Positions 1 to 64,000 of a stretch of 64,000 bases of DNA are shown one piece after another (positions within the stretch are counted from its first letter, which is position 1; the number at the start of each line of letters is the position of its first letter). The notes below the pieces were generated by a model. That model was not told where the DNA came from. It made no database searches and worked only from the letters and a program-made list of their open reading frames with translations. This stretch comes from an uncultured Candidatus Saccharibacteria bacterium (GTDB taxonomy: Bacteria > Patescibacteriota > Minisyncoccia > Phycocordibacterales > UBA9973). The stretch covers positions 7,199 to 71,198 of the forward strand of contig CAZCXF010000004.1 of NCBI GenBank assembly GCA_964502615.1, read 5' to 3'. The position numbers and the translations under genes are program-made.

Positions 1-114
1 CAGCAAGGTTGGGTATTTTTTCTCTCAAGAGTAGTTGATGAGAAAAATATTAATATGAACACATTGGTGAGTGGTTTTGATCAATGGATGAGTTGGTCAA
101 TTAACTACTCATAA
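1..114 (+). CDS. C-terminal fragment of an upstream gene running off the window start (…NINMNTLVSGFDQWMSWSINYS*)
   Basis: Open frame from position 1 to TAA at 112-114, followed at 124-149 by a strong intrinsic terminator. No homology recognised. Confidence 0.25.
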   Translation, partial: QQGWVFFLSRVVDEKNINMNTLVSGFDQWMSWSINYS

Positions 115-123
115 ACAAAGAAA

Positions 124-149
124 CCGCCGGTTCCCCGGCGGCCCTTTTT
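124..149. terminator. Bidirectional rho-independent terminator (CCGCCGG-TTCC-CCGGCGG, then CCCTTTTT)
   Basis: Perfect 7-bp GC stem with a 4-nt loop. T-run on the + strand and A-run/T-rich tract on the - strand. Sits between the + strand fragment end and the khpA stop. Confidence 0.6.
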
Positions 150-161
150 ATTTAAACTGAA

Positions 162-494
162 TTAAATTCCTTTCAAATCTTCTAGTGCTGAATCAACAGA
201 CTTTGAAGCTTCACTTGCTGACTGTTGTACAGGAGCCTGGTGAGTACTACCTTCTGGTTCGTTAATTTTTAGGTTTACGCGAGCATTATTTTTCATACCA
301 ATTACTCGAAGTAATGTACGTATAGCCTTTGCTGTATTACCCTGACGGCCAATAATTTTACCCATATCCGCACTATTTACTGTCATTGTAATGAGTACAC
401 CCATTTCATCAACTGTTCGGTCAATCACAACATCTTCTGGATGATCAACCAATGCTTTTACTATATATTCAAGAAACGCTTTATCATCTGCCAT
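162..494 (-). CDS. khpA: KH-domain RNA-binding protein KhpA (YlqC/UPF0109 family)
   Basis: 110 aa with the KH GXXG motif 'IGRQGNTAKAIRTLL'. Conserved position directly downstream of rpsP. Confidence 0.8.
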   Translation of the reverse strand: MADDKAFLEYIVKALVDHPEDVVIDRTVDEMGVLITMTVNSADMGKIIGRQGNTAKAIRTLLRVIGMKNNARVNLKINEPEGSTHQAPVQQSASEASKSVDSALEDLKGI

Positions 495-593
495 ATTAAT
501 AGTCTTATCGTGTTATTCTTAAAATCTTGCAGTGTATCGACTACAACCTGCTTGCAGTATATTATAACATAACAACATTTTTTCTGGCAATAT

Positions 594-619
594 AAAATCA
601 CCCGTTTTAGGGTGATTTT
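594..619 (-). terminator. Perfect 10-bp stem-loop immediately after the rpsP stop (AAAATCACCC-6 nt-GGGTGATTTT); possible attenuator or partial terminator between rpsP and khpA
   Basis: Perfect inverted repeat seen in sequence. The stem ends in U-rich sequence on the transcribed (-) strand. Confidence 0.4.
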
Positions 620-620
620 A

Positions 621-926
621 TTAAGCTTTTTTGAGTTCTTTGCGAGCTTTGGTAGGGGTCTTTTTAGACAATACATTTTTCTTCTTGCCATCAACTAACT
701 TTTGGTGGACTAAGAAATTGTGCACTGTAGCTGAAGTTTGAGCTCCATTTTTGATCCAGTGAGATATTCGATCAGCTTTAAATAGAACTTCCCCTGTTTT
801 TAGATTGTATGAACCTAGAATTTCTTTAAATTTTCCACTTTTAGCTGAATTTTTTGAATCAGTTAAAACAACTCTGAAAGAGGCATCATTCTTGCGTCCA
901 ACCCTTTGTAATCGTATTTTTAACAT
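621..926 (-). CDS. rpsP: 30S ribosomal protein S16
   Basis: N-terminus 'MLKIRLQRVGRKNDASFRVVLTDS' is the S16 signature. 101 aa. Confidence 0.9.
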   Translation of the reverse strand: MLKIRLQRVGRKNDASFRVVLTDSKNSAKSGKFKEILGSYNLKTGEVLFKADRISHWIKNGAQTSATVHNFLVHQKLVDGKKKNVLSKKTPTKARKELKKA

Positions 927-989
927 GAGCGTATCCTACCATAAAGGATTATATGAATCAAGCCCGAATGTCTATGCTATACTGTTTAT

Positions 990-2966
990 ATGAAAAATAC
1001 TGAAAAAAGAAAGAAATTCCAGAAATCACATAAAAACAAAAGCGGTAAAATAGGCCATTCAAATAGAACTGTTGAGGGTATCATACACATATCTCATAAA
1101 GGTATCGGTACTGTCCGCATTCCCCATACAAATGAAACAATAGAAGTTGATCATAATTTTTTAAAGACAGCTTGCCAAGGTGACACAGTGAAAGTGATAC
1201 TCCACCCTAAAAAAAGAGACGCTGATCAAACAGGAGAAGTTATAGAGATTATTAGGAGATCAAAAATAGGTTTCTCTGGAATATTAGAGCGTGAACACGA
1301 GACATATTTTTTGATACCTAGTGATTTAAAAATGTATGCGGATATCGTAGTTCCAGAGGACAAGTTAAATGGAGCAAAAATTGGCCAAAAAGTTTTCGTA
1401 ATAATAACAGATTGGAAAGACCCTAAAAAAGCACCTATCGGTGAAGTAAATAAGATATTGGGTGAACCTATGGAGCACAATGCCGAGATGGAAGCTATTG
1501 CTCTTGAAAAAGGATTTGATGCATTATTCCCTCCCAGTGTCGATATGGAAGCCAAAAAAATTGCAAAAGATGGAATAAAAGAGAGTGATTTAAAAGGGCG
1601 TAAAGACATGAGAACAACTACGACTTTTACTATTGATCCAGAAGATGCAAAAGATTTTGACGATGCATTATCGTTTAAAAAATTATCGAACGGACATGTT
1701 GAAGTAGGAATTCATATAGCTGATGTGTCTCACTATGTCAGAACTAATACTTCGCTTGATAAAGAAGCTCGCAGACGTGGTACATCTGTGTATTTAGTCG
1801 ATCGTACAATACCAATGCTTCCAGAAGAGCTATCAAATGGACTATGTAGCTTAAATCCAGATGTTGATCGACTAACATTTTCAGTTATTTTTGAATTAGA
1901 TTTACATGGAAAAATTCATAAAGAGTGGTTCGGTAGGACTGTAATTCATTCAGACAAACGGTTTACCTACGAAAATGCACAAAAAATCTTAGACGATGGT
2001 CATGGGCAATTCTTCAACGAATTATCAACTTTAAATAACATAGGTAAAAAACTATTAAAAAAACGTTTTCTAGAGGGCGCAATCTCCCTTGAACAAGAAG
2101 AGGTTAAATTTAAGTTAGATAAAAATGGTGTGCCATTATCGGTCTACACTAAAGTACGTGGTGATACTCATAAAATGATAGAGGAGTTCATGCTCCTTGC
2201 TAATAGGCGCGTGGCGGAGTATATGTCTTCTAAAAATAAAGGCAAGGGTGGAGTATTCCTTTATAGAATCCACGATAAACCAAATAAAGAAAAAATGCAG
2301 GATTTGGTTACTTTTTTAAAAAGACTTGGATATCATGTAAAATTAAAAGATGGAATTATTCCTTCTGAAGAAATAAATGCTTTGATTGGAAAACTTGAGC
2401 ATAATCCCCTCCGCGATACAGTTCACAGTATTATTATAAGGACAATGGCTAAGGCTATATACTCTACTAAAAATATTGGTCATTTTGGACTTGGATTTAA
2501 ATTTTATACTCACTTTACATCTCCTATCCGTCGTTACCCAGATATAATAGTCCACCGTCTTTTAAATTCATTTTTGAAAGATGAAATTATTCCAAAAGAG
2601 CGTTGGTTTGAATATGAAGAAATGAGTACTGAAGCTTCTCATCGTGAGAAAGAAGCAGCAGAAGCAGAACGCACCTCAATCAAATACAAACAAGTTGAGT
2701 ATATGTCCACACGTATAGGAGAATCCTTCATGGGTATAATAACTGGGGTTACCGAGTGGGGGCTTTACATTGAAGAAGAAAAGACTAAATGTGAAGGTAT
2801 GGTACGCATGCGGGATTTGAAAGATGATTATTATGAGTTTGATAACAAATTCATGAGTATAAGAGGAAGAAAAACTCATAAGAAGTATACTTTGGGAGAT
2901 AAAATGAAATTCAAAGTTAAAAATGTCGACAGAAATAAGAAAACCATAGATTATGAAATACTTTAA
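990..2966 (+). CDS. rnr: Ribonuclease R / RNase II family 3'-5' exoribonuclease (RNB catalytic domain plus C-terminal S1 domain)
   Basis: RNB motif 'HFGLGFKFYTHFTSPIRRYPDIIVHRLL'. C-terminal S1-like 'GIITGVTEWGLYIEEE…GMVRMRDL'. Confidence 0.9.
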   Translation: MKNTEKRKKFQKSHKNKSGKIGHSNRTVEGIIHISHKGIGTVRIPHTNETIEVDHNFLKTACQGDTVKVILHPKKRDADQTGEVIEIIRRSKIGFSGILEREHETYFLIPSDLKMYADIVVPEDKLNGAKIGQKVFVIITDWKDPKKAPIGEVNKILGEPMEHNAEMEAIALEKGFDALFPPSVDMEAKKIAKDGIKESDLKGRKDMRTTTTFTIDPEDAKDFDDALSFKKLSNGHVEVGIHIADVSHYVRTNTSLDKEARRRGTSVYLVDRTIPMLPEELSNGLCSLNPDVDRLTFSVIFELDLHGKIHKEWFGRTVIHSDKRFTYENAQKILDDGHGQFFNELSTLNNIGKKLLKKRFLEGAISLEQEEVKFKLDKNGVPLSVYTKVRGDTHKMIEEFMLLANRRVAEYMSSKNKGKGGVFLYRIHDKPNKEKMQDLVTFLKRLGYHVKLKDGIIPSEEINALIGKLEHNPLRDTVHSIIIRTMAKAIYSTKNIGHFGLGFKFYTHFTSPIRRYPDIIVHRLLNSFLKDEIIPKERWFEYEEMSTEASHREKEAAEAERTSIKYKQVEYMSTRIGESFMGIITGVTEWGLYIEEEKTKCEGMVRMRDLKDDYYEFDNKFMSIRGRKTHKKYTLGDKMKFKVKNVDRNKKTIDYEIL

Positions 2967-3663
2967 GTTTTTCAATATATTTTTATTATGCTTTATCTTT
3001 GCTAGCTTATTCGTTAGTGTTGCTAATGCTGATAACAGTAAAAAAAATGGTTACTATATAAATAAGAACTTTGACTTAATTCCAAATGATAAGGCAATGA
3101 ATAAAAAAGTTGTCCTAATCACAATCGATGATGGCCCTGGTAAAACAGACAGGGATCTAATCAATACTCTTAAAAAACATAATGCAAAAGCTATCTTCTT
3201 TATTAATGGAATTCATGATAAAGATTATAAAAGTAATATAAAAATGTTATTTGATGAAGGATTTTCAATAGGTAATCATACCTGGAGCCATGCGAATCTT
3301 AAAAAATCCAAAGAGGATACTATAAAAAAAGAGATTGATGATAACACAAAATTAATAGTAAAACTTACAGGTCAAAATCCAAGATTTTTCCGCCCACCTT
3401 ATGGTGCAATAAACACTTTTACTAAAAACTTAGTAAAAAAAGAAGGTATGCTATTTATGAATTGGTCTGGTGCAGCAAAAGATTGGGAGAAAAATACGAA
3501 GGATGAGAAAGTCTTTTCAAAAAATGTATTGAGCGATCTTCACGATGGAGAGATAATACTTTTACATGGGCACCCTTGGACAACAAAATACCTAGATAAC
3601 CTTATGACTAATATCGAAAAAAAGGGTTATTCTTTTGTTAACCCATCTGATATCACAGAATAA
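2953..3663 (+). CDS. Secreted polysaccharide deacetylase (NodB / CE4 family)
   Basis: Signal peptide, then 'VVLITIDDGPGKTD' (the TFDDGP motif) and 'GNHTWSHANL' (the HxxxH motif). Confidence 0.8.
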   Translation: MKYFKFFNIFLLCFIFASLFVSVANADNSKKNGYYINKNFDLIPNDKAMNKKVVLITIDDGPGKTDRDLINTLKKHNAKAIFFINGIHDKDYKSNIKMLFDEGFSIGNHTWSHANLKKSKEDTIKKEIDDNTKLIVKLTGQNPRFFRPPYGAINTFTKNLVKKEGMLFMNWSGAAKDWEKNTKDEKVFSKNVLSDLHDGEIILLHGHPWTTKYLDNLMTNIEKKGYSFVNPSDITE

Positions 3664-3668
3664 TAATC

Positions 3669-4535
3669 ATGAATATTAAAAACATAACAATTATATTTGT
3701 AACTTCTATCTTGGGTTTCATCTGCGGTTTTTTTACTACAACAGAATATATAAAACCCATATTATTAGAAAACCAACAAATAGTTAGCGAGCAACCTGCA
3801 GCTGCATTATTGAGTGATAAAGAAAATGTTCAAGTTATTATGCCAGAGCAAAAACCACCAACTCCTACCCAGACAAATAACTCTGAAGTAAAAAAACCTA
3901 AAAATCCAGATTGCCCAATACCGAAAAAAGATTACCCTGATTACACATACTTAGACGTTGGACAAAAAGTAGCAATACCAGATAAAACATATATACCATC
4001 AGATTTAGTACTACTAGATAAGAATATAACTACTGCTACTAGTTGCTTGAAGAAAGATGCGGCTTTAGCTATAGCTGAGCTAATCTCCTCAGCAAAAAAA
4101 GATGGATATGATATAAAAGTCTCTTCAGGGTTTAGAAGTTATACAACACAAAAAGCTATTTTAGATAATAATATAAAGAATGGAAACAAAAATGCTCGCA
4201 GACTTATAGCTAAACCAGGGTATTCAGAACACCAACTTGGAGTGGCTGTTGACTTAACTGGTGCTTCAATAAAAAATATTTCTGCTGCAGCTAAATTTAA
4301 AAATAGTGTTGAGGACAAATGGTTAGAAACTCACGCAAGTGAATATGGATTTATAGAAAGTTATCCTGAAGATAAAGAAGAAATTACTGGGTATATGAAC
4401 GAAGATTGGCATTATCGTTATGTTGGTATAGACAACGCAAAAGAAATAATAAAAAATAAACAAACAATCAATGAATTCTTAAAAGATCGCAAAGACAAAG
4501 AAGTACAGGAACTAAAAAATAAAATCACACAATAA
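3669..4535 (+). CDS. Membrane-anchored D-alanyl-D-alanine carboxypeptidase (peptidase M15B / VanY family)
   Basis: 'SGFRSYTTQ', 'GYSEHQLGVAVDL' and 'EDWHYRYVG' zinc-binding motifs of VanY-like peptidases. N-terminal TM helix. Confidence 0.75.
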   Translation: MNIKNITIIFVTSILGFICGFFTTTEYIKPILLENQQIVSEQPAAALLSDKENVQVIMPEQKPPTPTQTNNSEVKKPKNPDCPIPKKDYPDYTYLDVGQKVAIPDKTYIPSDLVLLDKNITTATSCLKKDAALAIAELISSAKKDGYDIKVSSGFRSYTTQKAILDNNIKNGNKNARRLIAKPGYSEHQLGVAVDLTGASIKNISAAAKFKNSVEDKWLETHASEYGFIESYPEDKEEITGYMNEDWHYRYVGIDNAKEIIKNKQTINEFLKDRKDKEVQELKNKITQ

Positions 4536-4556
4536 TTTGCGTGATTTTATTTTGCA
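4521..4556. terminator. AT-rich hairpin flanked by an A-run and a T-run between the convergent M15 peptidase and smc genes
   Basis: AAAATCAC…GTGATTTT stem followed by TTTATTTT. Overlaps the two stop codons. Confidence 0.4.
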
Positions 4557-6793
4557 TAAACACTTGCATCTTCAAGATGTATTGAGAGGAGTTTGGAAGC
4601 TCCAGATGAATCCATTGTAACGCCAAAGAGAACCTGAGCTCGAGACATAGTCTCTCTGTTGTGAGTTACAACTACGAGCTGTGAATACTTTGATAAGTTC
4701 TCAAGCATATTCCCATATTTTCTAGAGTTTGCTTCGTCCAATGCAGCATCTGTCTCATCAAGAACAAGAAATGGAGGTGGGTTCACTTGAGATATAGCAA
4801 ACAGAAGCGCAATGGAAGCAAGGGATCTCTCCCCTCCAGAGAGCATGTGTAAATCTTTTACCTTTTTATGTGGAAGGGTTACATTTATCTCAATTCCCCT
4901 TTCAAAACCGAGCTCTTCTTCCTCCTCAGTTTCTTCTTCGTCTTCTTCGTCACGTACTCTTGATTTTCTATGTTCCATTACGACAGAAAGAAAGGCAGAT
5001 CCCCCACCAAACATAAGAGAGAAGAAATCTTGAAACTGCTTATTAATTTTTTCAACACCATATTTAAATTCGGTATCAAGTTTTTCTTTTAACTCAGCAA
5101 TTAACAATCTACAATCCTCAACACCTTTAGTTAAATCTATAATTTCACGAGCAAGGAATTGATCTCTCTCTTCAGCTTCTTGATATTCTTTCAAAACATT
5201 AGCTCCGCTTCCAGAACCAATATCTTCTAATTTAATCTTTATACGCTCAATTTTACGTCTTAGTTCCTCTTGAAGAGGTCGCGCAACTTCTTCGCTAACC
5301 TCTATATCCATATAAGAAGTAACCTCATGTCCTATTAGGACTTTCGCTTCTTCTAGTTCCATAAGAAATGCATTATTAACCATGCTTAACTTCTCTTCTT
5401 CAAAAGACAATGAATGCATGGAAGATGTGGCTACGTTTTTATGTCCAAGAAGTTCATATAATACTCGTTCACCTTCTCTTAGGCTCAACTCCATATCTTT
5501 CTCTTTCTCTCGTAGATTAGAAATTACGGATAATATTGATTCTTCTTTTTTAGTTATATTTTGGAGTTCAGAGACAATAGACTCTTTGACTCCTTTCATT
5601 TCTTCATATTCTTTCTCTATTTTTTCATCTACTTTATCGGAAGTACCTAAACTATTGAGACTTTTAATTTTTTGCTTTAATTCTTTCAAAATATTAGTTA
5701 TATCACCAATATTTTCAAGTTGTAATGCGTGATCAATACGTTCACTAATATGATCAATTATTGAATACCACTCAGAGGCTGGTATTGTCTTTTGTTCTTG
5801 TTCTTCTGCACGATTTATCTCTCTTTCAATTCCTTCAATAACTCCTTCTATACGACCGAGCTTGCGGACAAGTTCATCTTTTTGTCTACGTAAATCTAAT
5901 AGTTTTGACTCCTCATCTTTTATTTGATTTGAATATTCATTTTCAATACTATTGTTATTTTTCTCTTTTTTTACTGCTTCAATATTACTATCAATCGATT
6001 GAATTTGTTTCTCTAGATCGTGCCTAAGATCCTTTAACCTTTTTGATTCTTTTTTTATATAGAAATTTTCAGCAGAAAAATAATTTTTATATAGTCCTTT
6101 TAAATCTTCACGCATTTCGCGAGCTTTCTCAATAACTTGTACTTGTTTCTTTAAAAAAGCCAGATGCGGTGTAAGCTCACGCCTTGAAGCTTGTACTTCT
6201 TTCATGTTTATAATTGTTTTATCAAGCTTTCTTTCTGATTCGCGAATACGGTATTGGTAGACTTTCAATCCAAGCGCATCTTCTATCATTGCACGTCTAT
6301 CTTTATTTGAAGCATTTAGAACTCTATCAGCTTCTCCTTGTGAAATTATATGATGGCCTGAGCTTCCAATATTGACCGAAGCAAGAAGATCTATTACGTC
6401 TTTAAGACGAACTTCTGTATCATTTATACTATACACATTGCCACCATCTGTAAAAACTTCACGTGATATTGAAACTTCATCATAATCAAGTGATACACCT
6501 AAACCACTATTTGAAAAAGAAAAAATTTTTTTACTATTATCAAAAGTTATTGTTACCTTGGCGTGGTTTGCAGAAGGCATAGCTTTTGAACCTTTAAAGA
6601 TAAGATCTATTCCTCCCTTGCCACGCAAAGATTTCATTGATTGCTCTCCTAACACAAAACGTATAGCCTCTACAATATTGGACTTTCCAGATCCATTCGG
6701 TCCAACAACAGCTGTTATAGGAGTAGTAAATTGCACGGAACTTTTCCGTCCAAAAGATTTAAAACCTATGAGTTCTATGGACTTAAGAGTCAT
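4547..6793 (-). CDS. smc: SMC-family chromosome segregation ATPase, shortened to 748 aa
   Basis: N-terminal Walker A 'VVGPNGSGKSNIVEAIRFVLGEQS'. Long coiled coil. C-terminal signature 'LSGGERSLASIALLFAI' and Walker B 'FLVLDETDAALD'. Confidence 0.8.
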   Translation of the reverse strand: MTLKSIELIGFKSFGRKSSVQFTTPITAVVGPNGSGKSNIVEAIRFVLGEQSMKSLRGKGGIDLIFKGSKAMPSANHAKVTITFDNSKKIFSFSNSGLGVSLDYDEVSISREVFTDGGNVYSINDTEVRLKDVIDLLASVNIGSSGHHIISQGEADRVLNASNKDRRAMIEDALGLKVYQYRIRESERKLDKTIINMKEVQASRRELTPHLAFLKKQVQVIEKAREMREDLKGLYKNYFSAENFYIKKESKRLKDLRHDLEKQIQSIDSNIEAVKKEKNNNSIENEYSNQIKDEESKLLDLRRQKDELVRKLGRIEGVIEGIEREINRAEEQEQKTIPASEWYSIIDHISERIDHALQLENIGDITNILKELKQKIKSLNSLGTSDKVDEKIEKEYEEMKGVKESIVSELQNITKKEESILSVISNLREKEKDMELSLREGERVLYELLGHKNVATSSMHSLSFEEEKLSMVNNAFLMELEEAKVLIGHEVTSYMDIEVSEEVARPLQEELRRKIERIKIKLEDIGSGSGANVLKEYQEAEERDQFLAREIIDLTKGVEDCRLLIAELKEKLDTEFKYGVEKINKQFQDFFSLMFGGGSAFLSVVMEHRKSRVRDEEDEEETEEEEELGFERGIEINVTLPHKKVKDLHMLSGGERSLASIALLFAISQVNPPPFLVLDETDAALDEANSRKYGNMLENLSKYSQLVVVTHNRETMSRAQVLFGVTMDSSGASKLLSIHLEDASVYAK

Positions 6794-6794
6794 A

Positions 6795-7490
6795 CTAATC
6801 TAGCCATTCTTTAGCTTCTAATGCGAGTCTTGCTGCAGCTTGTTCAGCTTCTTGTTTTGATTTGCCCTTACCTTCAGCAACTTTATCATCTGCAAAATAT
6901 ATACCTACAGTAAAATGCTTATCGTGATCTGGTCCTGATTCGCTTATAACCTTATAAGATGGAGTAACTCCTAAATATTCTTGGGCTTTTTCTTGTACTA
7001 AACTTTTTGCATCTCGCCAAAGTTTTTTTGAAACAATAGTATCAATCTTACCGAAAAGGGATTTCGAAATAAATTCAAGTGCTTTATCGTAACCTTGGTC
7101 AAGATATACTGCTCCAACATATGCCTCATAAGTATTAGCAAGAATATAACTACGAGCACGTCCTACGTCCTTTGCTTCACCTTTTGATAGTAACAAATAG
7201 TCATTCATTCCTAAGTCTTGAGCTACTTCACCAATAATGACGGCATTAACGAGGGCAGACCTGTAAGCTGTTAACTCCCCTTCATCACGATCTGGATATT
7301 TTTTATATAAATGATCAGTAACTATAAGTTCAAGGACTGCATCTCCTAAAAATTCTAGGCGCTCGTTGTGAGAAAGTTTTAGACCAGTATTTTCATTTAT
7401 ATATGAACGGTGAATAAAAGCTTGTTCGAGAAGCTTTTTGTCTTTAAAAATAATCTTTGTCTTTTGTTCAAATTGTGATAAATCAACCAT
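6795..7490 (-). CDS. rnc: Ribonuclease III
   Basis: Signature 'ERLEFLGDAVLELIV' plus a C-terminal dsRBD. 231 aa. Confidence 0.9.
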   Translation of the reverse strand: MVDLSQFEQKTKIIFKDKKLLEQAFIHRSYINENTGLKLSHNERLEFLGDAVLELIVTDHLYKKYPDRDEGELTAYRSALVNAVIIGEVAQDLGMNDYLLLSKGEAKDVGRARSYILANTYEAYVGAVYLDQGYDKALEFISKSLFGKIDTIVSKKLWRDAKSLVQEKAQEYLGVTPSYKVISESGPDHDKHFTVGIYFADDKVAEGKGKSKQEAEQAAARLALEAKEWLD

Positions 7491-7494
7491 AGTA

Positions 7495-8406
7495 TTATTC
7501 AGCCTTAGTTAGTATTTCTATTGCTTTCGTAAGAAGTGGAATCATATTGTCGTACATTTTTAAGCCTGTGATTTCTTCCATTGGAAACCATTTAGCATCG
7601 TCGAGTCCTCCTGATTTATTTTTCAGTTCTATATATCCATAATCAGCTTCGGCAAGGAAAAAAGTTACTTGTTTCCTAATTTTACCCTTTTCAGGATGTG
7701 TAGCGATATATTCATTTTGTCCTAGCATTTCTTTTATTTTTATTTCAAGACCGAGTTCTTCTTTTATCTCTCTTACTGCTCCTGCTTCAACGTCTTCATT
7801 TTCTTCTACACCACCCTTTGAAAGAGTCCAGTATCCAAATACATCATGTACAAATGCAAAATATATATTTCCATTATCCTTAGAATATATAACTGCCCCA
7901 GCTTTTTTTTCTATTGGAAATTTACTTGGATCAGTTTCGTGATTCTTAATTTTATTTTTTGGCTTACCGACATCATCTTTACCTGGTTCACCAAGCTCCT
8001 TGTACACTCCACCCAAAACTCCATTTATAAATTTACTAGAATTCTCTCCGCCAAAGCTTTTGGCAAGCTCGATAGATTCATTGATAGCAACCTTTGGCGG
8101 AACTTGAGTTCTGTCTCCAAAAAGCAACTCATATAAGCCTAAGCGTAATATATTCCGATCTACTACTGAGATCTTTTCAATTGGCCAATCTGGAGCTGCT
8201 TTTTCAATTATTTCATCAATAATAGCTTTCTTTTTGACGACACCAAGAAAAATTTCACTCATAAAAGAAGAATCATCAAGTCCAGGACCGAATTCTTCTA
8301 TATTATGATCTAGCATTTCCTCTGGAGTTACATCTTTTTGTGCACCAAAATCCCACTCAAAGAGCGTTTGTAGAACAATTGAACGTGAAAGGTGCCTGTT
8401 TGCCAT
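7495..8406 (-). CDS. NusB-like N-terminal domain fused to a C-terminal NUDIX hydrolase domain
   Basis: N-terminal ~140 aa NusB-like ('ILRLGLYELLF…AINESIELAKSFGGENSSKFINGVLG'). C-terminal Nudix box 'GGVEENEDVEAGAVREIKEELGL' (GX5EX7REUXEEXGU). Confidence 0.75.
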   Translation of the reverse strand: MANRHLSRSIVLQTLFEWDFGAQKDVTPEEMLDHNIEEFGPGLDDSSFMSEIFLGVVKKKAIIDEIIEKAAPDWPIEKISVVDRNILRLGLYELLFGDRTQVPPKVAINESIELAKSFGGENSSKFINGVLGGVYKELGEPGKDDVGKPKNKIKNHETDPSKFPIEKKAGAVIYSKDNGNIYFAFVHDVFGYWTLSKGGVEENEDVEAGAVREIKEELGLEIKIKEMLGQNEYIATHPEKGKIRKQVTFFLAEADYGYIELKNKSGGLDDAKWFPMEEITGLKMYDNMIPLLTKAIEILTKAE

Positions 8407-8428
8407 TGTTTAATAAAGATCTACGCTT

Positions 8429-8469
8429 TAGTTGCAAGGGTCTAGTATAAATACTAGAGCTTAGCAACT
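8429..8469 (-). promoter_or_regulatory. About 40-bp imperfect inverted repeat (15 of 18 bp pairing, perfect core CTAGTAT-AAA-ATACTAG) in the leader of the nusB-nudix/rnc/smc transcription unit
   Basis: Seen in sequence between the rpmF stop and the nusB-fusion start. Duplex length is suitable for an RNase III substrate or an operator. Confidence 0.3.
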
Positions 8470-8480
8470 AACGCCTAAAA

Positions 8481-8699
8481 TTACTTAGCGCTAGCTTTCT
8501 TTTTTGCTTGTTTCTTTTCTACCTTCTTGACCACATCGATAACCTTGCGACCACGGTAAAATCCACAGTTTTTGCAGACTACATGGGTCTCTTTTGGTGC
8601 CTTACAGTGTGCACAAACAGCAAATGTCTTTGCCTTTAATGCATGATGGCTTCGGCGGTTACCAGTATGGGCACGAGTATGTCTCATTCGTATTACCAT
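8481..8699 (-). CDS. rpmF: 50S ribosomal protein L32
   Basis: 72 aa, basic, four-Cys zinc ribbon ('CAHC…CKNC'). 'RRSHHAL' is L32-like. Confidence 0.85.
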   Translation of the reverse strand: MVIRMRHTRAHTGNRRSHHALKAKTFAVCAHCKAPKETHVVCKNCGFYRGRKVIDVVKKVEKKQAKKKASAK

Positions 8700-8744
8700 A
8701 TAGACAGTATAGCTATTTTCGAAGAAATTGCAAATATGCTATGA

Positions 8745-10499
8745 TTGCTAAATATGGAAAATACTGAAAAATTATCACATATTCGCCACACATTGGCTCA
8801 CTTACTTGCGCAAGCTGTTTTGGAACACTACCCCGATGCCTTACCTACACTTGGCCCTGCAATTGATAATGGATTCTATTACGATATCGATTTTGGTGCA
8901 GATAAATTCACAGATGAGGATCTAGAGAAAGTTGAAAAAACAATGCTAAAAAACCTGCCAAATTGGATAGAGTTTAGCCATAAAGAGGTTAGCAAAGAAG
9001 AAGCATTGGGTTATTTCAAAAAAAATATTTATAAAGCAGAGTTAATAAACGAAATATCTGATCGTGGTGAAAAAATCACTCTATATACTTGTGGTGACTT
9101 CACTGATCTTTGTCGTGGAGGACATGCAAAGAATCCAAATAAGGAAATAAAATTAGACTCATTTAAACTCGACCGAGTTGCTGGTGCATACTGGCGTGGT
9201 GATGAAAAGAATAAAATGCTAACCCGTATATACGGCCTTGCTTTTAATACCAAAGCTGAGCTTGAAGCATATGAAATTCAACAAGAGGAAGCTAAGAAGA
9301 GAGATCACAAGAAACTAGGCATTGAGCTAGATCTATTTACATTCTCAGACCTAGTAGGACCTGGACTTCCACTTTGGACCCCAAAAGGAACTATATTGCG
9401 CAATTTGCTTGATGCATATGTGTGGGAGCTTCGCAAAGAAAAAGGTTATGAGAGAGTTGAAATACCTCATATCACAAAAAAAGATTTGTATGAGAAAAGT
9501 GGACATTGGGATAAATATAAAGATGATTTATTTCGTATAACTACACGTGAAGGACATGAATTTGCAATGAAGCCGATGAACTGTCCACATCACACTCAGA
9601 TCTACTCTCGTAAAATGTGGAGTTATAGAGAACTACCTCAAAGATATGCAAACACTACAACTTGCTACAGAGACGAACAGTCTGGAGAACTTTCAGGCCT
9701 ATCTCGAGTAAGGGCTTTTGCTCAAGATGACGCCCATGTATTTTGTAGAATGTCACAAGCACAAGAGGAGTTCTTGAAAATCTGGGACATTGTTGAAAAG
9801 TTTTATAAGACATTCGGTTTTAATTTAAGAGTACGTATTTCAAAACACGATCCAGAACATCCAGAAAAATACTTAGGAGACAAAGAACGCTGGGTATTTG
9901 CTGAAAACATGCTTGAAGAAATTGCTAAAGGAAAAGGGGTTGATACATTTCCTGGCATAGGTGAGGCTGCATTTTACGGACCAAAGCTTGATTTCATGGC
10001 CAATGACGCTATTGGACGCGAGTGGCAAGTTGCAACTATACAACTTGATATGAATATGCCAGAGAGATTTGACCTAACTTGTACTAATGAAAAGGGAGAA
10101 AAGGAGCGTATTGTAATGATACATGCAGCAATCATGGGATCAATTGAGAGATTCTTGTCTATATTGATAGAACACACTGCTGGTCAATTCCCTGCTTGGC
10201 TTAATCCAATACAAGTAGCTATAATCCCAGTCAAGGAAAATCATTTCGAAGAAACAAATAAAATAGTACAAACTCTTTCAGAAAATGGTATAAGAATTGA
10301 GCATATAGATTATAACGATAGTCTTGGTAAACGCATTCATGCTGCAAAGAAAATTAACACTCCTTATATTATAGTTGTTGGAGATAAAGAAAAAGAATCA
10401 GGACTTCTCACAATAGAGAAACGTGATGGATCAAAAATACAAATGTCACTCCCTGATTTTATAAATCACATCAAAGAAGAAATTAAAAACCGCTCCTAG
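8745..10499 (+). CDS. thrS: Threonyl-tRNA synthetase, short form lacking the N-terminal TGS domain
   Basis: 'HIRHTLAHLLAQAV' (second additional domain), class II core and a C-terminal anticodon-binding domain. TTG start at 8745, with an alternative ATG at 8754. Confidence 0.9.
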   Translation: MLNMENTEKLSHIRHTLAHLLAQAVLEHYPDALPTLGPAIDNGFYYDIDFGADKFTDEDLEKVEKTMLKNLPNWIEFSHKEVSKEEALGYFKKNIYKAELINEISDRGEKITLYTCGDFTDLCRGGHAKNPNKEIKLDSFKLDRVAGAYWRGDEKNKMLTRIYGLAFNTKAELEAYEIQQEEAKKRDHKKLGIELDLFTFSDLVGPGLPLWTPKGTILRNLLDAYVWELRKEKGYERVEIPHITKKDLYEKSGHWDKYKDDLFRITTREGHEFAMKPMNCPHHTQIYSRKMWSYRELPQRYANTTTCYRDEQSGELSGLSRVRAFAQDDAHVFCRMSQAQEEFLKIWDIVEKFYKTFGFNLRVRISKHDPEHPEKYLGDKERWVFAENMLEEIAKGKGVDTFPGIGEAAFYGPKLDFMANDAIGREWQVATIQLDMNMPERFDLTCTNEKGEKERIVMIHAAIMGSIERFLSILIEHTAGQFPAWLNPIQVAIIPVKENHFEETNKIVQTLSENGIRIEHIDYNDSLGKRIHAAKKINTPYIIVVGDKEKESGLLTIEKRDGSKIQMSLPDFINHIKEEIKNRS

Positions 10500-10510
10500 G
10501 AGCGGTTTTT
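10490..10510. terminator. Rho-independent terminator CCGCTCC-TAGG-AGCGG + TTTTT, shared by the convergent thrS and 10513..10968 genes
   Basis: Overlaps the thrS stop. GC stem plus T-run. Confidence 0.6.
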
Positions 10511-10512
10511 AA

Positions 10513-10968
10513 TTATAAATAATTTATTTTAATACCTAATTTTTTGGCTTGATCATGTTCCCAGTTTGCACCTTTTGATGTTTGCCAATTATTCATAAAA
10601 TAACACTCTTTTATTAGCCCAGATTTAAATAATGGTTCGTAAAAATCATACAGTATAGCCTCTGGGTATTTATTTAGATCAACTTTCATTTTTATAACCT
10701 GCATTGGCCATTCAAATGGCATCTGATCAAAAACATTCAAACCTTTATTTTGTAAATTTTTAATTGTTGAATCAAACGCATTCAAATTGTCTTCAACATT
10801 ACCCAAACCACCAGTACCAATAGGACCACAAACTTGGACTACTGGTTGTGGCATACGATTAAGAACTCTTTGTGCTATAAAGTATAATTCCTTAAAATCT
10901 TTTGCAGCTTGTACCGCTAAAATATCTTCTTCTGTCCAATATTGTTTCGTTATATTATTTATTTGCAT
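10513..10968 (-). CDS. Hypothetical protein with a DUF4406-like (nucleoside 2-deoxyribosyltransferase-like) core
   Basis: 'VQVCGPIGTGG…NLNAFDSTIKNLQNKGLNVFD' resembles the DUF4406 motif 'VYISGPMTG…FN…G..V.NP'. Weak call. Confidence 0.3.
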   Translation of the reverse strand: MQINNITKQYWTEEDILAVQAAKDFKELYFIAQRVLNRMPQPVVQVCGPIGTGGLGNVEDNLNAFDSTIKNLQNKGLNVFDQMPFEWPMQVIKMKVDLNKYPEAILYDFYEPLFKSGLIKECYFMNNWQTSKGANWEHDQAKKLGIKINYL

Positions 10969-11971
10969 TTTTACTTAAAACTTTCTTTTTTATCTTATTT
11001 TCAATAGCAGCCTGGCGTAAATCTGGTATATCATCGTCTTCATCCATTATTTCAGTTCCTATTATTTCTTCAATAACGTCCTCGACTGTTATTACTCCTT
11101 CAAACCCTCCGAACTCATCTAAAACTATAAATAGGTGGGTTTTTGTTTTTATAAATTTGTTTAATACTGAATCGAGAGGATCAGATGGATGTACAAAGTA
11201 TATTGTTTTCTCCATCAAATCACTTACTTTTTGTGGTAATTTTATTCCTATCAAATCCTTTAAATAAAGCATACCCATAAATTGATTGGTGTCGTCTGTT
11301 GCCACAGGTAGTCTAGAATAACCTGAATCTTTCAAATCAAGTAAATATTTTTCATCAATAATATCGTCCACATGAAGAGTTTTAACAACAGTATTAGGAG
11401 TCATAACGTGTTCAACTTTTTTGTGTGAAAATGAAAAAGCTCCACGAGCAATACGTCTCTCGTCTTGATCTACTTCTGTACTAGTTGCAGCATCGTCTTC
11501 AATAATAGATAAAATATCGCGTTTAGTATAACGAGTAGGACCTTCCTCTCCAAGCAACTTATTTAAACACCAAGCAATTGGGTAACAAATCGGTGAAGCA
11601 AACCACATAATAAATCGTATTAGTGGAGCAGTCTGGGCTCCAAATTTTAGTGCATGTCTAGATACGGCTGCTTGAGGTAATATCTCACCAAAAATGAAGA
11701 GCAGTATTGTAGATAGCATTCCTGCAACTACCCCGTGGAGCATATCTCCAAGTAAAATTGCAAAAAATGAACTTGCTGCTGCATTTCCTAAAAGAAGTGT
11801 TGTCAGTAGCAACATTCCATTTTTACGGATTCTATAAACTTTCTCTGCATCTTTATCACCATGTTCTATCTTTCTTTTGAGAGTAGAAAGATCTAGGCTC
11901 ATAAGCCCAATTGTTAAACTTGAGAATAGTGCGGCAAATGATACACAAATTAGAGCAAGAATTATATACAT
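10955..11971 (-). CDS. CNNM/CorC-family transporter (DUF21 transmembrane domain plus CBS pair)
   Basis: N-terminal multi-TM DUF21 and tandem CBS domains. A typical HlyC/CorC architecture that lacks the C-terminal CorC_HlyC domain. Confidence 0.8.
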   Translation of the reverse strand: MYIILALICVSFAALFSSLTIGLMSLDLSTLKRKIEHGDKDAEKVYRIRKNGMLLLTTLLLGNAAASSFFAILLGDMLHGVVAGMLSTILLFIFGEILPQAAVSRHALKFGAQTAPLIRFIMWFASPICYPIAWCLNKLLGEEGPTRYTKRDILSIIEDDAATSTEVDQDERRIARGAFSFSHKKVEHVMTPNTVVKTLHVDDIIDEKYLLDLKDSGYSRLPVATDDTNQFMGMLYLKDLIGIKLPQKVSDLMEKTIYFVHPSDPLDSVLNKFIKTKTHLFIVLDEFGGFEGVITVEDVIEEIIGTEIMDEDDDIPDLRQAAIENKIKKKVLSKNANK

Positions 11972-11975
11972 TTAA

Positions 11976-14078
11976 TTAAATATCGAGTTTTGCCATCTTG
12001 GCGTGGGACTGGATGAAAGCTTTACGAGGAGGAACTTCTGAACCCATAAGCATATCAAAAACCTTATTCGCATCTTCAGCATCATTTATAGTGACTTGTT
12101 TGAGTATGCGTTTTGAAGGATCCATTGTAGTTTCCCAAAGTTCTTCGGCATTCATTTCTCCGAGACCTTTGTAACGCTGTACATGTATCTTTACTGCTTT
12201 CTTTGTTTTAGATTTTTCATCTTCTTCTTCAATTTCTACTTCAACTTCATTTTCTCCCTCATTTGCAGATTCTTGAAGTAATTCTTCTATAGAAGGAGCA
12301 TCTTTTCCTAGCAAACGGTCGCGTTCTTCATCAGAATAAGCGTAAGATATCTCTTTACCTTTTTTAATTTTAAACAATGGAGGTTGTGCAATATAAACAT
12401 AACCTGCATCTAGTACTGGTCTAAAATATCTATACATGAGAGTTAGTATAAGAGTTCTGATATGAGCACCATCCACATCCGCATCGGTTGCGATTATCAA
12501 TTTATGATAACGAATTTTTTCAATATCAAAAGTATCACCGATTGATGTTCCCATAGCGATAACAAGATTTTTTATTTGTTCACTACCAAGCATTCGATCA
12601 AGGCGTGCACGCTCAACGTTTAAGATTTTTCCACGAAGCGGTAAAATCGCTTGAGTTTTTCTATCACGACCCATTTTAGCAGTACCACCTGCAGAGTCCC
12701 CCTCTACTATAAATATCTCAGATTCTTCTGCACTTTTTGATTGGCAATCTGCAAGTTTTCCAGGTAGTGTCATACCTTCAAGAGCTCCTTTTCGTAATAC
12801 TGAGTCTTTAGCGGCTTTAGCGGCTTTACGAGCACGAAGAGCAAGGATTGATTTATTAATGATTGCTTTTGCTTCATCTGGGTTCTCTTCTAAAAACCCA
12901 GTAAAAGCATCTCCAAATACAGTAGCAACTGCTCCTTGAGCCTCTGTAGATCCCAATTTTGCCTTAGTTTGGCCTTCAAATTGAATCTCGCGCAATTTTA
13001 CTGAGACAACAACCATAAGACCTTCTAGAACGTCATCTCCAGTAAAAGCGCCATCTGCTTCTTTTATTAAGTTATTCTTCTTACTATAAGTATTTAAAAC
13101 GCGAGTTAGAGCTGTTTTAAAACCGGTTATATGTGTACCACCTTCTGGGTTATAAATATTGTTAGCAAATGGAACTATGTGAGAGTTAACATCATCTACG
13201 TATTGAAGTGCCACTTCTACTCCAACTTCATCTACTTCTTTTTCAACATAAAAAACAGTTGGGTGTATAGCTTTTTCAAGTTTGTTATAAAACTTTACAA
13301 GTGATACCAATCCTCCTTCAAAGTAAAACGTTGTACTAGGAACTTCCAGAGAAAGTTCTTTGAACCAGAAAACTTTATCATCACTAAGAGCTTCTGCTCC
13401 TTTGGTAAGTATTGATTTAGCAAAAGATTCATCTCTCGCATCGATAATATCGATACGTAGACCTTTAACCAAATAAGCTTGCTGACGTAAATGGTTTACG
13501 ATTGTATTCCAATCAAATTTAACTTGTTTAAATATTTCCTCGTCAGGACGAAAAGTAATAATTGTACCGTTATTTTTAGAAGTGCCAATTTTTTTTACAG
13601 CTGCTTTACGTTTACCTTGTGAATATTCTTGAACATATTTTCCTCCATCACGATGAACAACAGCTTGAGTATATATAGATAGAGCGTTAACAACAGATGC
13701 TCCAACACCATGGAGACCACCAGAGACTTTATATCCACTATCGTCTCCTCCGAATTTTCCTCCGGCGTGAAGTGTGGTCATTACTGTTTCAAGTGCAGAG
13801 ACTTTTGTTTTTGGGTGAACATCCACTGGAATACCACGACCATTATCTGCAACTCTTACAGAATTATTTGGAAGTAGTGTAACTTCAATATGATCTGCAA
13901 ATCCTCCCATCGCTTCATCGCGAGAGTTATCGAAAATTTCCCAAATTAGGTGGTGAAGTCCATCAACCCCAGTTGAACCAATATACATTCCAGGGCGGCG
14001 ACGGACTGGCTCAAGACCCTCTAAAACTGAGATCTGATCTGCTCCATATTTAGCATTTTTTTCATCCTTTTTAGCCAT
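11976..14078 (-). CDS. gyrB: DNA gyrase subunit B (type IIA topoisomerase ATPase subunit)
   Basis: 'LEGLEPVRRRPGMYIGST', GHKL ATPase and TOPRIM domains, and a C-terminal GyrB tail. The ORF track extends to a TTG at 14087; the ATG at 14078 (MAKKDEK…) matches the GyrB N-terminus. Confidence 0.85.
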   Translation of the reverse strand: MAKKDEKNAKYGADQISVLEGLEPVRRRPGMYIGSTGVDGLHHLIWEIFDNSRDEAMGGFADHIEVTLLPNNSVRVADNGRGIPVDVHPKTKVSALETVMTTLHAGGKFGGDDSGYKVSGGLHGVGASVVNALSIYTQAVVHRDGGKYVQEYSQGKRKAAVKKIGTSKNNGTIITFRPDEEIFKQVKFDWNTIVNHLRQQAYLVKGLRIDIIDARDESFAKSILTKGAEALSDDKVFWFKELSLEVPSTTFYFEGGLVSLVKFYNKLEKAIHPTVFYVEKEVDEVGVEVALQYVDDVNSHIVPFANNIYNPEGGTHITGFKTALTRVLNTYSKKNNLIKEADGAFTGDDVLEGLMVVVSVKLREIQFEGQTKAKLGSTEAQGAVATVFGDAFTGFLEENPDEAKAIINKSILALRARKAAKAAKDSVLRKGALEGMTLPGKLADCQSKSAEESEIFIVEGDSAGGTAKMGRDRKTQAILPLRGKILNVERARLDRMLGSEQIKNLVIAMGTSIGDTFDIEKIRYHKLIIATDADVDGAHIRTLILTLMYRYFRPVLDAGYVYIAQPPLFKIKKGKEISYAYSDEERDRLLGKDAPSIEELLQESANEGENEVEVEIEEEDEKSKTKKAVKIHVQRYKGLGEMNAEELWETTMDPSKRILKQVTINDAEDANKVFDMLMGSEVPPRKAFIQSHAKMAKLDI

Positions 14079-14088
14079 AAATACCAAG

Positions 14089-14115
14089 TAATTATAGCAT
14101 TTTAGGCTATAATTA
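14089..14115. promoter_or_regulatory. Perfect 10-bp inverted repeat (TAATTATAGC-7 nt-GCTATAATTA) in the gyrB promoter region, with a TATAAT hexamer in each arm
   Basis: Seen in sequence. The minus-strand TATAAT lies 12 nt upstream of the gyrB ATG, suggesting a near-leaderless transcript. The palindrome may act as an operator. Confidence 0.3.
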
Positions 14116-14137
14116 GCCAGTCGATTTTATGCTTATT

Positions 14138-14641
14138 TTAAGGGTTATTATAGCAACCTTTTTGAGTCTGGCTACCATTACCAACAGAGGACCCATCATA
14201 GGTACCACTACTACCCACACAATAATCATGTCCAGTTGGATTACTACCTAAATATACTGGTGTATTTAGACTAGTAGAAATAGAATATTTTTGAGAAGTA
14301 GGATTATTTGCACCCACGTAAAATCCTCCCGCCGAATCTTTAACAATTCGCTTACATACTGCTTGAGCATCACTTGCATAAGCACTAGAGGTAAATCCTA
14401 AATCACAATCCTGAGCAGTATAAAAATATGTTGCCGGAGACTCAATGTTTGCATAACTTCCGTTGTCAGCGTATTCTTGTAAAAGTATTTTTACAAACTC
14501 AGTGAATTCTCTTCTAACTGAGGCATCTTTTGCATTATTCCGTGCATTAGATGACATAGCCATTACTACACTTGCAAGTATTGCAATGATAGCCACAGCA
14601 ACAAGGAGTTCGATTAACGTAAAACCTTTTTGAGTTTTCAT
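14138..14641 (-). CDS. Type IV pilin / pseudopilin with an N-terminal prepilin cleavage-methylation motif
   Basis: 'KGFTLIELLVAVAIIAILASVV' is the canonical G|FTLIE class III signal peptide. 167 aa. Confidence 0.75.
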   Translation of the reverse strand: MKTQKGFTLIELLVAVAIIAILASVVMAMSSNARNNAKDASVRREFTEFVKILLQEYADNGSYANIESPATYFYTAQDCDLGFTSSAYASDAQAVCKRIVKDSAGGFYVGANNPTSQKYSISTSLNTPVYLGSNPTGHDYCVGSSGTYDGSSVGNGSQTQKGCYNNP

Positions 14642-14683
14642 ATAATTTATTAACTACTGTCTATTAATAATTTTTATAATCTA

Positions 14684-15760
14684 CTAGTTAACTTCTTTTA
14701 TTTTATTTTTAATATCTTGTTCGAGATTTTTAACTTCTTTTAATTCTCCTATGAGACTAGCACTAGCAGATTCGAGTTCTGCTATTTCTTCTTCTAACTC
14801 ATTAATTTTACTTGTTTTTTGAGGATACCTATAAACAAAGTTTGCTCTTTTCTTTCTTAAGAAAATAAGGAGTAAGATAAATATTATAATTACAAGAGAA
14901 ATTATAACTATTGAGTTCATATTGCTTTTAAAATCAAAAGAAAATATGCCAGGGTTAATCTTTTCATTTGGTAAAGAAATCCATTTATCTATTATCTGTT
15001 GGTGTTCTTTTGCACTTATTTTTTGTAGACCTTTAGCTAATATAGAGCTCAATACAGTTTTATCTTTGGGTACGATAAAAGCCATTTTAGAATCAAGAGT
15101 AAGGCTACCAACCACTTTAATACTTCTCATTGATTGCTTTGATAATAGATATGTTAAAGATGCAGAATTAATAACAGTAGCATCTACTTCATTTAAGGCT
15201 ACTTTTTGTAATGCAAGTTCACCGTCTACAACTTCTTCTGTTATAACTCTTGGATAATTTTGTTTAATATAAGAAACAACCGGAGAACCTTTAATAACTG
15301 CTACGCTTCTATTATTGAAATCATCCAGTGTCATACCTTCGCGTGAGTCATAATCTTTGCGTACCGCTATAACTACCGGAAAAATTGCGTATGGTTCACT
15401 GAAAATAACCGGTAAATCTTGGTTTTTATCAATCTCTAGAGTCGATATATAGTCAACCTTAGGTTCGTTCATACTTAAGATTATGTCAGATCTGGTACGA
15501 GGAGTTATAAAATCAACTTTTATATCAAGCTTCTCGGCTACAAGTTTAATATAATCTACAAAAATTCCTTGTGATATATAAGAAGAATCATTGAATGAAA
15601 AAGGGGGGTTATTCCTCTCAGGAATAACAGAGATTGTATTATTCCTAGATGATAACCATATGTTTTCCTCACTACTTAGAAGATCTGATTGGGCGTTTGC
15701 GACCAAAAAAGGATTGGTAAAAAAAAGAGCTAATATAATATATATAGGGAATAATTTCAT
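14684..15760 (-). CDS. Secreted SBP_bac_3-like (family 3 solute-binding) domain, then a single TM helix and a short cytoplasmic coiled coil
   Basis: Signal peptide and ~250 aa periplasmic-binding-fold region. TM 'IVIISLVIIIFILLLIFL'. C-terminal heptad 'INELEEEIAELESASASLIGELKEVKNLEQDIK'. Confidence 0.55.
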   Translation of the reverse strand: MKLFPIYIILALFFTNPFLVANAQSDLLSSEENIWLSSRNNTISVIPERNNPPFSFNDSSYISQGIFVDYIKLVAEKLDIKVDFITPRTRSDIILSMNEPKVDYISTLEIDKNQDLPVIFSEPYAIFPVVIAVRKDYDSREGMTLDDFNNRSVAVIKGSPVVSYIKQNYPRVITEEVVDGELALQKVALNEVDATVINSASLTYLLSKQSMRSIKVVGSLTLDSKMAFIVPKDKTVLSSILAKGLQKISAKEHQQIIDKWISLPNEKINPGIFSFDFKSNMNSIVIISLVIIIFILLLIFLRKKRANFVYRYPQKTSKINELEEEIAELESASASLIGELKEVKNLEQDIKNKIKEVN

Positions 15761-15774
15761 GTTGTAATTATAAT

Positions 15775-16857
15775 TTAAGTTTCAATTTTTTTTATCTTCT
15801 CCTTTATATTTTCTTCAAGAGCTTTAACTTCATTTAATTCGTACATCAATCCCTTGCTTGTATCTTCAAGTTCAATAATTTCTTCTTTTAACTCCTCAAC
15901 TGCATCTAATTTAGCGTGCCTTCTTAGAGAAAAGTGTCCGTGCTTCTGTCTTAAAAGTAAAATTATTATTATAAAACAAAGAAGAATATATAATATTATT
16001 GTACTTAAATTACTCTTTACATAAGGTACAAAAGAACTTGCGGATTTTATTTCACTTGGTACTACTACCCATTTTTCTGTAATAACTTTACGATCATCAG
16101 TGCTTATTTGTTGCAATCCTTTATCTATAATTGATTGTAAGATTTCTTTATCTTTAGGAACTGCAAAAGATAGTTTATATTCAAATCCGGTACTTCCAAC
16201 GATCTTTACACTGTTTAGTACTTGTTTAGAGAGATAATATGACAGAGATGTTACATCTATAATTGCTGCATCAACTTCTCCCAATACTACTTGTTGTAAG
16301 CCTAGTTCATCGTCCGTCACAGATTCAATAACAACTCTTGGATTATTGGTTCTAACAAAATCTTCAACCGCATATTTACTACCAATAGCAACTTTTTTTC
16401 CAGTTAAATCGGCAAGAGTTAAATTACTTCCAATATCTATATCTTTCCTCACGACAATGACAGCGGGGCTCGTAATATATACATCAGAAAAATATAAAAA
16501 TTCACTTCGATCTTTAGTTTCTGACAGAGATGTAATAACATCACCTCTACTATCTTGTTTAACATCATCTAGGATCTGAGAAAGTGAGCGAGCTGGTAAA
16601 TACTCAATTTTGGCTCCCAACTTTTTAGCAACCATTTCAATATAGTCTATTGATAAACCCTGTGGGATTCTGGAAGAGGTTTGATATGAATATGGAGGAA
16701 AATTTTTCTCTGGATATACAACTATAGTGTTGTTACGAGACTTAAGCCACAAGTTTTCTTGGGGTGTTAATATATCACTATTAGCCATTATTATATTAGG
16801 GGAAATTGATATAAGGCCGAAAATACTTAGAAATACCAAGTGGCGGAATCTCTTCAT
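15775..16857 (-). CDS. Paralog of 14684..15760 (SBP_bac_3-like ectodomain + TM + C-terminal coiled coil)
   Basis: Collinear with its neighbour at ~40% identity, e.g. 'NLWLKSRNNTIVVYPE' vs 'NIWLSSRNNTISVIPE'. Confidence 0.55.
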   Translation of the reverse strand: MKRFRHLVFLSIFGLISISPNIIMANSDILTPQENLWLKSRNNTIVVYPEKNFPPYSYQTSSRIPQGLSIDYIEMVAKKLGAKIEYLPARSLSQILDDVKQDSRGDVITSLSETKDRSEFLYFSDVYITSPAVIVVRKDIDIGSNLTLADLTGKKVAIGSKYAVEDFVRTNNPRVVIESVTDDELGLQQVVLGEVDAAIIDVTSLSYYLSKQVLNSVKIVGSTGFEYKLSFAVPKDKEILQSIIDKGLQQISTDDRKVITEKWVVVPSEIKSASSFVPYVKSNLSTIILYILLCFIIIILLLRQKHGHFSLRRHAKLDAVEELKEEIIELEDTSKGLMYELNEVKALEENIKEKIKKIET

Positions 16858-16876
16858 AGTTTACATAATACCATAT

Positions 16877-18022
16877 CTATTCCCTTTTTTCAGCAGGAAC
16901 GGGAGATATTGGGGCTTGAGATAGAATCTTATCCTGACGCTCCAACTCATGCTCTGTAAGTTGTATTTTCTCTTCTTCTAGACCCATTTTACGTTTTAGG
17001 ATACGCATACGTCTTGATGAATACCAAGGTATAAAGTATATAAGCATTATCAAACCAACTATTGGTATAAGCAGTATTAGTATATTGATGAATATAATTA
17101 GTGCTTTTATGATTTTACTATCATTTACAAATAATCTGACCCCGAGTCCTGGCTTATTAATATTGTTGTCATTATCTACCAAAAATGGTGTTGCATTATA
17201 GACACCCGCAACTAGATTGTTAGGTGTAATATATTCAAATAATCCTTTGTCGTTGTTTTTAACCAAGACATCAGTTAGACGTTTCTTTTTGGATTGTATA
17301 AAGTCCATAAACTGCTCACCAAAAGACTTACTAGAAACTTCTTCAAAAGATAATTTGGTTAGGGCATTAGGTTCTCCTTTTCCTTTCAAATAAGCACTAT
17401 CCTTTGAAAGTACTGATTGCGAATATTCGGTTATCACAGGCAACGCCAGCAATTTATTATTATTTGTCTTAGCAATTGGCCTTATTAAGTCGAGAGCTCC
17501 AGAAGCTATAATATTAAAACTTGTAGAATTTAATCCATTTATTATATTAGTTCCGAGTCCATCATTTGCAAGTATTGATCCTTCATTAAAAGACACTGTT
17601 GCATTACCAGTCTTCTTAGCTTGAAATACTATGTGAAAAATACTACCTCCTTGTCCAGTGTATCCAGGATTTAATATCACTCCTTCAAAAGATATTTTAT
17701 TTCTACTAACATTTGGATCATGTGTCCATATATTCAAAATACTATTATCCCTTGAAATAGAACTTATTTGTATCAAATCCCCAGGGAATGTAATAGACCC
17801 TGAGACAGCGTTTATTGCTTGGTCTGGTGATTTAACTTTGACATCGATTGTTATATTTTCTCCTTCCGATACCGTCGTCTGAGATTTACTTAGAAAAAGT
17901 GATGCTTGGCCTGCATATACAGGAGTAGCAATAAATACTACTAATATTAGAACACTATATATTATAGTTCTTACGTAGTATTTCATCTTTTTCTTTTTAC
18001 CACAAAAAACAGAAAATAGCAA
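16877..18022 (-). CDS. Membrane-anchored surface protein with an N-terminal cohesin-like domain
   Basis: Signal/TM, then 'ISFEGVILNPGYTGQGGSIFHIVFQAKKTGNATVSFNEGSILANDGLGTNII' resembling the cohesin beta-sandwich C-terminal strands. C-terminal TM anchor 'IIFINILILLIPIVGLIMLIYF'. Confidence 0.4.
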   Translation of the reverse strand: MLFSVFCGKKKKMKYYVRTIIYSVLILVVFIATPVYAGQASLFLSKSQTTVSEGENITIDVKVKSPDQAINAVSGSITFPGDLIQISSISRDNSILNIWTHDPNVSRNKISFEGVILNPGYTGQGGSIFHIVFQAKKTGNATVSFNEGSILANDGLGTNIINGLNSTSFNIIASGALDLIRPIAKTNNNKLLALPVITEYSQSVLSKDSAYLKGKGEPNALTKLSFEEVSSKSFGEQFMDFIQSKKKRLTDVLVKNNDKGLFEYITPNNLVAGVYNATPFLVDNDNNINKPGLGVRLFVNDSKIIKALIIFINILILLIPIVGLIMLIYFIPWYSSRRMRILKRKMGLEEEKIQLTEHELERQDKILSQAPISPVPAEKRE

Positions 18023-18852
18023 GATATTAATATAATAAATACTCCTAGCAATTGAAGTGATGATAGCAAACCAGGTATCTCAACACTAGATTCTCTAATA
18101 TTACCATTGAAATCCAGAGCCCGGACAATGATTGATCTTTTTACTATTCCCTTTGATATCTCAAAAGGGCTCACAACATCCTTCCAATAGCTATGTGAAT
18201 CTTTTATTTGATATTTTTCTACTCCAGAAATAGTATCAGTAGTAAAGAAAGATATCATCGATGGCGTTTTAGAGAAAAATCCTGAAGGAATGTATTCAAC
18301 TACAAATGGTTCCGGTGGCTCTTTATCCCCGCTACTATTCTCAGTAAGATTTATTTTTTGATCTTCTGGTATGTTAATTAAAGTCGTTGCATTGTTTCTG
18401 ACATGGCCTAGGGGCGTTCCAAGGCCATCATTTTGTAGAATACTAGAATCACTAATAGTAAATTCACCTGTGCCATTTATTTTTGGAGAAAACAATAACT
18501 CAGTTATAGGTATAGGTTGTAATCCAACTTTATCAGGGTCATACAAGCCTTCAACTCCACCAGGAATAATCCCAGAAAAATGAATTTTACCTCCGTCATC
18601 TTTTGGAGTTTGAAGCCATAATTTTTTTATACCACCATCTTCTTTGTAACCTTTAAATACAAAAAGCTCTTTGGGATATTCTATTGTAATATCCATAGAG
18701 TTAACTGATACCCCTCCAGAATTTAGATTTACCAATACACTAAATTGACCTGTGCTTTCTATTTTATTTGGAGCAACAATAGAAACATCAGCTGCATATG
18801 CAACCAATGTACTACTTAGAAATATTGCAACTATTAGTAAAAAATTTTTCAT
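17983..18852 (-). CDS. Second membrane-anchored cohesin-like protein (paralogous domain)
   Basis: 'KIHFSGIIPGGVEGLY…GTGEFTISDSSILQNDGLGTPL' shares the 'IL(A/Q)NDGLGT' motif with the upstream protein. C-terminal TM anchor. Confidence 0.4.
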   Translation of the reverse strand: MKNFLLIVAIFLSSTLVAYAADVSIVAPNKIESTGQFSVLVNLNSGGVSVNSMDITIEYPKELFVFKGYKEDGGIKKLWLQTPKDDGGKIHFSGIIPGGVEGLYDPDKVGLQPIPITELLFSPKINGTGEFTISDSSILQNDGLGTPLGHVRNNATTLINIPEDQKINLTENSSGDKEPPEPFVVEYIPSGFFSKTPSMISFFTTDTISGVEKYQIKDSHSYWKDVVSPFEISKGIVKRSIIVRALDFNGNIRESSVEIPGLLSSLQLLGVFIILISCYFLFFVVKRKR

Positions 18853-18875
18853 ATCTTTATTATTTTAATAATACA

Positions 18876-19772
18876 TTAACCAGTCCAATAAAAAGCGAGA
18901 ATTGAAAAATCGACTAGATTAATAATATTGTCATTGTTAGTATCCACGCACCTTGGTGGGTTATCCTTACCATACCAGAAAGCTGCAACTGAGAAATCGG
19001 TAATGTTAATGACTTGGTCTGCGTTGCAATCTCCAGGAATATTGTTGGTTAGATCAACGCTTAAAATATTTGCTTCTCCTATTGTAAACTGAATTACTTT
19101 ACTTATTTTTTTATCATCATGATAATTGACGTGTAGATTGTAACTTCCCTTTTTAAATCCTAAGAGTGGTAAAACAAGTTTATATTTACCATCACTTCCA
19201 CTAGTTAGGTTGAATATCTTATTTGGAACTCCTTCTATGACAACATCTAAAAATTGGTTAGGTAATGAATAACCCAGTACTCCTAAATAATCACCTTGTT
19301 TTACTTCTGTCTTATCTGTAGCAATCGTTGGCGGGAAACGAATACCGCTAACCTGAGTAAGATAATCGATTTTTGCAACAATTGGATAATTAAGTAGGAT
19401 TGATTGCCTATTTGCTTTATCTATCGCATAAAGTGTATATAAGACATTTGATTTATACAATTCGCTAAAAGTTATACTAAAATATCCACTATTATCGGCA
19501 ACTGTGGTTCCTTTTGGGACTCCATCTTTCCATACGTGAACAGTAGCACCTGGATAAGCCCAACCAGAGAAAACAATTCCACTAAAGCGCCCACTATGAC
19601 ATCCACTACAATTATCATCAAGTGGTGTTGCGAAACCACCTACAGTTGCTGTAACAGATACATTTTCAGGAGAACTTACAATAGTAAAACCAAATACTGG
19701 TTGAATAGAAATCAGTAAAAAAAATATAAAGGAGATAAATTTTATAACATTTTTTTTATACATGATTGGCAC
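18876..19772 (-). CDS. Secreted protein with an Ig-like beta-rich body and a C-terminal type I dockerin-like double Ca-binding repeat
   Basis: 'DCNADQVINITDFSVAAFWYG…DTNNDNIINLVDFSILAFYW'. Both repeats match D-x-N-x-D-x3-N-x2-D followed by a hydrophobic helix. Confidence 0.6.
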   Translation of the reverse strand: MPIMYKKNVIKFISFIFFLLISIQPVFGFTIVSSPENVSVTATVGGFATPLDDNCSGCHSGRFSGIVFSGWAYPGATVHVWKDGVPKGTTVADNSGYFSITFSELYKSNVLYTLYAIDKANRQSILLNYPIVAKIDYLTQVSGIRFPPTIATDKTEVKQGDYLGVLGYSLPNQFLDVVIEGVPNKIFNLTSGSDGKYKLVLPLLGFKKGSYNLHVNYHDDKKISKVIQFTIGEANILSVDLTNNIPGDCNADQVINITDFSVAAFWYGKDNPPRCVDTNNDNIINLVDFSILAFYWTG

Positions 19773-20787
19773 CGTTTGGTGTATTCATACCAAGACGAGC
19801 CTTCTGTATAATATGTCGATTGTAACGTCGAATCAGTTTCTTACCACCCCAGAATACAATTATAAAGATAACAGCTAGACATATAAGCAATTGCCAAGGA
19901 AGTACGAAGAAGAAAACTGTCTCAGTTGCACGAGTTGCATTTGTACCATATAAAACATTTAATTTTGCAAAGTAAGGTCCAAAAGCATAGTTGTGCCATT
20001 CATAAAGTGCTTGATCAAAGAAATTAGCTATTAAACCAGTTGGAGCTATATAATCTTTTGATCTTGGTTTTTTAACCCAATCAACATTAAATTTTCGAGT
20101 ACTTTTAGGGAGTATATTTCCTCCACCTGGATTAGCATCAATAGTATCTTCTGGTATGTAAATTAAGTCATGCATTTTTATCTTACCAACTGGTTTTATT
20201 CTGTCTCCTCCATCATTTTTAAAACGATAACTAAAAGATACTGGTAATGTAGTATAAAAGATTTTTTTATCTTTCATTGAGAAATCAAGTAGTCCTCCCT
20301 CTTCTTTCACATCTCCGTTAACCGATAGCAATATCAATATTCCAGCTCGAGCACCGATTGAAAGTCCTGCCCCTTCTGTATCTGGAGTCGTACTCCAAAA
20401 TATTGCAGCGAAATGTCCTCCTGGCTCAGCGTTTTTAGGAATATTAATATGGAAGTTTAAAGTTTTAGATTCTTTAGGTTTTAAAGTTACAGAAGAATCT
20501 GTAGTCATCCAAGTTCCTAGATCTTCTTTAGCATTAACAAATGAAGGGTTACCAGATTCTCCAGAAGCTTCGAAGTTAGCAAATGAAGAGTAATATGTGA
20601 TTAGACCATCACTTTCATTAGTAAGGATTATTTCTTTAGTAATAGACTCACCAGGATTACCTGTAACTTCTATTCTTACGGGAGAAAGTGTAATAGCATA
20701 CGCACTACCTCTAAACCCAAGGAACAAAGCAAGGGTTAGAACCAAGAAGGTAATCTGTCTTCTTTTGTTGAAGTAAGTACGAGTCAT
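19756..20787 (-). CDS. Secreted, C-terminally TM-anchored Ig-fold protein (DUF916/CscA-like or PapD-chaperone-like)
   Basis: Signal peptide. 'ITLSPVRIEVTGNPGESITKEIILTNESD' resembles the first strand motif of pilus chaperones and DUF916. C-terminal TM 'LLICLAVIFIIVFWGG' plus a basic tail. Confidence 0.4.
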   Translation of the reverse strand: MTRTYFNKRRQITFLVLTLALFLGFRGSAYAITLSPVRIEVTGNPGESITKEIILTNESDGLITYYSSFANFEASGESGNPSFVNAKEDLGTWMTTDSSVTLKPKESKTLNFHINIPKNAEPGGHFAAIFWSTTPDTEGAGLSIGARAGILILLSVNGDVKEEGGLLDFSMKDKKIFYTTLPVSFSYRFKNDGGDRIKPVGKIKMHDLIYIPEDTIDANPGGGNILPKSTRKFNVDWVKKPRSKDYIAPTGLIANFFDQALYEWHNYAFGPYFAKLNVLYGTNATRATETVFFFVLPWQLLICLAVIFIIVFWGGKKLIRRYNRHIIQKARLGMNTPNGANHV

Positions 20788-20797
20788 TAAATTTAGA

Positions 20798-22009
20798 TTA
20801 GAATGTAGCAGTTGCTATAAATGTAAGAGTGTCGGCGTAGTCATTGTGAGCAGGAACAGCGCCGCTTATTGAAGCATTAACTGCAACCTGAGCACGACCA
20901 CCTGCAAGGAGACCGGATGATGAAACCATGTTATCTCCAGTTGTAGTTAAACCTTTAACATCGTTAGTACCACCATCTGCTGCACATGTACCAGCGTTGT
21001 AAGGTGCTGCTTTTGAAAGAGTTCCCGTTGTTTGAGTTACAGATATAACACAAAGACCATAGTTTGTTGTGTTTGTAGCCATTGCTGCAGCTGTGTTTGT
21101 AATCTTATCTGCAGGAGTCGAAGTAGACACTAAACCGTTTGCACCATTTGCATTTTTAACAGTCACCACTACTCCACTAGGAGCATTTGTATCAAGGTCC
21201 ATCATTATTCTATTAATACCATCAGTTGCTCCAGAAACTTTAACGTCTGATGTACTTAAAGATCCAAGTGGTACATTGTATGGTGCACTAGTATTTTCAC
21301 TACCAGCTGTACCTACGTCTAGATCAAAAGTAAGTGTAGAATTAACTGTCGCAGTAACATTTACTTGGTCATCATCTACTATACCGTAAGCAATTTGACT
21401 TGAGTGTGAATTAACGAATGTTGTAAAACAAGCTGCTCCAGATTGTTCGTCACACATTTTAAAGTCAATATTTGTAGCAGCAACAGATGAAGGATTTGTA
21501 AGTACTCCTGTACCTCCAGTCTCACCCTTTATTGTAAATGTAATAGCTGAGGCAGTTGAGGAAGAAGTAAAAGTTGATGCAGGTTTAACAGTAAAAATTA
21601 AATTTGTAGTATCTATTGCGACACACACACTTTGAGCAGTAGTAGCAGTACAAGTAATAGTACCTGCACCTGCAGACACAGCATCTATAGTGTGAGAACC
21701 GTTACTATCAGAGAAAGCAAAGTCAGATGTTTGCCATGTTCCACTTTGAGAAAAGGTTGCAGGAAAGTCTACTTGAAATCCATCAAGATTACCTCCTGTT
21801 ACATCAAAGTCTACTCCAGTAGGCATTGTAAATGTTACAACATGGTCTGCATTAGCACTTATTTTAAGACGAGTTGCTGTATCTTTTGATGCAGTAAAAC
21901 TCGCAGCAGTTGCCAATTGTGGACCAAATGAATAAACGACTATAAGTGCAATTGTTAGAAAGGCACTTAAAAATTTAGAGAACGTAGATTTTATAATGTG
22001 TGTGCTCAT
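20798..22009 (-). CDS. Secreted Thr/Ser/Ala-rich beta protein ending in a Csu/SCPU-pilin-like (or WxL-like) C-terminal strand 'AHNDYADTLTFIATATF'
   Basis: Signal peptide. The C-terminal motif resembles the CsuA/B terminus 'GDYKDTLLVTVNF'. Confidence 0.45.
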   Translation of the reverse strand: MSTHIIKSTFSKFLSAFLTIALIVVYSFGPQLATAASFTASKDTATRLKISANADHVVTFTMPTGVDFDVTGGNLDGFQVDFPATFSQSGTWQTSDFAFSDSNGSHTIDAVSAGAGTITCTATTAQSVCVAIDTTNLIFTVKPASTFTSSSTASAITFTIKGETGGTGVLTNPSSVAATNIDFKMCDEQSGAACFTTFVNSHSSQIAYGIVDDDQVNVTATVNSTLTFDLDVGTAGSENTSAPYNVPLGSLSTSDVKVSGATDGINRIMMDLDTNAPSGVVVTVKNANGANGLVSTSTPADKITNTAAAMATNTTNYGLCVISVTQTTGTLSKAAPYNAGTCAADGGTNDVKGLTTTGDNMVSSSGLLAGGRAQVAVNASISGAVPAHNDYADTLTFIATATF

Positions 22010-22125
22010 TTTGAATAAATGATTTTATTGATTAATAATAATTAAATTTTCTACCCTTATTTTACCACAACAAGATACGAAATCCTATATATAAACTATA
22101 AGATGTGGATAACTTTGGCCTTTAG

Positions 22126-23217
22126 TTAAAAGGTCCCTGTGGCGATAAAGGTCAATGTATCTGCATAATCATTATGGGCTGGAGTCGAAGTACTATTTTC
22201 TGCATTTACTCTAATTTCTGACCGTCCACCAACAATACCAGATGATACAGTAAGAATATTCCTAGATGTATTATCAACTAGACCAACCGAATTAACGTGT
22301 CCACTTGTGCATGGTGATCCATCATAAGGATTTGCTTTAGTTAAAGTACCTCCTGAAGATTGAGTAACTGAACCGACACAGAGTCCATATCTTGCAACAT
22401 TGGGAGCCATTGTTCCAGTAGTTGATGGAATTGAATCAGTAGGTACAGATGTTGATTTTAGAGCACCATTCTTAGATAAAACTGTAACAGCTGCACCACC
22501 AGATGCATTTGTATCTAAATCTACCCATATAGAATTTATAGTACTATTATCAGAATTGCTTGCCTGGGCTGTCGACAATGTACCGAGAGCTACATTATAT
22601 GGAGCAACTGTATTAGTATTTGAAGTAGAAGTATCAATATCAAATGTAATGGTCTGAGGTATAACAGTTGCGCAAACTTTTCTTGTGTATGCAGTTGTGT
22701 TCCCTACTGTTGCATTATCAGCTGGGTTTGCAGGATTTCCAATCATAGAAAATAAAGTTGTATCGTAACCAGTGCAGTTTGTATCTTGATAAGCAATAGT
22801 TATAGTATCGTTTCCAGCTGCATCAGATAAACATGCACTTTGTCCATACGTGTTAACACTTGTTTCCTGTACGTGAGCATTTGTTACAGCAGATAGTCTT
22901 ACAATTCTCTGAAAATTTCCAGAGCAAGAATTCCCAATAGCTGAAACGCTACTACAACATACAACATTGCCGTCATAATTTGCATTTGATTGACTCGGAA
23001 GTTCTGCGTGAGCATTTGTCGAACCTGACATGCGAAGTAATGTAGTGAAACCACTTGTATTACAAGATGACTGTGATACTACGTTGCAAGAAAGCGCCGC
23101 ATATATACGCGAAACTGGATAAAGAGCCGACACAACAAAAACGATTATTAATATAAAATTAAAACGTTTTGTCTTTAAGTGGCCCTGTTGTTTTTTCTGG
23201 TACTGGTGGTGGTACAT
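22126..23217 (-). CDS. Paralog of 20798..22009 (identical C-terminal 'AHNDYADTLTFIATGTF'); the true start is probably an internal Met
   Basis: Shared blocks 'APYNV(P/A)LG(S/T)LST', '(M/V)DLDTNA(P/S)', 'YGLCV…VTQ' and the same C-terminus. The 5' end overlaps 23159..23677. Confidence 0.45.
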   Translation of the reverse strand: MYHHQYQKKQQGHLKTKRFNFILIIVFVVSALYPVSRIYAALSCNVVSQSSCNTSGFTTLLRMSGSTNAHAELPSQSNANYDGNVVCCSSVSAIGNSCSGNFQRIVRLSAVTNAHVQETSVNTYGQSACLSDAAGNDTITIAYQDTNCTGYDTTLFSMIGNPANPADNATVGNTTAYTRKVCATVIPQTITFDIDTSTSNTNTVAPYNVALGTLSTAQASNSDNSTINSIWVDLDTNASGGAAVTVLSKNGALKSTSVPTDSIPSTTGTMAPNVARYGLCVGSVTQSSGGTLTKANPYDGSPCTSGHVNSVGLVDNTSRNILTVSSGIVGGRSEIRVNAENSTSTPAHNDYADTLTFIATGTF

Positions 23218-23677
23218 CTTTTTTATTATTTATAGGAGCGACTTCAATAATTTTATCTATACTTGGTCTATACAAAACGGCCTTACCAGCTTCTGTAAAA
23301 ATTAGTACTTTGTCGTCTTTCTGAGCACCTGAGAAGAAAGCTTGGTCTTTTAATTTTACTGGATCAGATACAGTAGCTATAGTAGGTTCTTCTCCAGTGG
23401 GTATTAGATATAGTTTTGCCACTTTACCTAACAAATCTTTTGCTTCTTTTCTAGCACCTTCTTGAGTGCTCTTTTCTAGATTGTGTAATTTATAGTAAAA
23501 ATACGCGCTCAGAGCGACTGCAACTATTAGAATTATGAATATAACCATATTAAGAAACTTTTGTTTGGTCATGGAAGATCTTTTTTTAACGATTTTTGTT
23601 GCAAAAACACTATCTTGTGATTCATATAAGTCAGAATCATCTGATTTACTATTCCGGAAGTCAATAGACATAAACAT
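23159..23677 (-). CDS. Hypothetical single-pass membrane protein
   Basis: TM 'FLNMVIFIILIVAVALSAYFYY'. No homology recognised. Confidence 0.35.
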   Translation of the reverse strand: MFMSIDFRNSKSDDSDLYESQDSVFATKIVKKRSSMTKQKFLNMVIFIILIVAVALSAYFYYKLHNLEKSTQEGARKEAKDLLGKVAKLYLIPTGEEPTIATVSDPVKLKDQAFFSGAQKDDKVLIFTEAGKAVLYRPSIDKIIEVAPINNKKDVPPPVPEKTTGPLKDKTF

Positions 23678-23734
23678 ATTATAAGTTAAATAACTAATTT
23701 CAGCAATGACTATATTCGGTGTATACTAAAAATC

Positions 23735-24982
23735 ATGAGGGAAGTGAACAAAAATAAGCCAAAAAAGTGTTTAATTTGTAATAGCTATAATCTAGCCCTT
23801 TATCTTGATCTAGGTCAAACAGCCTTGGCAAACTCTTTTTTGAAGAAATCTGACTTAAAGAAAAAAGAATCCAAATTCCCTCTTAAAGTATATTATTGTA
23901 AAGATTGCCACCTTGCTCAGCTTGGCCATATTGTAGATAGAAAAGTCTTATTCCAAAAATATGCCTGGTTTTCATCTGCATCCCCCCAACTTGAAAAATA
24001 TTTTGAAAAATACGCAAAGAACGTATATAGTAGATTCCCTAATCAAGCTAAAAAATATGTATTTGAGATAGCAAGTAACGATGGAATTCTTTTAAAATAT
24101 TTTAAAAAGTTAGGTGTAGAAGTTCTTGGTATTGATCCTGCTAAAAATATTGCCCGCGTTGCAAACAAAAACGGTATAAAAACTTTACCAGCATTCTTCA
24201 ACTTAAACTCAGCTAAAAAAATTTCAAAACAATTCGGCAAAGCAGGTATAATATCTGCCAACCATGTCATCGCTCATGTAGATGATCTGCACAATATAAT
24301 GAGTGGGGTTAAAGATTTGTTAGACGAAAACGGAGTTTTTGTATTTGAGGTGCAATATCTAGGGGACTTAATTAAATACAACGAATTTGACAATACATAT
24401 CATGAACATACTTTTTATTTTTCTTTATCACCACTAATAACTCTTTTAAGTAAACACAATCTATCTATATTTGATGTAGAAGAAGTAGAAGCTCAGGGTG
24501 GATCTATCAGAGTATATGCGAGCCACTCTTCTTCCATGTTACCAAAAAGCAATAATGTAAAAAGGATTTTAACTAGAGAAAAAAATCGGGGTTTGTATAA
24601 ATTAAAAACATATAAAGACTTCAGTAAAAAACCAGAAACAATAAAAAAAGACTTGGTGGAATTATTAAGTAGATTAAAAAAACAAGGGAAAGTTATAGTA
24701 GGTTACGGAGCATCAGCCAAGGGTAATACTCTCCTTCAATACTCTAATATAGATAAAAAATATATAGACTATATAATAGACGACGCGCCTATTAAACAAA
24801 GTAAGTTTACTCCTGGAACACATATACCAATATTTGCTTCAAACCAATTAAAGAAAAAAACTCCTGATTATATACTTATACTTTCTTGGAATCACGCGAA
24901 GTCAATTATGGAAAAAGAATCTTGGGTTAAAAAGAGGGGTGTAAAATTTATATTACCAGTTCCTAAAGTAAAGATAATATGA
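23735..24982 (+). CDS. SAM-dependent sugar C-methyltransferase of the TylCIII/NovU type (zinc-ribbon + methyltransferase + C-methyltransferase C-terminal domain)
   Basis: N-terminal 'CLICNSYNL…CKDCHLAQL' zinc ribbon typical of Methyltransf_13/14 dTDP-sugar C-methyltransferases. 415 aa. Confidence 0.7.
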   Translation: MREVNKNKPKKCLICNSYNLALYLDLGQTALANSFLKKSDLKKKESKFPLKVYYCKDCHLAQLGHIVDRKVLFQKYAWFSSASPQLEKYFEKYAKNVYSRFPNQAKKYVFEIASNDGILLKYFKKLGVEVLGIDPAKNIARVANKNGIKTLPAFFNLNSAKKISKQFGKAGIISANHVIAHVDDLHNIMSGVKDLLDENGVFVFEVQYLGDLIKYNEFDNTYHEHTFYFSLSPLITLLSKHNLSIFDVEEVEAQGGSIRVYASHSSSMLPKSNNVKRILTREKNRGLYKLKTYKDFSKKPETIKKDLVELLSRLKKQGKVIVGYGASAKGNTLLQYSNIDKKYIDYIIDDAPIKQSKFTPGTHIPIFASNQLKKKTPDYILILSWNHAKSIMEKESWVKKRGVKFILPVPKVKII

Positions 24983-25791
24983 AGAAAAAGTTAAAAATAT
25001 TAGTCACAGGAGGAAGTGGGATGGTAGGAAGCCAAGTAAAATTTGGTATAAAGCCAAGCCATAAGGAGCTTGATATAAATAACTCTACATCTATAGAAAA
25101 AGCTGTAAAAAAATACAAGCCAGATGTCATACTACATTTAGCGGCTTTTGCAAATATGCTCGGTTGTGAAGGAAGTAAAATAAAAGCGAAAAAAATAAAT
25201 GTTACAGGAACACAGAATATAGCTCGTGCCTGTAAGAAAAACGACATGAAGCTAGTCTATATGTCCACTTGTGCTGTCTTTGATGGTAAAAAGAAAACAC
25301 CTTATAAAGAAAGTGATCGAGCTAAAACCTTAAATGTATACGGCGAAACAAAACTTGGGGGTGAAAAAATTATACAAAAAATACTTCCGAATGCCTTGAT
25401 AGTACGCACGGGCTGGCTATTTGGTGGCAATAAAACTGATAAAAAGTTTGTGCAACTAACTTACCAAAAATTTAAGAATGGTGAGGAGGTAATGGCAACA
25501 TCCGATCGAAAAGGTTCGCCTACATACGTGAAAGATTTATTGGATACAATAGAAAAATTGATATACCAAAACAAAAGTGGAATATATCATGTAGTAAATT
25601 CTGGTACTGCTTCATACGCTGATATTGCAAAAGAAATCAAAAAAGTAGGTAAATTTAAACAAGAAATCAAGAAAGTTTTGGCGCGTGATATAGAAAATAA
25701 AAAACTAAAAAGGGGTAAGAATGAATCTCTTGCTTCTTCAAAAATAAAATTAAGATCTTGGAAAGTTGCCCTAAAAGAGTATCTTAACTAG
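24979..25791 (+). CDS. dTDP-4-dehydrorhamnose reductase-like NAD(P)H sugar reductase (RmlD family)
   Basis: 'ILVTGGSGMVGS', 'YMSTCAVFDG', 'PYKESD', 'NVYGETKLGGE', 'IVRTGWLFG', 'SDRKGSPTYVKDL', 'YHVVNSGTASYADIAKEI'. Confidence 0.75.
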   Translation: MKKKLKILVTGGSGMVGSQVKFGIKPSHKELDINNSTSIEKAVKKYKPDVILHLAAFANMLGCEGSKIKAKKINVTGTQNIARACKKNDMKLVYMSTCAVFDGKKKTPYKESDRAKTLNVYGETKLGGEKIIQKILPNALIVRTGWLFGGNKTDKKFVQLTYQKFKNGEEVMATSDRKGSPTYVKDLLDTIEKLIYQNKSGIYHVVNSGTASYADIAKEIKKVGKFKQEIKKVLARDIENKKLKRGKNESLASSKIKLRSWKVALKEYLN

Positions 25792-25792
25792 T

Positions 25793-25821
25793 TTGACTTT
25801 AAGTCAAAAATATGTTATAAA
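25793..25821 (+). promoter_or_regulatory. Sigma-70-like promoter TTGACT-17 bp-TATAAA for the DUF218 gene; the -35 lies in the 16-bp perfect palindrome TTTGACTTAAGTCAAA
   Basis: Seen in sequence. The downstream gene has a GGAGGTG SD and a TTG start at 25894. Confidence 0.35.
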
Positions 25822-25893
25822 ACAAACAAGACATAAACATACATTCATATCTACCCTTCTTAACTGATGGGTATACAAAGACGGAGGTGAACA

Positions 25894-26589
25894 TTGAAAA
25901 ATATAATTAATCGCCTAAAGAATAAGATTCTAACGGCAATCCAGTCATCTGCAAAACGCATCGATCTGCAAATCAAGCTTTCGCTTATGATTATGAGCGA
26001 TAGGCCAACCAAACAAGTTGATGTTGCTTTGCTCTTTGGCCGAGCCAATGGAGATGACAACAATAATTTTTTTGGTCTTGTGGTTTACCTTTACAAGATT
26101 GGTCTCATAAAGAATATCTTGATAAATGGATCCCGTGGAGAAAGACAAGGCAAAACAATTCCTGGCGAAAGCTGGGCTGGTGGTGAAGTCTGGGCTGACA
26201 GGTTGCAAAAGCTAGGTATAAGTAAGAATGCAATTCACTTCTTTAAACCTGCTTATAATACTGCAGATGAGGGAAGAAAAATGCTTGCTTATGCTAAAAA
26301 GCAGGGATGGAAAACTGCGGTTTCAATAGCACAACCACACCAGTTGCTTCGTTGTATAGCAGGATTGGTCCGTTCTATGAAAACAGAGGAGTATCCGATG
26401 CGTGTATATTCAGCTGCACCACAGAGTGTAGATTGGTTTGAAAAATGTGCTGGTTCACAAGGACTATATGATATGCCTCGGCATGATCACATTGGGCTTG
26501 AGTATTCCAGAATCCAGCAGTACGTTTTTGATCTTGCTACGCTTGGTCAGGTCTTTGAGTACTACCAAACCCGTGAGTTAATCACGTAA
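25894..26589 (+). CDS. DUF218 / YdcF (ElyC/SanA-like) family protein
   Basis: 'NTADEGRKMLAYAKKQGWKTAVSIAQPHQLLRCIA' matches DUF218 'NTxENA…VTSxxHMxRA'. Confidence 0.65.
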   Translation: MKNIINRLKNKILTAIQSSAKRIDLQIKLSLMIMSDRPTKQVDVALLFGRANGDDNNNFFGLVVYLYKIGLIKNILINGSRGERQGKTIPGESWAGGEVWADRLQKLGISKNAIHFFKPAYNTADEGRKMLAYAKKQGWKTAVSIAQPHQLLRCIAGLVRSMKTEEYPMRVYSAAPQSVDWFEKCAGSQGLYDMPRHDHIGLEYSRIQQYVFDLATLGQVFEYYQTRELIT

Positions 26590-26612
26590 AAAATAGAATC
26601 TTATTTTATTTG

Positions 26613-26660
26613 CCCCCAGATTAGTTTGTTTATAAAACAGACTGATCTGGGGTTTTTTTA
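26613..26660. terminator. Bidirectional rho-independent terminator (CCCCAGATTAGT…ACTGATCTGGGG + T7) between the convergent DUF218 and gtrA-like genes
   Basis: 12-bp stem with one mismatch, flanked by an A-run and a T-run. Confidence 0.6.
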
Positions 26661-27067
26661 TTGAACACAAACTTCTCGTATACAAAAAAGTTCCAACATG
26701 CAAGAATTGCTAAAGTAAAAACTTTTGAGAGCATTTTGTCGATATGTAATATTTCTACAAAAAAAAGCATTAATAATATATTTATACCGAGATTCACCAT
26801 TGATACTAAGAAAAAAAGAATTGCTTGTTTCTTAGTCTCACTCTTACTAGTATTTTGAAAAGTAATATACTTCTGCAAATAGAACCCCACAAAAACTGAA
26901 AGCACAAAAGATGTTATCGATGCTAATAAATACCAAACATGAAACCAATTTAAAAATATATAAAAAAGTACTAGATTAGATAAAGCTGCTGTTCCTCCAG
27001 CTAGTATAAATAGTATTGCTTTATATATTTTTTTATTTAGCATTGAGCCTATTTTTGTAAAATTCAA
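26630..27067 (-). CDS. GtrA-family membrane protein (polyprenyl-phosphate-sugar flippase-like)
   Basis: 145 aa, 4 TM. 'LFILAGGTAALSNLVLFYIF…YLLASITSFVLSVFVGFYLQKYITF' is typical of GtrA. Confidence 0.75.
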   Translation of the reverse strand: MNFTKIGSMLNKKIYKAILFILAGGTAALSNLVLFYIFLNWFHVWYLLASITSFVLSVFVGFYLQKYITFQNTSKSETKKQAILFFLVSMVNLGINILLMLFFVEILHIDKMLSKVFTLAILACWNFFVYEKFVFNKKTPDQSVL

Positions 27068-27998
27068 AAGTCTTCTTTATCCCCTCTTCAAAATTAGTTT
27101 TGGCCTTGAAGCCTAGCTCATCTCGAAGCTCATCTGTATTTATAGAATATCTAAAGTCATTTCCCTTTCTGTCTGGTACATATTCGATACTAGATTCATC
27201 CACTCCTCCCAGTGCTAGTATTTTATCTGTAATCTCTTTATTAGTCAGTTCGTTGTTGGCACCTATATTATATATTCCCCCCGATACTCCTTTGTGGAAA
27301 ATTATATCAATAGCTTCTACATGATCCCCTACATATATCCAATCCCTTACATGTTCACCTTTTGCATGAAGTGGAACTTTCTTACCTTCAAGCAAAAGTT
27401 TTATAAACTTAGGTACCAACTTTGTATAATCTTGATTGGGACCATAATTATTTGTACATCTAGATATTATTGTATCTAAGCCATACATTTCATGATAAGT
27501 GCGCACGATCAAATCGGCAGAAGCCTTTGATGCACTATATGGATTATTTGGTAAGAGAGGTGAATTTCTATCAAAAGATTTATCGCCGATTTTTAGTGAT
27601 CCATAAACTTCATCCGTTGATATCTGGAAAAATCTATTAATTTTATATTTGCGAGCAAGTTCAAGCAAGTTGTGAGTACCTAAAATATTTGTCTCTATAA
27701 ATAGTCTCGGGTCTTCGATACTTGCGTCTACATAACTCTCTGCAGCAAAATGTATTATGTCAGTTATCTGATAAAGGGAGAATATTTTTTCAAGTGAAAC
27801 AGTATCTCTTATATCTACTTTCTCAAACTTATAATTCTCTTCTTTATCTACCGTGACATTCGCAATATCTCCTGCAGAAGTTAGGCAATCGATATTTATA
27901 AAAAAGTAATTCTTATATTTAGGTACATAAATATTTAGGAAATTACTCCCTATAAATCCCATGCCTCCTGTGACCAAAATTGTTTTATCGTATTTCAT
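27033..27998 (-). CDS. rfbB: dTDP-glucose 4,6-dehydratase
   Basis: 'ILVTGGMGFIGSNF' and 'YSASKASADLIVRTYHEMYGLDTIISRCTNNYGPNQ' catalytic YxxxK. 321 aa. Confidence 0.9.
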   Translation of the reverse strand: MKYDKTILVTGGMGFIGSNFLNIYVPKYKNYFFINIDCLTSAGDIANVTVDKEENYKFEKVDIRDTVSLEKIFSLYQITDIIHFAAESYVDASIEDPRLFIETNILGTHNLLELARKYKINRFFQISTDEVYGSLKIGDKSFDRNSPLLPNNPYSASKASADLIVRTYHEMYGLDTIISRCTNNYGPNQDYTKLVPKFIKLLLEGKKVPLHAKGEHVRDWIYVGDHVEAIDIIFHKGVSGGIYNIGANNELTNKEITDKILALGGVDESSIEYVPDRKGNDFRYSINTDELRDELGFKAKTNFEEGIKKTFEFYKNRLNAK

Positions 27999-28004
27999 AG
28001 GTTA

Positions 28005-28745
28005 CTATTTGTGGAAAAGTTTTGTCTTAAAGCCCAGTTTCGCCAAAACATAATAGAATAATACTCCAAAAGTAGCAAATGCGTAAACAATGCTTCTTTT
28101 TATACTTATAGATGTATGTTCTTTCATATATAGTCCTCTGACTGGTACTTCTCCTATTTTGAATTTTTTATATACGATCTGAGCAATTATTTCAAAGCTA
28201 AATAAATAGTCATTAGAAGTATGGGTTAAATCTACACTTTGTATTGACTCTTTGCTATATACTCTTGCTCCAGTGTGGAGCTCGCTAGTACGAACTCCTA
28301 AGATTATCCGATCAATAAAAGTAAGAGATAGGTTGGCTATATATCTTATTAATGGCATCTTATCTTTGAGTGGTTGCCTTAAATCTGTAAATCGTGACCC
28401 AAGCACTAAACCATAACCATTTTTTATTTTTTCAAGTGCGGGTTTTATAAAAGATATATCATACTGACCATCACCGTGTATTTCTACTATATAATCTGCT
28501 CCAAGTTCAAGCGCTTTATTCATCCCGTATTTCATATTACCTCCATAACCAAGCTTAGGATGAGAAAAACATTTGATTCCAAGTTTCTTGGCAACTTCTT
28601 CAGTATTATCTCCAGATTCATCATTTGTAATAAATACTTCATCGAGTACGTCCATTGGAAGCTTTTTTTGTAAATCTTCCAAAAAATTTGCACACTTATA
28701 TGTAAGGATTACTCCTATTACTTTTTTATGATTATTTATTTCCAT
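28005..28745 (-). CDS. Family 2 glycosyltransferase (polyprenyl-phosphate sugar synthase, GtrB/Dpm1-like)
   Basis: 'VIGVILTYKCANFLEDL…ITNDESGDNTEEVAKKLG' GT-A DxD-region motifs. C-terminal TM. Confidence 0.75.
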   Translation of the reverse strand: MEINNHKKVIGVILTYKCANFLEDLQKKLPMDVLDEVFITNDESGDNTEEVAKKLGIKCFSHPKLGYGGNMKYGMNKALELGADYIVEIHGDGQYDISFIKPALEKIKNGYGLVLGSRFTDLRQPLKDKMPLIRYIANLSLTFIDRIILGVRTSELHTGARVYSKESIQSVDLTHTSNDYLFSFEIIAQIVYKKFKIGEVPVRGLYMKEHTSISIKRSIVYAFATFGVLFYYVLAKLGFKTKLFHK

Positions 28746-30792
28746 CTTGTAACTTTGATTCTTCTTCAGCGATAATTTCTTGCCATTTTTTTACATCTGG
28801 ATTATTTGGTTCTATTTCCATCTCTTTTTTTACCATCTCTTTTGTTCTTGCCAACTGTCCAGTTCTAAGATACGCAAGAGCAAGATAACTATAAGATTCC
28901 CAAGTTCCCCAACCATTTTTTATTGCGTTTTCTAAATATATAGCCGCTAAATAAGGATTTGAATTAGCTTGATCAGCTTTTCTTAATTCTGTTCTACCAA
29001 GTACCATCCATACCTTCCCTCGAGTTGGATCCAAAGAAACAACTTTTTGATAGAATTGCATAGACAGATCAACTCTACCTACCAGATTACATATATCTGC
29101 AGCAGCTATCAAATCTTGAGTTTTGCCAGAAGTAGATAGAAAATCTATTTTGCTTAAAATATTATCGTTTGTTATCTGATATTTATCTATAACTTTTTTA
29201 TTTTCTATATTGTTTTTAACCAATATAACTACACTATTATCTAAATATACCCAAACCCAGCTAGGATCGTATATTCTTCTATAAATAAAATCCCGCGCTC
29301 CATCTAGGGCGTCATAATGATAAAAAATAATAGTATTAAAATTGTAACTTTTGTCCAATTGTTTCCAACTATCCTCGTTCCTGATTGCCGGTAAATATAT
29401 ATCACTAAAAAAAGAAGCGGAGTAAGCATCTCCAAAACGATTATCAGTGAAAACTTTTTCTTTTGGATATAGTGTTCCTATTAAATAACTTCCTATATCA
29501 GTATCATTAAATATAGGACCCTTTAGATTATTGGCTTTAAAAAATTTAATTGGATCTTCAGAATATCTGGTCAGGCCTATCCCTTGTTCCATCGAATTCA
29601 TTAATTTAGTCTGACCAGCAAAAATAAGATAAATTATTAGAACAGGAAAGAATCCAAAAAAAGTATATCTTATTAAATTCTTAAAATTTGGCAGTTTTGA
29701 ATATAATTTTTCTTTCAACCAAATAAATGGACCATTTAAATTGCTAACAACTGCAGGTAAGAAAATTATTGCAAACAATGGTAAACCTCTTACTATAATA
29801 AATGGCAAAATAGTTGAACCAATAGAAGCTAAAAAATAGAATATGTAGTTATCTCCCCAAATTGGTAAGTGGTTCTTCTTACGGTAGATAAATGCGATTA
29901 CGAAACTTAAAAACAAAACTAGTATCGAAGGGAAAAATACTGTAGCAGATATTGTATCCCATCCAGGCGCTAAATTATGAGCATTTATTATAGGCGTGAT
30001 CTCTCCACTTGAGATTGGAAAAGTGGCAGAAGTATTGACCATCAATGAGAAAACAACACCCCATAATCCAAATGGGTTTATAAAAGATACCGCTATCAAA
30101 GATACAAATACAATTGAGAGTTTTTTAATTATTTGATTTTTAAAGATTTTCTTTCTATTTAGAATTAAATTTTGAACCAGAAAACCCAAAACCATCATAA
30201 TACCTACCCCAAACAAGAGATGAGTATTAACCCATATAAGCTGTATCGGTATTAACCAAAAAATCCTTTTACTATTGGGATTCTTCTGTAAATGTAGAAG
30301 TAAATAGAGGAATAGAACAACAAATAGAAAACTAAATATCTCTGGCCTGAAAGCAGTACGATTTATAAGTATAAATATTGTGGGTATTGAGAGTAATGCG
30401 GTAAGATAAAAACTTTTATTTTTTTGGGTTAGATAAAAAAGTAATCCAAACATCCCAAGTAGAAGGATGATTTTAAATATAACCATACCACCGAAACCAA
30501 CTGTCAGATAAAGAACATAGGCAAGGACTCCATAGAGCCAGTGATGATTTGCAAAGTGTTGATTGGGTTCTGTATATGAGTAAACATTTTTTGTAAAAAC
30601 ATCATAATTCCCCGCTAACACATCTACTCCGTTTTGCATTTGGCGAGGTAAATCTTGTGCTACTGGTAAACTGATTTTATACACAAGAAAAGATCCATAC
30701 AGTGCTATGAGTAGTGTAAAAATTATTATCTTGAAAGATTTCGAGTTAAGCATCGGAAATTTATTAAGCGATTTATAACTTTCTGGAATCAA
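28732..30792 (-). CDS. Polytopic membrane protein (~12 TM) with C-terminal TPR repeats; probable GT-C-fold glycosyltransferase (TMTC/PMT-like, GtrC-analogous)
   Basis: Many TM helices, then 'FYQKVVSLDPTRGKVWMVLGRTEL…YSYLALAYLRTGQ' TPRs. Operon context with GT2 and GtrA. Confidence 0.45.
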   Translation of the reverse strand: MIPESYKSLNKFPMLNSKSFKIIIFTLLIALYGSFLVYKISLPVAQDLPRQMQNGVDVLAGNYDVFTKNVYSYTEPNQHFANHHWLYGVLAYVLYLTVGFGGMVIFKIILLLGMFGLLFYLTQKNKSFYLTALLSIPTIFILINRTAFRPEIFSFLFVVLFLYLLLHLQKNPNSKRIFWLIPIQLIWVNTHLLFGVGIMMVLGFLVQNLILNRKKIFKNQIIKKLSIVFVSLIAVSFINPFGLWGVVFSLMVNTSATFPISSGEITPIINAHNLAPGWDTISATVFFPSILVLFLSFVIAFIYRKKNHLPIWGDNYIFYFLASIGSTILPFIIVRGLPLFAIIFLPAVVSNLNGPFIWLKEKLYSKLPNFKNLIRYTFFGFFPVLIIYLIFAGQTKLMNSMEQGIGLTRYSEDPIKFFKANNLKGPIFNDTDIGSYLIGTLYPKEKVFTDNRFGDAYSASFFSDIYLPAIRNEDSWKQLDKSYNFNTIIFYHYDALDGARDFIYRRIYDPSWVWVYLDNSVVILVKNNIENKKVIDKYQITNDNILSKIDFLSTSGKTQDLIAAADICNLVGRVDLSMQFYQKVVSLDPTRGKVWMVLGRTELRKADQANSNPYLAAIYLENAIKNGWGTWESYSYLALAYLRTGQLARTKEMVKKEMEIEPNNPDVKKWQEIIAEEESKLQDGNK

Positions 30793-31759
30793 ATTCCTTA
30801 TAGATTACTCCTGAAAGATCTTGGATTATTTTAGTTAGATCATTAAAATCATTACCTCGAGTCATTATACATATGAGATAAGGATTTTTAGGATAGTAGA
30901 CTATGCCACAATCATGTAGTTGTTTTTTGTTGTTAGGTAGATCGGAGCGTTCTCCGAATTTATGCGCAACTTTTAAATTTTTAGGAACTCCTTTTATTAT
31001 GCCATCATTAAAATCAGTATCACTTAATATAGATAAGGCTTTTTCAGATGTCTCTTGTTTATTGAAGAATGAAGAGTGGAAAAGCTGAGTAAATATACCT
31101 GCGTATGATTTAACTGTTACAGTTTGGTCATAGTCATTTTTGGGGTCTACAATACCCAAATCTACATCTGTTTCAAGCAATAAATCTTCTTTAGGACTAG
31201 CAATACTCAAATATTTTAAGAGGCCAAAATACGCACGGTTGTCAGAATACTTTATCATTCTTCTTAAGAGGTCATCTATTGAGTATTCTACGTCTTCCTG
31301 TATTAACGCTTTCGGAGAAAAAAATTGTTCTGAATAGTCCTCTATTTTAGGAAAGGCTATTTTTCTATCTAGGAAATTATCATGCCTATCTTCGTTAATT
31401 CTAAGATATGTTATAAGTAAGGGTAATTTTAGAAGACTAGCGGGAGAAAATTGTATATGTTCATCTATGCCCATTGTTGGGCCATTTATAAGGTCACGAA
31501 AATATATTGATACATTATCGGCTTTTTTTTCTGCAATCTTTGTCGCAATCATATTCTCTAGGTCATTTTTTAATTTTATATAGTTACTTTTATTAACTAC
31601 ATATTTTTGCATACATTTTAGCTTTGGGTTTATATGTTCAAATTTGGAAGAAACACAATTTTGACTATTATTTATTGAACTGCTAGTAAAAAACCCAGCA
31701 AAAAAAATGATGGTAAATAAAAATAACTGTAAGATTATTCTTTTAAAATTCTTACTCAT
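30773..31759 (-). CDS. Secreted class-A beta-lactamase-fold serine hydrolase (PBP/beta-lactamase-like)
   Basis: SxxK 'PASLLK', SDN 'YSDN' and a KxG-like 'HKFGE'. Signal/TM N-terminus. Confidence 0.5.
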   Translation of the reverse strand: MSKNFKRIILQLFLFTIIFFAGFFTSSSINNSQNCVSSKFEHINPKLKCMQKYVVNKSNYIKLKNDLENMIATKIAEKKADNVSIYFRDLINGPTMGIDEHIQFSPASLLKLPLLITYLRINEDRHDNFLDRKIAFPKIEDYSEQFFSPKALIQEDVEYSIDDLLRRMIKYSDNRAYFGLLKYLSIASPKEDLLLETDVDLGIVDPKNDYDQTVTVKSYAGIFTQLFHSSFFNKQETSEKALSILSDTDFNDGIIKGVPKNLKVAHKFGERSDLPNNKKQLHDCGIVYYPKNPYLICIMTRGNDFNDLTKIIQDLSGVIYKEFDSRKL

Positions 31760-31762
31760 AAA

Positions 31763-34700
31763 TTAGGTTGTTGTTGGTGGCGGAGTGTTGTCAGCTGGTG
31801 GTGGGTTACTACCTCCATCTGTTGGTGGTTGCGTATTGTCAGCTGGTGGTGGGTTACTACCTCCATCTGTTGGTGGTTGCGTATTGTCAGCTGGTGGTGG
31901 GTTGTTACTGCCTCCATCTGTTGGTGGCGGATTTGTTGGAACTGGATCAGGAGTAAGGCCTGTTTCCTCTAAGATACTTTCAAATATTTTTGGGTCTTTT
32001 ACTGAAAATACTGTCCATGAGAATCTTATATCTCTATTCGGTGTTTTATTCAAAAGTATTGTGAACCCTGTTTGGTCTTTATCGACTACTATATATCTTA
32101 TATCTTCTCCAAACAAACTCGCTGCGGCACTATCATCAACATTGTCATCTTTTTCAAAAGTCATAGATGCGTTTACAACTGGAGTTGAAATATATGGCTT
32201 ATCAAATACTATTTTTGCTCTCCTGTCCCCTGCTTTTATGAGTGCATAACCAGCAGTATCTTTATTAAACAATGGCGGTAATGAAAATTCCGCTTGCTTG
32301 CTGAAAACAACATCACCATCAAATGTTGTTGTATTGGAGAAGAAGGATAAGCCATTAAATTTCGCTTGACCTGCAAATGAACTATCACCTGTAACTGAGA
32401 GCATATTCATTGTAAATCCATTTACATTTCCATCGGCATCTTTAGTCAAGAAACTTTCGATAACTTTTAGCCTTGTATCGAGGTCTGTTCCACTTGTTGT
32501 AAGCCCTGCGATAGTAGTACTTGCAGTAGTAAGATCTTCTTGCAATTTTTTAATATCTGCTTGAGCAATAGTCAAAGCACTAGATAGTGTATTCATACCC
32601 TCCGCAGTTAGAGTAAAGGCTTGTTGTCCCTCAGCAAGAGAATTAATCTGATCGGTAATTGCTTGTACTCCGGATATATCTCCCAATTTAATATCGTGTG
32701 CTGTGACAGTACCTTTAAATGTTGCATTGCCAAGACTATCAAATACGATAGCTGGATTTACACTATTTGAAGTATTTGTACCATCTTTAGTACCTATTAT
32801 AAACTTACCATTTTCGTTTAGTATTAGATTTATATCATCACCCGTAGCAGATTTGAGAGTATTTGTTGCAAGTACATCCGTCGTAATTTTTGGAGTTATT
32901 ATTTCAACTGCAGCAACTAGCCTATCTGCATATAAGTCAGACATGTCTAGTGTATTTGCATTAGGATCTACCGTTGGACCTGGAGCAGTGCGTGATGCGA
33001 CAACATCGCTTAACAATTTAGCAAGAACTTTTTGACCAAATTCCTGTTTATCAGCAACTGGGGCTTCTGGAGTATTTGGTGTATCACCTGTATTTGGAGT
33101 AAGACCACTTAGTAGAGTAGAGTCTTCAGTTATAGATTCCAACTTCTGACCGTTGTAGTATCCAGGTTGAACGAACAATATAACCACACCCATACGATCT
33201 GGATCAACATTTGGATCATCAACTGCAGGATTCCAACCAGTCAAAGCTTGACCTATAACATGACCTGCTTTTGTAGCCTTCATAGCCCAGCCTGGATGCG
33301 AGGATGTTGTAAGATAATCACCTGGTTTGATAATACCATTCATAGCAGATACTTTTACTGGAACACGTCCAGCCAAGGCAAGGACAACACTCTTTGCTCC
33401 TTGTCTTAGCATTCCTGAACCCATCACCATATCTGGTTGAGTTGATATAACTCCAGCAACATTAGAATCGTATTTTTTACTACTCATTTTTACACCGGCT
33501 TCAAGATCAGGATCAAATGATACGACATCAGCAGCTTCAATAAGTGGATCATTAGTTGCATAAAATTCTCCGAGGTCGGCACCAGATGCTCCACGAATTT
33601 CAATAATACGTACTTCTCCACGGCCTCCGTTACCTCCAGCACCTCCGGTAACTCCAGGACCTCCACCTCCTCCACCACCACCAGGATTTCCTCCGTTACC
33701 TCCAGCACCTCCAACTCCAGCAGCAGCATTGTTCGCTCCTCCTCCACCTCCTCCGTATCCAGCAGTACCAGTAGAGTTTGCATCTGCAGAGTTTGCACCA
33801 TTTCCTCCAGCTCCTGCTGCGGCTCCTCCTCCAGCTCCTCCTCCTCCAGCAACCCAGTTTTGAGTTCCTCCAGATTTTCCTCCAGCTCCTCCTGCTGATG
33901 CAGCGTTGTTTCCAAGAACTTGTCCTCCAGCTCCTCCTCCACCTCCTCCCCATATTGAAGTTCCTCCAGCTCCTCCTGTAACAAGAGCAGCGTTGTTTGA
34001 TCCAGCAGTTGAACCTCCTCCACCTCCTCCGTATATTGCAGAACCTCCGGCACCAGCGGCAGTGTTTGTAGCTGTACCTCCTCCACCTCCTCCGAATTGA
34101 CCTCCGGATGCGTTAGCAGCACCTCCGTTTGGACCTCCTCCAGTACCTCCAGTTGCAGATGGAGAGTTTGAACCGACAGCGCCAGTACCTCCTCCACCTC
34201 CTCCACCAGACCCAGCAGCAGCTATACCTCCCTTACCTCCTCTACCTCCACCATAAGCTTCAATAAATACAGTTGATGTAGCAGAACAAGCCGCATTTAC
34301 AGAGACACATGCAGTATCTCCAGCAGTACCGTTTGTAGCACTTGCACCTCCAGTCACAGCTGCAGGAGCTTGAACGTTTACAGCAGATGAAGTAAAGTTT
34401 GCACCATCAAATGTTTTTGTAACATATGCTCCTCCTCCACCTCCTGAACCTCCCATACGAGGGTTTGCTACTGCAGCTGCCTGTCCTCCACCTCCTGAAC
34501 CTCCTCCTCCGATTGCTTCAATAATCAAAGATTTAACACCTGCTTTTTTGGTGTAAGTAGTGTTTGAAGTAAATACGTTGTAGTTTACATCACCACAAGT
34601 TGCGACAGTGATAGTACCGTTTGTATCCATATTCATACAACCGTTTGCTGATGGTTTGTCAGGAAGAGTGATTGTATAGTCTGTAGTTATTGAAGCTGGT

Positions 34701-37700
34701 GCACTTATACTAACTGAATTTGTTCCGTTACCTGTATTTGTTTCAAACATTCTTACACCAACATCCCAACCAGCACCGATTGATATCGCACTTTCCGTTG
34801 CAGATGTACCTGTTATATTTGCAATTGTTAGACCATTGAATAAATCAGTAGAGCTTACTCCTGTAGATATTGGTGTGAATGCAAGATTTATACCAGATAT
34901 TGTTCCACCAGATGTCATGTCTCCTGCTTCCCAAGCAATAGAAAGTGCTTCTGTACTAGCTGTAACCATTCCAGTTGTTCCACCGGTAAGATCTATTTTC
35001 ATTGCATCGGCTGTTGGAATAGTTCCATTTGTTGTATTTTCAATTGTAAATTGAGTATCTGCAGCATCTCCATATAGAAGGTTTAATCTGTCAGAAGCAG
35101 TTGTTTTATTTATCACGCCTGCTGATGAAGTAAATGATCCTGCTCCACCTCCAGTAGCATCAGTAGCACAACTCCAGACTGAAGTTGATTCAGTCCATTT
35201 TAATATTTCTCCGTCTGCACAACCTTGAAGCAAACCTATTGCTGTAGTATTTCCTACTTCAAGACCAGAACCGTTAGATGTAGAACCAGTACCGTCTGAA
35301 CTTGTCAGAGTAAGGGCTGTACTTGCATCGATTGTTCCTGCTGCAGTCGTAAGAGTTATATTACTTGAACCAGCTTGAATAGTACCTTGGGTATCCAAGT
35401 TACCACTAGTTGCAACTGTAAAGTTTGTAAAGCCAATCAAATTTGTACCAGCCGTTGTTCCCCCGATAACTGTATCCCAACCAGAACCAACTCTAATAGC
35501 AGTTTCTGTCGCAGTTCCAGCAGTTATACCTCCTATGTCCAATCCTATTTGAGTTCCAGCAGAACCAGAAGAAGCTCCGTTTATCAGTATTCCTGTAGAT
35601 GAAACAACAGAAGTAGAAGCAGTATTATTTACTCTTAATCCATTCCAAGTACAGGTCGCTCCACCAGTACACGCAGTAAATGTTGGTGCACCCACATTTA
35701 TAGCATTGAGTGTTTTTACCCCTGAAGTTGCATTGGTTGTGTTGAAATTTGAATCAATATTAATACCATTTGTAGTTGAAGTAAGTGCACCTCCTGTTGC
35801 CGAACCATTACTTACTGAAAGGTTAACAAGGCTTCCTGTCTGACCATTTGCATGACTATATGTTGCACCAGAGACATTGATTGCCCCTCCGGTGGTAAGT
35901 GTTCCATTAGAAATTCCGACATCGAGAGCATACCCAGTAGTGAGGTTGTTAGCAGAGATTGATTGCACTTTACCTGAACTTGCACTGTTTGCAGTTATAT
36001 TGAATATTCCTGTACCAGTGTAAACACCAGTATTTGTAATTCCAAGGTTTGTACCTGTAGTTGCATTAGAATCTATATCAAAGAGTGCATCTGGAGTAGT
36101 ATCAGCTATACCGACATTTCCAGAAGTATCAATTGTAAGAGGAACTATTCCACCAAATGGATAATAAATAAAGAATTTACTAGCAAGACTGAGGGCTGTT
36201 TCATTTGTATTTCCCACTCCAATGCTCCACTCCTGTCCACCCGCGATTGCCATTTGAGTATATCCATTTGTTGCGGTAGATGTATTTAGAATTTTAGTAA
36301 CAGGAGTATAAGCAGCACCATCATTTGTGAAATATCCAGCAAAATTATTATTACCTCCAGTAGCCTGACCATATACTCCGTAATTGTCTGCTCCACCACT
36401 TGATGCGTTACCATATACACCGATATTTACCGGAGTTCCGGCGGTTCTCGTATGACTATTGTCGAAATATCCAGCGTAAGTCGTAATTGTAGTCCCAACG
36501 TTACCAGCCAAAGTTACACTTAATCCTTTTTGTCCGTTTGCAGCAGTAGTTCCGTTTGAAGAAAGTGATAGCAATGATCCTGATGTAAGCCCATTCCCTG
36601 TAATACTTGCAAGCGTACCAGTTGTTGCAGAGTTAGCAGTAAGATTAAATATCCCAGTTCCTGTATAGACACCAGTGTTCGTGATGCCGAGATCAGCACC
36701 GGTTGTATTTGTGGTGTTGAGTGTTACAACATCATTTGCTGTTGTTGCTGAGAGTGTTGTACCAGAACGTGACCAATATCCGATAGCACCAGATGTAGGA
36801 GCAGTTGTAGTGAGAGTTCCGTTACCACCTGAAGTATATAGTGGACCGTTAGAGGTTAGAGCTGAGAATTGAATTGTTCCAGAAGATATAATACCGGCTG
36901 CTGAAGCAATAGCCCCAGAAGAGTTGACTTGGAATTCAGATCCTGGGCCTACAGTAAATAATGAGTTCGGACTAATATCACCTCCAATATTTAAATTATT
37001 ACTTGTGTCTATATATATAGATGTTCCTGCATTAGAACCTATCTGTACTGGATAATTACCTGATGAACCAAACATTGATCCGCCTCCATCAGCATAAATA
37101 TATGCTTCGGCATTTGTACTTGCATCACGAACTGAAATTGAAGAGGAACCATTATTTTGGAAAATTGCTAATTCAGTACTTGCTATGTCTGATACATCAT
37201 TACCTGCACCGACATGGAGTTTATATTGAGGAGCTGTATTAGCTATACCCACATTCCCCGCATTAAATATAGCCGCATAATTATTATCCGCACCTGATGC
37301 TGTTGCGTATAGACCAATCGCAGTTGATGCTCCCGCAGTATCTCCTGTCGCTGCGAAATATCCACCGTAAGTATTTACTGTTCCTGCAGCTGTTCGGCCT
37401 GTGTTGTCTGCCGTGTTGTATGAACCATATAAAGTATAAGTACCAGTTGCAGTATCTGCACCTGTTTTTGAGGCGTTGTTATAGATACCATATGCTGTCT
37501 GACTTACTGATGCCCCTGCAACTACAGCAGAAGATGTCCAGAAATTTTGAAGTCCGTATGATGCAGTGAGTGCACCTGTTCCTGTTTGTGTGGTTGAGAA
37601 TCGTGCTCCAGGTACAAAATCACTGCTAGATGTTGCGTTTAGTCTTAACACACCACTTGAACTTGAAGCTGTCGCATTTGTAAATGTAAACCCGCTAGTA

Positions 37701-40700
37701 CTTGAAGTTGTAAATTCAGCATTTCCTGCAACAGTAAGAGCGCTTGTTGCACTAGTAGTTTGTATGCCAACATTTCCTGCTTTATCAATTATAAATGGAC
37801 TACTATCTGTATATGTACCATCATCATTCACTCGAAATGCTAGAGCATTGGTACCAGTTTGCGCAGTTGTAACATTAAGTGTTGTACCCTCTCCACCTGC
37901 AGCACCAAGTAGTCCGAGTTTAAGCGCAGTACCATCGACATCAACATCAGCATTGTTGTATTCTATCTTTGCAAGGTCTCCTGTCCAAGAAGTTCCCGGT
38001 GCACCTGTTGCAGAAATATTAAGAAGTCCACCAGTTGTAAATGCTGTTGAAGTCGAAGTGAGATTAAATAATGTACCAGTCGTCAAAGCATTTGCTGTCC
38101 AGGTAAATGGATTCTGTGTTGAAGCAGTAGACCAATCCCATTGTTGTGCATAGTTTGTGTTGTCGATTGTATTTGTACCAGTTGCAAGAGTAATGGTATT
38201 GAGTGAAGTACTTCCTGCTCCTCCACAAGCACCAGCTGAAATGAGTCCAACGTTATCAGTCTTTATACACTGAGTTCCTCCACCTCCATAAAACGGTGCA
38301 GTAATTTGTCCATTATAATCAATTGCAAACTTAGAAGTTGCATTATTTTTAATATTCAGAAGATTCCCTCCTGTTTGTGCACCTGATGTATCAAATTTAT
38401 ATGCATCACCGGAACCAGAAGCAGTGATACTTGCAGAGAGAGTGTTGTAACCAATAGTAAGATTATTTGAAGCTATAGAATATGAACTTGTTCCGTAAAC
38501 ACCTCCAGCCACAGCTAGATTCTTGTTTATAATAACAATGTCTGCGGAACTATATACTATGTTTGCATCAGAAACACCGATTGTTGACGTATCATTTCTA
38601 GCAATATTTATTCCACCTGGACCTGCAGATATTAAACCATTTGATGATGCAATTTTTGCTTTCACAACACCACTTGCAGTTGAGTAAAAATCTCCAGCTT
38701 GATCTGTATCCCCTGTCACTTGAAGTTTGTAGGCACCAAGATCAGAAGTTGAACCGATTTGAAGTTCACCAGCAGTATTAAATCTTCCTCCTTCGTTAGG
38801 GCTGTCGAAGGAATCATCGTAATAAAAATACAGAGCTCCAGAATTACCACCGCCAATACCTGCAAAAGTATTATTTCCTCCGTTAAGGAACAATATACTA
38901 TCTGTACTAACTCGAGCACCCCCAGATCCACCACCATTTGCATTTAGACGTATTACTCCACCAGCTATATTTATATTACTTGAAGAAGCCCAGACAGAGT
39001 CACCACCTGATGAGTACAATGATCCAATTGTCCCTGTACCGAAATCTGTTTGACCTGTGATTTTAGTATTTCCAGTAACTTGCAGTGCATATGTACCAAG
39101 ATCAGTCATTGAACCAATTTGGAGTTCGCCAGCAGAGTTTATTCTCATTCTCTCTCCTGCAGTTCCGGTCGAGAATGCAAGGGTATTTGCTCCAGGACTC
39201 CAAATACCTGTATCTAAATCTCCGTTAAATGTATATGAGGGTGCAGTAGTTCCTCCAAGCTGGTTAGCAATAACTCCTGTTTGGGTAATATATAAACCAG
39301 AACCATTCTGTAATGTAAGATTAGTAGTGTCTAGAGTAACTGGAATTGTAAATAATACATGATTTGCACCTGAAATGGTAGCTCCGGCACTTGCATTTCC
39401 TGTAATACTTAAATATATAGGATCATTGCGAAGTAAAATAGAAACACCGCCTGTTTCAGTCCCTGCTACTTTGAAATAACTTCGCGTGCCATCACTAACA
39501 TCAAGTATTCCTGTTGGAGTTGCTGTACCAATTCCTACCCTCCCTCCCATAAACGCTGCCGCATATGTTGTATCTGCAGTGTTGGCGGTTGTAGCGTCGA
39601 CATAAAGACCGGTGACAGTGTTAGCAAGTGAGCCAGCATCGGTAAATGAAATATGTTGGCCATAGAGAGTGTCTGCATTTGTTGCTTGGTTGTTTGTGAG
39701 AGCAAGTTTTTCTCCATAATATGTCTCTGATGCTGCAGAGCCAGAAACTGTCACAGTGTTTAAGAATCCAGATGAACCAGTTGTAGTAATAGCGGAACTA
39801 GTGAGAGCAAGTGGTGCACCAGTTGCTGCGTTAGTAGAGATAGTTACAATATCGTTAGCGGTGGCAGGAGAAAGTGTGGTGCCACTTCTTGACCAGTATC
39901 CGATCGCGCCAGAGGTTGGGGCAGTAGATGTAAGATTTTTTGAGCCGTCTGTATAAACAGCAGAAGAAGCAGTGAGACCAGAGACATTTAATGAATCGAC
40001 AATTGCGTTGCCTGTGACTTGAAGCTTAAATGTTCCAAGGTCAGAGGTTGATCCGATTTGTACTTCTCCTGTCTGGAAAATATGTCTCGTAATACTACTG
40101 TTACCATACGCAGCAGTATTAGAACCAAAGCCGGTGGTGTTATAGCCGAGTACTATTTCGTTGGTATCCCCATCTGCTAGAGCTTTGGTGCTTGCTCCTA
40201 AATAAACAGATGTGTTAGAGGTCTGGTTTGAAGTTGAGCCATCTGCAATAACTCCTCCGGCAAAATACCCTAGAGCGGCATTATAGTAACCTGAGGTGTT
40301 TCTTTCGAGAGCATAGATTCCAAAGGCTGAGTTGGAATAACCTGTGTCGTTAAGTTTGAGAGCATACATTCCAAAAGCTGAGTTGGAATAACCTGTGGTA
40401 TTGGTGGTGAGAGCTTGGACTCCGAAACCAGAATTATAATAGCCGGTAGTATCGGAATTGAGCACTTGGACTCCGAAACCTGAATTATTTGAGGCCTGAT
40501 ATGTTGCTGTCGCTGTGCTTCCCATTGTCAAATTACCGGCACTTAATCCTACAAAAGTATTACTACCGTTTGGTCTTGCGCCACCTCCAGTTGGATGCCT
40601 GTAGTTATGAATAAAAGGTGTTCCATCTTTATAGATAATTCCATTTGAAGCATTAGTGTCTGTTTGTTGATCTGCTATTCTAAAATTACCTGTGATTTCT

Positions 40701-43093
40701 AGTTGAGCTTGTGGTGTTGCTGTACCAATCCCCACATTACCTTGATCGAAAATCGCAGCGTAATTACCACCAGTTGCACCAGATGCAGTTGAGTAAAGAC
40801 CGACGTTGACTGCACTTGCACCAGTTCGTGTATTTGAAAAATATCCACCATATGTAGTTTGTGCACCAGTAAGCGCACCAGTGAGTGCAACATTTAATCC
40901 TTTTTGCCCGGTAGTTGCGGCGGCACTCGATGAAGTTAGGGAGAGAATATTTCCAGAAGTTGCTGAATTAGCAGTTATCAATCCAGCGTTGCCTGTTGTC
41001 GCTCCAGATGTAGTTAAAAAATCACCGTTGTTATCAACTTGAAATTGAGAAGAGGAACCTACAGAGAATAAATTAGTTGGGCTTACTGTACCTACACCAA
41101 CACTACCTCCACCAGAAGGAACTACGATTGCATAGTTATTATCAGCTCCTGTTGCTGTTGCGTACAAACCATAAGCTGTTCCTGCAGGGGCAGTTGCTGA
41201 AAAATATCCTCCGTAAACATTTGGCCCACCTCCTGTTCCTGTGGCTGTTCCGTAAATAGCATATTGAGTATTGTTACTTGCAGAAGTACTACTATACAAA
41301 CCGTAATTTATAGCACCAGTACCGTCATGACCATTTGAAATGTAAGCTCCGTAACTTGAAACAGAACTAGTAGCATTAGTTCCGGTAAGAGCAATATTTA
41401 ACCCTTTCTGATTTGTAGCAGCTGCTGTTCCACTTGAAGAAATATTTAAAAGTGACCCAGATGTTAGTGTTGAAGAAGCTAAATACATACCAGTTCCAGA
41501 AGTGAGTGAATTAAAGTTTCCAGCAAATGCAGAAGTTGTTGTCGTACCTGTTGTCACTCCAGAGTTGATAGTAAATGTTCCTGCACCTGCGAGAGTATTT
41601 GTTAATGATTGACCAGATGTTGGAGCAAATGTTATAGCGCCAGTGTCGAGGAATGATGCAATGGCTGTACCGTTGTCTTGGATTAATAAATCTCCAGTTG
41701 ATGCCAGATTAAATTTTATATCAGCAGTACCATTTGAAGTTACTCGTAGTGGTGAGGCAGTAGAAGTTGCGAGTGTTGAGATATCTACTAGTGATTGGTT
41801 TCCAGCACCATTTGCAGCTGCAGTGGTTTCACCAAAAGTAAATGCTGTTTTTGCTGCTGTAGTTAGTGCCCAGTTCCAAACAATTGCATTGTCACCGTTA
41901 CCAATTGTTGCAGTTGTGTTTGCTGCGGCGACATTGTTAAGCGGAACTGTGAAAGATGATGATGCAATCTTCTCGACTACTCCAGTAGAAGTGTTACGTG
42001 TTAGAACTTCATATCCACCAGCAGACGCTGAAGGTGAGGTTGCTAGAGTTAGTATTCCAGTACTTCCAATTCGAAGCTTTTCACTCACAGCTGTACCTCC
42101 ACTTTGTGTTAGAAAAATCAAGTCACCACTTTCTGAGCCTGCTGTGTTTCCAAGATTAGTAATCTGAATACTTGCTCTTGCTATTTGCCTTGTACCATTG
42201 GCAGCTGAGAATAGCAAACCATTCGAATTTGAATTAGTCATGAAAATACCACTGTTACCAGCTGTATTGCCTCCGTTACCGAAGTAGAAAGGATATGAAA
42301 GATCAGAGCCAGCATTAGTGAGTCTGAGTAGAACAGTAGTATTACCTTGGTTATTTATTTGATTGGTAACAGTAAGGACACCGTTGGCTTGAATATAGTT
42401 TGAGAACGTCTTATCTCCAGCGAATGTCTGTGTTCCTGTTGTAACTACACCGCCAAACGATGCAGATGCTGGTTCAAGATTAAGAACTGAGCCTGTAATT
42501 GTAGCGCCGTTTGCATTCGGAGATGATCCAATTGCAGAAAGTGTTGTTACTCCTGTTGCAGTTGATCCTTCAATTATGTTTCCAGTTGAATCTACTTGCA
42601 AAGCAAAAGTCGGAGTACCAGTAAACGTACCAGCTCCGTATTGTGCGAGTTTAAACTTACCACTGTTCAAAAATCTTCCGACTTCTGTCGCACCGTTGTT
42701 TCCAGTTTTGAAAATAATATCTGCACCAGTTGTACCAACTCCAGAAGTTGATTTGAAAGTTAGTGTATCTGTAGTACCAGTACCTCCGATCAAAGTTGAT
42801 CCACCAGATAGACCGATATTGTTTGCAATGAGTGTAGCGTTAACAGTTGGACCAGTGTAAGTAACAAGTGAACCTGCGTCGTTGAACTGAAGGTGTCCGT
42901 CACCAATCTCAGCCCATGGGTGACCAGGGTTTGGAGTAGTAGCTGTTACGATACCAACGATTGAGAAAGCGAGGAATAGGAAAAGTACTGAGTAGACAGC
43001 ATAGTGAAGAGAAAATCTAGGGTGAATTTTCTTCGCAATTTTTGTTAGAAATCGTATGTATTTTTGATTGTTGTTTTCGGACATAAAATACAA
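31763..43093 (-). CDS. Giant (3776 aa) N-terminally anchored Thr/Gly/Ser/Ala/Asn-rich beta-repeat surface protein, with tail-fibre-like G-N-V-G-I-G-T-x-x-P motifs, a poly-Gly region, a conserved globular domain and a C-terminal Pro-rich repeat
   Basis: Single uninterrupted 11.3 kb ORF. N-terminal TM 'VYSVLFLFLAFSIVGIVTA'. Recurring 'GNVGIGTATPQAQLEI' / 'GRVGIGTATPTGILDV' motifs and internal duplications ('TAPTSGAIGYWSRSGTTLS' twice). Gly-rich GGGGxGG block. C-terminal 'PPTDGGSNPPPADNTQ' x3. Confidence 0.7.
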   Translation of the reverse strand: MYFMSENNNQKYIRFLTKIAKKIHPRFSLHYAVYSVLFLFLAFSIVGIVTATTPNPGHPWAEIGDGHLQFNDAGSLVTYTGPTVNATLIANNIGLSGGSTLIGGTGTTDTLTFKSTSGVGTTGADIIFKTGNNGATEVGRFLNSGKFKLAQYGAGTFTGTPTFALQVDSTGNIIEGSTATGVTTLSAIGSSPNANGATITGSVLNLEPASASFGGVVTTGTQTFAGDKTFSNYIQANGVLTVTNQINNQGNTTVLLRLTNAGSDLSYPFYFGNGGNTAGNSGIFMTNSNSNGLLFSAANGTRQIARASIQITNLGNTAGSESGDLIFLTQSGGTAVSEKLRIGSTGILTLATSPSASAGGYEVLTRNTSTGVVEKIASSSFTVPLNNVAAANTTATIGNGDNAIVWNWALTTAAKTAFTFGETTAAANGAGNQSLVDISTLATSTASPLRVTSNGTADIKFNLASTGDLLIQDNGTAIASFLDTGAITFAPTSGQSLTNTLAGAGTFTINSGVTTGTTTTSAFAGNFNSLTSGTGMYLASSTLTSGSLLNISSSGTAAATNQKGLNIALTGTNATSSVSSYGAYISNGHDGTGAINYGLYSSTSASNNTQYAIYGTATGTGGGPNVYGGYFSATAPAGTAYGLYATATGADNNYAIVVPSGGGSVGVGTVSPTNLFSVGSSSQFQVDNNGDFLTTSGATTGNAGLITANSATSGNILSLTSSSAAATTGQKGLNVALTGALTGAQTTYGGYFSNTRTGASAVNVGLYSTASGATGGNYAAIFDQGNVGIGTATPQAQLEITGNFRIADQQTDTNASNGIIYKDGTPFIHNYRHPTGGGARPNGSNTFVGLSAGNLTMGSTATATYQASNNSGFGVQVLNSDTTGYYNSGFGVQALTTNTTGYSNSAFGMYALKLNDTGYSNSAFGIYALERNTSGYYNAALGYFAGGVIADGSTSNQTSNTSVYLGASTKALADGDTNEIVLGYNTTGFGSNTAAYGNSSITRHIFQTGEVQIGSTSDLGTFKLQVTGNAIVDSLNVSGLTASSAVYTDGSKNLTSTAPTSGAIGYWSRSGTTLSPATANDIVTISTNAATGAPLALTSSAITTTGSSGFLNTVTVSGSAASETYYGEKLALTNNQATNADTLYGQHISFTDAGSLANTVTGLYVDATTANTADTTYAAAFMGGRVGIGTATPTGILDVSDGTRSYFKVAGTETGGVSILLRNDPIYLSITGNASAGATISGANHVLFTIPVTLDTTNLTLQNGSGLYITQTGVIANQLGGTTAPSYTFNGDLDTGIWSPGANTLAFSTGTAGERMRINSAGELQIGSMTDLGTYALQVTGNTKITGQTDFGTGTIGSLYSSGGDSVWASSSNINIAGGVIRLNANGGGSGGARVSTDSILFLNGGNNTFAGIGGGNSGALYFYYDDSFDSPNEGGRFNTAGELQIGSTSDLGAYKLQVTGDTDQAGDFYSTASGVVKAKIASSNGLISAGPGGINIARNDTSTIGVSDANIVYSSADIVIINKNLAVAGGVYGTSSYSIASNNLTIGYNTLSASITASGSGDAYKFDTSGAQTGGNLLNIKNNATSKFAIDYNGQITAPFYGGGGTQCIKTDNVGLISAGACGGAGSTSLNTITLATGTNTIDNTNYAQQWDWSTASTQNPFTWTANALTTGTLFNLTSTSTAFTTGGLLNISATGAPGTSWTGDLAKIEYNNADVDVDGTALKLGLLGAAGGEGTTLNVTTAQTGTNALAFRVNDDGTYTDSSPFIIDKAGNVGIQTTSATSALTVAGNAEFTTSSTSGFTFTNATASSSSGVLRLNATSSSDFVPGARFSTTQTGTGALTASYGLQNFWTSSAVVAGASVSQTAYGIYNNASKTGADTATGTYTLYGSYNTADNTGRTAAGTVNTYGGYFAATGDTAGASTAIGLYATASGADNNYAAIFNAGNVGIANTAPQYKLHVGAGNDVSDIASTELAIFQNNGSSSISVRDASTNAEAYIYADGGGSMFGSSGNYPVQIGSNAGTSIYIDTSNNLNIGGDISPNSLFTVGPGSEFQVNSSGAIASAAGIISSGTIQFSALTSNGPLYTSGGNGTLTTTAPTSGAIGYWSRSGTTLSATTANDVVTLNTTNTTGADLGITNTGVYTGTGIFNLTANSATTGTLASITGNGLTSGSLLSLSSNGTTAANGQKGLSVTLAGNVGTTITTYAGYFDNSHTRTAGTPVNIGVYGNASSGGADNYGVYGQATGGNNNFAGYFTNDGAAYTPVTKILNTSTATNGYTQMAIAGGQEWSIGVGNTNETALSLASKFFIYYPFGGIVPLTIDTSGNVGIADTTPDALFDIDSNATTGTNLGITNTGVYTGTGIFNITANSASSGKVQSISANNLTTGYALDVGISNGTLTTGGAINVSGATYSHANGQTGSLVNLSVSNGSATGGALTSTTNGINIDSNFNTTNATSGVKTLNAINVGAPTFTACTGGATCTWNGLRVNNTASTSVVSSTGILINGASSGSAGTQIGLDIGGITAGTATETAIRVGSGWDTVIGGTTAGTNLIGFTNFTVATSGNLDTQGTIQAGSSNITLTTAAGTIDASTALTLTSSDGTGSTSNGSGLEVGNTTAIGLLQGCADGEILKWTESTSVWSCATDATGGGAGSFTSSAGVINKTTASDRLNLLYGDAADTQFTIENTTNGTIPTADAMKIDLTGGTTGMVTASTEALSIAWEAGDMTSGGTISGINLAFTPISTGVSSTDLFNGLTIANITGTSATESAISIGAGWDVGVRMFETNTGNGTNSVSISAPASITTDYTITLPDKPSANGCMNMDTNGTITVATCGDVNYNVFTSNTTYTKKAGVKSLIIEAIGGGGSGGGGQAAAVANPRMGGSGGGGGAYVTKTFDGANFTSSAVNVQAPAAVTGGASATNGTAGDTACVSVNAACSATSTVFIEAYGGGRGGKGGIAAAGSGGGGGGGTGAVGSNSPSATGGTGGGPNGGAANASGGQFGGGGGGTATNTAAGAGGSAIYGGGGGGSTAGSNNAALVTGGAGGTSIWGGGGGGAGGQVLGNNAASAGGAGGKSGGTQNWVAGGGGAGGGAAAGAGGNGANSADANSTGTAGYGGGGGGANNAAAGVGGAGGNGGNPGGGGGGGGPGVTGGAGGNGGRGEVRIIEIRGASGADLGEFYATNDPLIEAADVVSFDPDLEAGVKMSSKKYDSNVAGVISTQPDMVMGSGMLRQGAKSVVLALAGRVPVKVSAMNGIIKPGDYLTTSSHPGWAMKATKAGHVIGQALTGWNPAVDDPNVDPDRMGVVILFVQPGYYNGQKLESITEDSTLLSGLTPNTGDTPNTPEAPVADKQEFGQKVLAKLLSDVVASRTAPGPTVDPNANTLDMSDLYADRLVAAVEIITPKITTDVLATNTLKSATGDDINLILNENGKFIIGTKDGTNTSNSVNPAIVFDSLGNATFKGTVTAHDIKLGDISGVQAITDQINSLAEGQQAFTLTAEGMNTLSSALTIAQADIKKLQEDLTTASTTIAGLTTSGTDLDTRLKVIESFLTKDADGNVNGFTMNMLSVTGDSSFAGQAKFNGLSFFSNTTTFDGDVVFSKQAEFSLPPLFNKDTAGYALIKAGDRRAKIVFDKPYISTPVVNASMTFEKDDNVDDSAAASLFGEDIRYIVVDKDQTGFTILLNKTPNRDIRFSWTVFSVKDPKIFESILEETGLTPDPVPTNPPPTDGGSNNPPPADNTQPPTDGGSNPPPADNTQPPTDGGSNPPPADNTPPPTTT
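31787..31930. repeat. 48-bp perfect tandem DNA repeat (x3) at the 3' end of the giant gene, encoding PPTDGGSNPPPADNTQ
   Basis: 'TTGTCAGCTGGTGGTGGGTTACTACCTCCATCTGTTGGTGGTTGCGTA' repeated head-to-tail. Confidence 0.8.
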
Positions 43094-43155
43094 CTATATT
43101 ATATCATAGTTGTATAGCGAAAACACTCGAAAAACTGTTAGATTTATTGATTTTT

Positions 43156-43298
43156 GTGGAAAACTGTGGATAACTTTTGTGAGAATTCCTGAAAAAATAA
43201 TTTTCCCAAAATCAATCAAAACTGATGCCTTATTTTAGCATATTTTTGGTCAAAATTCGAGCCTATTCCCCTACTTTTTTATATTAAATTGTGGATAA
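43156..43298. promoter_or_regulatory. Cluster of DnaA-box 9-mers in the AT-rich region upstream of the giant gene: two perfect TGTGGATAA boxes and one 1-mismatch TGTGGAAAA box
   Basis: The TTATCCACA reverse complement is seen at 43166-43174 and 43290-43298. The TTTTCCACA reverse complement is at 43156-43164. Confidence 0.35.
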
Positions 43299-43328
43299 CC
43301 AAAAATGGTTATTTTAAAGTAAAAATAG

Positions 43329-45185
43329 TTACCTAACAACATAACCGAGTGAAGATAATTTTTCAGTTATTTTTGACATAATTAGATTTATTTCTTCAGT
43401 GGTGAGAGTGCGATCGTATGACTGGAAAATTAGTCGGAACGCATAAGAAACTTTATCATCCTTTTTGAAAGTATCTACTAAAATCGGATCTTTGATTAGG
43501 AGTTCAGTTCCAAATTCATGATAAATTTTTGCAAGTTCATCAGCAGAAACATTTTCTGGCACCCAAACAGCAATATCACGAGTTGCAAAAGGATACAAAC
43601 TCCACATTTTGAAATAATTCATAGCGGAGGTAGGTAATACTTTTTCTGAGTCGGCGTCGGAGCCCCCGGAGAGAGGGTTAAGACGCGAAGAGAGAGTATT
43701 ATCTACCGTAGATCCGAGAATTTGAAGAAAACTTTCTTCAAATTCATCCAATTTCATTTCTTTTATTTCTTTTTTATTTGCAAATCCTACGTGTACTTCT
43801 TCCCCATTTTTGGTAAATACTGTTCCAATTTCAAATATTTTTATTTCATTTAAATTTAAATATGGAGCATTTAATTTATTTAATTCATAAGATTCTTTTA
43901 ATCCGTCTGTCAGATTGGTCCTTAAGAATTTTTTATCCGAAGCTGAAGCTAAAACTTCAACTACCCCAGTATTAGCAAATGCATAAGTCATGACCTCAAG
44001 ATAGCCATTTGATGCTAAAATTTCTCGTGCTTTTGAGATTTTTTGGTATGTTTCATTTTCTTTTAAATCTACTTTAATCCTTGGTAATACTGGCTTTATT
44101 TTGTCATAGCCTATTATACGAGCTATTTCTTCGGCCATATCTTCCCGGTTTGTAAGATCTAGCCGCATTGGGGGTATAGATACAGAAAAGTTATCTTCTG
44201 ATTTTGTAAAATCAAATTTATATCGTTTCAAAATGTCTTCAATTTCACTATCTGATATCTTAAGACCCAATAAATTTTCTATATATTTTTTTGAGAATTC
44301 TAAGTTATGGCTTTCTTGTTTTTTAGGATATACATCTACAATTTCTTCAAATGTCGCTTCTGGAAAAAGTTCAATCAGCAGTGCAGATAATGCAAACATA
44401 CCAAAATCACAAAGCTCTGGTGACAAATCATTTTCAAATCTTTTTGCAGAATCCGATAGTTGTCCGATTCTTCTTGCAGTTTTTCTGACTGATGTTGGAT
44501 TAAAGTTTGCAACTTCAAGAACAATATCAGTTGTTGTATCACTTATCCCAGATTCATGTCCTCCTTTTACTCCACCGAGTGCAAGATTAATTCCACCAGA
44601 AGTAATGACTAAATCATTTTCTTTTAGTTTGGCAGTTACTCCTTCTCTACCGACAAGTTTTAATTCATCACCTTCTTTTGCATTTGTTATTTTTATTTTC
44701 TCATATACAATTTTTTGTAAATCAAATGCGTGAGTTGGTTGACCACAATCATACATGACAATGTTTGTGGCATCCACGATATTATTTATACTTCTCTGTC
44801 CTATAGATTCTAGGTGTTTTACCATCCACTCTGGTGATGGGCCAACTTTTATATTGCGAACTATTCGAGCACTGTATCTCCTACAATTCTCTGTTTCTAT
44901 TTCGACTTTTAGATTTGTAGGTTTTGAAGCTGGAGTCTTATACATAGGGGTAGGATCTTTGAATTCTATTCCCAAGAGTCCAGATAGCTCACGAGCGACA
45001 CCTTGATGGGAAAGCAAATCATGCGCACGGTTTGGCAAAATTCCAAGATCAAAGAGAAAATCCCCGTCTGGTAATTTTTCAACTGATTCAACTTCGCAGA
45101 GATGGTAGGTAAAAATATCTGCCAAACGATTTGGTTCTGGAATTTCTGGCACATATGCTTTTAACCAATTGTAAGAAATTTTCAT
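43329..45185 (-). CDS. pheT: Phenylalanyl-tRNA synthetase beta subunit, shortened to 618 aa
   Basis: 'MKISYNWLKAYVPE' PheT N-terminus. B3/4 and B5 domains. Confidence 0.85.
   Translation of the reverse strand: MKISYNWLKAYVPEIPEPNRLADIFTYHLCEVESVEKLPDGDFLFDLGILPNRAHDLLSHQGVARELSGLLGIEFKDPTPMYKTPASKPTNLKVEIETENCRRYSARIVRNIKVGPSPEWMVKHLESIGQRSINNIVDATNIVMYDCGQPTHAFDLQKIVYEKIKITNAKEGDELKLVGREGVTAKLKENDLVITSGGINLALGGVKGGHESGISDTTTDIVLEVANFNPTSVRKTARRIGQLSDSAKRFENDLSPELCDFGMFALSALLIELFPEATFEEIVDVYPKKQESHNLEFSKKYIENLLGLKISDSEIEDILKRYKFDFTKSEDNFSVSIPPMRLDLTNREDMAEEIARIIGYDKIKPVLPRIKVDLKENETYQKISKAREILASNGYLEVMTYAFANTGVVEVLASASDKKFLRTNLTDGLKESYELNKLNAPYLNLNEIKIFEIGTVFTKNGEEVHVGFANKKEIKEMKLDEFEESFLQILGSTVDNTLSSRLNPLSGGSDADSEKVLPTSAMNYFKMWSLYPFATRDIAVWVPENVSADELAKIYHEFGTELLIKDPILVDTFKKDDKVSYAFRLIFQSYDRTLTTEEINLIMSKITEKLSSLGYVVR
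43629..43707 (-). mobile_element. Copy A of a 63-bp-core palindromic repeat inserted in-frame in pheT; adds '…PLSGGSDADSEKV…' to the protein
   Basis: Core ATACTTTTTCTGAGTCGGCGTCGGAGCCCCCGGAGAGAGGGTTAAGACGCGAAGAGAGAGTAT is near-identical to 46097-46159. Flanked by complementary arms. Confidence 0.55.
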
Positions 45186-45188
45186 AAA

Positions 45189-45584
45189 TTATTTTGACAC
45201 TACTATTAACCCAGAAACAACTGGTGCGACAATGTGAAACCATGGGTGGAATTTTTTATAATTACCAAATTTAAATCCATACCAGAAAAATATTCCTGTT
45301 AATGAAAGTGCAATAGTAAGTGGAACTTGGAATTGATTATTTACTTTAGTAAAAATAAAATAATACATGTAGATATAAGCACCAACTGCAAAAAACCAAT
45401 CAAAATCTCTTATTGCATGAAGTAATTTTGTTCTCTTGGAATTATTCTCTCTTAAATAATGAAAGATGGGTGAGAAAATACTAATTCCTAGCGCAAAGAA
45501 AAAATACAACCACTCATGTACTATTGCGGAAGCTATGACTGGAATGAATAGAAAAATATTGGATGTGATTATAAATTTCTTCAT
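45189..45584 (-). CDS. Hypothetical 4-TM membrane protein between pheT and pheS
   Basis: 131 aa and hydrophobic. No homology recognised. Confidence 0.4.
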   Translation of the reverse strand: MKKFIITSNIFLFIPVIASAIVHEWLYFFFALGISIFSPIFHYLRENNSKRTKLLHAIRDFDWFFAVGAYIYMYYFIFTKVNNQFQVPLTIALSLTGIFFWYGFKFGNYKKFHPWFHIVAPVVSGLIVVSK

Positions 45585-45587
45585 AGA

Positions 45588-46364
45588 TTAAAATTGGTTC
45601 AATCGTAAATCACCCTGATAAAATAAGCGTACATCTGGAATATTCCAACGTATCATAGCAATACGATCAAGTCCTCCGCCGAACGCAAACCCTTGAACTT
45701 TTTCTGGATCAAGTCCAGCATTACGAAGAACATTTGGATGAATCATTCCTCCACCCATCATCTCAAGCCATTTGCCGTTGAATTTGGCGTGTACTTCTAC
45801 AGATGGTTCTGTGAACGGGAAGAAACTTGGACGAAATTCAATCTCAATATCCTCCCCCAATGCTTTTTTATAAAACTCTACTAGTACTGCTTTCATATGA
45901 GAGAGATTTACATTCTCACCGATCATACATCCATCAATCTGAAAAAATTGCATTTCGTGAGTGATATCTGTCGCTTCATTTCGAAAAACTTTTCCGATTG
46001 ATATTGATGCAATTTCTTTGATTCCTTCTTTTGCTGCACGTTCGAGAGTTCGCGCGGTAACATTTGTCGCATGCGTCCTCATAACATAGCTAGCGGATAC
46101 TTTTTCTGAGTCAGCGTCGGAGCCCCCGGAGAGAGGGTAAAGATGCGAAGAAAAAGTATCCGCTAGTTTTGTTTTTATATAAAAAGTATCCTGCATATCA
46201 CGAGCAGGGTGATCTTTAGGTACATTGAGTGCGTCGAAATTATACCAAGTCGTTTCAAGTTCGGGGCCTTGTGCTATTTCAAAACCAAGTTTTCCAAACA
46301 CTTCGTATGCTTCATTTTGTAGAATTGTTAGTGGGTGTAAGCTCCCTTTCTGGAATTCTCGCAT
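45588..46364 (-). CDS. pheS: Phenylalanyl-tRNA synthetase alpha subunit, catalytic core only (258 aa, no N-terminal helical arm)
   Basis: 'KDHPARDMQDTFYI', 'MRTHATNV' and class II motifs 2/3 'FRPSFFPFTEPS' / 'GFAFGGGLDRIAM'. Confidence 0.85.
   Translation of the reverse strand: MREFQKGSLHPLTILQNEAYEVFGKLGFEIAQGPELETTWYNFDALNVPKDHPARDMQDTFYIKTKLADTFSSHLYPLSGGSDADSEKVSASYVMRTHATNVTARTLERAAKEGIKEIASISIGKVFRNEATDITHEMQFFQIDGCMIGENVNLSHMKAVLVEFYKKALGEDIEIEFRPSFFPFTEPSVEVHAKFNGKWLEMMGGGMIHPNVLRNAGLDPEKVQGFAFGGGLDRIAMIRWNIPDVRLFYQGDLRLNQF
46091..46165 (-). mobile_element. Copy B of the same palindromic repeat (75 bp = 25 codons, perfect 15-bp terminal inverted repeats TAGCGGATACTTTTT / AAAAAGTATCCGCTA) inserted in-frame in pheS
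   Basis: Shares the 63-bp core with copy A at 60/63 identity. Same orientation and reading frame. Encodes 'PLSGGSDADSEKV' between the conserved DTFY and RTH motifs of PheS. Confidence 0.55.
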
Positions 46365-46405
46365 AAATAGAATATAGCATTTTTAAGCTTTTTTTCAAAA
46401 AATGA

Positions 46406-46633
46406 CTATTCCTCCCGTAAGTAAAGAATATATTCCTCACCTTCTTTTTTAAGACCAAGATTTGTATGATGTTCATCCTCAAAGTGTGCGTGAGTTCCTG
46501 TACGTGCAACTTGAAAAAAAGTTTCAGCTTCATCTCGAGATAAAACAGATTCTAAATAGTAAACTGCGTGACGAAGTCTTTCGTGACTGTCATCATAAGA
46601 AACATTATGATCGTGTATTGTTGTATGTGCCAT
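46406..46633 (-). CDS. Small His/Glu-rich hypothetical protein (75 aa)
   Basis: Intergenic ORF between pheS and the helicase gene with no overlapping gene. No SD, which is common in this window. No homology recognised. Confidence 0.25.
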   Translation of the reverse strand: MAHTTIHDHNVSYDDSHERLRHAVYYLESVLSRDEAETFFQVARTGTHAHFEDEHHTNLGLKKEGEEYILYLREE

Positions 46634-46656
46634 AATAAAACTAACTTAATTAATAA

Positions 46657-49600
46657 TTATTTGATCATCTCTCGCAGATGACAAAATTCGCAATCTTTTT
46701 CTTCACACTTTTTATTCCAGAAAGAAAGTGACAAAATCTCATCAGTAACTTTTACAATCAATTCTTCTAGATCTTTAACTTCACTGTCAGAAATTTCAAA
46801 AACTTCTTTGTGGTATTTACCATTTTCACTTGGTTCAATAAAATCAATAATTCCTGATTGCATATTGTATTTACCGTCATTCCAATATTTTAAAAGTAGT
46901 TTATAAAAAACAAGCTGCCTATAATAATCACCATTTGCATTCTTTGTCTCACCCATAAGTTCGTTGCGAGTTTTGGGTTTACCAGTCTTATAATCAACAA
47001 CATTCACAATATCTCCATCTATGAACTCAAGTTTATCCAATACCCCAGTTAGCCTTATATTATCGCGTAAAATAACGCCATTTATACGAAATTCAGATAT
47101 AGTATTTACCTCAAAATTCCCATTATAGGTATCGTACCAACCAGAAAGTGCCTTTTTACCTTTCTCTAAAACTTCTTCATATTCACTTTCCCCTATTGGC
47201 TGATTAGACAGGGCATATTTAAATGAATCGATTAAGAAATCTTTACCTACATCTTCTTCTTTTAAGGAATCGAAGAATTTTTGAAGTGCAGCGTGAACTG
47301 CTGTACCATAAGATAAATATTTTTCTGGAGCTTGTGGAATTCTAACTAAATTTCTATAAAAATATTTCCAGGGACACGTTAGATAATTATTGAGTGCAGA
47401 TACTGATAAACCATTTTTAATAAATAAGTCATTAACAAAATCTTTATCTCCTTGGTTGGAACTTTCGGATTTTACTTCTTTTAACAATATTTCTTTATTA
47501 GATTTTGCTTCATCTTCGTATTTTTCAGTGTTCAACTCTTCTATTAAATTTTTATCCATTTCAAGAATAAAAGGGCTTGGTAGTTGATCACGACCATCAA
47601 AAGATGTCTTAGAATAAGTCATGCAAACCCAATATTTAGCACGAGTAAGTGCTACATAAAGAAGTCTCCTGTCGTCAGAATCTCCATCACCTAAAACATC
47701 TGGTATAGTATTGCCAATATTATCTTTTTTTATAGATAAATCATAAACACTATCAAGTAGTGGCAGTCTATCAATTTCTCTGCGTCCTCCAAAATGGCCG
47801 GCGTAGCAATTCACAATATATACATATCCAAATTCGAGACCTTTTGACCTGTGAACTGTCATCATTCTAACTTTTCCAGTTGGAATCCTAGCTCTGCGTT
47901 TCTTTATAAACAAATTGTGTTTATTTACTGTATCTAGGTAGGCAAAGAAATCATCGAGTGTTGCCTTGCTATTTGATTCAACAATAAGTTTTATCTCATC
48001 TATTAAAGTATTCACAACATCAAGTCGATCTTCTTGATTGTTGCTTGATAAGATATCTTCGAGCATTCCTGTATCGCGCAAAACTTCTGGAATAAAAGAC
48101 ATTAAATCTGTATTGTGACTTCTGCTTACTAGATTAGAGAACATCGTTGAGAAATTTAAAAACTTATCAACATCAACAACTCCGGCATCGACAAGGAGTT
48201 TCTTGTCAGAAATTATCTCCCACAATCCAATTCTTTTTTCGCTTCCATGATTCTTTAAATTATCTGCCTTACGAATAACTCTATATACATCAAGTGGAGA
48301 AAATCTAAACAAGTCTTGGTGTAATACATATGATAGTGAGACACCGTATTCATGTTCACGTAAAGCTCTTAATATTAAAAGTATTTTTTTGATATCAGGT
48401 TCTCCAAATAAATCGAGGTCCGATTCAATAACATATGGTACGCCTAGAGCATTTGCTACATCTGCAAAAACCTTGGCATCGCTATTATTACGATATAAAA
48501 TTGCAATTTCGCTTGGTTCTACGCCCTCCTCTATTTTTTTATTTATATCTGAAACAACAAAGAAGGTTTCAGCCCAAGTAGTTTCAAATGGATATAAATG
48601 TACTAATGAAGCGTTTTTATCTTTTTTAAACTGCGACATTAAAGATATATCGCCAGATGAGAGTAAACTACCAGAAGCATCTAGAATATTCTGCGTTGAG
48701 CGATAGTTATCAGTAAGTGTTATTAATTTAGCACTAGGATAGAGGGTCTTGAAGTAGTAAAAATTCTCAAGTGAAGCTCCTTGAAACCGAAAAATAGCTT
48801 GCTTATCATCCCCCACTATAAAAAGGTTGGGGTTCGGTGCGTGATATGAAGCAAGCAACTCTAGTATTTTATTTTGAGCATTGTTGGTATCTTGATGTTC
48901 ATCTACTAAGAAATATTGGTATTTTTCTTGCAATATTAGAAGTAATGATTCATCAGACTTGAGTGCTTTTAAAACCTCCATGATCATATCAGAGTAATCA
49001 TATATCTTGTTTGATGATAGATCTTCTTGATATGTTTTGTATATTAAAGAAAGCTCTTTATTCTTTTTTATTTTTTTCTCAATCTTTTGATATTCCCCTT
49101 TCATCTTTCCTGCATGAGGTCCTTTAGTATGAAATTTATCTGGCAAAATATCGAAGGCATCCTCTTCTCTTTTTACTAAATCAATAAATAAATCTTCATC
49201 TATACCTTCGCGTTTGAGCTCATTGATTGATGCTAAAATATCACGAACATAATAATATCTATCTCCAAATGGTGAGAGTACTTCAATAGAATGGTCTTTG
49301 GTTTTTTTATCAATAATCTTTTCAATTAATGATATTTGATCAACTTCAGTGGAAGGTTTCGAGCCAACAATTTTTGGGAAATGTTCCGGATTTTCACTAA
49401 TAATACTCTGGCAAAATGAGTGGAAAGTAGTTATAACAACTTGATAAGCTCGAGTTCCTATTAAGTCCGAGAGTCGTTTACGCATAGCGCTAACACCTGC
49501 ATCAGTAAAAGTAATAGCTAAAATATTTGAAGGGTCCGTATCTGTTTTTTTTAGTATATTACCTATTCTAAGTGTCAAAACTTGAGTCTTACCAGTACCA

Positions 49601-49707
49601 GGACCAGCAACCACCATAACAGGTCCTTCTATCGTGTTTACAGCCTCAAGTTGAGCTTTATTAAGCTTTTTATAGGACTCTTCGAAGGTAATATTGCTCA
49701 TATACAC
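46657..49707 (-). CDS. UvrD/PcrA-family helicase fused to a C-terminal RecB/Cas4-like PD-(D/E)xK nuclease domain with a Cys cluster (AddA/AdnB-like helicase-nuclease)
   Basis: Walker A 'VVAGPGTGKTQVL'. UvrD motifs. C-terminal 'DYKTGKPK…YYRQLVFYKLLL' plus Cys residues (CPWKYF … CEEKDCEFCH). Confidence 0.8.
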   Translation of the reverse strand: MYMSNITFEESYKKLNKAQLEAVNTIEGPVMVVAGPGTGKTQVLTLRIGNILKKTDTDPSNILAITFTDAGVSAMRKRLSDLIGTRAYQVVITTFHSFCQSIISENPEHFPKIVGSKPSTEVDQISLIEKIIDKKTKDHSIEVLSPFGDRYYYVRDILASINELKREGIDEDLFIDLVKREEDAFDILPDKFHTKGPHAGKMKGEYQKIEKKIKKNKELSLIYKTYQEDLSSNKIYDYSDMIMEVLKALKSDESLLLILQEKYQYFLVDEHQDTNNAQNKILELLASYHAPNPNLFIVGDDKQAIFRFQGASLENFYYFKTLYPSAKLITLTDNYRSTQNILDASGSLLSSGDISLMSQFKKDKNASLVHLYPFETTWAETFFVVSDINKKIEEGVEPSEIAILYRNNSDAKVFADVANALGVPYVIESDLDLFGEPDIKKILLILRALREHEYGVSLSYVLHQDLFRFSPLDVYRVIRKADNLKNHGSEKRIGLWEIISDKKLLVDAGVVDVDKFLNFSTMFSNLVSRSHNTDLMSFIPEVLRDTGMLEDILSSNNQEDRLDVVNTLIDEIKLIVESNSKATLDDFFAYLDTVNKHNLFIKKRRARIPTGKVRMMTVHRSKGLEFGYVYIVNCYAGHFGGRREIDRLPLLDSVYDLSIKKDNIGNTIPDVLGDGDSDDRRLLYVALTRAKYWVCMTYSKTSFDGRDQLPSPFILEMDKNLIEELNTEKYEDEAKSNKEILLKEVKSESSNQGDKDFVNDLFIKNGLSVSALNNYLTCPWKYFYRNLVRIPQAPEKYLSYGTAVHAALQKFFDSLKEEDVGKDFLIDSFKYALSNQPIGESEYEEVLEKGKKALSGWYDTYNGNFEVNTISEFRINGVILRDNIRLTGVLDKLEFIDGDIVNVVDYKTGKPKTRNELMGETKNANGDYYRQLVFYKLLLKYWNDGKYNMQSGIIDFIEPSENGKYHKEVFEISDSEVKDLEELIVKVTDEILSLSFWNKKCEEKDCEFCHLREMIK

Positions 49708-49739
49708 ACATTATACTCCGACTATAGGTAAAACGAAAA

Positions 49740-51497
49740 ATGCGATATAATCGGTTAATGCAAATACTATATTCATACCTCAAAAAGTACTGGAAGATCC
49801 TTCTTTTGGCCCTTTTCTTAGCCACTATAAACCAAGTTTTTTCACTACTTGATCCACTTATCTTTCGTCATGTTATTGATGGATATGCCACCAAATACGA
49901 TCAATATACATTTTCGCAATTTATAAAAGGTGTTAGTATATTGCTCGGCGCTGCGGTTGGAGTTGCTTTTGTATCAAGGGTTGCTAAAAATTTCCAAGAT
50001 TTTTATGTAAATACTGTAACTCAGCGTATTGGAGCAGAAATGTATGCTGATGGAATAAAACATTCACTAGAACTTCCCTACCAACAATTTGAAGATGAAC
50101 GCAGTGGTGAAACTCTGGGTAAAATCCAAAAAGCACGTACTGATACAGAGAGATTAATTAGTTCATTAATTAATGTTGTATTTATAACCATAGTTGGTTT
50201 TGTGTTTGTCATGATATATGCCACAAAAGTTTACTGGCCAATAGCTCCTCTTTATTTGTTTACTATTCCTGTGATTGGAGGTGTGAGTCTAGCTCTTTCT
50301 AAAAGAATCAAGAAAGTTCAAGAGAAAATCTTTGCAGAGACAGCAGCTTTAGCTGGTGCAACAACCGAATCCCTTCGTAATATTGAACTTGTTAAAAGTC
50401 TTGGGCTATCAGAACAGGAAATAAACCGACTCAATAATACTACTGAGAAAATACTGATACTTGAATTAAAGAAAGTAAAATATATACGGAGTTTAGCTTT
50501 TGTTCAAGGTACTATTGTAAACTTTGTACGCACAACCATACTATTTATAATGTTATATTTGATATTTTCACAAAAGATTACATTTGGTGAATTCTTCTCT
50601 CTTTGGATTTACTCTTTCTTCTTATTTCAACCACTGCAAGAATTAGGAAATATAATCAGTACTTATAGAGAAAGCCAGGCTTCACTTTCAAACTTCAAAA
50701 ATATTATTGAAACTCCAATTGAACAAAAACCAAAAAACCCTGAAAATATTTCAACTATTGAATCTTTGGTTTTTGATGATATAGCATTTAAACATAAATC
50801 AGCAACTAGTGAAGCCCTTGGTGGAGTATCATTTGAAGCACAAAGAGGAGAAACTATTGCCTTTGTAGGACCATCTGGATCAGGCAAAACTACTCTAGTA
50901 AAACTATTAGTTGGACTATACCAACCACTACGAGGAGACATAAAATACAATAATATTTCATATAATAAAATAAATATCGATACCGTACGCTCTCAGATTG
51001 GCTTTGTAACCCAAGACACTCAACTTTTCGCAGGTACTATTCGTGAGAATTTACTTTTCGTAAACCCAAATGCTACAGATGCTATGTGTATGGAAGCACT
51101 TGAGAAAGCTGCGTGCCAGACATTGCTTTCTCGAGCGGAAAAAGGTCTTGATACAGTTATTGGTGAAGGTGGAGTAAAAGTATCTGGTGGTGAAAAACAA
51201 CGCTTATCAATAGCTCGTGCATTACTACGCAAGCCAAAATTACTAGTATTCGATGAAGCAACATCTTCTCTTGATTCTATAACCGAAGAAGAAATTTCAA
51301 AAACTGTGCAATCAATAAGTGAAGCAAAAGAACATATAACTGTTCTTATTGCGCATCGTCTTTCAACTATTATGCATGCAGATCGTATTTATGTACTTGA
51401 AAAAGGCAAAATAATTGAATCTGGTTCACATAAAAATCTCATAGACCAAAAAGGATTATATGCGGCTATGTGGCGTCAACAGATTGGAGAAAAATAG
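49740..51497 (+). CDS. ABC exporter, fused permease and ATPase (MsbA/Type I exporter family)
   Basis: 6-TM domain. 'GPSGSGKTT', 'LSGGEKQRLSIARALL', 'LVFDEATSSLD'. Confidence 0.85.
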   Translation: MRYNRLMQILYSYLKKYWKILLLALFLATINQVFSLLDPLIFRHVIDGYATKYDQYTFSQFIKGVSILLGAAVGVAFVSRVAKNFQDFYVNTVTQRIGAEMYADGIKHSLELPYQQFEDERSGETLGKIQKARTDTERLISSLINVVFITIVGFVFVMIYATKVYWPIAPLYLFTIPVIGGVSLALSKRIKKVQEKIFAETAALAGATTESLRNIELVKSLGLSEQEINRLNNTTEKILILELKKVKYIRSLAFVQGTIVNFVRTTILFIMLYLIFSQKITFGEFFSLWIYSFFLFQPLQELGNIISTYRESQASLSNFKNIIETPIEQKPKNPENISTIESLVFDDIAFKHKSATSEALGGVSFEAQRGETIAFVGPSGSGKTTLVKLLVGLYQPLRGDIKYNNISYNKINIDTVRSQIGFVTQDTQLFAGTIRENLLFVNPNATDAMCMEALEKAACQTLLSRAEKGLDTVIGEGGVKVSGGEKQRLSIARALLRKPKLLVFDEATSSLDSITEEEISKTVQSISEAKEHITVLIAHRLSTIMHADRIYVLEKGKIIESGSHKNLIDQKGLYAAMWRQQIGEK

Positions 51498-51499
51498 AC

Positions 51500-52249
51500 T
51501 TAAATTATACTCTCAAAAAAGTTTTTTAGTTTTATATGATTTTCACTTGAAGTAAATAATTCTGGTTTTTTAGAGCTATCACTTGGAGTAATATTATTTT
51601 CTTCAACTAATTGTTTCGCTCGCCTAACAACTGCTGGCGCAGGATCAACAATATGAACCTTGTCTTCTACAATTTTTTTAATACGATTTATAAGAAATGC
51701 ATAGTGAGTGCATCCAAGAACTAATTGATCAATATTTTTTTCAAGTAACGGCTCTAAATATGTTCGCAAGAGAACTTCCGCTTGGTCAGTATCAGCTTCC
51801 CCACCTTCAACAAGCTCAACTAATCCATATCCTATAACAGTATGAACTTCTACATTAGATGCAAATTTTTCAATACTATCTTGGAGCTTCTGTCCCTCTG
51901 CTGTTACTTTTGTCGCAAGTACTCCTATGTGACCCGTTTTTGAACTCTCACTTGCAGGTTTGACTGCAGGCTCAATTCCCACAAATGGTATAGGATATTT
52001 TTCTCTAAGTTCACTTATTGCAGCTGAAGTAGCAGTATTACAAGCTACTACTATTAGCTTGCAGTCTTTTGATAGTAGAAAATCGGTAATAGCAAATGAA
52101 AACTGTTTTATCTCATCTGGAGTATGAGATCCATATGGCAAGTTTGCTTGATCGGCAAAATATATAAAATTATATCCTGGGAGTTCACGTTCCAAGTATT
52201 TTAGTATCCACAAGCCTCCAAGCCCTGAATCAAATACGCCAATATTCAT
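51500..52249 (-). CDS. murI: Glutamate racemase
   Basis: 'IGVFDSGLGGLWIL', 'VVACNTATSAAI', 'GCTHYAFL'. Confidence 0.85.
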   Translation of the reverse strand: MNIGVFDSGLGGLWILKYLERELPGYNFIYFADQANLPYGSHTPDEIKQFSFAITDFLLSKDCKLIVVACNTATSAAISELREKYPIPFVGIEPAVKPASESSKTGHIGVLATKVTAEGQKLQDSIEKFASNVEVHTVIGYGLVELVEGGEADTDQAEVLLRTYLEPLLEKNIDQLVLGCTHYAFLINRIKKIVEDKVHIVDPAPAVVRRAKQLVEENNITPSDSSKKPELFTSSENHIKLKNFFESII

Positions 52250-52253
52250 ATGA

Positions 52254-52937
52254 CTATTTTACCACAATAAGGTCTTTTGGTGATTTTGTGAGTGAAACAC
52301 AGCCCTTTTTAGTTATGAGGCATGTATCTTCGATACGGATGCCTAATTTGTTTTTAATATAAATCCCCGGTTCGATAGTTATAATCATATTCTCTTTTAA
52401 AATAGGTTTTGTGAGTTTGTAGTATAGTTTTGGTTCTTCATGTATTTTGGTACCTACTCCATGGCCAAGCATATGTATAAAATATTTCTTGTATTTACCA
52501 AGTGAATTACGAACAACTTCATCAACATCTGCACAATTCACATCTTTAGCTGCTATATTAATACCCAATTCTTCTGATTGTAAAAGTAATTTATATATAT
52601 CTTTATCTTCTTTAGTTGGAACACCTGCATAAATAGTCCGTGTCATATCTGACATATATTTTTCATATATCACCCCAAAATCAATAATGACAAAACCAGA
52701 CATTTTATTGTCTGTAGATTTTGGATGGATTTCATTTCCTGCTCGTTTACCTGAAGTGACAATCGGAGGAAAACTTGATTTAAGTCCTCTTTTTTTAATT
52801 TCATCGACTATAAAATCCCGAAGTTCAATCTCTGTTTTAAAATTAAAATTCTTAATGATGTTCGAAAAAATAGCATCCGTTATCTGACATGCTTTTTTAA
52901 TTTTTATGATTTCATCTTTTCTCTTTACTTGTGCCAT
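52254..52937 (-). CDS. M24-family metallopeptidase (pita-bread fold; Xaa-Pro / methionine aminopeptidase-like), compact at 227 aa
   Basis: 'DFGVIYEKYMSDMTRT', 'HMLGHGVGTKIHEEP', 'ITIEPGIY…IRIEDT' metal ligand motifs. Confidence 0.7.
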   Translation of the reverse strand: MAQVKRKDEIIKIKKACQITDAIFSNIIKNFNFKTEIELRDFIVDEIKKRGLKSSFPPIVTSGKRAGNEIHPKSTDNKMSGFVIIDFGVIYEKYMSDMTRTIYAGVPTKEDKDIYKLLLQSEELGINIAAKDVNCADVDEVVRNSLGKYKKYFIHMLGHGVGTKIHEEPKLYYKLTKPILKENMIITIEPGIYIKNKLGIRIEDTCLITKKGCVSLTKSPKDLIVVK

Positions 52938-52938
52938 C

Positions 52939-53367
52939 TTATTCTTTCTTTTCTAGATCTAATGCACAGGAATTTAGACAAAAATGTTTACCAGTTTTTG
53001 CCTCCATATCATCAAATATATGTCCGAGGTGTGATTTGCATTTGGCACAGACAACCTCTGTCCGATACATTCCGTAGCTTGTATCTTCTCTATACTCAAC
53101 AGAATCTGGTATTGCTTGATCAAAACTTGGCCAACCTTCTAGCCATGGATGTGTCGTATCGTATTTTGCATCAGATAGAAATAATGGATTTCCACAGACT
53201 TTGCAATTATAGGTTCCTTTGGCTTTTTCATTATGATATTTACCAGAAAATGGAACTTCAGTACCTTTTTCTTGAGTAACGTGATACTCTTCTGGTGTTA
53301 ATTTTTTCTTTAATTCTTCTGTATCCATATATTTAGTATAGATTATTTTTGTAAATATGCGAGCCAA
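52939..53367 (-). CDS. msrB: Peptide-methionine (R)-S-oxide reductase MsrB (zinc-binding form)
   Basis: 'RTEVVCAKCKSHLGHIFDD' catalytic signature plus a second CxxC 'CKVCGNPLF'. Confidence 0.85.
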   Translation of the reverse strand: MARIFTKIIYTKYMDTEELKKKLTPEEYHVTQEKGTEVPFSGKYHNEKAKGTYNCKVCGNPLFLSDAKYDTTHPWLEGWPSFDQAIPDSVEYREDTSYGMYRTEVVCAKCKSHLGHIFDDMEAKTGKHFCLNSCALDLEKKE

Positions 53368-54026
53368 TAATCACGCTTATAAATACGATTATTAAATGTA
53401 GCGTAGTTGGTTTTCTTATCTAACTTCAGGATCTTAAAAAACTTTCCATACATTTTTATAAAATCATCGCGACTGAATACTCTTTCAGTTAAACCAATTT
53501 CTTTTATAATATAGGTGTCATATTCTTTACCTGGATTATCTTTTAAAAGATTTTTAACATTTTTATTTCCATCCTTACAGAGTGCCCTTACAAACATATA
53601 ACCACTATTTTTTAATACTCTATGCGACTCCTTCAAATAAGTTTCTCTTCCTTTTTCGTCTAATGAATTTGAAGATGTGACATCAATAATAATATCAACA
53701 GACTCATCTTTTATTTCATATGGCTCACCAATATCTCCGAGGCGATAATCAACATTGAGTCCCGAGCTTTGTGCTCGTTCTTTTGCAACATTAAGAGCAG
53801 TTTTTGAAATTTCAATTCCTATTACAATATTTCTTTTTTCTGCTAGATAATTTGAATTACGACCAGTACCACAACCCAAATCAAGAATGGTTTTATTTTC
53901 AACGCTATACTTTTGATCTTTTTTTAAGAATTTAAAAAAACGCAATGTATCAGCATTAGGTCCGTCATTCTTCGTGACTAATTTTGGATTTCTATATTCT
54001 CTATCCCAAACACTTCCTTGGTGCAT
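53343..54026 (-). CDS. Class I SAM-dependent methyltransferase
   Basis: Motif I 'ILDLGCGTGRNSNYLA'. Post-I acidic residue 'IGIEIS'. Confidence 0.7.
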   Translation of the reverse strand: MHQGSVWDREYRNPKLVTKNDGPNADTLRFFKFLKKDQKYSVENKTILDLGCGTGRNSNYLAEKRNIVIGIEISKTALNVAKERAQSSGLNVDYRLGDIGEPYEIKDESVDIIIDVTSSNSLDEKGRETYLKESHRVLKNSGYMFVRALCKDGNKNVKNLLKDNPGKEYDTYIIKEIGLTERVFSRDDFIKMYGKFFKILKLDKKTNYATFNNRIYKRDYWLAYLQK

Positions 54027-54027
54027 A

Positions 54028-55275
54028 TTATGCTTTAGTTATATCTCTAGGATAAAATATATTCATTGTCCAATCTACAATAATTTTTATTTTTTTAGAG
54101 TGTGAGAAGAACTTAAATAAGTAAACTGTTCTCCATAAAAACCATGCAAATGGGCCAGAAAATCTCATACCGTAAATATCTGCCACGGCTTTCCATTGAC
54201 CAACTGAAGCAAGTGTACCTTTTGATTTATATGAGAAGCTGAGGAGTTTTTTAGAGTGGATTAGTTTTTTAATATTATGACCTGTAAGTAGACCTTGTTT
54301 TACAGCTACCTGTGCAAGCATTGGTAAAGGTTTACCGTCAGGGCCAGCAAGGCTTGCAATATCACCTATAGCGAAAACATTTGGGTGATCTGGCATTTGT
54401 AATGAAGAATTAACCACAATACGACCCCAGTTATCCAGCGCAATTGGATGAATGAATTTTGGTGTGTTTGGTTTAACTCCAGCTGTCCAAATAACATGAT
54501 TAATAGGCAAAACTGAATCGTTTGTAAATATAATCTTGTCTTTTTGCACTTCTTTAACCCCAGTATTTAGCATTACCTTCACTCCAGATTCTCTTAGTGA
54601 GGAGAGAGCTTTCTTTCGCAAATCTTCATGAAATGGAGATAGGACATTTACATCTCGATTAATCAGATATAGAGATATATCTTCTGGGTCAATCAAATCA
54701 TGATAATAGCGATCGAAAGTATCTAAACATAATTCGGCCATCTCGGAAATTAACTCAACTCCTGTTGGTCCTCCTCCTACAACTGCAAACGAGAGTGCAT
54801 GGCGACGGTCTTTTTCATTTTTTATCTCCGAAGCTTTTTCAAATGTATCGATAAGAAGATTTTTTATTTTTATTGCATCACCTAAATCTTTTAGAACCAT
54901 ACAATATTTTTCAGCTCCAGGTGCATTGAAAAAATTAGTAGTAGCACCAAGTGCAATCACCAATACATCATAAGGTAATTCACCTATTGTAGTTTTTACT
55001 ATTTGATTATCGCAATCAATAGAAACAAGTTCTGCAATATGCAAGTGATCATTTGTTTTGTATATTATCTGTCGTATTGACTCAACCACTTGTTGATCAG
55101 ATAAGCTACCAGTGGCCACTTCATGTAGAAGCGGAGTAAAGAGAAAGTAGTTTGTTCTATTTACAATTGTTATGTCTATTTCATTTTTATCAAAATACTT
55201 ATAAAGGCCTTTATATGTATAAAGACCCCCAAATCCACCTCCTAAAATTACGATTCGTTTCTTGTGTTTAATCAT
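54028..55275 (-). CDS. Type II NADH dehydrogenase (NDH-2) / FAD-dependent pyridine nucleotide-disulfide oxidoreductase
   Basis: Two Rossmann GxGxxG motifs, 'RIVILGGGFGGLY' and 'VVGGGPTGVELISE'. 415 aa with a C-terminal membrane-association helix. Confidence 0.75.
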   Translation of the reverse strand: MIKHKKRIVILGGGFGGLYTYKGLYKYFDKNEIDITIVNRTNYFLFTPLLHEVATGSLSDQQVVESIRQIIYKTNDHLHIAELVSIDCDNQIVKTTIGELPYDVLVIALGATTNFFNAPGAEKYCMVLKDLGDAIKIKNLLIDTFEKASEIKNEKDRRHALSFAVVGGGPTGVELISEMAELCLDTFDRYYHDLIDPEDISLYLINRDVNVLSPFHEDLRKKALSSLRESGVKVMLNTGVKEVQKDKIIFTNDSVLPINHVIWTAGVKPNTPKFIHPIALDNWGRIVVNSSLQMPDHPNVFAIGDIASLAGPDGKPLPMLAQVAVKQGLLTGHNIKKLIHSKKLLSFSYKSKGTLASVGQWKAVADIYGMRFSGPFAWFLWRTVYLFKFFSHSKKIKIIVDWTMNIFYPRDITKA

Positions 55276-55345
55276 ACTCTAATAATCAATTCTATGATAA
55301 ATTGAGCTTAATAACAAATTGACTATCTAAAATAATATTGTCTTG

Positions 55346-55432
55346 CAGAGGGTAGGAGATTCGAACTCCTGAGACCCTTTCGAGCCTACTACCTTTCCAA
55401 GGTAGCGCACTAGACCGCTATGCGAACCCTCT
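55346..55432 (-). tRNA. tRNA-Ser (anticodon GGA), long variable arm, CCA not encoded
   Basis: Manual fold: acceptor AGAGGGT/ACCCTCT, anticodon stem CTACC/GGTAG with loop TTGGAAA, T-arm AGGAG-TTCGAAT-CTCCT, and an 18-nt variable arm. Confidence 0.75.
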
Positions 55433-55461
55433 AGCTTCTAGAAATACTACTAGAATTTAGC

Positions 55462-56307
55462 TTATGATACAACTTCAGTATTAGGGCTATCAGGCAAGTT
55501 AATATAAGCTATTAGTGAGAAAATTATTATTTTTACAATAAGGGGGTACCCAATTCCAAAAACTATTGATAGCAACTCAAGGAAGATTAATAGTGTTGCA
55601 ACATGGATACCTACTTGGTATGACTTTTTATAAGATAATTTTACTTTTTTAAATTTTGCTATTATCCAAACTATTAGAGCATAGATCAAGAGCATAAACA
55701 CAGTACCAATAAACACACCGACAAAAGATAGAGCAAAAACTCCTGGTGGTACTATAAAGTAGAAAATTGGTATAATCTCAAACAATTTAGACTCTTTCTC
55801 TAAAATTAACTTTTTAGTTATCTCTATGTCACCTATTTTTGAAATCGGCGTAACTTGCAAAGAATTCTTATCTTTTATAAGAACTAGGTCATTTTTTGTA
55901 ATTAATCCAACCGTCGAATATTTAAAGAATTCTTCCGTACTAAAAGGTTCTTTTGTATTTACAACCAATAGGTTTTCTATTTTATCTGATTTACTATCCT
56001 GCATATCCAGCCATTCTTGGGGTAGTTTCATTTTATATGGCTCAGGTTTATTAATAGAAGCATTACCACTTTTTAAAGTAATTATTAGATCCTCAGGATA
56101 ATTAGTAACAACTTTTGAAATATTGTCTTTAACAAACGAAACCATGCTAGGCATCTTAGCTATAAACACTAGTGTAGTAACTAAGGAAACCAGTAATATT
56201 AATTTGGCCAAATACCTAAGTGATGATTTAAAACTACGCTCTGATATTATTTTTTGGTAGTAAGCTTTATCTAATACGCTACTCTTTATCTCTTGAAATA
56301 TATTCAT
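55462..56307 (-). CDS. Hypothetical polytopic membrane protein
   Basis: 281 aa with several TM helices. No confident family assignment. Confidence 0.4.
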   Translation of the reverse strand: MNIFQEIKSSVLDKAYYQKIISERSFKSSLRYLAKLILLVSLVTTLVFIAKMPSMVSFVKDNISKVVTNYPEDLIITLKSGNASINKPEPYKMKLPQEWLDMQDSKSDKIENLLVVNTKEPFSTEEFFKYSTVGLITKNDLVLIKDKNSLQVTPISKIGDIEITKKLILEKESKLFEIIPIFYFIVPPGVFALSFVGVFIGTVFMLLIYALIVWIIAKFKKVKLSYKKSYQVGIHVATLLIFLELLSIVFGIGYPLIVKIIIFSLIAYINLPDSPNTEVVS

Positions 56308-56326
56308 AGTATTTTAAAAAAAATAA

Positions 56327-57223
56327 TTAACTCGACATCCCTCTTAAAATTTTAATTCTCTCTTCAACTGGAGGATGAGTTGAAAATAAGTTACCAATCT
56401 TTTTACCAAAAGTTCCACTTCCAAAAGGGTTTGCAATATATAGATGTGCAATAGCAGTTGACTGCCTCATCATAGGCCTCTGGTAGCTTCCAATTTTTTC
56501 GAGTGCAGAAGCTAAACCTTCGGGATATCTGGTAAGTAGCGCACCTGATGCATCAGCTAAATATTCCCTTTTTCGAGATATAGCAAGCTGTATAAGAGTA
56601 GCTAAAATTGGAGCAAGAATTGATAAAACTATACCGATTATCATAAGGAGGCCGCTTCCCTTATTATCATCATCTCTATGTCCTCCAAAAAATGTCATAC
56701 GCATAAGCATGTCAGAAACTATTGAAATAAACCCAACAAGCACAACTGCGACAGTTGAAACAAGCATATCGCGATTGCCAATATGAGAAAGCTCGTGAGC
56801 GATTACCCCTTCGAGTTCAGTCTTGTTCATCATAGAGAGCAATCCAGTCGTAGCAGCAACTACTGCATGATTCTTGTCTCTACCAGTTGCAAATGCATTC
56901 GGTGCCGGATCGTCAATCACATAAATTTTTGGCATTGGAAGACCTGCTGTAATGCACAGATTCTCAACTGATGTATATAAGTCAAAATATTGTTCACGAG
57001 TTGCTGGATGTGCACCTGCAATCCTAAGTGCAATTTTATCTGAATACCAGTAACCAACAATATTCATGACTACTGAAAAAATTACAAAGAAATATAAAAT
57101 ATTTGGGTTGCCATATATACGCGCAAAGACAAATCCAAGAGCTATGACAATTATTAAAAAACTACTCATGAGTAACCATGTCTTACCTACATTCTTTGAC
57201 TGTTGTGTGTATAGTGTAGCCAT
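56327..57223 (-). CDS. htpX: Zinc metalloprotease HtpX (peptidase M48)
   Basis: 'HELSHIGNRDM' HExxH in a 4-TM protein of HtpX size (298 aa). Confidence 0.85.
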   Translation of the reverse strand: MATLYTQQSKNVGKTWLLMSSFLIIVIALGFVFARIYGNPNILYFFVIFSVVMNIVGYWYSDKIALRIAGAHPATREQYFDLYTSVENLCITAGLPMPKIYVIDDPAPNAFATGRDKNHAVVAATTGLLSMMNKTELEGVIAHELSHIGNRDMLVSTVAVVLVGFISIVSDMLMRMTFFGGHRDDDNKGSGLLMIIGIVLSILAPILATLIQLAISRKREYLADASGALLTRYPEGLASALEKIGSYQRPMMRQSTAIAHLYIANPFGSGTFGKKIGNLFSTHPPVEERIKILRGMSS

Positions 57224-57226
57224 ATT

Positions 57227-57820
57227 TTATTTTATAACAATTGGTATAAGTATTTCTTTGGTTGGGGTACCTACTTTCTCTGGATGATCTCGAGGGTCAT
57301 CTGCAGTAATTACTATATAGGCCTTACCTTTTGGTAAATTAGTAAAATCTATCGATCCTTCGATAGAAACTGGTCCGGACGTCATCCAATCACTAGTTGC
57401 TTTCTTGGTCACATCATATTTAATATTTATATCTTTTTTATTAGCATCAACAACAGATAAACCAAAATTCCCTTCAAAAAAATAACCGCCCTTTAAAACT
57501 CCAGTAAATTTTGTAAGCCCAGAAACTTCTTGACCTGGCTTAATAGAGAAAGATACTAAATCGCCCTTATTCCCTTCAATTTCAAATTTACTTAATGGTT
57601 TACCATCATATCCTAAAATTTCATTTAATTTTGGATTTTTTATAGTTAAATCATCCCAGTACTCTGCATCCTTAGAAGTCATATTATCACTTGGAATTCC
57701 AAGATATTTTTCACGATCTTGATACATCCATCGAAGCGCAATTACCATTAATATTATTAATATTAATAAAAGTGCAGTGTTTAATTTTGACCCAAAAAAC
57801 CAAAATTTTTTATTATCCAT
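57227..57820 (-). CDS. Hypothetical N-terminally anchored extracytoplasmic protein
   Basis: TM 'LLLILIILMVIAL', then a soluble beta-rich domain. No homology recognised. Confidence 0.35.
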   Translation of the reverse strand: MDNKKFWFFGSKLNTALLLILIILMVIALRWMYQDREKYLGIPSDNMTSKDAEYWDDLTIKNPKLNEILGYDGKPLSKFEIEGNKGDLVSFSIKPGQEVSGLTKFTGVLKGGYFFEGNFGLSVVDANKKDINIKYDVTKKATSDWMTSGPVSIEGSIDFTNLPKGKAYIVITADDPRDHPEKVGTPTKEILIPIVIK

Positions 57821-57824
57821 AAAC

Positions 57825-58313
57825 TTATTTAAGGTTTGATTTATATTCGTCTATTTTATATTTATATTTTCCTCCTAAAGCTTTACCGAGTAAATCTAGT
57901 GTTGAATCTTTCAATTTACCCAACTTCCCACTAGTTAAATTACTTATAATATACTCAGTGTATGTACTATCAACCTTTAAGGCTTCTTCAACAATCTTAT
58001 CTTTATCTACAGGACCTCTTTTTTCTATTAAATTTAGACAGTCAAATAGTGTGTAAATATTTTTAGTTTCTAAACATGCTTCAATAAGATCTTGGGAAGA
58101 TAATTGACTGATCAATGGATTCTCTTGCATATTTCCTTTAATCTCTTCTTCTGTTGCAGTTGAAGCATTTGTTTTTAGATATGCTTCCATACGTCCAGGA
58201 TATGGAATATAAAAAAGAGATCCACTTGTGCTAGAACTCAGAATTTCTTTTGCTTTTTCTTTAGCTGTTTTCTCTTCTGGTTTTCCACCAGAAAACATTT
58301 TATTGTCAGTCAT
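57825..58313 (-). CDS. Hypothetical protein
   Basis: 162 aa and soluble. No homology recognised. Confidence 0.3.
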   Translation of the reverse strand: MTDNKMFSGGKPEEKTAKEKAKEILSSSTSGSLFYIPYPGRMEAYLKTNASTATEEEIKGNMQENPLISQLSSQDLIEACLETKNIYTLFDCLNLIEKRGPVDKDKIVEEALKVDSTYTEYIISNLTSGKLGKLKDSTLDLLGKALGGKYKYKIDEYKSNLK

Positions 58314-58319
58314 ATTATT

Positions 58320-58868
58320 TTAAAATTTAACTGCTACTGGTTCTTTTTGTTCACTTCCCTCTTCTAGCTGGAAGAAATCCATTTTTGTAAAATGAAACAT
58401 GCTCGCAATAACATTACCTGGGAACATTTGTATTCCAGCATTTAAGTCACGAACATTGCCATTGTAAAATCTTCGCGCTGCTTGAATTTTGTTTTCAGTA
58501 TCACTAAGTTCGCTTTGAAGTTGTAAAAAGTTGGTATTTGCTTTCAATTCTGGATATGCTTCTGAAATTGCAAAAAGGGATTTAAGAGTTCCTGATAGCA
58601 TATTCTCAGCTTCTCCTTTTTGAGCTGGTGTACCTGCGCTCATAGCCTTTGCGCGAGCTTCTGTAACTTTCTCAAAAGCAGTGCTTTCGTGGGTAGCATA
58701 ACCTTTTACAGTATTCACTAGGTTTGGAATAAGATCATATCGACGCTTTAGTTGGACATCAATATCAGCCCAAGCTTCTTGTGCACGAGTACGAAGATTG
58801 ATAAAACCGTTATATTTCATTATAAAATATAGGACTAAAACTACGAGTATTATTAGGGGTATCATCAT
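58320..58868 (-). CDS. LemA-family membrane protein
   Basis: N-terminal TM, then 'NGFINLRTRAQEAWADIDVQLKRRYDLIPNLVNTVKGYATHE', the LemA signature. Confidence 0.8.
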   Translation of the reverse strand: MMIPLIILVVLVLYFIMKYNGFINLRTRAQEAWADIDVQLKRRYDLIPNLVNTVKGYATHESTAFEKVTEARAKAMSAGTPAQKGEAENMLSGTLKSLFAISEAYPELKANTNFLQLQSELSDTENKIQAARRFYNGNVRDLNAGIQMFPGNVIASMFHFTKMDFFQLEEGSEQKEPVAVKF

Positions 58869-58911
58869 AAAATTTATGGGTTATTTGTTAATATTGTCCT
58901 CGTATTATATC

Positions 58912-58946
58912 AAAAAAGCCCTATTGTTACTACAATGGGCTTTTTT
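58912..58946. terminator. Rho-independent terminator (A6-GCCCTATTGT…ACAATGGGC-T6) after secF
   Basis: 9-bp stem with one bulge, flanked by an A-run and a T-run. Sits directly downstream of the secF stop. Confidence 0.55.
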
Positions 58947-58956
58947 GATATTGGAG

Positions 58957-59835
58957 TTACTTTTTCTTAGTAGTATTAAACATTACCAAGAGTGGAGATG
59001 CTAGGAATATTGATGAATATGTTCCAAAGAACATCCCTGCAGTAAGCATCATTGCAAATACCTTTGTTGAAGTTGGGCCAAAGAACACCAAACACAGAAG
59101 CACGATGATGACAGTAGAAGAGGTTGCAATAGAGCGAGTGTAAACTTGCTCAAGACTTTTACCCACTGTTTCTTCAAATGTTTTAAAGTGTCCAACACGA
59201 ATATTTTCACGAATACGATCAAATACAACTATGGTATCAGAAACTGAAAGCCCAAGTACTGTAAGTATTGCAACAACAAAGAGAGTATCAACTTCTGTTC
59301 CATAAAAATGTGATAGTGCTGCAAAAGCGCCTACTGGAATCATTATGTCATGTATAAGAGTTATGATTGCAATCATTCCATATTTCCAAGAAGAAACTGG
59401 TTTAGAAACTTTTCTGAAAGAAAATGCAATAAAGAAAATAATTCCTAGTGATACCAATATAAATGATAGTACTGATTTACGTACAAGCTCTGCTCCTACA
59501 GATGGACCAATTGAGGTAAAACTCTTTTCAGTCGCATCTTTTCCAAGAGAATTCAGTATTGCTCCTCGTTCATTTTCTGATACTGCTCTAGTCTTAATAC
59601 TGTAACCAGTTTCTCCTGTTGGTTGGATTATTATTTCACCTAAAGATAGGGTTTTTAGTTGTGTATCAACAACACTTTGTTCTGGACGAACACCTTTATA
59701 TTCTACTTCTGTAAGTGAACCCCCTTTGAAATCAATTCCTAATTTTAAACCGAAATACCCTATTGATCCTAAAGATAGTATAACTAGAATTATAGAGATA
59801 ATAACGAATATTTTTTTGTGTTTAATTATTGGCAT
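58957..59835 (-). CDS. secF: Protein translocase subunit SecF
   Basis: 6-TM SecD/F family, 292 aa, directly downstream of secD. Confidence 0.85.
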   Translation of the reverse strand: MPIIKHKKIFVIISIILVILSLGSIGYFGLKLGIDFKGGSLTEVEYKGVRPEQSVVDTQLKTLSLGEIIIQPTGETGYSIKTRAVSENERGAILNSLGKDATEKSFTSIGPSVGAELVRKSVLSFILVSLGIIFFIAFSFRKVSKPVSSWKYGMIAIITLIHDIMIPVGAFAALSHFYGTEVDTLFVVAILTVLGLSVSDTIVVFDRIRENIRVGHFKTFEETVGKSLEQVYTRSIATSSTVIIVLLCLVFFGPTSTKVFAMMLTAGMFFGTYSSIFLASPLLVMFNTTKKK

Positions 59836-59838
59836 ATA

Positions 59839-61227
59839 TTATTTTGACTGCACGCGAGCAGAACTTATCCCCGACCCAAATAAAAAGTTGGTAAATTTAC
59901 TTGTTTTTGTAATATTTAGAGTTTTAAGGAAAAGACGAGTAATAGATATTGCAGAAATCATAGAAACAATAACACCGATTAGAAATGTTAGAGCGAATCC
60001 TTGTATAAGTGGAGTTCCAAACCAAAATAGAATTATTGCAGTAATAATACTTGATGAATTTGAATCACGAATAGAAAGCCATGCACGTGTAAATCCATTT
60101 TTTGTTGAATCCATTATAGTACGGCCTCCTCTTAATTCTTCTTTTATACGTTCAAATATAAGGACATTTGCGTCAACGGCAATACCAATCGAAATGATAA
60201 ATCCGGCTATACCTGCAGCAGTGAGAGTAACTGGAATGAACTTAAATAGAGCAAGCATTAGTACTACATATATAGACAAAGCTATAACGGCAACCAATCC
60301 TGGTAGTCTGTACCAAATGATAAGGAATATTGCAATTGCAAGAAATCCTATTAATGCAGCTTTTACTCCAGCGGCTGTTGCTTGTGCTCCAAGAGTAGGA
60401 CCGATAGTTTGTGTTGAAATCAAATCAATAGGAACAGGAAGGGCGCCAGAATTTAAACGTCCAACTAAGGTCTTTGCCTCTTCTGGTTTAAAGTTCCCAG
60501 TGATTTGAGCCTTACCTCCAGTGATTGGCTCGTTAACAGTTGGAGTAGATATTGGTTGACCATCTAAGAATATTGCTACTGGTTTACCAACATTAGCTCT
60601 AGTAATTTTTTCAAAAAGTTTTGATCCTTCGTCGTTGAACTGAAGTGATACTTGTGGTTGACCTGTTGTCTGATCAAACTCAAGAATTGCTTTTTGTAAA
60701 TAGCGTCCAGTTAGTTCAGTAGATACATAAGGATCTGGAATCTTAAGCGGAGAAGCATTTCCATCTTTATCGATAGTTATTTCTTGTGGGGCATTTGGGT
60801 TTGGATTTACAGTTTTAAATTCTAGAAGTGGAGTCTGGCCAATCATAGCAACTGCTTTTGAAACATCTGTAACTCCAGGTAGGTCAACAATTAACCTCTC
60901 TTCACCTGCATTTGAGAATCCCCCATCTTGCACAGCGACAACTGGCTCTGAAACACCAAAGATATTTATACGGCGTTCAATAACATCGCGAAGTGCGCTC
61001 ATTGAGTCTTTGACTTCGGTTGCTGAAACTTTTGAAACATCTGCATGGTAAACCAAGTGAGTACCACCGGATAAGTCCAAGCCTAGTTTGAATGGATATT
61101 TAGCAAAACCAGTGGCTTCTTTGCCTGGTTCAAGCTTTCTATGAGCAAGTTCTGATTTATATACAAAAAAACCGACCCCTACACCTAGGAGTAATATAAG
61201 CAATGCTGTAATTCTTGTTTTCCACAT
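59839..61227 (-). CDS. secD: Protein translocase subunit SecD
   Basis: N-terminal TM, a large periplasmic domain, then 5 TM. 462 aa. Conserved secDF order. Confidence 0.85.
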   Translation of the reverse strand: MWKTRITALLILLLGVGVGFFVYKSELAHRKLEPGKEATGFAKYPFKLGLDLSGGTHLVYHADVSKVSATEVKDSMSALRDVIERRINIFGVSEPVVAVQDGGFSNAGEERLIVDLPGVTDVSKAVAMIGQTPLLEFKTVNPNPNAPQEITIDKDGNASPLKIPDPYVSTELTGRYLQKAILEFDQTTGQPQVSLQFNDEGSKLFEKITRANVGKPVAIFLDGQPISTPTVNEPITGGKAQITGNFKPEEAKTLVGRLNSGALPVPIDLISTQTIGPTLGAQATAAGVKAALIGFLAIAIFLIIWYRLPGLVAVIALSIYVVLMLALFKFIPVTLTAAGIAGFIISIGIAVDANVLIFERIKEELRGGRTIMDSTKNGFTRAWLSIRDSNSSSIITAIILFWFGTPLIQGFALTFLIGVIVSMISAISITRLFLKTLNITKTSKFTNFLFGSGISSARVQSK

Positions 61228-61239
61228 AATAGGGTTATT

Positions 61240-61761
61240 CTATCGGGTTTTAAGGAAATATGCAACCAAGAAGCCCAAGGCATATCCGCCAATAATATCA
61301 AGGGGGAAATGCACTCCAGAGACCACCCTAGATAGCCCTATTAACACCATTGCCAAGAAACAAATATATCCTAATCTCTTATTTTTAAAGAAAACTGCAA
61401 AAGCAAAGGCAGCAATAGTTGCAGAGTGCCCTGACGGAAAAGCATACCCACTTTCTGGAATAAGCGTATGCACATTACTCATAGCGACAAAAGGGCGATC
61501 TGATTGTATTAATAATTTCAATAAATTAGCCAATATATAACCTGAAACTGTGGTAACAGCTATAACAATAACCATTCTAGATTTTCGATATATTGATTTT
61601 AAGTTAAAATCATCAAAAATATGGCTTTGCAATAATAAAATAGCTGTTACCACAACAATAAATATATAAATAAAAGGCTCAGCAAAAAATATAACCAGAG
61701 AATCAAACCAATTAGATTGGAAAGCAAAGCTATGTAGAAATATAAAAATGGAACTATTCAT
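61240..61761 (-). CDS. PAP2-family phosphatase (undecaprenyl-diphosphate phosphatase-like)
   Basis: 'KLLIQSDRPF', 'PSGHSATIAAFAF', 'SRVVSGVHFPLDII' PAP2 motifs. Confidence 0.8.
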   Translation of the reverse strand: MNSSIFIFLHSFAFQSNWFDSLVIFFAEPFIYIFIVVVTAILLLQSHIFDDFNLKSIYRKSRMVIVIAVTTVSGYILANLLKLLIQSDRPFVAMSNVHTLIPESGYAFPSGHSATIAAFAFAVFFKNKRLGYICFLAMVLIGLSRVVSGVHFPLDIIGGYALGFLVAYFLKTR

Positions 61762-62593
61762 AAATATTTTTTGAGCTAGCTAATACATTTGATAGTAACA
61801 TGGCCACTGTTACAGGACCTACTCCACCCGGAGTAGATGTAACAAATGAAGCAATCCCAGAAACTGAATCCATGTCTAAATCTCCTACAACTCCCCCGTC
61901 TTCCTCTGATGTACCAGCATCAATAATAGTAGCACCATTTTTTATTTTATCTCCTGTTATAAACTTTGCTTGCCCAATCGCAGAAATAATAATATCGGCA
62001 TTTTTTAAAATTTCATCTTTATTCTCTGTATTTTTGGTTATAGTATCAATATCAAGTCCGCGAGCTTGAAGTAAATGAGCCACTGGTCGTCCTACTAAAT
62101 TACCTTGACCAAGTATAGCTATTTTTTTATTTTTTAAATCTGGATGTATAGATTCGAGAATTTTAATACAGGCAAGTGCTGTGGGATATTTTATAAACCC
62201 AGTGTTTTGATAAAACGCACTACTTGCATCTTTACCAAGACAATCCACATCAAGACTTGGTTTTACAGCATCCAAAACTCGATTTTTATCAATATGACTT
62301 GGTAATGGTAACTGAACAATTATTCCACACATATGGGGAACATTGTTTAAATCATTTATCTTTTCGATTAATTCTTCCGTTGTTATAGATTCGTTGAAAT
62401 TAGCAGCTTTGAATTTTATCCCTACTGATTCTGCTGTGCGAGCCTTTATACGAACATAGCTTGCCGAAACCAAATCATCCCCTACTAAAATATCGCAAAA
62501 TATTGGAGAGAACGGCAACAACAAAACCTCCTCTTTTATTTTAGACAAGATATCTTCCTTTATTTTTTGACAGTCAATTATTTGTGTTTGCAT
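61754..62593 (-). CDS. folD: Bifunctional methylenetetrahydrofolate dehydrogenase/cyclohydrolase
   Basis: 'ILGQGNLVGRPVAHLL' and 'TPGGVGPVTVAMLLSN' FolD signatures. 279 aa. Confidence 0.85.
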   Translation of the reverse strand: MQTQIIDCQKIKEDILSKIKEEVLLLPFSPIFCDILVGDDLVSASYVRIKARTAESVGIKFKAANFNESITTEELIEKINDLNNVPHMCGIIVQLPLPSHIDKNRVLDAVKPSLDVDCLGKDASSAFYQNTGFIKYPTALACIKILESIHPDLKNKKIAILGQGNLVGRPVAHLLQARGLDIDTITKNTENKDEILKNADIIISAIGQAKFITGDKIKNGATIIDAGTSEEDGGVVGDLDMDSVSGIASFVTSTPGGVGPVTVAMLLSNVLASSKNIYE

Positions 62594-62595
62594 TT

Positions 62596-63714
62596 TTATA
62601 TTCCGAGAAATTCATTTCTCATATCATCTCTATGAGCTACGCGTCGATAGCGATTCATGCCCATAAGTATACCGAGTCCAATAAATTCTGTAAGTATGTG
62701 AGAGCCACCATAACTCATGAAAGGTAAAGTAATACCTGTAACTGGCATTATACCTATATTCATACCTATATTAATAATAAAATGACTCATAAAATAAATA
62801 GCAAGCCCTACACCGAAAAGTATCTCAAAATTAGTTGTACCAAGTAAAGCTATATGAAGTATGCGCCAAATTATAAGACCTAGTAACAATAATAGTATGA
62901 TAGAACCTACAAATCCCCACTCCTCTGAAAATGCTGCAAATATAAAGTCGTTTTGGTATTCTGGTAAAAATTTTAAGCGAGATTGTGTTCCAAAACCAAC
63001 CCCCTTCCCAAGAGTCTGTCCACTACCCACAGCAATGGTTGATTGATAAACATTGTATCCAGAACCGTGAACGTTAGAGAGTGGTTGAACAAAGTTATGT
63101 ATTCTTGCCTTTTGATATGGTTTGAGAAAAAATGCCCACATTATCACAAATATTATAGCCCCTATTCCTAGAACAAAAAGAAGATGTTTTCTTGATATGC
63201 CCGAAACTAGAATCATACCTAGCCAAATAAAAAATATAATCACTGCTCCTCCGAAGTCTGGTTGAAGTAAAATTAACAAGAAAGGTATAGCAGCATAAAT
63301 CCCTGAAATAAAAATATGCTTAAAATTATCTATCTCTATATGCCTGCGTGAGAAGTATTTTGCAAGCATTAAGATGACTACGAGTTTCATCATATCGGAA
63401 GGTTGGAAAGAAAAAAATCCAAACGAGAACCAGCTCTTTGCTCCATTTGAAATATGACCTCCAATAAAAAGAAAGAGTAGTAGTAGAGAAAACACAGAAA
63501 ATATAGTAACCAAAACCTCTGTTCTTTTTAAAAATCTAAAATCAAGATATGAGAGTATGAAGAATACCAAAAAAGAAATACTAATCCATATTATTTGATG
63601 TGAAAAGTATGGAGTCTCTTCGGTAAAAGATTTCATTGTTACAAGTCCAGCACCAAGTACAGGTAATAGAAAAACAAAGAGAAGCCAGTCAATCTGTGGT
63701 AAGCGTAATTTCAT
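62596..63714 (-). CDS. SEDS-family peptidoglycan polymerase (FtsW/RodA)
   Basis: 10-TM. 'VGSGQTLGKGVGFGTQSRLKFLPEYQNDFIFAAFSEEWGFVGS' SEDS signature. Confidence 0.85.
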   Translation of the reverse strand: MKLRLPQIDWLLFVFLLPVLGAGLVTMKSFTEETPYFSHQIIWISISFLVFFILSYLDFRFLKRTEVLVTIFSVFSLLLLFLFIGGHISNGAKSWFSFGFFSFQPSDMMKLVVILMLAKYFSRRHIEIDNFKHIFISGIYAAIPFLLILLQPDFGGAVIIFFIWLGMILVSGISRKHLLFVLGIGAIIFVIMWAFFLKPYQKARIHNFVQPLSNVHGSGYNVYQSTIAVGSGQTLGKGVGFGTQSRLKFLPEYQNDFIFAAFSEEWGFVGSIILLLLLGLIIWRILHIALLGTTNFEILFGVGLAIYFMSHFIINIGMNIGIMPVTGITLPFMSYGGSHILTEFIGLGILMGMNRYRRVAHRDDMRNEFLGI

Positions 63715-63720
63715 AAAGTT

Positions 63721-64000
63721 TTAAAATGAAGCACTAAAAGGATTAATCTGAACCAAAATATCTTTTGTTGCTACATCAGTTGGCAATGGATTTGGCCAAG
63801 TAAACAAAACAGGTGTCTTGTTATTGCTTGGAAGACTATCTTTATGAGTTTTCGATACATTTATTGCATTGTGATTTATATCGTATAAAATAGCTACAAC
63901 ATCAAACTCTGGTAATTCATATACTGATTCATTGTTTACAACTGCGGTTAAAGTTGGACTTGTTTTATCATCTCCTAATATTATATTCTCTACTTTGATA
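63721..64000 (-). CDS. C-terminal 93 codons of a gene continuing beyond the window end (…LFTWPNPLPTDVATKDILVQINPFSASF*)
   Basis: Manual translation of the minus strand gives an open frame from the window edge to TAA at 63721-63723. Directly upstream of the SEDS gene. No homology recognised. Confidence 0.3.
   Translation of the reverse strand, partial: IKVENIILGDDKTSPTLTAVVNNESVYELPEFDVVAILYDINHNAINVSKTHKDSLPSNNKTPVLFTWPNPLPTDVATKDILVQINPFSASF

What the first reader, a model, noticed from the sequence alone, without database searches (positions are those of the whole stretch)
19756..23217. Chaperone-like Ig-fold anchor plus two paralogous secreted proteins ending in a Csu/SCPU- or WxL-type donor-strand motif
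Two paralogous secreted Thr/Ser-rich proteins:
- They are 403 aa and 363 aa.
- They share blocks such as 'APYNVxLGxLST', 'DLDTNA' and 'YGLCV'.
- They share an almost identical C-terminus, 'AHNDYADTLTFIAT(A/G)TF'.
- That terminus strongly resembles the C-terminal strand of archaic chaperone-usher pilins (CsuA/B ends '…GDYKDTLLVTVNF') and of Gram-positive WxL-domain surface proteins.

The adjacent 343-aa protein:
- It has a signal peptide, an Ig-like N-terminal domain ('LSPVRIEV…ESITKEIILTNESD', PapD/DUF916-like) and a C-terminal TM anchor with a basic tail.
- This topology matches CscA (DUF916) of lactobacillus/enterococcus WxL 'cell-surface complex' loci.

Interpretation:
- No usher-sized outer-membrane protein is present.
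- A monoderm Csc-like complex, with the DUF916 anchor presenting WxL-like partners, is therefore more plausible than a classical chaperone-usher pilus.
- Either way the locus is an unusual find in a CPR-type genome.
Basis: partly seen in the sequence, partly recalled or inferred. Interest (0 to 1): 0.7.

Follow-up and report, generated by a model that had tools for sequence, protein, structure and literature searches.

The report
Usher-less pilus-like operon, CPR bacterium
A gene cluster conserved across many ultra-small (CPR/Patescibacteria) bacteria pairs a membrane-anchored relative of pilus chaperones and of the Gram-positive WxL-interacting protein with two or more secreted Ig-fold "pilin-like" proteins; it most likely builds a thin surface fibre or complex like the Pam pili first seen by cryo-EM in 2026.

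Summary
Three adjacent minus-strand genes encode a 343-aa protein (signal peptide, two beta-sandwich domains, C-terminal TM helix) and two secreted Thr/Ser-rich paralogs of 403 and 363 aa. The paralogs share a ~180-aa C-terminal domain (52% identity) ending in AHNDYADTLTFIAT(A/G)TF.

**The paralogs.** They are not demonstrable WxL or SCPU proteins: no Pfam hit, no W-x-L motif, hhalign E 0.04-0.5. They are two-domain Ig-like proteins with weak structural similarity to chaperone-usher pilins (CsuA/B, CfaB).

**Gene order.** In 80 metagenomic loci the order is fixed:
- a distal subunit with a variable N-domain
- 1-3 "major" subunits carrying a conserved N-terminal segment and a conserved inter-domain linker that AF2 models poorly
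- the anchor
- a dockerin-type protein
- TM-anchored cohesin-like proteins

No usher is present.

**Closest system.** This matches the logic of the Pam pilus (bioRxiv 2026). Homology to Pam proteins could not be tested.

**Best reading.** An usher-less, anchored-chaperone, donor-strand fibre (about 0.5). The main rival is a static WxL/Csc-like complex (about 0.3). The family is common in Patescibacteria, not rare.

The parts
23159..23677 (-). 172-aa protein with one N-terminal TM segment; first gene of the conserved cluster (role unknown)
   Evidence: TM segment at residues 41-59. Orthologue in L003 at 54% identity. Present in 19 of 33 loci with enough upstream DNA.
22126..23217 (-). 363-aa secreted distal/'tip-like' subunit: Cys-rich N-domain plus shared C-terminal Ig-like domain. 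It lacks both the N-terminal segment and the linker motif of the major subunits.
   Evidence: The distal Cdom gene lacks the N-terminal motif in 35/35 loci. It lacks the linker motif in 40 of 43; the 3 exceptions are ORFs truncated at contig ends.
22666..23097 (-). Cys-rich N-domain of the 363-aa protein (8 Cys; repeated R[ML]S[GA]xTNAH motif); candidate adhesin/lectin module
   Evidence: Sequence and Cys positions. Homologous domain in L001 and L003. Found in about half of the distal genes. No Pfam hit.
22129..22665 (-). C-terminal Ig-like domain (CTD) of the 363-aa protein
   Evidence: 52% identity to the CTD of the 403-aa protein. Matches the Cdom HMM.
20798..22009 (-). 403-aa secreted 'major' subunit: signal peptide, conserved N-terminal segment, N-domain, linker, C-domain
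   Evidence: AF2 model with pLDDT 89.1 shows two beta domains. 380 homologues; those that carry a source name are nearly all Patescibacteria. Three sequential Cys pairs: 120/129, 186/194, 320/342.
21386..21904 (-). N-terminal domain (residues 36-208), including the conserved mature N-terminus ASFTASKDTATRLKISANADH
   Evidence: The N-terminal segment stays conserved even where the rest of the N-domain diverges: 48% identity over residues 6-66 against L003.
21335..21385 (-). Inter-domain linker VDDDQVNVTATVNSTL (residues 209-225); candidate donor strand
   Evidence: Lowest pLDDT of the mature protein (block 211-220 = 60) and no secondary structure assigned. Yet it is among the most conserved stretches (0.79; D212, D214, V216, A220, V222). 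The motif is present in major subunits and absent from distal ones.
20801..21334 (-). C-terminal Ig-like domain (residues 226-403) shared by all subunits; candidate strand acceptor
20801..20848 (-). Terminal strand motif AHNDYADTLTFIATATF, at the exact C-terminus
   Evidence: Most conserved block of the family (0.90). Strand 395-400 has pLDDT 94-97. It is the only segment that aligns to WxL motif 2, and not significantly.
19756..20787 (-). 343-aa membrane-anchored WxLIP/PapD-like protein (candidate chaperone and/or anchor)
20275..20694 (-). Domain 1 (residues 32-171), DUF916/PGBD-like and PapD-like
   Evidence: Pfam PF06030 E 1.3e-4, 22.4 bits, below the 27.3 cut-off. 20/42 members hit it. hhalign probability 80-85% with the narrow profile.
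20347..20391 (-). Loop TPDTEGAGLSIGARAG (residues 133-147) before strand ILILLSV; candidate strand-donating element
   Evidence: pLDDT 65-72 in an otherwise confident domain. The second half, GxSIGAKxG, is near-invariant. It aligns to the loop plus 'GxxIKN' of WxLIP.
19903..20274 (-). Domain 2 (residues 172-295), DUF3324/HBD-like
   Evidence: Aligned to WxLIP HBD only with the broad profile. No PF11797 hit.
19840..19902 (-). C-terminal TM helix, followed by a basic cytoplasmic tail
18876..19772 (-). 298-aa secreted Big_6 plus dockerin-like protein; always the next gene after the anchor
   Evidence: Big_6 E 1.1e-6; Dockerin_1 E 0.0068. The L003 orthologue passes the Dockerin_1 cut-off. Directly downstream in 54/54 loci.
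17983..18852 (-). 289-aa cohesin-like protein with C-terminal TM
   Evidence: BLASTP to L001/L003 orthologues and to the Pfam-Cohesin-positive 449-aa protein of L003. TM segment. Present in 49/49 loci.
16877..18022 (-). 381-aa cohesin-like protein with C-terminal TM
   Evidence: Residues 20-171 align to residues 15-176 of the L003 449-aa protein, whose residues 56-150 are Pfam Cohesin. TM segment.

Best explanation
The locus most likely encodes an usher-less, Sec-dependent surface fibre of a monoderm CPR (Paceibacteria-type) cell, assembled by beta-strand complementation like the recently described Pam pilus.

**Proposed steps**
1. All components are exported by Sec.
2. The 343-aa protein stays in the membrane through its C-terminal helix. 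Its PapD/WxLIP-like ectodomain binds the incomplete C-terminal Ig-like domain of newly exported subunits by inserting a strand. The candidate strand is the conserved, poorly modelled loop 133-147 plus strand 148-156.
3. The 403-aa protein is the major subunit. A conserved strand of the next subunit replaces the chaperone strand in the C-domain groove, which is bordered by the first strand (LTFDLD) and the terminal strand (TLTFIAT). This links subunits head to tail. The favoured donor is the inter-domain linker 209-225, by analogy with Pam. The alternative donor is the conserved mature N-terminus.
4. The 363-aa protein has the acceptor domain but neither candidate donor, and it carries a Cys-rich N-domain. 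It would sit at the distal tip as the adhesin.
5. The downstream dockerin-type and TM-anchored cohesin-like proteins may tether or decorate the structure.

**Shown here**: the domain architectures, homology of the anchor to WxLIP, PapD-like and pilin-like folds, strict synteny, absence of an usher, and the distribution of the candidate donor segments.

**Inferred**: physical binding, strand exchange, polymerisation, and the order of subunits.
For: **Anchor**
- Two beta-sandwich domains plus a TM helix.
- Profile-profile homology to WxLIP at probability 97.6-98.3%, with clean controls.
- For WxLIP, AF2 predicts insertion of a loop strand into its WxL partner (PMC10599100).

**Subunits**
- The AF2 model has two beta domains.
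- The model has structural similarity to CfaB and CsuA/B pilins and to the CfaE tip adhesin.
- The linker 211-220 has pLDDT 60 while being among the most conserved stretches. The terminal strand is the most conserved block.
- There are three Cys pairs.

**Synteny in 80 loci**
- A Cdom gene lies directly upstream of the anchor in 47/47 loci.
- At least 2 Cdom genes are present in 35/38 loci.
- The distal Cdom gene lacks the N-terminal motif in 35/35 loci.
- All family genes are on one strand in 76/76 loci, with a median gap of 18 nt.
- The linker motif is present in 45/60 major subunits and absent from all 40 untruncated distal ones.

**No usher**: none was found among the large ORFs or in the related loci.

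**Pam pilus precedent** (bioRxiv 10.64898/2026.03.03.709456)
- Two-domain pilins in which an NTD is joined by a linker strand to an open CTD, and the linker is donated to the neighbouring subunit.
- FimC/PapD-like chaperones with a C-terminal TM helix.
- A tip pilin without a linker.
- Paired cysteines.
- No usher.
Against: - No multimer prediction or experiment was possible, so strand insertion and polymerisation are unproven.
- Homology to PamA-E could not be tested. No sequences were available, and PDB 25PZ/25QA are absent from the fold libraries.
- Which segment is the donor is ambiguous.
- There is a single anchor gene here, against three (PamC, PamD, PamR) in M. amalyticus.
- The anchor's demonstrated homologue, WxLIP, is thought to hold partners in a non-polymeric complex.
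- The low pLDDT of a linker could simply reflect inter-domain flexibility.
Confidence: 0.5

Rival explanations
1. A static, non-polymerising cell-surface complex of the WxL/Csc type. The membrane-anchored WxLIP homologue holds one 'small' partner (403 aa) and one 'large' partner with a variable N-domain (363 aa) at the envelope through their shared C-terminal domain. The complex presents adhesive or enzymatic modules, perhaps together with the cohesin-dockerin proteins, and forms no fibre.
For: - The only demonstrated homology is anchor to WxLIP.
- The commonest WxL cluster is one WxLIP plus two WxL proteins, one small and one large, with the shared domain always C-terminal (PMC10599100 and PMC9772566). 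The arrangement is the same here.
- The terminal strand DYxDTLTF resembles WxL motif 2 (YtttLtW). The TNAxxGYxItV motif of related subunits resembles WxL motif 1 (GTNAGWxLxV). Each is the best local hhalign match.
- Cohesin-dockerin modules in the operon fit a 'surface complex' idea.
Against: - The partner domain is not detectably WxL: Pfam is negative, there is no W-x-L, and hhalign E is 0.04-0.5.
- Loci often carry 2-4 tandem 'major' paralogs with a conserved N-terminal segment and linker that the distal gene always lacks. A 1:1:1 complex does not explain this pattern, but a tip-plus-shaft fibre does.
- The nearest taxonomic precedent (Pam, a CPR organism) is a filament.
Confidence: 0.3
2. 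Co-located but independently acting surface proteins: an S-layer-like or adhesin paralog pair and an unrelated membrane Ig-fold protein, with no specific interaction between them.
For: - No interaction was tested.
Against: - Adjacency and gene order are invariant in every locus with enough sequence (47/47, 54/54, 49/49), with short gaps on one strand.
- The anchor belongs to a family whose characterised members bind their cluster partners (PMC10599100).
Confidence: 0.08
3. A classical or archaic chaperone-usher pilus (Csu/SCPU type) whose usher is encoded elsewhere.
For: - The anchor has a PapD-like fold.
- The subunit model has CsuA/B and CfaB-like structural matches.
Against: - There is no usher in the window or in 80 loci.
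- The chaperone-like protein is TM-anchored rather than soluble.
- There are no PapD_N/C, Usher, Fimbrial or SCPU Pfam hits at meaningful E.
- CPR cells are generally held to lack an outer membrane (general knowledge, not tested here).
Confidence: 0.02

Closest known systems
Pam pilus of Candidatus Mycosynbacter amalyticus (Saccharimonadia, CPR): PamA/PamB/PamE pilins, PamT tip, PamC/PamD TM-anchored chaperones, PamR anchor (bioRxiv 10.64898/2026.03.03.709456)
   Same: - Found in a CPR host.
- All components carry a signal peptide.
- The pilins have two domains (beta-sandwich NTD, linker, open Ig-like CTD). PamB is 38.7 kDa; the subunit here is 403 aa.
- The linker and the CTD are the conserved parts.
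- Cysteines are paired.
- The tip subunit lacks the donor segment.
- The PapD-like protein has a C-terminal TM helix.
- There is no usher.
   Different: - Sequence or structural homology could not be tested here.
- Pam was reported mainly in Saccharimonadia and Microgenomatia; this family is named mostly from Paceibacteria, Nomurabacteria, Uhrbacteria and Kuenenbacteria.
- There is one anchor gene here instead of PamC, PamD and PamR.
- The tip here carries a large Cys-rich or other variable N-domain, whereas PamT is single-domain.
- The operon also carries a dockerin-type protein and 2-3 TM-anchored cohesin-like proteins.
- No ATP synthase genes lie nearby.
WxL / Csc cell-surface clusters of Lactobacillales, Listeria and Bacillus: WxLIP (CscA; DUF916+DUF3324+TM) plus small and large WxL proteins
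   Same: - The anchor is a true, remote homologue of WxLIP over both domains, with the same topology.
- The cluster has one anchor plus at least two secreted partners sharing a C-terminal ~180-aa domain, one of them with a variable N-terminal module.
- WxLIP is predicted to insert a strand into its partner.
   Different: - The partner domain gives no WxL signal: there is no Trp-x-Leu, and PF13731 and profile comparisons are negative.
- The anchor lacks the NQIDKxxxYFDLK signature and falls below the PF06030 cut-off.
- There is no LPXTG protein.
- The host phylum differs.
- Tandem 'major' paralogs with conserved donor-like segments suggest polymerisation, which is not proposed for WxL.
Archaic and alternative chaperone-usher pili (Csu, CupE, CFA/I)
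   Same: - The accessory protein has a two-domain PapD-like fold.
- The subunit model has structural matches to Ig-like pilins (CsuA/B, CfaB).
- The protein ends exactly at an aromatic residue after the last strand.
- The tip is organised as an adhesin domain plus a pilin domain (CfaE-like).
   Different: - There is no usher and no outer membrane.
- The chaperone-like protein is membrane-anchored.
- The subunits have an extra N-domain.
- There is no Pfam-level relationship.

Membership tests
WxLIP (DUF916/PGBD + DUF3324/HBD + TM helix), tested for the 343-aa protein | Signal peptide, two tandem Ig-like domains and a C-terminal TM helix; length ~320-380 aa | tested here: met
   AF2 model, hydropathy, 343 aa.
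WxLIP, tested for the 343-aa protein | Pfam PF06030 (PGBD) above the gathering score | tested here: not met
   22.4 bits against a cut-off of 27.3, E 1.3e-4. 20/42 relatives hit at E <= 0.01; the best E among them was 1.9e-5.
WxLIP, tested for the 343-aa protein | Pfam PF11797 (HBD) match | tested here: not met
   No hit in the protein or in 42 relatives.
WxLIP, tested for the 343-aa protein | Profile-profile homology to bona fide WxLIPs across both domains | tested here: met
   hhalign probability 97.6% (E 4.8e-12, 211 columns) and 98.3% (E 2e-14). Controls, including a reversed template, give E >= 0.0026. The reference set was validated by Pfam and PDB.
WxLIP, tested for the 343-aa protein | Structural similarity to solved EfmWxLIP1 (PDB 9i1y) | tested here: met
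WxLIP, tested for the 343-aa protein | Conserved N-terminal NQIDKxxxYFDLK signature | tested here: not met
   The aligned position reads SPVRIEVTGNPGE.
WxL domain (PF13731), tested for the paralogs' C-terminal domain | Two Trp-x-Leu motifs on adjacent strands | tested here: not met
   Neither protein contains a W-x-L tripeptide (sequence). The equivalent positions have F/A, or Y/I in relatives.
WxL domain, tested for the paralogs' C-terminal domain | Pfam or profile-level sequence relationship | tested here: not met
   No PF13731 hit. hhalign against 50 true WxL proteins gives E 0.04-0.5, probability <= 1.2%.
WxL domain, tested for the paralogs' C-terminal domain | [quoted passage not shown] | tested here: met
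WxL domain, tested for the paralogs' C-terminal domain | WxL fold | not testable with these tools
   No WxL structure is in the PDB. The afdb50 library was unavailable.
Pam pilus system (CPR) | Two-domain pilin: beta-sandwich NTD, linker strand, open Ig-like CTD | tested here: met
   AF2 model: strands 39-208, unstructured linker 209-225, strands 226-400.
Pam pilus system (CPR) | The donated linker and the CTD site are the most conserved regions; the tip subunit lacks the linker | tested here: met
   Conservation 0.79 (linker) and 0.90 (terminal strand) against a mean of about 0.5. The linker motif is present in 45/60 major subunits and absent from 40/40 untruncated distal ones.
Pam pilus system (CPR) | PapD/FimC-like chaperone with a C-terminal TM helix in the same operon; no usher | tested here: met
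Pam pilus system (CPR) | Homology to PamA/B/E/T and PamC/D/R | not testable with these tools
   The sequences (WP_260763287.1 and others) are not held. PDB 25PZ/25QA are not in the libraries.
Pam pilus system (CPR) | Filament formed by donor-strand exchange | not testable with these tools
   This needs a multimer prediction or cryo-EM.
Chaperone-usher pili (including Csu/SCPU) | Outer-membrane usher | tested here: not met
   No usher among the large ORFs that gave Pfam hits; the 3776-aa ORF gave no hit at all. No conserved large gene is present in the 80 loci.
Chaperone-usher pili (including Csu/SCPU) | Soluble periplasmic PapD-family chaperone (PF00345/PF02753) | tested here: not met
   TM-anchored. 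No PapD Pfam hit. The similarity is at fold level only.
Chaperone-usher pili (including Csu/SCPU) | Subunit belongs to the Fimbrial or SCPU families | tested here: inconclusive

The most novel reading that the evidence does not exclude
The Firmicute WxL/Csc clusters and the CPR Pam-like pili may be two branches of one ancient monoderm machinery: a membrane-anchored PapD/WxLIP-type protein that caps and hands over strand-deficient Ig-like subunits without an usher. Under this reading, the Paceibacteria operon described here would be a third, very abundant branch that also recruits cohesin-dockerin modules. The anchor family has over 9000 clusters at 50% identity. If true, WxL proteins would also be assembled, and perhaps polymerised, by donor-strand complementation. 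This operon would then be one of the most widespread host-contact organelles of CPR bacteria.
Probability: 0.3. Interest if true: 0.75.

Novelty: new variant of a known kind. Interest (0 to 1): 0.6.

Why it matters
CPR/Patescibacteria are thought to live attached to host cells, yet very few of their surface structures have a molecular identity.

- This operon is strictly conserved and its families are large: the anchor has 9001 clusters at 50% identity, and the subunits have over 1100 clusters at 90% identity.
- It is entirely annotated as "hypothetical".
- If it builds a Pam-like fibre, that newly discovered pilus class would extend to the Paceibacteria/ABY1 part of the radiation. It would also define a tip-adhesin position whose variable N-domains are natural candidates for host recognition.
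- The demonstrated homology of the anchor to Firmicute WxLIP links a virulence-associated Gram-positive surface system to a CPR system. It suggests a shared strand-complementation mechanism that can be tested directly.

Tried and rejected
**Pfam, NCBIfam and PDB searches of the paralogs**
- Pfam and NCBIfam scans of the paralogs, of 39 and 37 relatives, and of divergent relatives from L001/L003 found nothing meaningful.
- Profile searches of PDB sequences with A1, A3 and A4 found nothing.

**Tests for a WxL relationship**
- hhalign of four differently built C-domain profiles against small and large WxL alignments was never significant.
- A hand-noticed colinear motif chain (hSFxxS...FG / TNAxxG[YW]x[IL]xV / YxxxxT[FYW]) is suggestive, but it was not counted as evidence.
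- No WxL structure exists in the PDB.

**Fold searches**
- The AFDB fold library was unavailable.

**Regulatory signals**
- The promoter and terminator scan of the operon was at or below shuffled expectation.
- The 116-nt gap between the paralog genes has no significant RNA structure (z = -0.4).

**Taxonomic labels**
- Labels for remote anchor relatives were mostly missing.
- One relative is named a DUF916 protein by UniRef, but the current Pfam model does not hit it.

**Sorting-signal idea**
- The idea that the C-terminal motif is a sorting signal was rejected. It is a buried terminal strand of a folded domain and occurs only in this family within the window.

Full report

Yes. The three ORFs lie on the minus strand exactly as described: 19756-20787 (343 aa), 20798-22009 (403 aa) and 22126-23217 (363 aa).

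The two longer proteins share only their C-terminal ~180 residues: 52% identity, E 3e-45. Both are about 26% Thr+Ser, have one N-terminal hydrophobic segment and have no C-terminal anchor.

The 343-aa protein has a signal-like N-terminus, a C-terminal TM segment and a basic tail.

The terminal motif occurs nowhere else in the six-frame translation of the window.

**2. The 343-aa protein**

Pfam gives only a sub-threshold match to PF06030 (WxLIP_PGBD, formerly DUF916): 22.4 bits against a cut-off of 27.3. Twenty of 42 relatives do the same.

An AF2 model (pLDDT 84) shows a signal helix, two beta-sandwich domains (residues 32-171 and 183-295) and a long TM helix.

To test homology properly I needed genuine WxL clusters. 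I retrieved 68 Firmicute loci by scanning genomes for the published DUF916 signature NQIDKxxxYFDLK. From these I extracted 55 WxLIP and 50 small WxL proteins. I confirmed representatives with Pfam (PF06030+PF11797, PF13731) and against the PDB.

- With the narrow family profile, hhalign gave probability 80-85% for domain 1 only.
- With 134 representatives at <= 50% identity from an exhaustive search, it gave probability 97.6-98.3%, E 5e-12 to 2e-14, over 211-214 columns spanning both domains.
- Unrelated beta-rich alignments and a reversed template gave E >= 0.0026.

The protein is therefore a genuine but divergent WxLIP homologue with a PapD-like fold. It lacks the NQIDK signature and falls below Pfam thresholds.

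A loop at residues 133-147 is poorly modelled (pLDDT 65-72). Its second half, GxSIGAKxG, and the following strand ILILLSV are nearly invariant. It aligns with the loop region of WxLIP. For WxLIP, AF2 predicts that a disordered hairpin loop becomes a strand that completes the WxL sandwich (PMC10599100). Whether the two loops are strictly equivalent is my inference.

**3. The paralogs**

No Pfam, NCBIfam or PDB-sequence relationship was found for them or for 76 relatives.

The AF2 model of the 403-aa protein (pLDDT 89) has an N-domain (strands 39-208), an unstructured linker (209-225) and a C-domain (strands 226-400).

- YweA 9.6, YcnI 9.5, SpaA-type pilins 8-9.3
- CfaB TM 0.5
- CfaE tip adhesin

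This amounts to a pilin-like fold, with no family assignment.

Against true WxL proteins, four differently built C-domain profiles gave E 0.04-0.5. The only aligned pieces were the terminal strand (AHxDYtDtLTFI ~ YtttLtWtL) or, for a sister subfamily, GTNAtsGYtItV ~ GtnaGWxLxV. There is no W-x-L motif. WxL membership is therefore not shown. A WxL fold comparison was impossible because there is no solved structure and the AFDB library was unavailable.

**4. Family and context**

All three proteins have hundreds of homologues, essentially all labelled Patescibacteria, Paceibacterota, Nomurabacteria, Parcubacteria or Uhrbacteria, and all "hypothetical". The anchor family has 9001 clusters at 50% identity with E <= 1e-3 and 929 with E <= 1e-30.

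A sister subfamily of subunits has a divergent C-domain that aligns colinearly with the window type. Its landmarks are ISFxVSDNxIYFGNL, TNAxSGYxITV, EQFGIR and AGxYxxxHTYVATATF.

In 80 metagenomic loci the order is invariant:
1. a small TM protein
2. a distal subunit with a variable N-domain
3. 1-3 major subunits
4. the anchor
5. a dockerin-type ~300-aa protein
6. 2-3 cohesin-like proteins with a C-terminal TM

The counts are:
- a C-domain gene directly upstream of the anchor in 47/47 loci
- at least two such genes in 35/38
- the dockerin-type gene directly downstream in 54/54
- cohesin-like genes in 49/49
- all family genes on one strand in 76/76, with a median gap of 18 nt

Orthologues in L003 pass the Pfam Dockerin_1 and Cohesin thresholds.

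Major subunits share a conserved mature N-terminus (A[AS]SxTSxKDTxTRLKxST), even where the rest of the N-domain has diverged. They also share a conserved linker, (I/L)xDDDQVxVTAxV. The distal gene lacks the N-terminal segment in 35/35 loci. It lacks the linker motif in all 40 untruncated cases and has Cys-containing or other junctions there instead.

In the 403-aa protein the linker has the lowest pLDDT of the mature chain (60). Yet it is among the most conserved stretches (0.79), and the terminal strand is the most conserved block (0.90). The protein has three sequential Cys pairs.

No usher-like gene exists in the window or in the loci.

**5. Literature**

A 2026 preprint (bioRxiv 10.64898/2026.03.03.709456) solved thin filaments of the Saccharibacterium Ca. 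Mycosynbacter amalyticus. Its main points are:
- PamA and PamB are two-domain pilins: a beta-sandwich NTD, a linker strand and an open Ig-like CTD that accepts the neighbour's linker.
- They carry paired cysteines.
- The operon encodes FimC/PapD-like chaperones with C-terminal TM helices (PamC/D), a tip pilin without a linker (PamT) and a TM-anchored RbmA-like terminator (PamR).
- There is no usher.
- The authors found Pam mainly in Saccharimonadia and Microgenomatia and suspected a wider distribution.

The locus here matches that logic feature by feature. The preprint does not mention WxLIP.

**6. Mechanism**

The best-supported reading (about 0.5) is an usher-less fibre assembled by strand complementation:
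- The anchored WxLIP/PapD-like protein caps the open C-domain of exported subunits.
- A conserved strand of the next major subunit displaces it. The linker is favoured by analogy with Pam; the N-terminal segment is the alternative.
- The 363-aa protein has an acceptor domain, no donor and a Cys-rich N-domain, so it would sit at the tip.

What is shown: architectures, anchor homology, folds, synteny, absence of an usher, and the major/distal distribution of the candidate donor segments.

What is inferred: binding, strand exchange and polymerisation.

The main rival (about 0.3) is a static WxL/Csc-like complex. It has the only proven homology on its side. It explains the tandem major paralogs and the systematic loss of two conserved segments in the distal gene less well.

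Independent co-located proteins (about 0.08) and a classical chaperone-usher pilus (about 0.02) are unlikely.

**7. Verdict**

The DUF916-like anchor, the absence of an usher and the monoderm logic hold up. The partners being WxL- or SCPU-type is not supported. The terminal motif is an acceptor-edge strand rather than a donor strand. The locus is common in CPR, not unusual.
- Novelty: a new variant of a kind described only in 2026, with two additions. One is demonstrated homology of the anchor to Firmicute WxLIP. The other is an invariant cohesin-dockerin module.
- Interest: 0.6.

Noticed in passing
window 16877-19772 (-): Three further genes belong to the same operon. One is a secreted Big_6 plus dockerin-like protein (298 aa). 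Two are cohesin-like proteins with C-terminal TM anchors (289 and 381 aa). Orthologues pass the Pfam Dockerin_1 and Cohesin cut-offs, and the module follows the anchor gene in 54/54 and 49/49 related loci. A membrane-anchored cohesin-dockerin pair fused to a pilus-like operon appears undescribed.
   Followed up: partly
window 22666-23097 (-), N-domain of the 363-aa protein: A Cys-rich domain (8 Cys) with a repeated R[ML]S[GA]xTNAH motif and no Pfam match. It recurs as the N-domain of the distal subunit in about half of the related loci. Other loci have different distal N-domains, up to 1091 aa. It is a candidate host-binding module.
   Followed up: partly
window 23159-23677 (-): A 172-aa protein with a single N-terminal TM segment heads the cluster and overlaps the start of the 363-aa ORF by 59 nt. 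It is conserved (54% identity in L003) and present in 19/33 loci. Its function is unknown.
   Followed up: partly
window 23735-28745: A deoxysugar and glycosylation gene set lies directly next to the Thr/Ser-rich subunit genes: sugar C-methyltransferase, RmlD-like reductase, GtrA-like protein, NDP-sugar 4,6-dehydratase and a GT2 glycosyltransferase. PamA in the 2026 preprint carries an O-linked modification.
   Followed up: no
window 31763-43093 (-): A giant 3776-aa ORF with no Pfam match and GC of 41-43%, against about 33% for the rest of the window. In locus L001 a 4856-aa Ig-like surface protein lies immediately upstream of the orthologous operon.
   Followed up: no
window 14684-16857 (-): Two tandem paralogous SBP_bac_3 solute-binding proteins. 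Each has a C-terminal TM segment and a coiled-coil-like acidic tail. They lie directly downstream of the operon.
   Followed up: no
window 14138-14641 (-): A 167-aa protein with an N-terminal methylation motif (type IV pilin-like) close to the operon. The genome therefore also encodes type IV pilin-like proteins.
   Followed up: no
window 10955-11971 (-): A CNNM+CBS (CorB/CorC-like) membrane protein lies about 8 kb from the operon. The Pam preprint reports a CorB-like gene conserved near pam operons. This may be coincidence.
   Followed up: no
window 11976-14087 and 43329-46364: The operon lies between gyrB and pheS/pheT, as in the distantly related contig L003. This chromosomal position seems conserved, while the window carries extra inserted genes (the sugar cluster and the giant ORF).
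   Followed up: partly
P0527 (Kuenenbacteria relative of the 343-aa protein): UniRef names this CPR protein 'DUF916 domain-containing protein'. The current Pfam model does not hit it at E <= 0.01, so database annotation of this family is inconsistent.
   Followed up: yes

Follow-up and report, generated by a model that had tools for sequence, protein, structure and literature searches.

Patescibacteria are ultra-small, mostly uncultured bacteria with a presumed host-attached lifestyle, and the locus described here raises the question of whether one of their giant surface proteins is sugar-decorated by a dedicated system encoded in its own operon. Within the stretch of DNA analysed (64,000 nucleotides, hereafter the window), all six ORFs listed by a first-pass annotation were recovered at the same positions and on one strand, the minus strand, which holds for every feature below unless another is given. 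In order of transcription, they encode a giant protein, a beta-lactamase-fold protein, a polytopic protein with TPRs, a GT2, RmlB and GtrA. Neighbouring genes are 3 nt apart at the first junction and 6 nt apart at the fourth, and they overlap by 20, 14 and 35 nt at the second, third and fifth. A GC-containing hairpin of 18 bp with a T-run behind it (26614..26652, no strand assigned) lies at the 3' end of gtrA and, judging from its sequence, is a probable terminator common to the convergent units, while promoter and terminator scans elsewhere within the operon stayed at shuffle level. This tight packing and the single strong terminator-like hairpin make the co-transcription of the six genes consistent with the sequence. 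The giant gene itself sits in a bacterial chromosome and is flanked by pheST and housekeeping genes.

The giant ORF (31763..43093) comprises 3,776 codons when counted from a TTG, and the likelier start is the ATG at 43084, which a TATAAT box precedes by 12-17 nt. The product had been called Thr/Ser-rich, which is correct but incomplete, as Gly (15.5%) and Ala (11.5%) are also high next to Thr (14.2%), Ser (9.9%) and Asn (8.1%). No Pfam or NCBIfam match was obtained with the whole protein, and six 630-aa slices gave nothing significant against Pfam; PHROG tail-fibre families, however, match its body. A hydropathy scan placed an N-terminal hydrophobic signal or anchor at residues 27-55 (42929..43015; FSLHYAVYSVLFLFLAFSIVGIVTATTPN), a segment at about residues 1275-1332 (39098..39271) matches the phage tail-fibre family phrog_28766 (E 1e-9), and a glycine-rich domain region at about residues 2703-3045 (33959..34987) matches phrog_863, 'tail fiber assembly' (E 6e-10). 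In windowed composition, Gly reaches up to 40% across residues 3001-3200, and the glycine-rich domain is encoded as a stand-alone protein of 350-375 aa in some relatives.

The conserved C-terminal module (residues 3150-3725; 31919..33646) is common to the giants adjoining GT-C orthologues. Its AF2 model (pLDDT 75.6) contains a beta-barrel like that of preneck appendages (33152..33574), together with a helical stalk and a domain resembling H-type lectins (32006..32254). In PDB, Foldseek matched this model to Helix agglutinin and to gp12 of phi29, with E values between 2e-3 and 8e-3; in BFVD, it returned a preneck appendage and uncharacterised Caudovirales proteins (E 1e-10 to 1e-8) as well as an H-type lectin, the latter at roughly 1e-3 to 4e-3. 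In addition, Pfam H_lectin was found in 9 of 40 homologues. The protein ends in a Pro/Thr/Ser/Asp/Asn-rich tail (31766..31957) with three copies of PPTDGGSNPPPADNTQ, corresponding to a 48-nt tandem repeat (x3.2) at 31772..31927, and Pro-rich tails of this kind occur in 18/26 giant-like ORFs vs 12/1013 other ORFs. By sequence and model, the giant thus resembles a phage tail fibre, with an N-terminal anchor, a Gly/Thr-rich body, a glycine-rich domain, a barrel and a lectin-like tip, and it probably serves as an adhesin of an epibiotic cell. If it is O-glycosylated, the C-terminal tail is the most likely candidate site.

The 686-aa polytopic protein (28732..30792) has a GT-C fold according to its confident AF2 model (pLDDT 91.9, pTM 0.90) and to Foldseek, whose top matches are STT3 (8agb_A, E 7e-6), AglB, PglB and ALG12, at E values from 7e-6 to 2e-3 and TM-scores of 0.39-0.50. 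It is not of the O-antigen ligase or polymerase fold, as no WaaL/Wzy-type match was present among the 50 best Foldseek matches or in Pfam. The protein had been described as having about 12 TM and C-terminal TPRs; it is indeed polytopic and carries the TPRs (28735..29160), but hydropathy and the positive-inside rule give about 11 TM (29602..30792), with positive charges clustered in alternate loops, an N-terminus on the inner side and the last 290 aa on the outer side, where an extracytoplasmic alpha/beta domain (29161..29601) precedes the TPRs. Eight residues, D47, R50, R145, R149, E151, H191, E264 and R335, are invariant, D47 in both of two alignments with 46 and 15 sequences. Asp47 (codon 30652..30654) lies 5-7 residues past TM1, in a 40-residue first external loop poor in positive charges; the DE/DD motif anticipated for this loop is therefore present only as an invariant Asp, as the residue preceding it varies (x-D-L-P-R) and there is no conserved Asp-Glu pair.

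Assignment to a described GT-C family was attempted by several routes. Pfam and NCBIfam detected TPRs only and had no model for the membrane core, a profile of 46 homologues found only TPR proteins among PDB sequences, a TPR-less profile found nothing there at E <= 10, and Pfam at E <= 10 gave scattered single matches on 15 TPR-less homologues. Membership of PMT (GT39) was rejected, as neither the protein nor the 15 homologues at E <= 10 matched PMT or PMT_2; that of TMTC/TMEM260 was rejected for lack of a DUF1736 or DUF2723 match, despite external C-terminal TPRs, and that of YfhO because Pfam scans gave no match. The initial label of a TMTC/PMT-like GT-C candidate is hence retained as to fold and TPRs but not as to family. 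On its predicted structure, the protein is a GT-C glycosyltransferase of an undescribed family. Its core family, when clustered at 50% identity, makes up over 13,000 clusters and has no Pfam model, and most members lack TPRs and have other neighbours.

The ten top-ranking Foldseek hits are without exception catalytic subunits of oligosaccharyltransferases (TM-score 0.42-0.50), so the protein might be a very divergent enzyme of the STT3/AglB/PglB type, attaching a glycan built beforehand, en bloc, to Asn, Ser or Thr residues in the giant. Oligosaccharyltransferases, too, have a mixed alpha/beta domain behind the last TM, and the catalytic and lipid-phosphate residues D56, R147, D154, E319 and R375 of PglB would be colinear with the invariant D47, R145, E151, E264 and R335. 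STT3 membership was nevertheless rejected, because there is no STT3 Pfam match and no PDB sequence match at E <= 10, even with the TPR-less profile, and NDxDIGSY is conserved in the place of WWDYG; instead, a single distant member of the family matches PMT_2, though below threshold (21.8 bits against a cut-off of 26.1). Moreover, N-x-S/T sequons are no more frequent in the giant than chance predicts (77 observed vs 72 expected, z = 0.65) and inconsistent among relatives, so that N-glycosylation was discarded. Nor does the operon encode an initiating phosphoglycosyltransferase, a Wzx-type flippase or additional glycosyltransferases, and its GtrA and DPM1-like GT2 are a signature of monosaccharide-phosphate-lipid donors, which leaves the en bloc transfer a very small chance.

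The expected three-component set of GtrA, GT2 and GT-C is borne out by PF04138, PF00535 and the GT-C fold within one string of overlapping genes. The GT2 (28005..28745; PF00535, E 6e-13) has one C-terminal TM helix (residues 219-237), not two; its best NCBIfam matches, PpgS (2e-17), AglJ (7e-15) and Dol-P-hexose transferase (5e-14), score 52-63 bits and are below every cut-off (325-375), and it is probably a GtrB/DPM1-like polyprenyl-phosphate sugar synthase. The small membrane protein of the GtrA family (26630..27067; PF04138, E 6e-24) is a candidate flippase of the lipid-linked sugar. GtrA recurs in related loci L003, L006, L009, L010, L011, L017 and L080, and the combination of all three components in the same loci except L010. 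RmlB, a dTDP-glucose 4,6-dehydratase (27033..27998) that passes the TIGR01181 cut-off of 365.1 with 367.6 bits, recurs next to GT2/GtrA in L009, L011 and L017. Convergent with the operon, on the plus strand, are genes for an NDP-hexose C-methyltransferase (23735..24982; PF08421/PF08484) and an RmlD-like 4-ketoreductase (24979..25791; PF04321; TIGR01214 (rmlD) at 202.6 bits, under the cut-off of 224); both recur beside GT2 in about 14 related loci and would probably make the donor sugar. RmlA and RmlC were not found among the ORFs scanned, which covered the window up to 53 kb. The analogy drawn earlier with Pmt/Ppm1-type systems does not extend to the sugar, because RmlB, RmlD and C-methyltransferase genes point to a deoxyhexose rather than mannose. 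No described polyprenyl-phosphate synthase is known to use a dTDP-deoxyhexose; this counts against the scheme set out below, as do the low GT2 scores, the single C-terminal TM helix of the GT2 and the negative search for RmlA and RmlC up to 53 kb.

Because the giant fibre shares one tight operon with a complete kit for lipid-carrier sugar transfer, it is a plausible target of sugar decoration and a plausible candidate for a dedicated acceptor. Gene content, GT-C fold, conserved residues and synteny are observed here, and from them we infer a scheme for which sugar and lipid carrier are used, how the sugar is flipped and what it modifies. RmlB and two convergently encoded enzymes, the RmlD-like reductase and the C-methyltransferase, would produce an activated 6-deoxyhexose in the cytoplasm, possibly C-methylated, which the membrane-anchored GT2 would load onto polyprenyl phosphate and GtrA would move to the outer side of the membrane. 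The GT-C of about 11 TM would then transfer the sugar to an acceptor outside the membrane, with Asp47 of the first external loop as the presumed catalytic residue and the alpha/beta domain and TPRs holding the acceptor, which is most likely Ser/Thr of the giant fibre encoded immediately upstream, unfolded while leaving the Sec channel, with the tail as the prime region. A three-component system for lipid-linked glycosylation joined to the gene of its probable substrate, with predicted O-glycosylation of the adjacent fibre, is accordingly the reading preferred here, albeit tentatively and at somewhat less than an even chance.

Conservation of the neighbourhood bears on the acceptor. A giant T/S/G-rich ORF lies at most three genes upstream in 21/34 close GT-C/TPR orthologue loci vs 0/45 distant paralogues (Fisher p = 1.2e-10, for loci that are not phylogenetically independent). 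The remaining 13/34 close loci fail this three-gene test; a giant-like ORF is located farther upstream on the same strand in four loci (L004, L014, L016 and L024), and about seven close loci show no giant within 10 kb once farther, split or truncated ORFs are allowed. The giants upstream of GT-C orthologues have the C-terminal module of the window giant and usually also a Pro/Ser/Thr-rich tail, aligning to its residues ~3160-3770 (E 1.5e-72 for L080), and an independent 609-kb contig has the order giant, GT-C/TPR, GT-C/TPR, GT2, GtrA and SDR. The genes of about 680 aa that follow GT-C in L020, L021 and L025 were considered as second GT-C copies as well, and were rejected by profile search. The expected co-occurrence of module and giant genes is thus seen from the side of the GT-C but hardly from that of the giant: among 49 metagenome loci encoding relatives of its C-terminal module with at least 3.5 kb of downstream sequence, GT-C was found in one, which is near-identical, and neither GT2, GtrA nor GT-C is among the 25 commonest Pfam families of 128 genes downstream of giant relatives. 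Two refuting conditions had been set for the original O-glycosylation proposal, one on the fold and one on co-occurrence with giants, and neither test overturned it. On the whole, the proposal gains from the GT-C fold and the forward synteny and loses from the absence of PMT/TMTC/TMEM260 membership, the weak reverse synteny and the non-mannose sugar genes.

The weak reverse synteny, together with the very large, mostly TPR-less GT-C core family and its different neighbours, also favors another explanation, in which the GtrA/GT2/GT-C set decorates many envelope proteins or a non-protein envelope acceptor, such as a teichoic-acid-like polymer, peptidoglycan or a glycolipid, and the giant is adjacent only because both belong to a conserved cell-surface island. 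In Bacillus and Listeria, lipoteichoic acid receives its sugars from a set with the same three parts, CsbB/GtlA, GtcA and YfhO/GtlB (PMC5836110, PMC7389260). Furthermore, the surrounding secreted-protein genes at 16.9-23.7 kb are syntenic too (L003, L009, L010 and L011), and the co-conserved beta-lactamase/PBP-like enzyme suggests cell-wall chemistry. However, the linkage to the giant is confined to the TPR-bearing GT-C subfamily and persists where the beta-lactamase-fold gene is missing and GT-C is tandemly duplicated, the TPR-bearing GT-Cs of known function (TfpW, TMTC and TMEM260) modify proteins, and the closest solved folds are protein-modifying oligosaccharyltransferases. An envelope-wide role is consequently regarded as rather unlikely, though well worth serious consideration.

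The beta-lactamase-fold protein (30773..31759; PF13354, E 9e-29) is a predicted membrane-anchored serine enzyme of the class-A beta-lactamase/PBP-A-like type, whose motifs SxxK (PASLLK), SDN (YSDN) and KxG (HKFGER) and four Cys are kept in 23 orthologues. Its score in the bla_class_A equivalog (53.9 against a cut-off of 200) and the failure to see a conserved Glu166-type residue make a true beta-lactamase role unlikely. The gene adjoins GT-C in 19/34 close loci and giant relatives in 19/48 metagenome loci, and the enzyme is a recurrent partner of the giant-protein family; given that GT-C accompanies giant relatives so rarely, the glycosylation module is a clade-specific add-on and not a general partner of the fibre family. 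With the giant and the beta-lactamase-fold enzyme as the broadly conserved core, TPR domains being common scaffolds and GT2 adjoining GT-C in just 16/34 close loci, the polytopic TPR protein might also be a non-transferase membrane assembly or holding factor, exporting and anchoring the giant with that enzyme, while the sugar genes belong to an unrelated pathway. This is barely probable, in that Asp, Arg, Glu and His are strictly invariant in the external loops of sequences 40-65% identical, as expected of a catalytic site, and GT2, GtrA and NDP-sugar genes recur immediately downstream, often overlapping.

If the fibre is the acceptor, the locus would represent a case of dedicated protein O-glycosylation in the Patescibacteria radiation, give a function to the TPR-bearing, though not the TPR-less, branch of a GT-C family of >13,000 clusters, and provide a compact set (GT2, GtrA, GT-C and tail peptide) suited to heterologous testing. 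A bolder version, with a small chance of being right, is that a GT-C specific to Patescibacteria, with the fold nearest to oligosaccharyltransferases, gained TPRs and acts co-translocationally on one giant adhesin, using as donor a polyprenyl-phosphate branched (C-methyl) 6-deoxyhexose, a donor class so far undescribed, while the beta-lactamase/PBP-like enzyme serves in fibre processing or in linking the fibre to the cell wall. In any case, the locus ties a tail-fibre-like protein with a lectin-like tip to a lipid-carrier glycosylation kit and a wall-enzyme-like partner, and would, even if the acceptor belongs to the envelope at large, mark an unannotated envelope-glycosylation family common in these bacteria. 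No description of such a module in Patescibacteria was found in the open-access literature.

Among known systems, the giant is like phage tail fibres, the phi29 gp12 preneck appendage and H-type lectins such as Helix agglutinin in its C-terminal module matches, but unlike phage fibres it is chromosomally encoded, has an N-terminal Sec-type anchor and is much longer. For the GT-C, the nearest solved folds are STT3, AglB and PglB, which likewise place an invariant Asp near the start of the first external loop and have a mixed alpha/beta domain behind the final TM; it differs from them in having no sequence similarity, WWDYG or sequon enrichment and in its operon of monosaccharide-lipid donors. 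The YfhO/GtlB, CsbB/GtlA and GtcA systems likewise combine a GT2, a GtrA-family protein and a GT-C in single-membrane bacteria (PMC5836110, PMC7389260, PMC8035078), whereas their acceptor is teichoic acid, there is no TPR or giant-gene linkage and the GT-C belongs to another family. In PMT/Ppm1 of Actinobacteria and fungi, TMTC1-4 and TMEM260, a GT-C is served by a DPM1-type GT2 making a polyprenyl-phosphate monosaccharide, and the acceptors are Ser/Thr in exported proteins (PMC10214176, PMC11292533, PMC7759382). TMEM260 and TMTC are GT-C and TPR protein O-mannosyltransferases (PMC10214176, PMC11292533) with luminal TPRs and specificity for a substrate class, and the window GT-C has external TPRs; the latter has no PMT, PMT_2, DUF1736 or DUF2723 match and, unlike PMT, no conserved Asp-Glu pair (Asp47 alone is invariant), no MIR domain and non-mannose sugar genes.

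In streptococci, GtrB and PgtC2 have been reported to glucosylate Ser/Thr-rich disordered regions (PMC12041528). The parallel comprises a single-membrane bacterium, a polyprenyl-phosphate monosaccharide made by a GT2 and transfer by a GT-C to Ser/Thr-rich, Pro-containing exported tails, the last being proposed here. PgtC2, however, belongs to the YfhO family and has many substrates, none encoded adjacent, and no TPR, whereas the window GT-C has no YfhO or other core Pfam match, bears TPRs and has the giant gene adjacent; its sugar genes are for a dTDP-deoxyhexose, compared with glucose from UDP-Glc in PgtC2. The other parallel is TfpW, the pilin O-arabinofuranosyltransferase of Pseudomonas aeruginosa, a GT-C with C-terminal TPRs whose gene adjoins that of the pilin and which depends on a GtrA-like protein when tested in E. 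coli (bioRxiv 10.1101/2020.04.19.049825). As described, TfpW resembles the window GT-C in that both proteins have about 11 TM, a large external C-terminal TPR domain and a gene directly downstream of that of the substrate, which is a candidate in the window. TfpW modifies several Ser/Thr and is accompanied by a GtrA-like protein and lipid-phosphate sugar genes, and the window likewise has GtrA; the donor of TfpW is decaprenyl-phosphate arabinofuranose formed via DprE1/E2 and its substrate a small pilin, whereas the window has deoxyhexose genes and, as candidate substrate, a fibre of 3,776 aa.

The first-pass annotation described a minus-strand string of six ORFs, and all six are present: the giant Thr/Ser-rich ORF (31763..43093; 3,776 codons), a beta-lactamase-fold gene (30773..31759; 328 aa; Beta-lactamase2 PF13354, E 9e-29), a polytopic protein with C-terminal TPRs (28732..30792; 686 aa), a GT2 glycosyltransferase (28005..28745; 246 aa; PF00535), RmlB (27033..27998; 321 aa; TIGR01181 367.6 bits, cut-off 365.1) and GtrA (26630..27067; 145 aa; PF04138, E 6e-24). 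Successive junctions from giant to GtrA are a 3-nt gap, overlaps of 20 nt and 14 nt, a 6-nt gap and finally an overlap of 35 nt. The sole strong terminator-like hairpin (18 bp, 26614..26652) lies at the GtrA end, and the sequence is consistent with co-transcription of the six genes. A TATAAT box is found 12-17 nt 5' of the giant's probable ATG (43084; region 43084..43110), a position which would leave the transcript with a very short leader or none; the ORF as listed begins at a TTG three codons before this ATG.

In sequence searches, only the TPRs of the 686-aa protein were matched. An AlphaFold2 model built on 46 aligned homologues (40-65% identity) reached pLDDT 91.9 and pTM 0.90, and the predicted structure has the GT-C fold that had been proposed. 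The top PDB fold matches were oligosaccharyltransferase catalytic subunits, namely yeast and human STT3 (E 7e-6 to 5e-4), AglB and PglB, and likewise ALG12, with TM-scores of 0.39-0.50 across the set; no O-antigen ligase or polymerase, the other identity considered in the first-pass annotation, was found among the 50 best. A divergent oligosaccharyltransferase might be read from these matches, and sequon counts give no support to N-glycosylation of the giant; we consider this identity improbable. The expected C-terminal TPRs are present, while the earlier count of about 12 transmembrane helices becomes about 11 by hydropathy and the positive-inside rule, with the N-terminus inside and the C-terminal 290 residues outside, forming a mixed alpha/beta domain and then the TPRs. 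Of the DE/DD motif sought in the first external loop, an invariant Asp47 was found at the loop's start; further invariant residues (R50, R145, R149, E151, H191, E264 and R335) lie within external loops or at their edges, and a non-catalytic assembly factor is a very improbable reading of the protein.

A TPR-less profile of the core had no Pfam family and no match to PDB sequences at E <= 10, and among clusters at 50% identity it retrieved 21,661 with E <= 1e-3 and 13,626 with E <= 1e-10, mostly of 505-545 aa and without TPRs. Therefore, this is a large, undescribed GT-C family, with the window protein in a TPR-bearing branch. One TPR-less member has a sub-threshold PMT_2 match. Membership of PMT, TMTC/TMEM260, YfhO and STT3 was rejected for the window protein under every sequence criterion tested, which leaves the earlier TMTC/PMT-like label without support from sequence.

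The three-component scheme put forward in the first-pass annotation agrees with the genes present: GT2 would load a sugar onto polyprenyl phosphate, GtrA would translocate the lipid-linked sugar and the GT-C protein would transfer it outside the membrane. The top NCBIfam matches of GT2 are polyprenyl-phosphate sugar synthases (PpgS, AglJ and Dol-P-hexose transferase), every one below cut-off. Convergent with the operon, the plus strand carries an NDP-hexose C-methyltransferase and an RmlD-like reductase (23735..25791), the latter scoring under the equivalog cut-off. At about 14 loci, genes for the C-methyltransferase, RmlD and RmlB are found next to GT2, while RmlA and RmlC were not found among the window ORFs scanned (those below 53 kb); this complement would fit a branched 6-deoxyhexose better than rhamnose.

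Relatives of the GT-C protein were found in 371 genomes, one per species, and 79 loci were analysed, comprising 34 close orthologues (37-51% identical) and 45 distant paralogues. A giant T/S/G-rich ORF lies at most three genes upstream on the same strand in 21/34 close versus 0/45 distant loci (Fisher p = 1.2e-10, the loci being phylogenetically non-independent), bearing out the anticipated co-occurrence from this side. The GT-C gene is adjoined by a beta-lactamase-fold gene in 19/34 versus 1/45 loci and by GT2 in 16/34 versus 1/45. These giants match residues ~3160-3770 of the window giant, and in four further close loci (L004, L014, L016 and L024) the upstream giant-like ORF is set back by a few more genes. 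On an independent 609-kb contig, a giant of at least 2,071 aa (E 1.5e-72 for the C-terminal module) is followed by two GT-C/TPR genes, GT2, GtrA and an SDR enzyme, in that order. Neighbours in the 45 distant loci are unrelated to giants.

Several variants were observed. In L080/L081 (6249..10309 on the 609-kb contig just described, JGI contig Ga0315912_10000014), tandem GT-C/TPR paralogues of 678 and 667 aa lie between giant and GT2/GtrA/SDR, and the beta-lactamase-fold gene is absent. In L004, L014, L015, L016 and L024, GT-C is set apart from the beta-lactamase-fold or giant gene by a ~180-aa protein and a free-standing, secreted glycine-rich protein of 350-375 aa (T+S+G 45-50%), which to the eye resembles the Gly-rich domain of the giant ('...IEAIGGGGGG...'). 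No Pfam or NCBIfam family matches a 172-aa single-TM protein (23159..23677, minus strand), of which homologues (39-59% identity) occur at about 20 GT-C/TPR loci; it is an additional co-conserved, uncharacterised partner. As well, in L003, L009, L010 and L011 synteny with the module extends to a minus-strand run of secreted proteins (16877..23217; 381, 289, 298 [Big_6], 343 [weak WxL-interacting PG-binding domain], 403 and 363 aa), and 16.9-43.1 kb looks like a single conserved cell-surface island. Flanking genes are housekeeping (pheS/pheT, a UvrD-like helicase-nuclease, gyrB, thrS and others); a 131-aa hydrophobic ORF without family match (45189..45584, minus) sits between pheS and pheT, and a type IV pilin-like gene (N_methyl motif; 14138..14641, minus) adjoins two paralogous SBP_bac_3 solute-binding proteins (14684..16857, minus). 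By homologue names, the organism belongs to the Patescibacteria, close to Parcubacteria/Paceibacteria.

The giant itself (G 15.5, T 14.2, A 11.5, S 9.9 and N 8.1%) has a single, N-terminal hydrophobic anchor and no Pfam match, while PHROGs returned a tail-fibre family and, across the glycine-rich region, a 'tail fiber assembly' family. Its last 630 residues form a C-terminal module common to relatives (model pLDDT 75.6). In predicted structure, the first domain resembles BFVD entries for preneck-appendage proteins and for uncharacterised proteins of tailed phages (E 1e-10 to 1e-8) and, weakly, phi29 gp12 (PDB E 1.8e-3), and the last resembles H-type lectins (Helix agglutinins, E 3e-3 to 8e-3), Pfam H_lectin being present in 9/40 homologues. 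The protein ends in three copies of PPTDGGSNPPPADNTQ, and Pro-rich, Ser/Thr-rich C-terminal tails occur in 18/26 giant-like ORFs versus 12/1,013 other ORFs. The likeliest reading of the protein is a secreted or anchored adhesin of phage-tail-fibre build. G+C is 41-43% within the giant gene (32001..42000) versus 31-38% in the flanks, as its Gly/Ala/Thr codon load would lead one to expect, and is no evidence for foreign origin.

From the giant's side, we retrieved 80 metagenome loci that encode relatives of its C-terminal module. The ORFs not truncated at a contig end typically span ~1,000-2,950 aa, and T+S+G mostly amounts to 30-42%. Here the expected synteny with the glycosylation module is weak: GT-C is present in 1/49 loci with at least 3.5 kb downstream, that locus being 90-96% identical to the window, versus a Beta-lactamase2 gene, sometimes duplicated, within the next two genes in 19/48. 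The broadly conserved pair is therefore giant plus beta-lactamase-fold enzyme (L088, L103, L117, L119, L127-L129, L132, L139-L143, L145, L147, L150, L160, L161 and the window's 30773..31759), to which the glycosylation module is a one-clade addition. Among 128 genes downstream of giant relatives, Beta-lactamase2 occurred 19 times and LytR_C 7 times, and the 25 most frequent Pfam families included no glycosyltransferases. The beta-lactamase-fold protein retains SxxK, SDN and KxG motifs and four cysteines and scores far under true class A beta-lactamase models; a role in PBP-like wall remodelling or processing is plausible, and the co-occurrence suggests a fibre/PBP-like enzyme pair.

This weak reverse synteny favours a module serving another envelope acceptor, or a general system, and the same gene logic has a teichoic-acid precedent (PMC5836110, PMC7389260); we regard this as rather unlikely. 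The adjacent fibre is favoured as acceptor because the GT-C protein has a TPR domain, its closest structural matches are enzymes that modify proteins, only the TPR-bearing branch shows the synteny and the Pro/Ser/Thr tails are conserved. Dedicated O-glycosylation of this fibre is our tentative reading, held at slightly under even chances.

Systems in which a GT-C enzyme transfers sugar from a lipid-linked monosaccharide donor to exported proteins are already known. No description of this module was found in the open-access papers searched; what is new is a GT-C family without a Pfam model or sequence match to solved structures, the occurrence of such a system in Patescibacteria, its physical coupling to a giant phage-tail-fibre-like adhesin and a PBP-like enzyme, and deoxyhexose and C-methyl sugar genes within the module. 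Two precedents resemble the fibre O-glycosylation reading: streptococcal GtrB and PgtC2 act on Ser/Thr-rich disordered regions (PMC12041528), and TfpW, a GT-C protein with TPRs, is encoded beside its pilin substrate (bioRxiv 10.1101/2020.04.19.049825).

Follow-up and report, generated by a model that had tools for sequence, protein, structure and literature searches.

Gene Structure and Genomic Context

An uninterrupted open reading frame of 3776 codons, counted from a TTG, runs on the minus strand at positions 31763..43093 of the window, the 64-kb stretch of DNA analyzed here, with its stop codon at 31763–31765. It covers 17.7% of the window, as the first-pass annotation had noted (about 18%), and from base composition alone the probability of so many stop-free codons by chance is ~1e-106. 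The start is more likely the ATG at codon 4 (43084–43082), which would give a protein of 3773 residues, than the TTG originally called. An extended −10-like element, TGnTATAAT, lies 13 nt upstream of this ATG, which would place the TTG at or before the transcript start, and its position suggests that the leader of the gene is very short or absent. The element was missed by a consensus promoter scan because a good −35 is absent. The protein is rich in Gly (15.5%), Thr (14.2%), Ala (11.5%), Ser (9.9%), and Asn (8.1%). The GC content of the gene, 0.41–0.43 vs. ~0.33, is raised by this amino acid composition, as GC2 is 0.56 and GC3 (0.205) equals that of the neighboring genes. The gene is real, intact, and native.

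The flanks carry the housekeeping genes pheS and pheT and genes for an AddA-like helicase and an ABC transporter; a scan of the flanks, covering ten genes within ~6 kb of either side and a further ten out to 12 kb, turned up no phage genes, and the giant gene is present in one copy in the window. Downstream, a β-lactamase-like gene begins 4 nt past the stop codon and is probably co-transcribed with it. Its product has an N-terminal hydrophobic segment and the motifs S108xxK and S172DN; KTG is absent. A homologue of this gene lies directly downstream of the fiber gene in six related loci (L001, L003, L020, L029, L048, and L069), and L020 also shares the order pheS-pheT-fiber-bla. The next four genes (26630..30792), which overlap or abut, together resemble a Gtr-type set for extracytoplasmic glycosylation. 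The TPR-membrane gene follows the β-lactamase-like gene in L001, L029, and L048, with the GT2 gene next in L001.

Table 1. Features of the giant gene and its downstream neighbors, in window coordinates (residues counted from the TTG)
Feature	Residues	Position	Strand	Basis or content
Extended −10-like element TGnTATAAT		43098..43106	(−)	read from sequence
Hydrophobic helix AVYSVLFLFLAFSIVGIVTA	32–51	42941..43000	(−)	hydropathy scan
Conserved N-terminal domain	52–174	42572..42940	(−)	begins TPNPGHPW right after helix
Phage receptor-binding-protein-type block with LEPASASFGGVVTTGTQTFAGDKTF	175–240	42374..42571	(−)	homologue matches
Fiber body	241–2835	34589..42373	(−)	Thr/Gly/Ser/Ala/Asn-rich; motifs and duplications
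51-bp tandem repeat, 17-residue units GYSNSAFGxYALxxNxT		40287..40439	(−)	repeat scan
Gly-rich domain, start FTSNTTYTKKAGVKSLIIEAIGGGGSGGGG, end GGRGEVRIIEIRG	2836–3168	33590..34588	(−)	position and end motifs
Module A (157 residues)	3169–3325	33119..33589	(−)	AF2, Foldseek, and profile
GADLGEFY	3171–3178	33560..33583	(−)	alignment to gp12
Probable coiled coil	3475–3560	32414..32671	(−)	hydrophobic periodicity
Module C	3604–3702	31988..32284	(−)	AF2 and Foldseek
Pro-rich tail	3714–3776	31766..31954	(−)	encoded by 48-bp tandem repeat
Exported class-A β-lactamase/PBP-like serine hydrolase gene		30773..31759	(−)	Pfam Beta-lactamase2, E 9e-29
~10-TM protein gene, with C-terminal TPRs		28732–30792	(−)	
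GT2 polyprenyl-phosphate-sugar-synthase-like gene		28005–28745	(−)	
NAD-dependent sugar epimerase/dehydratase gene		27033–27998	(−)	
GtrA-like gene		26630–27067	(−)	

Domain Architecture

From N to C terminus, the protein is ordered as a signal-anchor, a receptor-binding-protein-type motif, a fiber of ~2,600 residues, a Gly_rich_2-like domain, a gp12-type module, a coiled coil, a lectin head, and a Pro-rich tail. The giant protein itself has no significant match in Pfam, PHROGs, or NCBIfam, and a single fiber segment searched against the PDB gave no match either; the links to MAT fibers, Peptidase_G2, H_lectin, and Gly_rich_2 described below therefore come from profiles, homologues, and predicted folds. 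Every motif quoted in the first-pass annotation, together with its duplications, Gly block, and 48-bp repeat, was found in the sequence.

The N-terminal helix, 20 residues long and the sole hydrophobic segment found by the hydropathy scan, is preceded by a Lys/Arg-rich N-region of 30 residues, features that support the earlier proposal of an N-terminal anchor and by which the segment reads as a signal-anchor or a long signal peptide. A matching N terminus occurs in the homologues P0121 and P0134 and in locus L020, in all of which the PNPGH motif and the sequence downstream of it are also kept (83% identity in P0121, 49% in P0134); no family match was found for residues 52–174. The block that follows is 55–89% identical to phage proteins, many of which carry BppL_N, Peptidase_S74, or collagen domains, and is overlapped by up to 144 local matches among the homologues listed. 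Its direct matches are weak (Pfam BppL_N, E 0.03; the lactococcal phage receptor-binding protein of PDB 3d8m, E 0.002).

The fiber body contains six capping-loop-type motifs, G-x-V-G-[IV]-x-T-x-x-P-x-x-x-L, at residues 663, 785, 1184, 1773, 1946, and 2325. The quoted motifs GNVGIGTATPQAQLEI and GRVGIGTATPTGILDV are located at residues 785 and 1184 and TAPTSGAIGYWSRSGTTLS at both 1057 and 2097; YGGYF occurs three times in the protein and ADNNYA twice. Duplicated stretches, described earlier as longer than 30 residues, extend across 64–98 residues at 46–56% identity, with an identity no higher than 82% at the DNA level; these duplications are real but old. The 51-bp tandem repeat had not been listed before.

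A fiber profile, built from the ~310-residue module at residues 520–830, two further internal copies, and homologues, matches structures of Bdellovibrio MAT fibers (8ond, Bd2133, E 2.2e-11; 8ojn, E 8.1e-9) with capping-loop motifs aligned motif on motif, although these matches carry a high composition bias. Homologues of the module terminate in Peptidase_S74, Peptidase_G2, or K1-lyase_C. Together with the phage identity of residues 175–240, the match to β-helix crystal structures bears out the description of the protein as tail-fiber-like and β-helical.

The Gly block, in which Gly reaches 40%, had been described as a ~300-residue low-complexity region ahead of a conserved module. It is present and holds that position, with the motif GEVRIIEIRG at residue 3159, but it does not appear to be a low-complexity spacer. 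In five homologues (P0106, P0115, P0119, P0100, and P0042), Pfam Gly_rich_2 (PF21722; 26.6–47 bits, cutoff 24.3) lies at the same place, from a 2-residue overlap with the next module to a 7-residue gap; in P0027, it stops ~80 residues ahead of the module. The start and end motifs of the block recur in homologues as well, and the block looks like an expanded Gly_rich_2-type domain.

Module A Resembles the Auto-Chaperone Domain of φ29 gp12

Module A, which contains the quoted motif LALAGRVPVKV at residue 3238, was modeled by AF2 with a pLDDT of 86.3. A Foldseek search of the PDB with this model returned gp12, the pre-neck appendage (tail spike) of bacteriophage φ29 (3suc and 3gqh_A; TM 0.50/0.56, probability 1.0), as well as cement/decoration proteins of phages; in BFVD the match had E 8e-12 and an rmsd of 2.2 Å, with named matches such as “preneck appendage protein” and “tail fiber.” A profile of the module matches gp12 (6qz9_A) with E 0.005, and Pfam PF11962 (Peptidase_G2) recognizes the homologue P0082 at 26.9 bits (cutoff 25). 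By its predicted fold, Module A is thus a φ29 gp12/Peptidase_G2-like auto-chaperone domain of the β-tulip type. The earlier guess of an intramolecular-chaperone-type domain is thereby upheld in kind; its assignment to Peptidase_S74 was dropped, since neither an SDxxxK motif nor a Pfam S74 match was found in the giant protein. Nor is the module terminal: a coiled coil and a domain of predicted H-type-lectin fold come after it.

The resemblance to gp12 extends to the N-terminal edge of the domain, which in both proteins directly follows a β-structured fiber or spike. D3173 and E3176 stand opposite D692 and E695 of gp12 in the alignment, which sets the ADLAE of the family onto S|DFAEYFE at the S691|D692 cleavage site of gp12, and PDB 3GQH chain A is the released fragment whose first residue is the aligned Asp. 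The signature D-x-[AG]-E is found in every one of the 160 related loci and in 269 of the 300 copies of the domain, and A3172|D3173 is accordingly a predicted self-cleavage site. The gp12 domain (PDB 3SUC, 3GQH) and the equivalent D4 of Dpo31 assist trimer assembly and are cut off at the Asp (PMC3357383, PMC13317679, PMC4690869). The two proteins also differ: in gp12 the domain makes up the 163 C-terminal residues and is shed, whereas Module A is followed by 451 residues; the sequence similarity is marginal at the profile E-value above, and Pfam misses the giant protein; and gp12 is assembled in the cytoplasm without a signal peptide. Two points weigh against the surface-fiber reading favored below: gp12 of φ29 needs ATP for cleavage, which a protein outside the cell would lack, and in many relatives the module is repeated two or three times in tandem, an odd arrangement for a terminal chaperone that acts once.

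The C-Terminal Region

Residues 3475–3560 show a hydrophobic periodicity that peaks at 3.5 residues (1.77 vs. ≤0.53 at other periods) and weakly match the coiled-coil families SpiroCoCo_C and NPV_P10; the corresponding stretch of P0044 matches many coiled-coil families. For Module C, the AF2 model (pLDDT 92.9) gives as best Foldseek matches the agglutinins of Helix aspersa and Helix pomatia, SLL-2, and discoidin II, and matches also the receptor-binding domain from the tailspike of the cyanophage Pam1 and the tip of the R2 pyocin fiber, two tips that share this fold. The Helix pomatia agglutinin, discoidin II, and these two tips are trimeric glycan-binding heads. Sequence identity to them is only 14–19%, and a Pfam H_lectin search with the module gave no match, whereas 14/34 family members do match. 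On its predicted fold, Module C would be an H-type-lectin-fold domain and a candidate glycan-binding head; the likeness is one of overall fold, and, unlike in these lectins, a Pro-rich repeat follows. The Pro-rich tail and its 48-bp tandem repeat (31772–31927, 3.2 copies, 92% matches) are as first described. In homologues, an SH3_3 domain, a type commonly tied to peptidoglycan binding, takes the place of this tail.

Distribution of the Family

A search of species-representative genomes gave 577 confirmed loci of the family; most of the 80 kept are from Patescibacteria MAGs, and homologues in general come overwhelmingly from such MAGs, in agreement with the CPR-type distribution first proposed; their ORFs reach at least 3,920 residues. 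An N-terminal hydrophobic segment is present in 31 of 40 complete cellular homologues vs. 0/48 viral ones. In Patescibacteria, 110–600 residues follow the gp12-like module, whereas in phages the module closes the protein: across 80 viral contigs (IMG/VR loci L081–L160), it ends 1–19 residues from the C terminus, or ~105 in a few, in ORFs of <200 residues (where the ends of contigs are reached) to >3,400. These fiber proteins of uncultured phages, which include BFVD A0A6J5T215 and others, end with a “...YADLAExY...GRVPVKV...GKALE” domain that is 35–48% identical to Module A over ~115 residues (rmsd 2.2 Å). They resemble the giant protein in potential length but have a compact, terminal domain and lack the N-terminal helix and the coiled-coil and lectin extension.

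Assembly Support and Strain Variation

Independent support for the contiguity of the gene comes from one other public contig, covering 2.1 kb at the 5′ end, and from six at the 3′ flank, five of them Logan short-read assemblies. All six stop within the 48-bp repeat; the copy number of this repeat and the middle 9 kb therefore derive solely from the present assembly. A sister-strain contig (L161) has 60/60 of its mismatches inside the giant gene and diverges after residue 736, where one cassette, including the 51-bp repeat block, is replaced. Such rapid evolution fits a host-recognition role.

It is highly improbable that the ORF arose in assembly, through repeats that were collapsed or joined as chimeras, or that it is a pseudogene in decay. 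The contigs that end in the 48-bp repeat, the contig that departs after residue 736, and the middle 9 kb that other assemblies leave uncovered could be read in this way, but the frame stays open for 3776 codons, GC3 is even along the gene and like that of the host, and the domain order is the same as in complete homologues of 3,200 to at least 3,900 residues from other genomes. The internal repeats are also old enough, in nucleotide and amino acid identity, to make collapse unlikely.

Comparison with MAT Fibers

Mosaic adhesive trimers (MAT) are the prey-recognition fibers of Bdellovibrio bacteriovorus (Caulton et al. 2024, PMC10769870), exemplified by Bd2133, Bd3182, and Bd2439 (PDB 8ond, 8ojn, 8ol4, and 8oml); they are trimeric, surface-displayed, and glycan-binding by experiment (PMC10769870). 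Like them, the giant protein has an N-terminal signal sequence, a long shaft in which the capping-loop motif G-N-V-G-I-G-T-x-x-P-x-x-x-L recurs, a mosaic build in which the proximal end is conserved and the distal modules are exchangeable, and an end formed either by a chaperone-protease of phage type or by an adhesive fold, for example a lectin, and its owner, too, is a bacterium living on other bacteria. It differs in size (3.8 vs. ~0.6–1.9 kaa), in a chaperone-like module of gp12/Peptidase_G2 rather than S74 type that is internal and followed by a coiled coil and H-lectin head, in its Gly_rich_2-like domain, and in belonging to a Patescibacteria-type cell, which we assume has a single membrane and whose phylum is missing from the MAT-bearing lineages listed in PMC10769870. 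The sequence likeness is one of fiber modules, downstream of the N-terminal domain (TPNPGHPW...). Scaled from Bd3182, ~550 Å long for ~780 residues (PMC10769870), the shaft would by rough extrapolation measure ~200 nm, similar to a cell diameter.

Interpretation

We favor, with reasonable though not full confidence, the reading of the gene as a native, Sec-exported, probably homotrimeric surface fiber of Patescibacteria (CPR), made of phage-tail-fiber parts, and an episymbiont counterpart of MAT; surface display, trimerization, self-cleavage, and host binding are what we infer from the architecture. The N-terminal helix would direct the chain to the Sec translocon, and the N terminus would probably be kept in or at the cell membrane. 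Emerging last, the C-terminal unit of β-tulip module and coiled coil would register three chains and then act as the nucleus on which the Gly-rich domain and the β-helical fiber fold, starting at the distal end and proceeding toward the cell, an order modeled on phage fibers with intramolecular chaperones; here fold and homology are observed, and the chaperone role is presumed. The head beyond the coiled coil would, on its fold, bind a glycan of the host envelope. D3173-x-x-E3176 may still drive a cut at A3172|D3173, the least certain step, to which we give about an even chance; it would free a C-terminal piece of 604 residues or leave it non-covalently attached. More speculatively, the products of the neighboring 10-TM/TPR, GT2, and GtrA genes may add sugars to the Thr/Ser-rich shaft extracellularly, the whole 26630..30792 set then acting on the fiber.

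The predicted cut admits another use of the same architecture, which we consider possible but clearly less probable, namely that the C-terminal 604 residues (gp12-like module, coiled coil, lectin fold, and Pro-rich tail) are a disposable assembly unit that uses its lectin, Pro-rich, or SH3b parts to dock on the wall of the cell that makes it, trimerizes the chains, and is then cut off, leaving the Gly-rich domain as the mature host-contacting tip. The near-invariant D-x-[AG]-E at the aligned gp12 cleavage site, the release of the module by gp12 and Dpo31, the viral homologues that finish with it, and the SH3_3 ends of homologues all agree with this, as does Gly_rich_2 in five homologues, right before the module in the position of a mature tip (~80 residues upstream in P0027). 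However, the H-lectin fold is a receptor-binding tip in phage and pyocin fibers, so that a throw-away anchor would be an unusual role for it, and a conserved extension of 450 residues would make a costly chaperone. Self-directed binding is also the core of a further, rather unlikely, explanation, in which the protein serves the envelope as an S-layer-like coat, sheath, cell-cell aggregation fiber, or wall-spanning scaffold and binds its own glycans via the lectin/Pro-rich end instead of acting as a host adhesin. Linkage to PBP/β-lactamase-like and envelope glycosylation genes, the Pro-rich or SH3_3 C termini of related proteins, and a shaft very rich in Thr and Ser, a trait of glycosylated envelope proteins, are in keeping with it, but the closest characterized relatives, MAT and phage fibers, are recognition devices, strain-level hypervariability and cassette exchange are more to be expected of target recognition than of a housekeeping coat, and the window holds only one copy.

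Every recognizable module has phage relatives, and viral ORFs that end in this module may likewise run beyond 3,400 residues; still, a tail-fiber gene of a resident prophage, tailocin, or other virion is very improbable, given the location between pheT and envelope genes (conserved in L020), the lack of phage genes among the flanking genes scanned, the export helix missing from all 48 viral homologues, the host-like codon usage, and the internal rather than terminal module.

Two further points weigh against the surface fiber as we favor it. The N-terminal helix might be removed as a signal peptide (V-T-A|T-T), in which case the protein would be held by its C-terminal Pro-rich/lectin/SH3b end, with polarity reversed. 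Should Module A cleave as in φ29, the anchored shaft would lose its lectin head, and the picture of a lectin tip would be weakened. On balance, the giant protein is probably a fiber exported to the symbiont surface to grip host-cell sugars.

Organization of the Giant Protein

The reading frame that the first-pass annotation took for a single gene of a giant surface protein fills 17.7% of the window, and the chance of an equally long stop-free frame is about 1e-106. The codon-4 ATG is a likelier start than the TTG from which residues are numbered here: 13 nt 5′ of this ATG is the end of an extended −10-like element, TGnTATAAT, which would place the TTG at or before the transcript start and argues against it. 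This arrangement suggests that the mRNA of the fibre gene is leaderless or near-leaderless. Searches of the whole protein against Pfam, PHROGs, and NCBIfam, and of ten overlapping segments against Pfam, returned nothing significant, and the exact protein has no entry in the public gene index searched.

In composition, the protein is dominated by Gly (15.5%), Thr (14.2%), Ala (11.5%), Ser (9.9%), and Asn (8.1%). The motifs quoted in the first-pass annotation are all found, each at one or more positions, and the internal duplications and the 48-bp tandem repeat that it described are likewise present; the duplications are old, with 46–56% amino acid identity over 64–98 residues and DNA identity of at most 82%. 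The GC content of the fibre gene is 0.41–0.43 versus 0.33, with the excess residing in codon position 2 (Gly/Ala/Thr/Ser/Pro content), whereas its GC3 of 0.205 equals that of the neighbouring genes. Horizontal transfer, prompted by the high GC, was rejected on this ground, and the gene is regarded as native rather than a recent import.

Features of the fibre gene, its product, and its surroundings (nt, window positions; aa, residues of the giant protein counted from the TTG; P numbers, homologous proteins; L020, a locus in a species-representative genome)
Feature	Position	Strand	Remarks
Giant ORF	nt 31763–43093	minus	3776 codons from TTG
TGnTATAAT extended −10-like element	nt 43082–43106 region	minus	
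51-bp tandem repeat	nt 40287–40439		in fibre gene; encodes 17 aa
48-bp tandem repeat	nt 31772–31927		3.2 copies; in Pro-rich tail
N-terminal segment	aa 1–51		basic N-region and 20-residue hydrophobic helix, sole hydrophobic segment of the protein (hydropathy)
TPNPGHPW domain	aa 52–174		opens with TPNPGHPW; conserved in P0121, P0134, and L020
Phage-receptor-binding-type motif	aa 175–240		block LEPASASFGGVVTTGTQTFAGDKTF
Shaft	aa 241–2835		
Gly-rich domain	aa 2836–3168		
Module A	aa 3169–3325		
Linker	aa 3326–3474		
Probable coiled coil	aa 3475–3560		hydrophobic periodicity peak at 3.5 residues; weak coiled-coil family matches
Module C	aa 3604–3702		
Pro-rich repeat tail	aa 3714–3776		
Beta-lactamase/PBP-like gene and the genes following it	nt 26630–31759	minus	following genes, which overlap or abut: ~10-TM protein with C-terminal TPRs, GT2, sugar epimerase/dehydratase, GtrA-like
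131-aa ORF	nt 45189–45584	minus	between pheS and pheT
Sugar C-methyltransferase and RmlD-like reductase	nt 23735–25791	plus	beside envelope block

The block at aa 175–240 recurs in well over 100 short phage-like proteins with 55–89% identity, and many of the proteins sharing it carry BppL_N, Peptidase_S74, or collagen domains. Its direct matches, to BppL_N in Pfam and to the lactococcal phage receptor-binding protein (RBP) 3d8m in the PDB, are weak; the latter is the only PDB match of the whole protein by phmmer.

Many fibre homologues (loci L012, L014, L018, L022, L030, L038, L042, L049, L056, L073, and others) have another N-terminal domain after the signal peptide, recognizable by INFQGK..N.DG.NV.DG.Y.F.F.IYD...LWTE or GVPEIL.HQGRLLD..GNLLGG and common to Patescibacteria MAGs and MAGs labelled Bdellovibrionales. 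A different start is seen in P0098 and in the ORFs of loci L015 and L055, all module A proteins that begin with a MerR-type helix-turn-helix (Pfam MerR, 1.1e-18 in P0098); the L055 ORF has a hydrophobic segment near residue 94, after the MerR-type domain. Such an architecture would tie a DNA-binding domain in the cytoplasm to a giant fibre outside the cell.

The Shaft and Its Likeness to MAT Fibres

Homologues of the shaft module at aa 520–830 terminate in Peptidase_S74, Peptidase_G2, or K1-lyase_C, which in phage fibres are chaperone or tip domains at the C terminus. A profile of this module, its two internal copies, and their homologues, searched against the PDB, matches crystal structures of Bdellovibrio fibres, namely 8ond (Bd2133; E = 2.2e-11) and 8ojn (E = 8.1e-9), and more weakly 8ol4 (E = 2.4e-4) and 8oml (E = 0.01); composition bias is high in all of these matches. 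A single shaft segment alone has no phmmer match in the PDB.

The structures belong to the mosaic adhesive trimer (MAT) fibres of Bdellovibrio bacteriovorus, which by experiment are trimeric, mosaic, and located on the predator surface, and which end in S74 chaperone-proteases or adhesive folds; one of the fibres binds prey glycans (Caulton et al. 2024, PMC10769870). In the alignment of the shaft profile with 8ond, the family motif GNVGIGTxxPxxxLxV falls on SGNLGLGTAAPTSALHV, VGINTAAPLQKLHV, and GNVGIGATAPTAKLEV of Bd2133, the capping loops of the trimeric β-helix in MAT fibres (PMC10769870). The capping-loop motif that serves as a MAT criterion (V-G-G/N-pi-x-x-P-x-x-x-L) occurs six times in the giant protein, and the signal peptide of the superfamily has its equivalent, as judged from hydropathy only, in the basic N-region and 20-residue helix. 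Directly after the signal peptide, MAT proteins have a conserved β-rich domain of ~130 aa. The giant protein has its own conserved TPNPGHPW domain in this position; the alternative N-terminal domain of the other homologues might be the counterpart of the MAT domain. The MAT entries in the PDB cover the tips only. In the literature library searched, no report ties MAT-type fibres to Patescibacteria.

Module A Is Related to a Phage Assembly Domain

Between the shaft and module A lies a Gly block of ~330 aa that itself has no Pfam match. In five homologues (P0106, P0115, P0119, P0100, and P0042), Gly_rich_2 (PF21722; 26.6–47 bits) ends between a 2-residue overlap with module A and a 7-residue gap before it; in P0027, it ends ~80 aa short. 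The block of the giant protein opens with FTS..TYTK.AGVKSLIIEAIGGGGSGGGG and closes with GEVRIIEIRG-ASGADL, the same as in these homologues, and its likeness to Gly_rich_2 is judged from position and edge motifs; a home-made Gly_rich_2 HMM finds one domain at aa 2840–3055 with an i-E value of 0.007, a score confounded by composition. A Gly content above 25% upstream of module A is found in 16 of 77 cellular loci, about one-fifth.

Of the 120 homologues listed, 80 retain module A, whose family consensus is sGADLAExY..D...GDVV..D....V.KS...YD...GVIST.PG....ALAGRVPVKVS.ENG.I..GDYLT.SS.PGVAMKATKAG.VIGQAL. The first-pass annotation had suggested Peptidase_S74 for this conserved module, an identity that we reject: PF13884 gives no match and the SDxxxK catalytic motif occurs nowhere in the protein. 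Among homologues of the shaft and of the N-terminal motif, some do carry Peptidase_S74. The Peptidase_G2 family (PF11962; MEROPS G2) finds neither the whole protein nor a 271-aa segment even at E values up to 10; it matches the homologue P0082 over module A with 26.9 bits (cutoff 25) and P0079 below the cutoff, with 19.7 bits. A literature search on Peptidase_G2 gave no result.

The module A family profile matches gp12, the pre-neck appendage protein of phage phi29, at residues 686–749 of 6qz9_A (E = 0.005) and in 3gqh_A, the fragment that cleavage releases (E = 0.013). The AF2 model of module A (pLDDT 86.3) retrieves gp12 by Foldseek (3suc and 3gqh_A; probability 1.0, TM 0.50/0.56), along with the base of the phi29 head fibre and with cement and decoration proteins of phages. 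The best BFVD matches, with values down to E = 8e-12 and an rmsd of 2.2 Å, include named preneck appendage and tail fiber proteins; entries named “Preneck appendage protein” match at E = 2.8e-10. By profile and by predicted structure, module A is a gp12-type domain.

This gp12 domain and the equivalent D4 domain of Dpo31 are described as helping trimer assembly and then being cut at an Asp (PMC3357383, PMC13317679, PMC4690869). The family ADLAE aligns on S|DFAEYFE of gp12, so that D3173 and E3176 correspond to gp12 D692 and E695, and the bond A3172|D3173, with E3176, is the self-cleavage site predicted from this alignment. In alignment A1 of the module A family, the Glu is invariant and the Asp at least 90% conserved, and D-x-[A/G]-E is present in all 160 loci and in 269 of 300 domain copies. 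Module A of the giant protein does not share the extreme C-terminal position of the gp12 domain; 451 residues lie beyond it.

At E ≤ 1e-3, the module A profile collects 28,980 representative clusters (50% identity), of which 24,091 score at E ≤ 1e-10, in proteins whose length reaches 5,766 aa. The members with the best scores (P0287–P0434, P0044, P0080, P0083, and P0092) contain two to three tandem copies spaced 35–120 aa apart, most of which keep D-x-[A/G]-E. Within the window, neither module A nor module C has a second copy.

Module C Has a Predicted H-Lectin Fold

PF09458 (H_lectin) does not match the module C sequence of the giant protein; it matches 14 of 34 aligned members of the module C family (best E = 6.3e-6), and P0032 scores 26.3 bits (cutoff 24). 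The module C profile reaches Helix pomatia agglutinin among PDB sequences at E = 1.7 only. The AF2 model (pLDDT 92.9) has as its top Foldseek matches 4q56, 2ccv, 3wmp, and 2vme (probability 0.95–1.0, TM up to 0.53 on target), the best PDB folds being SLL-2, discoidin II, and the agglutinins of Helix aspersa and Helix pomatia; the Pam1 tailspike and the R2 pyocin fibre also match, in their receptor-binding ends. In its predicted structure, module C is an H-lectin β-sandwich, and it is a candidate glycan-binding head. The Pro-rich tail that follows is replaced by SH3_3 in several homologues. As the folds to which the protein was matched, namely MAT shaft, gp12 D4, coiled coil, and H-lectin, are all trimeric, we infer by analogy that the giant protein would form a homotrimer on the cell surface.

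Cellular and Viral Versions Differ

We compared 80 loci of species-representative genomes, mostly Patescibacteria, with 80 IMG/VR loci. Module A is terminal in the greater part of the viral set: 1–19 residues lie past it (~105 in a few), versus 110–600 in the species-representative loci. ORF sizes extend from <200 aa (contig-truncated) to >3,400 aa in IMG/VR and up to at least 3,920 aa in the species-representative set. Among complete ORFs, a hydrophobic segment within the first 150 aa is present in 31 of 40 species-representative and 0 of 48 IMG/VR sequences. This contrast, in C-terminal extension and N-terminal hydrophobic segment, is the chief argument for taking the cellular proteins as exported fibres and not virion parts.

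Gene Neighbourhood

The fibre gene is preceded by pheT, a small two-helix ORF, pheS, and genes for an AddA-like helicase-nuclease and an ABC exporter, and followed by envelope and sugar genes; no phage genes were seen among the flanking genes scanned. The 131-aa ORF between pheS and pheT encodes two predicted hydrophobic helices, has no family match, and also occurs in a sister-strain contig (L161; Logan SRR31615969). The RNA genes comprise one tRNA, with no further Rfam match. Nearly all homologues found with the C-terminal 627 aa are hypothetical proteins of Patescibacteria MAGs, and the nearest syntenic loci are in Saccharibacteria MAGs, with neighbour proteins at ~50% identity. Together with the cellular flanks, these relationships identify the organism as a Patescibacteria-type bacterium.

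Four nucleotides past the fibre stop begins a gene for an exported class-A beta-lactamase/PBP-like serine hydrolase that has SxxK and SDN and no KTG. A beta-lactamase-like gene lies directly 3′ of the fibre homologue in six other genomes (L001, L003, L020, L029, L048, and L069), and in three of them (L001, L029, and L048) it is followed by a ~10-TM/TPR gene, with GT2 in one; in L020, pheS and pheT lie 5′ of the fibre gene. The GT2 of the window resembles polyprenyl-phosphate-sugar synthases, and GT2, the GtrA-like protein, and the polytopic TPR protein look, from their predicted families, like the three components of a system for extracytoplasmic glycosylation; that this set modifies the Thr/Ser-rich shaft is speculation. 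Beside the envelope block, the sugar C-methyltransferase (Methyltransf_14/13) and the RmlD-like reductase point to the synthesis of a modified deoxy-sugar.

Strain Variation and Assembly

Across pheS, pheT, and the beginning of the fibre gene, the sister-strain contig L161 is 100% identical to the window; its 60 mismatches all fall in its last 1.27 kb, inside the fibre gene (window 40950–42200). Past aa 736, it has a different 133-aa cassette in place of aa 737–1034 (the 17-aa-repeat block) and rejoins at aa 1035–1083. The difference could stem from recombination or diversifying selection, or from a chimeric short-read contig; a diversity-generating retroelement is an unlikely cause, given mismatches scattered across 1.3 kb and the exchange of an entire cassette. 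Six contigs from different samples (L162–L167) match the downstream genes, five at 100% and one at 99.4% identity, and all six stop within the 48-bp repeat (window 31783–31890), indicating that the repeat breaks these assemblies systematically. The fibre gene is a hot spot of variation, with its 48-bp repeat number and its middle 9 kb taken from one assembly alone.

Discussion

The best reading of these observations is that the giant protein is an exported fibre, N-terminally anchored or retained and probably trimeric, and the Patescibacteria counterpart of MAT fibres. The gp12-like module and the coiled coil at the C-terminal end would nucleate assembly, and the lectin-fold head would bind a glycan of the host envelope. 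The weakest link is the role of D-x-x-E in the giant protein. That this motif is so strictly conserved speaks for cleavage having been kept; the conserved downstream domains and the multi-copy relatives speak for a module A that may be structural, or for cleavage products that may remain associated. Were everything beyond the cut a disposable assembly unit, the Gly-rich domain would be the mature tip; cleavage at the aligned Asp would suit this arrangement, the upkeep of a lectin-type fold downstream speaks for a lasting head, and we regard the proposal as possible if doubtful.

A self-directed role in the envelope, to which the adjacent serine hydrolase and sugar genes would be congenial, seems unlikely, as the closest characterized relatives, MAT and phage fibres, serve in recognition. 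That the protein is instead a fibre of a virion or tailocin is highly improbable even with phage relatives for its modules: its N-terminal hydrophobic segment, its long C-terminal extension, and its flanks are those of the cellular loci. Least probable of all is an artefact or pseudogene, given the length of the open frame, even with a repeat at which other assemblies break.

The reading as an exported, MAT-like fibre can be carried further. Patescibacteria may have turned a phage tail-fibre cassette into a cell-anchored host-capture organelle, a Sec-exported trimer of ~200 nm, in which the internal gp12-type self-cleaving module would form a breakaway joint of non-covalent nature (compare SEA and GAIN) between the anchored shaft and the host-bound coiled-coil/lectin head, the linked GT-C/TPR, GT2, and GtrA proteins would add glycans to the shaft outside the cell, and specificity cassettes would be swapped between strains. 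As a complete picture, this is rather unlikely. The individual parts of the giant protein are all of known kinds; their combination was not found in the searchable literature, namely a 3.8-kaa protein of a Patescibacteria-type organism with a module of G2 rather than S74 type, placed internally ahead of a coiled coil and lectin head, and with a conserved PBP-like partner.

Apart from type IV pili and some unnamed adhesins (PMC10633639, PMC11665869), little is known of how ultrasmall Patescibacteria recognize and hold their hosts. The analysis links a giant protein of CPR bacteria to two systems understood from experiment, phage tail fibres that have an intramolecular chaperone and the prey-recognition MAT fibre of Bdellovibrio, and it offers testable parts: the predicted site A3172|D3173, the lectin-fold head, the conserved PBP/beta-lactamase-like partner gene, and the glycosylation set in a subset of genomes. 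If the host-capture organelle is real, the module family, with ~29,000 clusters at 50% identity, would mark a large class of adhesins, so far unrecognized, in episymbionts and predators. Pfam hardly detects this very large family, which spans phages and cellular fibres, so that its profile could flag candidate host-recognition genes across metagenomes.
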